In this document: positions 1 to 16,297 of the stretch, one piece after another
How the letters are laid out: every line of letters begins with the position of its first letter
Numbering within the stretch: the stretch's first letter is position 1
Assembly: GCA_016839745.1 (NCBI GenBank)
Contig: JAEOTS010000111.1
Location: 1-16,297, forward strand
Source of the DNA: Promethearchaeota archaeon
GTDB lineage: Archaea > Asgardarchaeota > Lokiarchaeia > Sigyniarchaeales > SOKP01
Reading direction: 5' to 3'
Length of the DNA: 16,297 nt
Program-made: the position numbers and the translations under genes
Notes under the pieces: model-generated
The model's database searches: none
What the model was told of the DNA's origin: nothing
Seen by the model: only the letters and a program-made list of their open reading frames with translations

Positions 1-167
1 AAAAATGAAGTAATTTGAGCTCTCGTTTGAAATGTGATAGATATCCTTTCTTATAATAAAAATTCTACTTGAAACTTGTTTTTCAATTGTCTTAAAAAGA
101 ACCCTTAACATTAATTAAGAAAAAAATCTTAAAAAACCTAAATAACCTTAAATTTTGAGTGAAAATT

Positions 168-1424
168 ATGAAAAAAGTAGCAATAATAGGGGTAGGAATT
201 ACTCCATTTAGAGCAAGATATTTGGATAAAACCTATTTCGAGCTCGCTTACGATGCAACTAAACTCGCACTGGAAGATGCAAATAGAAATAATGCTGAAA
301 TTACGCATAACAATATAGAATCTACAGTATACGGTATATATAATGAGTTATTCGAGCGACAATTTATGCCGGATATTTTTACAAATAGTTATTTAGGATT
401 AAATAATAAACCCGGAACAAGAGTGGCAACAGGCGGGGCAACAGGAGGATATACCGTCCGAATGGCATACGCTGAAGTAGCGTCAGGATTAAGCGATCTA
501 TGTCTATGCATTGGTTTAGAGAAATGTAATGATTGTTACGACGAACAGACTGGCGTAACAACCCCCGAAGTCTTAAATGCAATCGCTTATTCCGCTGACA
601 TGACTTACGAATATCCAATGGGCATGATGGCTGCAAGTTCGTACGTTTCAATGGTCAACGCTCATTACGAAGAATTTGGAAATCCAACTGAAGAACAAAT
701 GGCATATGTAAGCGTTAAAAATCACGGTAATGCGATTCTAAACCCTAAAGCACAATCACCTATGCAAGTTACAGTAGAGGATGTAATGAACTCCAGGATA
801 ATTTGTTATCCTTTTAAATTACTTGATTGTTGTCTGTATTCTGAAGCCTCCGCTGCACTTATATTGGCGTCGGAAGAGAAAGTGAAAGAATTAGGTGTTG
901 AAAAACCGATCTGGATTACAGGAGTTGATGCTGCTAATACCGATTGCTTCATTGGGAACCGCGAAGCTATGGGGCGATTGTATTCAAATATTTATGCGGC
1001 AAGAGCAGCGTATAAAATGGCGGGCTTAAATTATAATAATATTAAGAGCCAAATTGACCTTGCCGAGCTTCACGACGCTTTTTCAGGACAAGAGGTGATT
1101 TCGTACGAAGAACTCGGTTTTGTACCTTTCGGGGAAGGAGGTCCATGGATTGAAAAAACCTTCGAAAAACCGGGAGAAGGACCTTGGTTAGAGGGAGAAC
1201 TCCCATGTTGTCCATCAGGTGGATTGATAGGATGCGGACACGCTGTCGGTGCGACGGGAATCATGAGCACGGGGGAGGTTGCCCTTCAATTAAGAGAGGA
1301 AGCGGGTAAACATCAAGTATCTATTACAAAAGGAAGAGCAATTTCTCATTCCATTGGAGGCCCTGGTGCAGCGTATGCTGCGGTAATTGTAATGACAAAC
1401 GAGGAGGGGTTGAAAAAACCATGA
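168..1424 (+). CDS. SCP-x-type thiolase-fold protein lacking the nucleophilic Cys (putative aldolase or atypical acyl-CoA enzyme)
   Basis: Thiolase-family motifs: KVAIIGVG, GLEK, VSVKNHGNAILNPKAQ, ELHDAF, PSGGLIGCGHAVGATG. The usual CASG loop reads VATGGATGG. ATG at 168 is preferred over GTG at 159 because GAGTGA (157-162) sits at RBS spacing and MKKVAIIG is a typical N-terminus. Confidence 0.9.
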   Translation: MKKVAIIGVGITPFRARYLDKTYFELAYDATKLALEDANRNNAEITHNNIESTVYGIYNELFERQFMPDIFTNSYLGLNNKPGTRVATGGATGGYTVRMAYAEVASGLSDLCLCIGLEKCNDCYDEQTGVTTPEVLNAIAYSADMTYEYPMGMMAASSYVSMVNAHYEEFGNPTEEQMAYVSVKNHGNAILNPKAQSPMQVTVEDVMNSRIICYPFKLLDCCLYSEASAALILASEEKVKELGVEKPIWITGVDAANTDCFIGNREAMGRLYSNIYAARAAYKMAGLNYNNIKSQIDLAELHDAFSGQEVISYEELGFVPFGEGGPWIEKTFEKPGEGPWLEGELPCCPSGGLIGCGHAVGATGIMSTGEVALQLREEAGKHQVSITKGRAISHSIGGPGAAYAAVIVMTNEEGLKKP

Positions 1425-1915
1425 GCGAAGAATTTCAAGACCATCAAATTCGGGATGTAATAAAGATTAATTATAAATATACAATGGGTGGACAATCTAA
1501 GTTCTTTATAGAAGTAATGAAAAACAAGAGGCTTTTAGGCACTAAGTGTAAGAAGTGCGGAAAAACTTGGATGCCTCCGAGAATTAATTGTTCAGATTGT
1601 TACGAGCCTGCAGATTGGATTGAACTTAAACAAACGGGAACTATTGAAGTGAGCACAATTGTTTGGTATACAACTTCAGCCTTTATTAAAGCTATACCAT
1701 ATGGTATAGGGTTTATAAAATTGGACGGAGCAGAAACAGCATTACTTCAAGGAATTTTCTCTGAGAATCTAGTTCCTTCTAAAATAAAAAAAGGAAAAAG
1801 AGTTAGAGCAGTATTCAACAAAAAACGAGAAGGAAAAATGACGGATTTCTTCTTTGTTCCTGAGGATGAATATGATAATTGGATATCAAAACCAGAATAC
1901 GAGGGAGGAGTATAA
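1421..1915 (+). CDS. DUF35-type Zn-ribbon + OB-fold protein (thiolase/aldolase partner)
   Basis: CKKC...PPRINCSDC Zn ribbon, then PYGIGFIKLDGA and KRVRAVF OB-fold motifs. ATGA overlap with the upstream gene and a GAGGAGG RBS upstream. Confidence 0.9.
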   Translation: MSEEFQDHQIRDVIKINYKYTMGGQSKFFIEVMKNKRLLGTKCKKCGKTWMPPRINCSDCYEPADWIELKQTGTIEVSTIVWYTTSAFIKAIPYGIGFIKLDGAETALLQGIFSENLVPSKIKKGKRVRAVFNKKREGKMTDFFFVPEDEYDNWISKPEYEGGV

Positions 1916-1917
1916 AA

Positions 1918-2289
1918 ATGGGACCAGCTAAAGAGAATTTAACGAAAATCGTTGAGAGACTGAACCAAAATCCTAAAGCTCAAGCTGTATTTGTCACTAA
2001 TATAGCTGGAAAAGATGTGAATTGGAACATGTCATTCCAATTTAATCTAGATAAAGATGAACCATTCTTTTTGGAAATTAAAAACCGATCGATCTATTTG
2101 TCGGAGTTAAGCAAATCTGATGCAAATATCGTGATTTCAGGAAAATCAGATGCAATTGTGAGAATTTGCGAAGGAAAAGGTGATTTCACTCATGCGATAT
2201 CTCGTGAAGAGATTTCAGTCGAGCGTGGCAAAGTCATGGATGTAATTCGATTTACTCGAGCAATAACAATCGTATTGAAATCCAATTAA
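1918..2289 (+). CDS. SCP2 sterol/lipid-binding-domain-like protein (123 aa)
   Basis: Size and pattern (FQFNL..FFLEIKN...DANIVISG...RICEGKGDFTHAI...ISVERGKVMDV) fit the SCP2 fold. ATG at 1918 follows GGAGGAG, whereas the track start at 1879 overlaps the previous gene. Confidence 0.65.
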   Translation: MGPAKENLTKIVERLNQNPKAQAVFVTNIAGKDVNWNMSFQFNLDKDEPFFLEIKNRSIYLSELSKSDANIVISGKSDAIVRICEGKGDFTHAISREEISVERGKVMDVIRFTRAITIVLKSN

Positions 2290-2307
2290 TATCTATATTA
2301 GTACTTC

Positions 2308-2315
2308 TTTTTTTT
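2308..2315 (+). terminator. Archaeal-type oligo-T terminator of the thiolase-DUF35-SCP2 unit
   Basis: T8 run starting 19 nt after the end of the stop codon (2289). Confidence 0.5.
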
Positions 2316-2357
2316 ACTGTCTATCATTTAAAACGTCTGAATTATTCATCTATCAAT

Positions 2358-2372
2358 CGAAATGTTTATAAA
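2358..2372 (+). promoter_or_regulatory. Putative archaeal promoter (BRE + TATA box) of the ABC binding-protein gene
   Basis: CGAAA-TG-TTTATAAA matches the BRE/TATA consensus. It lies about 85 nt upstream of ATG 2457. Confidence 0.55.
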
Positions 2373-2456
2373 TCTACTGATAACATATTTCTCTATTAAA
2401 CTCTAAATAAAATAAGATAAGATTAATATTAAAGAAAAAAAATAAGTGATTATTAC

Positions 2457-3248
2457 ATGAAAAGAGAATTTGCGGTTTTAGGAATTGTAATCGCTTTGGG
2501 AATAGGTATATTCGGTGGATGGTTTATCCCCTCCCCATTAACCGTACCAGAAGGTCCATCATTGATTTCTACAATCAAAACAAGAGGTACTTTCAATGTT
2601 GGTACGAGTGCAGATTATCCTCCATTTGAAAACTTCACATATCCTTTTACTGGTGCTATCGAAGGCTTTGATGTGGATGTAGCACAGTTAATTGCTGATG
2701 ATCTTGGCGTAACCCTTAATATGATGCATTTAGATTTTGGAAATCTGATTTCCGCTTGTAGCGCTGGCACAATTGACATGGTTGCCGCTGCTATGACATA
2801 TAATGAAGAGCGTGCAGCAAGTCTTGCAGCATCAGTTACTTATATTTCGGTCAGCCAGGTAGTAATTGTCAAAGAAACATCAATACTTACAAACATTAGT
2901 TCCTTAGATGAACTTGGACTATTAACGGTTGGCTGTCAAACTGGTACTGTAATGCAGGACGAGTTGATAGCTGTCGGTAATATTACTGTTAACGCATATC
3001 CTAGCGCAGTTGTGCTCATGACAAACTTAATAAATGATAACGTAGCTGCAGCTTATGTGGATGAACCTGTCTTTGCATCCTATAATAGAACAGAAGACCT
3101 TAGAATAATCTTTAGCACAGGTTCTGAACCTTTAGCGTTCTGGACAAGATACGGAGAACCTGAATTATTATATGTTATGAATAATGCGATCCTCGAAGCT
3201 TATTTAGATGACACAATGTTTACTTTATTCGATAAATGGTTCGGCTGA
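2457..3248 (+). CDS. Polar amino-acid ABC transporter substrate-binding protein (SBP_bac_3 family)
   Basis: VGTSADYPPFE, GFDVDVA, AAMTYNEER, VGCQTGT and C-terminal DKWFG. The N-terminal hydrophobic anchor has no lipobox Cys. Confidence 0.92.
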   Translation: MKREFAVLGIVIALGIGIFGGWFIPSPLTVPEGPSLISTIKTRGTFNVGTSADYPPFENFTYPFTGAIEGFDVDVAQLIADDLGVTLNMMHLDFGNLISACSAGTIDMVAAAMTYNEERAASLAASVTYISVSQVVIVKETSILTNISSLDELGLLTVGCQTGTVMQDELIAVGNITVNAYPSAVVLMTNLINDNVAAAYVDEPVFASYNRTEDLRIIFSTGSEPLAFWTRYGEPELLYVMNNAILEAYLDDTMFTLFDKWFG

Positions 3249-3330
3249 GTGCTTAATCAGGTGTTCAGGATAGTTTTTCAAAGATTTATAATTCCAATCT
3301 GAAGGTTTTAGTTTACTCCTAAAATAAATA

Positions 3331-3339
3331 TTTTTTTTT
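3331..3339 (+). terminator. Oligo-T terminator-like tract between the SBP and permease genes
   Basis: T9 run in the 135-nt intergenic gap. Confidence 0.35.
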
Positions 3340-3383
3340 ATCTAAAATTATAAGATTATATTAAATATATTTTCTTTATTCAA

Positions 3384-4484
3384 GTGATTATATTGTTATA
3401 TCAGACAGAGTTAGATTATATCGGAATGGGGATTGCTAATTCAATCCTAATTTTCCTTATTAGTATCTATATTATTAGATGGTACTCAAAAAAGAAAAAT
3501 ATTCCATCCATTAAACGTTGGGATATTTCTTTTAATAAAAATATTAAAATAAGTTTAATATGGCTTGTTATAAATTTAATAATAGCAATTTCATTTAGCC
3601 TTTTTATTAAAAATATATCTATATACTTTCTAACACAAGTTTCCGTTTATATTTTAATTGATATTTTTATCGGTACTATTATTGTAAGAAATCTATACCA
3701 AAAAAAATTAGCAGAATCATTCAAATTTGTTTTTCCAATTCAGCTTATCCTACTTGGAATAAGTATAATACTGGGATTTATATTAGCAATCCTCTTTGGG
3801 TATATTTTTCCAAAGTTTTCGGATGCCCTATTTTTTATACTTGAATTTGGGTTACTTTCTACATTATTAATTACTGCTTTAAGCTTAATTATTGGATTGG
3901 TGTTAGGGCTATTATTGGCAATTATGCGTGTTTATGGAGGCAAAGAACTTTATTGGTTATCTAGCAGTTATGAAAAGTTATTCCGAGGCATCCCACTACT
4001 TGTTCTAATTTTTATATTCGCTTTTGGACTCCCGGGAATTTTCTGGTATATAGAACCATTAGATAGATTGCTTGCTAGTGTAATTCTCGCCCTTGGAATT
4101 CGAAGCGGGGCATATCAATCTCAAATTTTTCGAGGTGCTATTTTATCTATAAATCCGGGACAAATGGAGGCCGCGAGATCCTTAGGAATGAATAAGATTA
4201 AATCTTTCCGATATATAGTATTACCTCAAGCTTTGCGAATTGCGATACCTGGATGGTCTAATGAATATTCTGTAGTTATAAAGGATACATCCTTTGCTGG
4301 CGCAATTGGAACTTTTGAAATGACACTTATAGCTACTATTTGGGGATTTAGATCTGTTGAACTTTTTACTTTATCAATGGGCGTGGTTGCGGTTTTATAT
4401 TTTCTATTTACATTTCCAGTTACAAATTTGTTTGGTAAACGACAATCGGAAAAACTAAAAAAGTTAGGAATGGGAGGAGGCTAA
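3384..4484 (+). CDS. Amino-acid ABC transporter permease (HisM/GlnP type) with an extra N-terminal membrane domain
   Basis: FRGIPLLV, SGAYQSQIFRGAI, EAA loop GQMEAARSLGM, IVLPQALR, IKDTS. About 147 extra N-terminal residues. The start is uncertain (GTG 3384, TTG 3393 or ATG 3426). Confidence 0.9.
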   Translation: MIILLYQTELDYIGMGIANSILIFLISIYIIRWYSKKKNIPSIKRWDISFNKNIKISLIWLVINLIIAISFSLFIKNISIYFLTQVSVYILIDIFIGTIIVRNLYQKKLAESFKFVFPIQLILLGISIILGFILAILFGYIFPKFSDALFFILEFGLLSTLLITALSLIIGLVLGLLLAIMRVYGGKELYWLSSSYEKLFRGIPLLVLIFIFAFGLPGIFWYIEPLDRLLASVILALGIRSGAYQSQIFRGAILSINPGQMEAARSLGMNKIKSFRYIVLPQALRIAIPGWSNEYSVVIKDTSFAGAIGTFEMTLIATIWGFRSVELFTLSMGVVAVLYFLFTFPVTNLFGKRQSEKLKKLGMGGG

Positions 4485-4486
4485 AT

Positions 4487-5278
4487 ATGGTTGAACCATT
4501 ATTGCGGATATCAGATGTATGGAAATCATACGATGATTTACAAGTTCTTAAAGGAGTTTCATTTGAATTATTGGAACGCGATGTTAAGGTTATTTTTGGA
4601 CCAAGTGGTTCTGGTAAAAGCACATTGCTTCGTTGTATCAATATGTTAAATCCACCGGATAAGGGAGAAATATATCTTCGAGGGAATAATATAACAGCCC
4701 CCAAAGTTGATCTTAATGCAATAAGAACAAGGATCGGTATGGTATTCCAACACTTTAATCTATTTGCTCATCTCAAAGCTATTGATAATGTAAGTATAGG
4801 TCTTCGCCGTGTTAAGGGTTTAAAAAAAGAAGAAGCCTATAAAAAAGCTCTTGAGGCACTAGATCATGTAAGATTAGCTAAATGGGCAGATCATTACCCT
4901 GCACAATTATCAGGTGGTCAACAACAACGAGTAGGCATTGCCCGTGCCTTAGCTATGGAACCTGATGTAATTTTATTCGATGAACCTACTTCAGCTTTAG
5001 ATCCTGAATTAATTGGCGAAGTTCTTCAAGTAATGTTGGATCTTGCTAAAGCTGGAACTACAATGCTAGTAGTTACACATGAAATGGGATTTGCTAGAGC
5101 CGTTGCCTCAGAGTTAATATTCATTGATAAAGGATCAATTATAGAACGAGGTACGCCTGAACATTTCTCGGATTCACCAGAATCTGAACGAGTAAAGCAG
5201 TTTCTTGAAAAGCTCGATGTTCTATATGGAAGTCATGAAAAACTTTTGGATATTTCAGAAGAGGAGGAGAAAGGATGA
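4487..5278 (+). CDS. glnQ: Polar amino-acid ABC transporter ATP-binding protein (GlnQ-like)
   Basis: Walker A GPSGSGKS, Q-loop GMVFQHFNLF, signature LSGGQQQRV, Walker B ILFDEPTSALDPEL, H-loop VTHEMGFA. Confidence 0.95.
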   Translation: MVEPLLRISDVWKSYDDLQVLKGVSFELLERDVKVIFGPSGSGKSTLLRCINMLNPPDKGEIYLRGNNITAPKVDLNAIRTRIGMVFQHFNLFAHLKAIDNVSIGLRRVKGLKKEEAYKKALEALDHVRLAKWADHYPAQLSGGQQQRVGIARALAMEPDVILFDEPTSALDPELIGEVLQVMLDLAKAGTTMLVVTHEMGFARAVASELIFIDKGSIIERGTPEHFSDSPESERVKQFLEKLDVLYGSHEKLLDISEEEEKG

Positions 5279-6048
5279 TTTTTCAAGCGAATCCCATAGA
5301 ACAATTACTCGCTGTATTGGTCTATTGGGATCGTCTCTTCTCGGGTTTTTTATTAACAATGTGGATGTACATTTGGGCTCTTCTAATAGGTTTTTTCCTT
5401 GGGCTCTTATTAGCCCTTTCGCGTCAATATGGTCATTTCCACAGAAAATCTCCAATCTGGTGGTTTCCACTTGATAAAATTTCTACTGTTTATATTGAAA
5501 TTTTTCGTGGTACACCTTTAATCGCTCAACTTTTCTTCTTTTTCTTTCTACCTAATGCTTTGAATTTCTCTCCTGATATAATGGTTATTGAGACTAGTTT
5601 TAATTTTTTTAATACAGAAATCACCCTTAAACTTCTGGATTATCCAATATTTGTTGGTATACTTGCATTGAGTCTTAATAGTGGAGCTTATCAGGCTGAA
5701 TACTTTCGTGGATCCATCATTTCGGTCGGAACTGGACAATTGGAGGCAGCTCAATCAATAGGAATGTCTCGGTTATCAAGTATTAGACACATTGTCTTAC
5801 CACAAGCTTTACGTCGCGTGATTCCATCTTGGTCTAATGAAGCTGCTTACCTTCCAAAATACACGGTTCTAGTTTACTTCATAGGAGGTGTTGAAGAGCT
5901 TTTTTCCCAAGCAGATTTCATTCAGCATAAAACATTTTTTCCACTTACAACATACGTTATTGTCGCAATAATGTTCCTAATTACCATCACACTCATATCA
6001 AAACTTCTAGATGTTATTCATAAACGTACGAGAATTCCAGGATTATAA
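5275..6048 (+). CDS. Amino-acid ABC transporter permease (HisM/GlnP type)
   Basis: YIEIFRGTPLIAQLF, LNSGAYQAEYFRG, GQLEAAQSIGM, IVLPQALR. ATGA overlap with the ATPase gene. Confidence 0.93.
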   Translation: MIFQANPIEQLLAVLVYWDRLFSGFLLTMWMYIWALLIGFFLGLLLALSRQYGHFHRKSPIWWFPLDKISTVYIEIFRGTPLIAQLFFFFFLPNALNFSPDIMVIETSFNFFNTEITLKLLDYPIFVGILALSLNSGAYQAEYFRGSIISVGTGQLEAAQSIGMSRLSSIRHIVLPQALRRVIPSWSNEAAYLPKYTVLVYFIGGVEELFSQADFIQHKTFFPLTTYVIVAIMFLITITLISKLLDVIHKRTRIPGL

Positions 6049-6101
6049 AAAATCATATTTAAAATTTTTATTTGATTTATTCCTTTCTTTTATGATAATA
6101 C

Positions 6102-7151
6102 ATGAAAATTGTTGATCTCCGTTCAGATACAGTAACCAAACCTTCTCCTGAAATGTGGGAATTTATGAAGTCAATGGGTAATTCTCGACTTGGAGATGAT
6201 GTAATGGGAGAAGATCCAACTGTGAATGAATTAGAGGAAAAAGCTGCCAAACTTATCGGAAAAGAAGCTGCACTTTTCGTAAGCTCGGGGACTCAAGGTA
6301 ACTTAGTGTTGCTACTCTCGCAAACAAGACCGGGAGATGAAATATTATTAGAAGAATTAAGTCATATATATGGTCATGAAGTAGGAAGCGCAGCAAGGAT
6401 CGGAGGATTAATGATTAGAACATATCCTTCTAATAAAGGTGTTCCTTCTTTTGATTACTTGCAATCTTTAATTAGAGATAAGGAGGATATACATGAACCT
6501 CCATCATCACTATTGTGCACTGAGAATACTCATAATTACCATGGTGGTACTATAATAAGTATTGATGTATTAAAGAGAATGAAAGATTTTGCATCCAATA
6601 ACAACTTGAAGTTTCACTTAGATGGTGCAAGAATATTTAACGCAGCAATCGGATTGAATGTACCTGTATCTGAGATTACTAAACATGCCGATAGCGTAAT
6701 GTTTTGTCTGTCTAAAGGGCTCTCGTGCCCTGTAGGATCTATTGTAGCTGGTTCCAAAGAAATTATCATTAAAGCAAGGAAGTTTCGGAAAATGCTTGGA
6801 GGAGGTATGCGTCAAGCTGGTATTTTAGCCGCTTTTGGACTTATTGCTCTAGAACCGAAATGGATCAAAAGACTTGACGAGGATCATAGAAATGCGAAAT
6901 TATTAGCTCAAGGATTAAAAAGCTTTAACTTACCCATAAGAGTGCATCCGACAGACACGAATATTGTGATCATTGAGTTGTTAGAAAAGGTTAGAGCTCT
7001 CAAAATTATTACGGCTCTTAATAAAGCAGGTATTTTAGCATTCAATATTAGTAAACAAAAAATAAGGTTTGTCACTCATTATGGTATCACCGAAGACGAT
7101 ATTAACTATAGTATAGAGCAAATTGGGCTTATTTTAAGAGAAAAACTATAA
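6102..7151 (+). CDS. ltaE: Low-specificity L-threonine aldolase (PLP-dependent)
   Basis: DLRSDTVT, GDDV.GEDPTV, SGTQGN, ENTHN, HLDGARIFNA, PLP-lysine motif CLSKGL, GGGMRQAG, IRFVTH. Confidence 0.93.
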   Translation: MKIVDLRSDTVTKPSPEMWEFMKSMGNSRLGDDVMGEDPTVNELEEKAAKLIGKEAALFVSSGTQGNLVLLLSQTRPGDEILLEELSHIYGHEVGSAARIGGLMIRTYPSNKGVPSFDYLQSLIRDKEDIHEPPSSLLCTENTHNYHGGTIISIDVLKRMKDFASNNNLKFHLDGARIFNAAIGLNVPVSEITKHADSVMFCLSKGLSCPVGSIVAGSKEIIIKARKFRKMLGGGMRQAGILAAFGLIALEPKWIKRLDEDHRNAKLLAQGLKSFNLPIRVHPTDTNIVIIELLEKVRALKIITALNKAGILAFNISKQKIRFVTHYGITEDDINYSIEQIGLILREKL

Positions 7152-7200
7152 TTTCCTAGAAATTAATTAATAATATATTGAAGGAGTAGAAATTTGAAAA

Positions 7201-8022
7201 ATGAAAGTAGACGATTTTGAAGACATTTTATATGAGAAGGAAGAAAATGGCATTTGTACGATTACAATAAATAGACCCGAAAGAAGAAATGCTGTTACCT
7301 ATGTATCTTTTCTAGAAATTTTTACAGTTTTAGAGGATATGGAAAAAGATAAGGACGCAAAAGTCCTGATAATCACTGGAAATCCTGAGGGAAATGCGTT
7401 CTCTTCCGGAGGATATTTTGAACCAAATTATTTTGAAAAGATACAAAAAGAGATTAGAATGGAAATAGATCTAATGGACATCGCTCAGAAAAAGTTATGT
7501 ATGGCACTCTGGAAATTTAATAAACCAGTTATTGCTGCAATAAACGGATTAGCAATTGGTGGTGCCATTACAATGCCATTAACTGGAGCGGATCTCATAT
7601 ATATAGCTGAAGATGCCTGGTTAGGATTTTATTTTTCTAAAAGAGCCATCATCCCAGAATTTAGCGCATCTTTTATGTTGCCTTTTTTAGTTGGGTTCCA
7701 GAAAGCAAAAGAAATATGTTTTTTTGGCGATAAAATAACAGCCCAAAAAGCGTTTGAACTTGGTCTTGTGAATAAAGTCTTACCTCGGGAAGATCTGATA
7801 CCATATGCTAGAGAACAAGCATTGAGATTAATTCCTCCTCAAGGACCGTCTCTTTCAATAAAACTAATGAAAAAAACCATGCACGCTTACTTCATTGATA
7901 TCTTAGATAAAACTTTAGATTTAGAAAATAAAGGCTTAAGAAAATCTTTTAGAACAAAAGATTTCAACGAATCCATGAGAGCCCTGAAAGAGAAAAGAAA
8001 ACCTAATTTTATTGGGCGCTAA
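7201..8022 (+). CDS. Crotonase-family protein, probably a delta3,delta2-enoyl-CoA isomerase type
   Basis: ITINRPERRNA, AFSSGG, KPVIAAINGLAIGG, AQKAFELGLVN, EKRKPNFIGR. Both hydratase Glu positions are substituted, and a single Glu is present in IIPE. Confidence 0.85.
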   Translation: MKVDDFEDILYEKEENGICTITINRPERRNAVTYVSFLEIFTVLEDMEKDKDAKVLIITGNPEGNAFSSGGYFEPNYFEKIQKEIRMEIDLMDIAQKKLCMALWKFNKPVIAAINGLAIGGAITMPLTGADLIYIAEDAWLGFYFSKRAIIPEFSASFMLPFLVGFQKAKEICFFGDKITAQKAFELGLVNKVLPREDLIPYAREQALRLIPPQGPSLSIKLMKKTMHAYFIDILDKTLDLENKGLRKSFRTKDFNESMRALKEKRKPNFIGR

Positions 8023-8043
8023 TTAAAACACTATTTTTTCTCC

Positions 8044-8062
8044 AAAAACATACCTTTAAAAA
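8044..8062 (+). promoter_or_regulatory. Putative BRE/TATA promoter for a leaderless transcript of the flavoprotein-reductase pair
   Basis: AAAAACATACC-TTTAAAAA, with the TATA-like box at -29..-22 relative to ATG 8084. No RBS-like purine tract precedes the ATG. A T6 run (8034-8039) ends the previous unit. Confidence 0.4.
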
Positions 8063-8083
8063 TTATTTGATAAATACTTTTTT

Positions 8084-9637
8084 ATGGATGTTATTAATTA
8101 TGACGAAAGCAGAGTAATTTCGACTTTCCCGGTTATAGTAATCGGAGCTGGACTTGGTGGACTCGGTGCTGCATGCCAACTTATTCTTAGGGGAGAAAAA
8201 GTCTTATTATTAGAGAAACACAACGTCCCTGGCGGATTTGCCACCTCCTTTGTGAGAGGTAGATTCGAATTTGAGGGAGCATTGCACGAGTTAAGCGATA
8301 TTGGAACTGAGCATAACAGAGGTAGTCTTTATCGATTTTTGGAGAGATTAGGTGTGGTACCAGAAAAATTGAAATTTACCCAAGTCCCCGAATTTTATCG
8401 GAGCGTGTTTAGTGACGGTTTCGATGTTACCATTCCCCTTGGACTTGAAGGGTATACCGAAAAAATGATTGAGTTATTTCCCTCTGAAAAGCAAGGGATA
8501 GAAAAGTTCATAGCTATGTGTAAAGCAGTTTTAGAAGGCATTAAATACATTGCTTCTAAAGGGGGAAAGTTTTCACCAGCAGAAATGTTAAAAGAACACC
8601 CTTGGATACCACGAATTTCTGGCCTTACATTATCAGAGTTGTATAAGAAATTCTTTAAAGATGAGAAATTGAAAGCCTTGATTTCCCAACTCTGGGGTTA
8701 TATTGGCTTACCTCCTGATAGAACAAACGCATATACGTATATAGCTATGCTCATTTTCTATTTAGAATGGGGGGCTGCTTATCCAATTGGAAGATCGCAT
8801 TCGTTAACAACTGCTATGATTGAATCGTTTGAAGAACGGGGGGGTGAAATAAGATATAACTCCTTAGTCGATCAAATTCTTGTAAAAGATGGAAAAGTCT
8901 CAGGTGTAAAACTCCTCAACGGTGATATATATTTGAGTAAGGCAGTAATTTCGAACGTAAATCCAATTTGCACAACCATGAAGATGCTCCCTCAAGAAGA
9001 TGTACCGGATAGTTATAAAAAAAAGATTTTCGCTCCAGAAATTGGACCATCTGGTTTTTCTGTTTATATAGGTTTAAATGCTTCTTATAAAGAGTTAGGT
9101 TTTACCGCTCATGAAACATTTATTAACGACTTATACGACGCGAATAAGGCTTTTGAGAATTTTACTAAATTGGAAACACCTAAATATATGGTTGCTGCTT
9201 GTTATAATCACATTTACGAAGAAATCTCTCCTCCTGGGACTACACAAATAGTTTTAACAACCCTTCAGATGGGTAAACTTTGGCAAAATATTGCACCAGA
9301 TCAGTATTTCAATTTAAAGGATAAAATAGCTGATGGGATGGTGTCGTTAGTAGAAAATACAATTTGTCCCGAATTTAGAGATTATATTGAAGTAGCTGAG
9401 GCTGCAACTCCATTAACATATTACCGCTATTCTAAAAATCTTGAAGGTGCGATTTATGGAACAACTCAGGATGTTACAAATGGACCTTTACTTCGTTTGA
9501 AAAGTAGGGGACCAATTCCTGGATTATATCAGGTGGGTGCTTGGACCAATTTTGGTGGTGGTTTTTCTACTACTATTCTTAGTGGAAGGATAGGCGCGGG
9601 AGTATACTTAAGCGATAAGATAAAAGGGAGGATATGA
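8084..9637 (+). CDS. Phytoene desaturase/CrtISO/retinol saturase-family FAD-dependent oxidoreductase
   Basis: VIVIGAGLGGL...LLEKHNVPGG dinucleotide fold, FEFEGALH, TPLTYYRY...GAIYG, PIPGLYQVGAWTNFGGG. 517 aa. Confidence 0.88.
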   Translation: MDVINYDESRVISTFPVIVIGAGLGGLGAACQLILRGEKVLLLEKHNVPGGFATSFVRGRFEFEGALHELSDIGTEHNRGSLYRFLERLGVVPEKLKFTQVPEFYRSVFSDGFDVTIPLGLEGYTEKMIELFPSEKQGIEKFIAMCKAVLEGIKYIASKGGKFSPAEMLKEHPWIPRISGLTLSELYKKFFKDEKLKALISQLWGYIGLPPDRTNAYTYIAMLIFYLEWGAAYPIGRSHSLTTAMIESFEERGGEIRYNSLVDQILVKDGKVSGVKLLNGDIYLSKAVISNVNPICTTMKMLPQEDVPDSYKKKIFAPEIGPSGFSVYIGLNASYKELGFTAHETFINDLYDANKAFENFTKLETPKYMVAACYNHIYEEISPPGTTQIVLTTLQMGKLWQNIAPDQYFNLKDKIADGMVSLVENTICPEFRDYIEVAEAATPLTYYRYSKNLEGAIYGTTQDVTNGPLLRLKSRGPIPGLYQVGAWTNFGGGFSTTILSGRIGAGVYLSDKIKGRI

Positions 9638-9640
9638 ATA

Positions 9641-10840
9641 ATGGAAAAAGAAATAATGGAAGACGTTAAAAAATATCAAAAAGCTGAGAAGTTAAAGAAA
9701 AAACGAGACGAAGTCGAACCTTTACCTTGGTATTACGATGGTTTAGAAAACTTATGTAATAGAATCCATCCTGGAAAGCAATTATTGCAGGTTAGTGATA
9801 TTGAATTTCTCTCACGAGACACTAAATTATTTAGATTTATCTCTGCTAAGCCAAATAAGCCCTTAGCACCTTTTCGAGCTGGACAATACATAGGATTGAC
9901 CGTAGATATTAATGGAGTTAGAACTTCCCGTCCTTTTTCACTTGCCAACTCTCCAAATCAACTGTCATATTACGAATTAGGGGTAAGAATAAAAGAAGGC
10001 GGATTCGTTAGCCCATTCCTTATTGAAAACTTAAAGGTAGGAGACATTTTAGAAGCATCTGAACCACTTGGAAATCTTTTCTATAACCCAATGTTTCACG
10101 GAAAAGACTTAGTTTTTATTGCTGGAGGAAGTGGAATAACGCCATTTATATCAATGTTAAGAGATATCAGTGAGAAAAAACTTCCGTTAAATATATGGTT
10201 AATATTTGGTTGTTTAACTGAAAAAGATATATTGTTTAGAAAAGAATTAGATGATATCCAGAAAAGAAGGTCAAATATTAAAACAAGATATATTCTCTCT
10301 GAACCAGATTCTGATTGGAAAGGAGAATGTGGGTTTATCACACGAGATAAAATATTAAATGAAATCGGCACAATTGCAAACAAATATTTTTATGTGGTTG
10401 GTAATCGCGCTATGTACGAATTTGTAAGAGAAGAATTAAATACTCTTGGAATTCCTCAACATCGAATCTATTACGAAGCATTTGGAGTTCCTGACGATAT
10501 TACAAAAGTTATCGGGTGGCCTCAAGAAATAAATTCATCACATAAAATTCAAATTACAGTAGAATATAGACGCAATACATTCAAGGAGAAAATAGAGTTC
10601 GAAGCATTATGTACAGAACCAATTTTAAACAGTCTAGAACGATCGATCAAGGATGAAATCGAGATTGCAAATGCTTGTCGTTCGGGTGAATGTGCTCTTT
10701 GCCGAACAAGAATGATTTCAGGTAAGGTTTTTGTTCCTCCAGAAGTGACAATACGGGAAGTAGACAACAATTTTGGGTTTATCCATCCTTGTATCTCCTA
10801 CCCCCTTACAGATGTCCATTTGGATTTAACATTAACATAG
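9641..10840 (+). CDS. FNR-type FAD/NAD(P)-binding oxidoreductase with a C-terminal plant-type [2Fe-2S] domain (PaaE/KshB-like architecture)
   Basis: FRAGQY, RPFS, GGFVS, IAGGSGITPF, YEAF, and C-x4-C-x2-C-x29-C (CRSGECALC...IHPC). GGGAGG RBS upstream. Confidence 0.9.
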   Translation: MEKEIMEDVKKYQKAEKLKKKRDEVEPLPWYYDGLENLCNRIHPGKQLLQVSDIEFLSRDTKLFRFISAKPNKPLAPFRAGQYIGLTVDINGVRTSRPFSLANSPNQLSYYELGVRIKEGGFVSPFLIENLKVGDILEASEPLGNLFYNPMFHGKDLVFIAGGSGITPFISMLRDISEKKLPLNIWLIFGCLTEKDILFRKELDDIQKRRSNIKTRYILSEPDSDWKGECGFITRDKILNEIGTIANKYFYVVGNRAMYEFVREELNTLGIPQHRIYYEAFGVPDDITKVIGWPQEINSSHKIQITVEYRRNTFKEKIEFEALCTEPILNSLERSIKDEIEIANACRSGECALCRTRMISGKVFVPPEVTIREVDNNFGFIHPCISYPLTDVHLDLTLT

Positions 10841-10909
10841 TTTTTTTTTAATATGAATTTAATTTCAATAACTTTTTTTCAAAAAAGAATAATTAGTAGA
10901 AAAAAAAAA
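10841..10909. terminator. Bidirectional terminator region between convergent genes
   Basis: T9 (10841-10849) directly after the + strand stop. A10 (10900-10909, T10 on the - strand) just after the - strand stop. Central CTTTTTT-TC-AAAAAAG inverted repeat (10872-10887). Confidence 0.6.
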
Positions 10910-10913
10910 TAAT

Positions 10914-11738
10914 TTACTTAAATCGCCATTTCGGTTTAGTTTTCTGCAATTTTGCAAGAGCTCCGGATACGGCATCTTTAGTTTGAAGTAATTGAGAGCT
11001 AACCAAAGTTTCTAATTCAAGCCCAAAAGCTACATCCTTACCATAACAATCGTCAATTAATTTTTTTGTCAATCCTACGGCCAGTGGGGCACTATCAATA
11101 AGTTCGTCAGAATACATTTTAATAATTGAATCTAATTCTTCTGGAGATTTTGCTACTCTATTGACAACCCCAAGCCTGTATGCCTCGTTTCCGTCGAAGT
11201 TCCTTCCTGTTAAAATAATGTCCTTAGCGTTTTGGATTCCACATAGTCTTACTGTTCTAATAGTCCCCCCTACATCTGGATTCATTCCAATCTTTGTTTC
11301 TAACATACTAAAATTCGCGGAATCTAAGCAGAATCTGAAGTCACAAGCGAGTGCTAACTCAAATGCCATACCAAAACAATAGCCGTTAATTTTTGCTATT
11401 ACTGGTTTTTCCATTTTCTCAATTTTAGTAAAAATTGGATGAATCCAAGTATTAGCGAAATATCTAAAGTTACGGGGTACTCTTAAATCCGGAATTACTC
11501 CTTCTGGATCTTTTTCTTGGCCTGTTAAAAAGTTCAAATCAATACCTGCGCTAAAAAAATCATCCCCTCCAGTGATAATAACGACCCTAGTATCAGATCT
11601 TTCTACATTATCTATAGCATTCTGAAGTCCTACCATTAAATCATAATTCAACGCATTTTTTTTTGCTAATCTGTTCATCTTTATTGTTGTTATTGTTCCA
11701 TCTTCATTTTTTTCTATTAAAACTGCCTGTTCATTCAC
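10914..11738 (-). CDS. Enoyl-CoA hydratase/isomerase (crotonase family)
   Basis: MNRLAKKNAL, FFSAGIDL, KPVIAKINGYCFGMAFELALACDFR, LETKIGMNPDVGG. GTG start. Confidence 0.9.
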   Translation of the reverse strand: MNEQAVLIEKNEDGTITTIKMNRLAKKNALNYDLMVGLQNAIDNVERSDTRVVIITGGDDFFSAGIDLNFLTGQEKDPEGVIPDLRVPRNFRYFANTWIHPIFTKIEKMEKPVIAKINGYCFGMAFELALACDFRFCLDSANFSMLETKIGMNPDVGGTIRTVRLCGIQNAKDIILTGRNFDGNEAYRLGVVNRVAKSPEELDSIIKMYSDELIDSAPLAVGLTKKLIDDCYGKDVAFGLELETLVSSQLLQTKDAVSGALAKLQKTKPKWRFK

Positions 11739-11786
11739 AATTTATCATCTTATTAAGTTTATTTATTTATTATACTATAATAAAGG

Positions 11787-11797
11787 AAAAAAAAAAA
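11787..11797 (-). terminator. Oligo-T terminator of the ltp4-ltp3-DUF35-DUF35 unit
   Basis: A11 on + (T11 on -), about 15 nt after the stop at 11813. Confidence 0.5.
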
Positions 11798-11812
11798 TGT
11801 ATTAATTTTTTA

Positions 11813-12262
11813 TTATATTAGTTCAAAATATTCTATATCCAAAATTCTTTTTCTTGGATTTTCTTTAAAAACGGCTTTTACCTTCATCCCTATTTTTAGT
11901 TTTTCTGGATCGCTTTCGTTTATGATATGTACAAAATCTGTGTCAGCACCATCAAGTCTGATAATTCCATAAGCGAACGGCGGTTCTAAAGGCATAACTG
12001 GAGTAGAATGTGTAATAACAGTAAAACCTTTAACAATTCCTTGATTTCCGATCTCAATCCACTCTTCCATTTTTTCAAAACATTCAAAACATATCATTTT
12101 GGGAGGAACGTACACCTTATTACACTTAGGACATTTAACTCCATAAATTTTATTGTTTTTTCCGATTTCGGTTATAAACCGTTCAACATATGCTCCTGCT
12201 GTGTGTTTATAGGGAACTTTAATCCTTCCTCGATACACTTTTTTCTCAATTTCTTGACTCAT
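11813..12262 (-). CDS. DUF35-type Zn-ribbon + OB-fold protein
   Basis: CPKC...PPKMICFEC, PFAYGIIRLDGADT, KIGMKVKAVF. GGAGG RBS upstream. Confidence 0.9.
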   Translation of the reverse strand: MSQEIEKKVYRGRIKVPYKHTAGAYVERFITEIGKNNKIYGVKCPKCNKVYVPPKMICFECFEKMEEWIEIGNQGIVKGFTVITHSTPVMPLEPPFAYGIIRLDGADTDFVHIINESDPEKLKIGMKVKAVFKENPRKRILDIEYFELI

Positions 12263-12279
12263 TATTTTTCCCTCCAGTT

Positions 12280-12768
12280 TTAATCCTCATTTTTTATTAC
12301 TTTATAATATAAAATATCTCCTATATTGCCTTCTCTTTCTTCTTTAAAAACGGCTTCAACGCGTTGACCAACTTTTAGTTTAGTGTAGTCTGTTTCATCA
12401 ACGAAATGCATTGTATAGGTATCAGCACCATCAAGTTTAAATATCGCATAACCATACGGAAATGGGCGTAATCCTCCCGTAGTAGGATCTGTGAACGGAT
12501 AGTTCACAACTGTGAATCCTTCTAAAGTGCCCCTAGGCGATAATTCAACCATATCGTCAATAGTCATTTCAACAAGACATTCGGCACAGACTGCTCTTGG
12601 TGGAGAGTGGACTTTGCCACATTTAGAGCATTTGCTTCCCATTATCTTCTTATTATCCTTTAATTCTTCAAAGAACTTTACTGCTAATTTTCCAATCGAA
12701 TATCTATAAGGTAAATCTGTTTTCCATTTAATTTCAAATATTTTTTCTTGACCTTTTTTTTTGCTCAT
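12280..12768 (-). CDS. DUF35-type Zn-ribbon + OB-fold protein
   Basis: CSKC...PPRAVCAEC, PYGYAIFKLDGADT, KVGQRVEAVF. The GAGGTGA RBS overlaps the upstream stop codon. Confidence 0.9.
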   Translation of the reverse strand: MSKKKGQEKIFEIKWKTDLPYRYSIGKLAVKFFEELKDNKKIMGSKCSKCGKVHSPPRAVCAECLVEMTIDDMVELSPRGTLEGFTVVNYPFTDPTTGGLRPFPYGYAIFKLDGADTYTMHFVDETDYTKLKVGQRVEAVFKEEREGNIGDILYYKVIKNED

Positions 12769-12772
12769 TTTA

Positions 12773-13939
12773 TCACCTCATTGGTTCTTTACCTAGTATT
12801 AAAATTTCAGTCCAAAGACTTCCACCAAAACCCATAGCGAGAGCTTTTTCGACATCTGGCACTTGTCTTTTTTCACCTCGCCCCATAATTTGGGTTGCAG
12901 CTTCGGCTACTCTTACCAAAGCCGTAGCACCAATGGGATTCGTACTCAAAACACCACCCGAGGGATTCACTGGGAATTCTCCACTCATTTGAGTTATTCC
13001 TTCATCCAATAATTTTCCACCTTCACCCGGCTTGCAAAAACCTAACGCTTCTGTCCAAGAAAGCTCGCTCCAAGATGTAGGTTCATAAATTTCTGCTACA
13101 TCTAAATCTTTTATGGGATTATTAATACCCGCTTTTTTATAGGCTTTCTTAGAAGCGATGGTTGCTGTTGGAAGATCGTACATCTTATCGTCAGTTCCAA
13201 AAGTGTAATAATGAGCCGTCTCAACAGCGTGGAACCAAGCAGGATTATCTGTAATCTTTTTTGTTTCTTGCTCGTTAGCGTAAATAAGAGCACAAGCGCC
13301 TTCGCTTTGAGGACAACAATCGTGCAATCTTAAGGGGTAAGATATCATTTGTGAGCTCATAACATAATCAATTGTAATGTTTGGCATCTGTAAGTGAGCA
13401 TATGGATTATTAGCCGCATTGCTTCTATTCTTAACGGTAACCTTAGCAGCTTGCTCTGCTGTGATTCCATACTTAGCAGAATACATACCAGCCATTAAAG
13501 CTAGTGGACCTAACGCTCCAGCTAAGGAGGGCCGTTCCCACACTGGATCGAAAGCTGTAATTATACCTGTTGTAGCTCCGCCCTCATTTAATTTTTCCCA
13601 ACCAATTACTAGAACATTATTATAAATTCCCGAGGCTACATTATGATACCCACAGATTGCTAAAGAACTACCGGTGGTTCCTCCCGTAGCCACTTTTACT
13701 ATGGGTTTTAAATATCCCGGTGCAGCTTCAATTCCACACATCAATTCAGAAAAATTTATTCCTTCAAAATGATCCATATTCCCAATAATGATTGCATCAA
13801 TCTCTTTAGGTTCAAGTTGAGCGTCGTCAAGAGCCATTTTAACTGCTTCGTAAATCATCTCAGGAATGTTTACATCTCTTCTTTTGCTTCTAAATTTTGT
13901 TTGTCCTATACCGACAACGGCTACATCATGTTTAGCCAT
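12773..13939 (-). CDS. ltp3: Ltp3-like thiolase-fold protein (putative retro-aldolase catalytic subunit)
   Basis: GQTKF.SKR.DV, DHFEG, GWEK, NPYAHLQ.P.IT, AEIYEPTSW, PVNPSGGVLSTNPIGA resemble actinobacterial Ltp3 as I recall it. No Cys in VATGGTTG, Tyr replaces the His of HDxF, and Asn replaces the His of GHP. Confidence 0.8.
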   Translation of the reverse strand: MAKHDVAVVGIGQTKFRSKRRDVNIPEMIYEAVKMALDDAQLEPKEIDAIIIGNMDHFEGINFSELMCGIEAAPGYLKPIVKVATGGTTGSSLAICGYHNVASGIYNNVLVIGWEKLNEGGATTGIITAFDPVWERPSLAGALGPLALMAGMYSAKYGITAEQAAKVTVKNRSNAANNPYAHLQMPNITIDYVMSSQMISYPLRLHDCCPQSEGACALIYANEQETKKITDNPAWFHAVETAHYYTFGTDDKMYDLPTATIASKKAYKKAGINNPIKDLDVAEIYEPTSWSELSWTEALGFCKPGEGGKLLDEGITQMSGEFPVNPSGGVLSTNPIGATALVRVAEAATQIMGRGEKRQVPDVEKALAMGFGGSLWTEILILGKEPMR

Positions 13940-13941
13940 CT

Positions 13942-15084
13942 TTATTCACCTCCAAAAATTAACACGCAATTTCCTTGAGAACATATCCCATTCATACCGT
14001 ACGCAAGGCCAGTTTTTGCGTTAGAAATTTGTCTTCTATCAGCTTTTCCCTGTAGTTGTAAAGCAATCTCAGCTACCCTAATTAATCCATTAGCCATGGT
14101 AGGATTGCTGGATAGCACACCTCCAGAGGGATTTACGGGGATTGATCCATTCAATTCTGTTTCACCGCTTTCTATGAACTTACCACCCTCTCCTTTCTCA
14201 CAAAGTCCTAGCGCTTCATAAATCATGAGCTCGTGAGCACTAAAATTTTCGCTTACCTCACATACATCCAAATTTTCTTTAGGATTATTTACACCCGCCA
14301 TTCGATAAGCTTCCTTAGCTGCTAATTCTAACCCAATTAAATCAGTCATGTTTCTATTTCCCAAATAATACGCATCAGTACAACTCCCATAACCTTTAAG
14401 CCAAATAGGATTATCTGTCATTCTTTTAGCAACTTCTTCTTTTGCTAAAAGCATAGCAACAGCTCCATCTGAAAACGGAGGAAAATCTAGTTCTTTCAGA
14501 GGATAAGCCATCATCTTAGAATTGAGTACATCTTTTATAGTGATTTCTTCCCGCAAATGTGCGTAAGGATTGTTGAGGGCATTTTTTCGATTTTTAACCA
14601 CAACCATTGCTGCTTGTTCTTCAGTCACATCGTATTTATTCATATACATGTTTGCCATTAAACCGGCAGAAGAATTTTGATCAAGACCTAAGTGCCTTTG
14701 ATAATATGGATCAAATATCGTGTTATTTACGAGGTATTGGTTAACTTCAGAACATTTACAATGCGAAACTACTAATACAGTATCGTACGACTCTGATAAA
14801 ATCCTCATGGCCCCGTACATAAAAGCAAAAGCACCATCCCCAGAAACCCTTGATTCTGCTTTTCTTACGGCCCCTACAGCATCTTGTATAGCCATGTTTG
14901 CAATTGTTCTCCCATCATTAAAATCATTAGAACCTGTAATTACACAGCCAACATCATCATTATTTATTCCTAAATTGTTATGAAGCTTCTTAACTACCTC
15001 GAATACAAGTTCAGAGTACGTTTGATCTATCTTATCTGCTTCATATTTAGTTTGTGTGCATCCAACTATTGCAATTTTATCCAT
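13942..15084 (-). CDS. ltp4: Ltp4-like thiolase-fold protein (degenerate active site, probable partner subunit)
   Basis: GSNDFNDGR, AESRVSGDG, VKNRKNALNNPYA, PVNPSGGVLSSNP..ANGLIRV. It lacks the catalytic Cys and both His positions (EVSENF, SSNP). It lies 2 nt upstream of the ltp3-like gene. Confidence 0.75.
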   Translation of the reverse strand: MDKIAIVGCTQTKYEADKIDQTYSELVFEVVKKLHNNLGINNDDVGCVITGSNDFNDGRTIANMAIQDAVGAVRKAESRVSGDGAFAFMYGAMRILSESYDTVLVVSHCKCSEVNQYLVNNTIFDPYYQRHLGLDQNSSAGLMANMYMNKYDVTEEQAAMVVVKNRKNALNNPYAHLREEITIKDVLNSKMMAYPLKELDFPPFSDGAVAMLLAKEEVAKRMTDNPIWLKGYGSCTDAYYLGNRNMTDLIGLELAAKEAYRMAGVNNPKENLDVCEVSENFSAHELMIYEALGLCEKGEGGKFIESGETELNGSIPVNPSGGVLSSNPTMANGLIRVAEIALQLQGKADRRQISNAKTGLAYGMNGICSQGNCVLIFGGE

Positions 15085-15107
15085 TTTTAATTCTCTCTTT
15101 TTTTTAG

Positions 15108-15162
15108 TTTATTATAAAAATTAATTATATTATTGATTGATTCATCTATAAAGGCTTTTATA
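15108..15162 (-). promoter_or_regulatory. Candidate promoter region of the ltp4-ltp3 operon
   Basis: On the - strand: AAAAGCC-TTTATAGA (TATA at 15152-15145) and an alternative TTTATAAT (15118-15111). Inverted repeat TATAAA-GGCT-TTTATA at 15147-15162. Confidence 0.35.
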
Positions 15163-15210
15163 ATTGTAATTTAAACCCTAAAATGATTTTAATAATTTTT
15201 ATTGTTTATC

Positions 15211-15245
15211 AAAAAAAAAAGGTATTAAGCTTAGAAAGAAAAAAA
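15211..15245 (-). terminator. Oligo-T terminator after the acyl-CoA ligase gene
   Basis: A7 (15239-15245) and A10 (15211-15220) on +, which are T-tracts on - downstream of the stop at 15251. Confidence 0.5.
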
Positions 15246-15250
15246 GAATA

Positions 15251-16297
15251 TTAATTATTGAAGATTTTACCGGATTTAGTCTCTTCTTCTTCACGAAGTG
15301 GTTGTTTCTGGATTTTCCCCGTAGGAGTTTGAGGTAAACTGTCCCGAAATTCTACATATTTCGGCACTTTAAAATCGGCTAGATGTTCTCTACAATAAGT
15401 GATAATTTCTTCTTCAGTAACCGATTCTCCTTCTTTTAATACTACAAATGCTTTCGGGAGTTCTCCATAGATCTTGTCACGTACTCCAATAACGGTTCCC
15501 ATTGAAACTGCAGGATGAGAATAGATTACTTCTTCGATTTCACGTGGATAAATATTTTCCCCGCCCCGTATAATCATATCTTTTTTGCGATCGGTTATAA
15601 AGAAAAAACCGTCCTCGTCCATGTGACCAATGTCTCCGGTATGTAACCACCCCTCTTTAAGAGTTTCGGCATTTGCTTCTGGATTTTTGAAGTATTCTTT
15701 CATGATATTATCGCCTTTAATAACAATTTCACCTTTAGAGTTTGGTGGAAGATCATTCCCCTTATCATCTACAATTTTCATTTCATTCCCAGGTAAAGGT
15801 ATACCGATACTACCTACTTTTCGCCTATCTTCCGTTTCAGTAGGTAGAGGATTAACTGAAGAAGCACATGTCCCTTCTGTAAGACCGTATCCTTCTACAA
15901 CTTTACAATCAAAAGTATTCTCAAATGCCTTAAACACTTCCACGGGTAAAGGAGCAGCTCCACAAACAATGTATTCTAAAGAAGAAAGATCCAAATTCTC
16001 GTGAGGCATTCTAAGTAAGATAGAAAGCACTGTTGGAACACAACTAAAAGTTGTAGCCTTATATTTTGCTACAGTTTCCCAATGTGTTTGTGCTGAAAAT
16101 CCAGGTGTCAAAATAGAGCTCGCTCCTATTATAAGAGGTGCCATAATAGTGACAATTTGTGCATTACAATGAAATAATGGTAAAATAAGCATAAACCTAA
16201 AGTATTCTTTGGCATTTATAAAATCCCTTATCATTTCAGCATTTCTTCTAATGTTAAAATGAGTTTGTAATACACCTTTTGGAAAACCGGTAGTCCC
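15251..16297 (-). CDS. fadD: Long-chain fatty-acid--CoA ligase (ANL family), 5'-truncated by the window edge
   Basis: The frame is open to the window end, where it reads GTTGFPKGVLQTH (AMP-binding P-loop), so the track's Met at 16234 is internal. Also LPLFH, EGYGLTE, WLHTGDIG, DRKKDMIIRGGENIYPREIEE, LPQTPTGKIQK. Confidence 0.93.
   Translation of the reverse strand, partial: GTTGFPKGVLQTHFNIRRNAEMIRDFINAKEYFRFMLILPLFHCNAQIVTIMAPLIIGASSILTPGFSAQTHWETVAKYKATTFSCVPTVLSILLRMPHENLDLSSLEYIVCGAAPLPVEVFKAFENTFDCKVVEGYGLTEGTCASSVNPLPTETEDRRKVGSIGIPLPGNEMKIVDDKGNDLPPNSKGEIVIKGDNIMKEYFKNPEANAETLKEGWLHTGDIGHMDEDGFFFITDRKKDMIIRGGENIYPREIEEVIYSHPAVSMGTVIGVRDKIYGELPKAFVVLKEGESVTEEEIITYCREHLADFKVPKYVEFRDSLPQTPTGKIQKQPLREEEETKSGKIFNN

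Follow-up and report, generated by a model that had tools for sequence, protein, structure and literature searches.

The Promethearchaeota archaeon studied here encodes two paralogous thiolase-fold proteins that lack the nucleophilic Cys, T3 and T2, together with two DUF35 proteins, D2 and D3, in a single conserved four-gene module that is shared by Loki- and Jord-type Asgard archaea and many strictly anaerobic bacteria. The four proteins are likely to act as one complex, and we hold with moderate confidence that its function is most likely the retro-aldol cleavage of a 3-hydroxyacyl-CoA delivered by the crotonase ECH2. The stretch of DNA analyzed, hereafter the window, comprises positions 1-16,297 of the forward strand of contig JAEOTS010000111.1 (assembly GCA_016839745.1). 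Genes were called over the whole window from open reading frames and a Pfam search:

159/168-1424, plus strand: T1, a thiolase-like, Cys-less thiolase-fold protein (Gly / HDAF / GHA)
1421-1915, plus strand: D1, the DUF35 partner of T1 (Pfam match)
1879/1917-2289, plus strand: SCP2-like small protein (Pfam SCP2, E 3.6e-4, 21.3 bits, a weak match exactly at the cut-off)
2457-6048, plus strand: amino-acid ABC transporter
6102-7151, plus strand: GntG/threonine-aldolase-type PLP enzyme
7201-8022, plus strand: ECH1, a crotonase (Pfam ECH_1, 5.1e-49)
8084-9637, plus strand: distant member of the CrtI family of FAD oxidoreductases (crtI_fam, 139.5 bits against a cut-off of 238)
9641-10840, plus strand: FNR-type FAD/NAD(P)/[2Fe-2S] reductase (Pfam FAD_binding_6, NAD_binding_1 and Fer2)
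10914-11738, minus strand: ECH2, a crotonase-type enoyl-CoA hydratase (Pfam ECH_1, 1.9e-43)
11813-12262, minus strand: D3, the second DUF35 docking protein (Pfam match)
12280-12768, minus strand: D2, a DUF35 (Zn ribbon and OB fold) docking protein (Pfam zf-ChsH2 and OB_ChsH2_C)
12773-13939, minus strand: T2, the alpha-type Cys-less subunit (Gly / Y-x-P / Asn signature)
13942-15084, minus strand: T3, the beta-type Cys-less SCP2-thiolase-fold subunit (Pfam Thiolase_N and Thiolase_C_1)
15251-16297, minus strand: acyl-CoA ligase, C-terminal 348 codons (AMP-binding and AMP-binding_C)

Thiolase-fold and DUF35 genes are tightly linked and occur 3:3 in the window. The 4-nt overlap of T1 with D1 and the short gaps within T3-T2-D2-D3 (2, 4 and 17 nt, respectively) support an operonic organization, and the ATG of the SCP2-like gene at 1917 is preceded by GGAGG. 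ECH2 lies 74 nt downstream of D3, while ECH1 heads a unit with the CrtI-like gene and the FNR-type reductase gene, the latter starting 3 nt past the former. The CxxC...CxxC pattern is kept in all three DUF35 proteins (CKKC...CSDC in D1, CSKC...CAEC in D2 and CPKC...CFEC in D3). The co-location of a ligase, two crotonases, an SCP2-like gene and a CrtI-like/reductase pair, on which the original prediction was partly built, was found in full.

Residue-level alignments with the solved archaeal thiolases 7YVY and 6ESQ (E 1e-39 to 1e-43) confirmed the central observation that all three thiolase folds are without the nucleophilic Cys, as well as the motifs cited for it (VATGGATG in T1, VATGGTTG in T2 and VSGDGAFA in T3). 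The position of the Cys is taken by Gly in T1 and T2 and, depending on the alignment, by Ser or Val in T3, in which VSGDG stands at the CxS motif. The HDCF motif reads HDAF in T1, YEPT in T2 and SENF in T3, the acid/base Cys thus being absent from all three; the His of GHP is retained by T1 alone, and T3 has NPT in its place. The Gly at the nucleophile site is invariant in 80/80 orthologues of T2 and 107/107 homologues of T1, as is the D-G of T3 in 73/73 orthologues, indicating that the replaced residues are family traits and not sequencing errors.

The three thiolase folds had been regarded as one kind, a view that we reject. T1 keeps both His residues and is without a Tyr at the HDCF-equivalent motif, and it forms a separate clade of its own in the trees. 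Its Gly, HDAF and GHA are invariant in the 107 homologues, 104 of which also have Cys126. D1 is syntenic with T1 in the relatives examined, a T1-DUF35 fusion is known (P0428), and the SCP2-like gene is conserved 3' of D1 in relatives. Judged by sequence, T1-D1(-SCP2) represents another Cys-less family, distinct from that of T3-T2, which retains the His/His oxyanion-hole residues.

A relative is encoded in 525 genome stretches, and all loci of sufficient length have the D3-T3-T2-D2 module. It is carried, among others, by Loki- and Jord-type archaea, a 'Methanobacteriota' MAG, Desulfatibacillum alkenivorans, Smithella, Desulfomonile, Syntrophaceae, Anaerolineaceae and Acidobacteria. The system is no archaeal speciality, being widespread in bacteria. 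The D2 orthologue comes after T2 in bacteria and archaea alike, and the D3 orthologue stands before T3 in bacteria; some Loki relatives encode D3 and D2 as one fused protein, and in a Spirochaete (P0444) a D3-type DUF35 is joined to BKACE. The linkage expected in relatives thus held across domains for the four genes, whereas the T1 arm, the CrtI/FNR unit, the ABC transporter and the PLP aldolase are linked to T3-T2 only within the Loki-type lineage, and variably so. Most Loki-type loci also have ECH2 beside D3, an arrangement missing from Jordarchaeia and from most bacteria. Among 31 non-Loki loci, the module neighbors were enzymes of acyl-CoA metabolism (CoA transferase, true thiolase, ligase, ACAD, MaoC, 3HCDH and BKACE). 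A simple retro-aldol step leaves the recurring link to BKACE unexplained, which counts against our preferred explanation.

The closest known counterpart is the actinobacterial Ltp3-Ltp4 system with its tandem DUF35 (M. tuberculosis Rv3523/Rv3522/Rv3521 type; PRK08313/PRK07937), described as a heteromeric aldol-lyase (PMC6678751) acting on C24-branched sterol side chains. Both systems have two adjacent paralogous Cys-less SCP2-thiolase-fold genes, two DUF35 units, and a crotonase and an acyl-CoA ligase as neighbors. A Tsukamurella plasmid carries such a set (an EchA19 equivalog, a ligase, a fused double-DUF35 protein, a PRK07937 protein and a PRK08313 protein) with the same alpha signature as T2, Gly / Tyr-x-Pro / Asn-Pro-Ile-Gly-Ala (NPIGA). 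In the trees, the Cys-less clade was supported at 98-99, and T3 grouped with the Ltp4-type Tsukamurella PRK07937 protein in a beta clade (support 97-99, SH-aLRT 99); the alpha clade of T2 and the Ltp3-type protein had a support of 96 in FastTree, but IQ-TREE did not recover the alpha type as a single clade. The kinship with Ltp3/Ltp4 that had been proposed is therefore upheld by gene content, active-site signature and the tree position of T3, although T2 and T3 are, by their sequences, distant relatives of this bacterial sterol side-chain aldolase, with only ~40% identity and scores below the family cut-offs (T2 380.6 bits against 514 for PRK08313, its best NCBIfam match; T3 204 against 419 for PRK07937). 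The DUF35 proteins are separate here, with intact Zn ribbons, whereas in Actinobacteria they are fused and one ribbon is lost; the module is hosted by archaea and strict anaerobes, sterol genes are lacking, ECH2 does not qualify as an EchA19 equivalog, and BKACE is a recurrent partner. The literature searched held no in vitro assay of any alpha/beta-family member, Ltp3/Ltp4 included, and no characterized archaeal example, as had been stated; the aldolase label of the family rests on genetics and analogy.

The 5' end of the ligase gene (PRK06187-type, 393 bits) is cut by the contig end; joined to contig C14 through a 127-nt overlap, the ORF is intact, with about 516 aa. C14 further carries an SDR gene, ~0.6 kb past the end of the window, a BKACE gene, a second Cys-less pair and, directly after the ligase, an ACAD gene. 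ECH1 is preceded by another acyl-CoA ligase in relatives. The CrtI-like protein has CrtI 4DGK as its best PDB match (E 2.8e-27), and the reductase is PaaE-like (131 bits, below the cut-off). No 3HCDH, SDR or HMG-CoA synthase gene was found within the window, and copies of Cys-bearing thiolases are encoded elsewhere in the genome (C136, C101). The absence of a 3-hydroxyacyl-CoA dehydrogenase from the window, as originally noted, was correct, but the argument drawn from it fails, since an SDR is encoded on the adjoining contig and the genome has ten or more 3HCDH genes.

That argument was part of a specific proposal, in which beta-methyl-branched isoprenoid acids (phytanoyl/phytenoyl-CoA) or sterol or hopanoid side chains are degraded by ligation, dehydrogenation, hydration to a tertiary 3-hydroxyacyl-CoA and retro-aldol cleavage to acetyl-CoA and a methyl ketone, bypassing alpha-oxidation. 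We consider it unlikely. Genetics links the Ltp3/Ltp4 type to branched (C24-alkyl) sterol side chains, SCP2-like genes are present, and a true thiolase adjoins the module in nine bacterial loci, consistent with an alternation of normal and blocked beta-oxidation cycles. Most Loki-type loci have a CrtI-family flavoprotein close to the module, as does Smithella (34% identity, L099), together with a Caroten_synth-like gene, and the bacterial census has four Amino_oxidase neighbors; the CrtI/FNR unit is, however, absent from the close relative G008 and from Jordarchaeia. ECH2 is a generic crotonase, its match to EchA19, the best in NCBIfam, reaching only 160.8 of the 400 bits required. Isoprenoid-, sterol- or hopanoid-specific genes were not found in the island, nor was a ketone or acyl-CoA carboxylase seen among the module neighbors, and the phytanyl, sterol and hopanoid substrates are speculation, with no evidence pointing to any of them.

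With all classical catalytic residues gone, T2 and T3 (and T1) might also be pseudo-enzymes, CoA-ester-binding scaffolds that hold or channel the substrate for a catalyst such as BKACE, a true thiolase or the hydratase, which we regard as quite improbable. DUF35 proteins are known scaffolds, for example for thiolase and HMG-CoA synthase, and both the D3-BKACE fusion and the thiolases adjoining the bacterial modules would suit such a role. Across the 73 orthologues of T3, the motif provides no conserved residue that could be catalytic, its first position varying (Y34/S24/F11). Two thiolase-sized proteins would nevertheless be costly as a mere scaffold, and aldolase activity is established for the relatives Ltp2 and Sal. 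In T2 (TGGTTG, Y285-E-P, N334-P-I), moreover, G87, Y285, P287, N334, H57 and H243 are invariant in 80/80 orthologues (52-100% identity), 88 positions are at least 97% conserved, and Tyr285, His57, His182, His243 and Asn334, at or near active-site positions, are invariant across domains. This conservation argues for an enzyme, not a relic, and T2 is the probable catalytic subunit.

Ltp2-ChsH2(DUF35) (PDB 6OK1) and Sal-Shy(DUF35) (PDB 9MYR), both steroid side-chain retro-aldolases, likewise combine a thiolase fold lacking the nucleophilic Cys with a DUF35 partner. The Sal nucleophile position is Gly, as in T1 and T2, and the catalytic Tyr of Ltp2 and Sal sits at the HDCF-equivalent motif (PMC12329534). 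The invariant Tyr of T2 aligns with this catalytic-base position, at the first residue of the motif (YEPT versus YDHF in Ltp2 and YDCY in Sal), but T2 has the catalytic acid of neither, with Pro for Sal Cys304 and Asn for Ltp2 Tyr344. Ltp2 and Sal are homodimers with DUF35 fused to a MaoC hydratase, as opposed to an alpha/beta pair, free DUF35 proteins and a crotonase; this use of a crotonase, not the MaoC type, counts against the preferred explanation. In both sequence and fold, T2 is nearer to true thiolases than to Ltp2 or Sal. Its AF2 model (pLDDT 89.9) has the SCP2-thiolase fold, with a TM of 0.92 to 6ESQ, the best overall match (E about 1e-42; DUF35 gene adjacent in both), 0.85 to Ltp2 and 0.83 to Sal, so the fold lends no support to the aldolase reading; true thiolases, however, keep Cys, HDCF and GHP for their Claisen chemistry. 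The best PDB sequence match of T2 and T3 is the 'thiolase-like protein' ST0096 of Sulfolobus tokodaii (PDB 4YZO, E about 1e-47), also archaeal and without the nucleophilic Cys (Ser instead), which, unlike T2 and T3, keeps both His residues (HDMA, GHP) and for which neither a function nor a paper was found. By analogy with Ltp3/Ltp4 and with Ltp2 and Sal, retro-aldolase is probably the best reading of T2/T3.

The complex might instead work in biosynthesis, through condensation or other enolate chemistry, either building chains by adding acetyl-CoA to an aldehyde or ketone in an aldol reaction or decarboxylating a CoA ester of the malonyl or beta-keto type; we regard this as very improbable. Archaeal thiolase/DUF35 complexes do drive condensations, TbSLP slowly decarboxylates malonyl-CoA, T1 keeps the His/His pair that stabilizes thioester enolates, and relatives have an Fe-ADH close to the module. 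The neighbor set (ligases, CoA transferases, ACADs, TetR regulators, true thiolases), however, is catabolic, and CtSal is without malonyl decarboxylase activity.

The retro-aldol reading suggests a model in which T2 and T3, incapable of thiolysis, form a heteromer stapled by the two zinc-ribbon/OB proteins D2 and D3. T2 would bear the active site, with Gly at the nucleophile position, Tyr285 at the Ltp2/Sal base position and a retained thioester-binding framework, while T3 is probably structural. ECH2 would be the probable supplier of the 3-hydroxyacyl-CoA, which the complex may split, running in the direction of cleavage, into acetyl- or propionyl-CoA and a carbonyl compound. The setting would be a ~50-kb acyl-CoA catabolic island with ligases, crotonases, SDR, ACAD, BKACE and a second such pair beyond the window. 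The retro-aldol step would need neither CoA, NAD+ nor O2, and the independence from O2 that was originally suggested is borne out by the lifestyle of the module carriers, which are anaerobes.

Both cysteines of a thiolase, the nucleophile and the acid/base residue of the SCP2-type HDCF motif, are absent from the three thiolase-fold proteins of the window, T1, T2 and T3. Alignments to two archaeal thiolase reference structures (7YVY and 6ESQ) were long and unambiguous (E 1e-33 to 1e-43), and place Gly at the nucleophile site of T1 and T2 and Ser or Val there in T3. The HDCF site reads HDAF in T1, YEPT in T2 and SENF in T3, and the GHP histidine is retained in T1 only. The residues at these sites are fixed in relatives: T2 Gly87, Tyr285, Pro287 and Asn334 are invariant in 80 of 80 orthologues, the D-G of T3 in 73 of 73, and the Gly, HDAF and GHA of T1 in 107 of 107 homologues. 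Invariance across 73-107 homologues rules out a sequencing or assembly error as the source of the cysteine loss. The original observation of three Cys-less folds is borne out. The same genome encodes normal thiolases with the Cys/HDCF/GHP set elsewhere (C136 and C101), each with its own DUF35 genes. Because the replacements are lineage-wide and separate Cys/HDCF/GHP thiolases are present, none of T1-T3 can, judged by its residues, be a thiolase. They differ in this way from the SCP2-type thiolases (archaeal acetoacetyl-CoA thiolase, BbsB and SCPx), to which T1 alone is similar in keeping the GHP histidine. The PhlABC/MucABC acyltransferases combine an SCP2-thiolase-like PhlC, which carries a catalytic Cys88, with a KAS III-like PhlA, whereas T1-T3 have no Cys at the equivalent site, a KAS III-like gene is absent, and PhlC is only a distant match (E 1e-17 to 1e-21).

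The window (C81) is a whole 16.3-kb contig of a 3.5-Mb MAG that is 89% complete. Its close homologues are labelled Promethearchaeota or Promethearchaeia (Loki-type Asgard), with some MAGs labelled Hod- or Hermodarchaeota. Six-frame ORFs combined with Pfam searches confirmed the gene list drawn up earlier, in two arms on opposite strands. Assembly k-mer overlaps extend the region on both sides: nucleotides 1-127 are identical to the last 127 nt of contig C59, and nucleotides 16171-16297 (the last 127 nt) to the first 127 nt of contig C14, so that C59, C81 and C14 form one stretch of ~50 kb. With C81 and C14 joined, the cut ligase gene becomes a complete ORF of ~516 aa. The features of this stretch are as follows.

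C59 (locus L107), 10621-11769: old-yellow-enzyme-type FMN oxidoreductase, at the end of C59 and directly upstream of T1
Window, plus-strand arm: T1, D1, SCP2-like gene, four-gene amino-acid ABC transporter, GntG/threonine-aldolase-type PLP enzyme, crotonase ECH1, CrtI-family flavoprotein, FNR-type [2Fe-2S] reductase
Window, minus-strand arm: acyl-CoA ligase (5' end cut), T3, T2, D2, D3, crotonase ECH2
C14 (locus L106), 781-1656, minus strand: SDR, directly past the ligase
C14 (locus L106), 1837-2727, plus strand: BKACE
C14 (locus L106), 2830-6260, minus strand: two DUF35 genes and a second Cys-less alpha/beta pair
C14 (locus L106), 6438-7772, plus strand: ACAD

Since C14 holds a second pair and two further DUF35 genes, the island has five Cys-less thiolase folds in all and as many DUF35 genes. 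Further upstream on C59 lie an NMO/FabK-like reductase, a class-III aminotransferase and another crotonase. The lack of a 3-hydroxyacyl-CoA dehydrogenase, which had been taken as a clue to the pathway, loses its meaning at this scale, as an SDR is encoded on C14 and ten or more 3HCDH genes are found in the genome.

The three folds had been regarded as parts of one system. This holds for T3 and T2, which together with the DUF35 genes D2 and D3 make up a single conserved module, and not for T1, whose family is a separate one, well conserved and present in Asgard archaea, Thermoplasmatota and Nitrospirota, among others. Members of the T1 family have Gly at the nucleophile site, HDAF, GHAVGATG and a nearly invariant Cys126; the oxyanion-hole histidines are kept and there is no Tyr. 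A substitute cysteine in the CCPSGG stretch of T1 was considered and rejected, since the position varies between C, N and S in the family. The predicted physical pairing of T1 with D1 is supported by a 593-aa T1-family protein (P0428, 55% identical to T1) that is fused to a complete DUF35 protein with both Zn ribbon and OB fold.

The genes T3, T2, D2 and D3 form a tight operon, with gaps of 2 nt (T3-T2), 4 nt (T2-D2) and 17 nt (D2-D3). A peptide-pattern scan of one genome per species matched the module in at least 599 stretches, 525 of which encode a relative, and all four genes occur together in every locus long enough to show them. The order T3-T2-D2-D3 is found in Loki- and Jord-type Asgard archaea and in a 'Methanobacteriota' MAG, and D3-T3-T2-D2 in bacteria, among them Desulfatibacillum alkenivorans DSM 16219, Smithella, Desulfomonile, Syntrophaceae, Anaerolineaceae, Acidobacteria, Nitrospirota and Leptospirales. 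The module is widespread among anaerobes of both domains. D2 and D3 are distinct orthologous groups; some Loki relatives encode them as a single D2-D3 fusion (proteins P0440-P0443).

The closest described system is the Ltp3/Ltp4 pair, likewise two adjacent paralogous Cys-less SCP2-thiolase-fold genes with two DUF35 units beside them, which in the window are the separate D2 and D3. The best NCBIfam model for T2 is that of the Ltp3 family (PRK08313; 380.6 bits, below the cut-off of 514), and T3 matches the Ltp4 family model (PRK07937; T3 203.8 bits, below the cut-off of 419) more strongly than T2 does. A Tsukamurella plasmid encodes, in a row, a crotonase above the EchA19 equivalog cut-off, a ligase, a 309-aa double-DUF35 protein, a PRK07937 protein (593 bits) and a PRK08313 protein (734 bits), the same layout as the M. 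tuberculosis region listed as echA19...Rv3521-ltp4-ltp3 (PMC6429209). T2 (TGGTTG / YEP / NPIGAT) and the Tsukamurella PRK08313 protein (TAGSVG / YVP / NPIGAS) have in common Gly at the nucleophile, Tyr-x-Pro at HDCF and Asn for the GHP histidine. This plasmid cluster, which passes the EchA19, PRK07937 and PRK08313 cut-offs, was the actinobacterial stand-in in trees of 148 rows (FastTree) and 69 rows (IQ-TREE); the M. tuberculosis and Rhodococcus Ltp3/Ltp4, Ltp2, Sal, BbsB and SCPx were compared through PDB alignments and NCBIfam models only. All Cys-less proteins formed one clade (support 98 in FastTree, 99 in IQ-TREE), and T3 fell in a beta clade with the Tsukamurella Ltp4-type protein (97 and 99). 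FastTree united T2 and the Ltp3-type protein as an alpha clade (96), while in IQ-TREE the alpha type forms two unresolved groups with T2 and the Ltp3-type protein apart. The kinship of T3-T2-D2-D3 with the Ltp3/Ltp4 module is a distant one, below the family thresholds. The two thiolase-like proteins of the second pair on C14 group together in IQ-TREE, outside the alpha and beta clades, which may reflect either long-branch attraction or an independent duplication.

Ltp2 and Sal, the characterised relatives, are DUF35-partnered retro-aldolases; a Tyr serves as their catalytic base, in the YDHF of Ltp2 and the YDCY of Sal, and the former nucleophile site of Sal holds a Gly (PMC12329534). T2 has both elements, Gly at the nucleophile site and an invariant Tyr at the motif position of the Ltp2/Sal base; its other invariant polar residues are His57, His182 and His243. 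Of the Y-D-[H/C]-[F/Y] motif, the YEPT of T2 has the Tyr and not the rest, T1 reads HDAF and T3 SENF, and at the positions of the catalytic acids Tyr344 (Ltp2) and Cys304 (Sal) T2 has Asn334 and Pro287. The DUF35 partner differs too, as that of Ltp2 and Sal comes from a MaoC-type hydratase (ChsH2, Shy), whereas the DUF35 proteins of the window are free-standing and the neighbouring hydratases are crotonases. An AF2 model of T2 (pLDDT 89.9) lay nearer true thiolases than Ltp2 or Sal, and a Foldseek search with it did not separate aldolases from thiolases. In T3 the first motif position is variable (Y in 34, S in 24 and F in 11 of 73 orthologues; Ser in the window), and because of this variation T3 is probably a non-catalytic partner. 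The majority of T3 orthologues (bacteria, Jordarchaeia) carry Tyr there (YDAF/YEAF), with Ser in the lineage studied here and Phe in others; the GHP-position His is kept in bacterial T3 proteins and is Asn in the Asgard ones. On the strength of genetics (a phenotype cited to Wilbrink 2012), reviews regard Ltp3-Ltp4 as a heteromeric aldol-lyase that acts on C24-branched sterol side chains. Our search of the literature on 4YZO, Ltp3/Ltp4 biochemistry and anaerobic retro-aldolases of the thiolase-like kind turned up no in-vitro assay of the alpha/beta family. The best reading of T3-T2-D2-D3 is a probable retro-aldolase. The original prediction is supported in part; the phytanyl, sterol and hopanoid substrates proposed in it are unsupported, and genes for sterol catabolism were not seen in the island.

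On the long contigs of the genus, a span of 15-22 kb takes in T1-D1-SCP2, ECH1 and ECH2-D3-D2-T2-T3. The islands of relatives also hold an Fe-ADH, a second SCP2 gene and a luciferase-like oxidoreductase, as well as a further thiolase-like/DUF35 pair. Less constant are the ABC transporter, the PLP aldolase and the CrtI/FNR pair, of which the last is missing from the relative G008. Of this locus, Jordarchaeia carry the four-gene module alone, accompanied by a CoA transferase and a BKACE. A two-subunit family-I CoA transferase flanks the module in loci L074 and L087 (Jordarchaeia and the 'Methanobacteriota' MAG), joined in L087 by 3HCDH, BKACE and ACAD, and an LplA/B-like protein adjoins it in Jordarchaeia. 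In Smithella (L099, 1117-14355) two adjacent alpha/beta modules lie between two CrtI-like flavoproteins, one of them 34% identical to that of the window, with a Caroten_synth (PF04240)-like protein also flanking; this is a second, independent case of a CrtI-like gene beside the module. A census of ORFs beside the module in 31 non-Loki loci counted CoA transferase (12 ORFs), true thiolase (9), ligase (8), TetR (6), ACAD, MaoC and the CrtI-like amine-oxidase fold (4 each), and BKACE and 3HCDH (3 each). This set, one of acyl-CoA enzymes, is consistent with the catabolism of some acyl-CoA, and does not name the substrate.

The basic-amino-acid-type ABC transporter (SBP_bac_3, two permeases and an ATPase) and the GntG-family PLP aldolase (387 bits, above cut-off) occupy positions 2457-7151 of the window, between the two lipid arms, and have the look of inserts with no relation to the thiolase-like genes, because their presence and position vary among relatives. 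Lysine fermentation, which BKACE, the CoA transferase and this transporter had brought to mind, was rejected, as neither an aminomutase nor a diaminohexanoate dehydrogenase was seen, and is further weakened by the variable nature of the inserts.

BKACE genes are found near the module in Loki- and Jord-type loci, the 'Methanobacteriota' MAG, Anaerolineaceae, Desulfomonile and Smithella. A 474-aa protein of a Spirochaetae bacterium (P0444) joins a BKACE domain to a D3-type DUF35 OB domain that matches D3 at 46% identity along its full length, a fusion which suggests that BKACE may dock to the predicted T3-T2-D2-D3 complex. Retro-aldol cleavage by itself leaves this link unexplained. Hypothetically, BKACE could re-thioesterify a beta-keto acid product with the acetyl-CoA just released, which would need a carboxylation step; no gene for such a step was seen among the 25 neighbour families listed. 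The widest reading, which we regard as rather unlikely, is that anaerobes of both domains (Asgard archaea, syntrophic and sulfate-reducing bacteria) shorten blocked (for example beta-alkyl-branched or isoprenoid-derived) acyl chains independently of thiolases: a retro-aldolase of the Ltp3/Ltp4-like alpha/beta kind, stapled by two DUF35 proteins, would free acetyl-CoA, and its other product, a carbonyl compound or beta-keto acid, would go to a docked BKACE for ATP-free re-thioesterification, with T1-D1-SCP2 serving another step.

The family is annotated everywhere as 'acetyl-CoA acetyltransferase' or 'thiolase', and cluster names are equally generic. Because of these labels, metabolic reconstructions of Asgard archaea and syntrophic bacteria count the genes as beta-oxidation or mevalonate thiolases. 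In anoxic sediments, branched lipids such as isoprenoids, sterols and hopanoids make up major pools of recalcitrant carbon, and to our knowledge retro-aldolases of this type have so far been known only from aerobic steroid degraders. If the module is indeed a retro-aldolase, it would provide strict anaerobes with a redox-neutral, CoA-independent means of C-C cleavage, and would extend this type of enzyme to archaea and to anoxic sediments.
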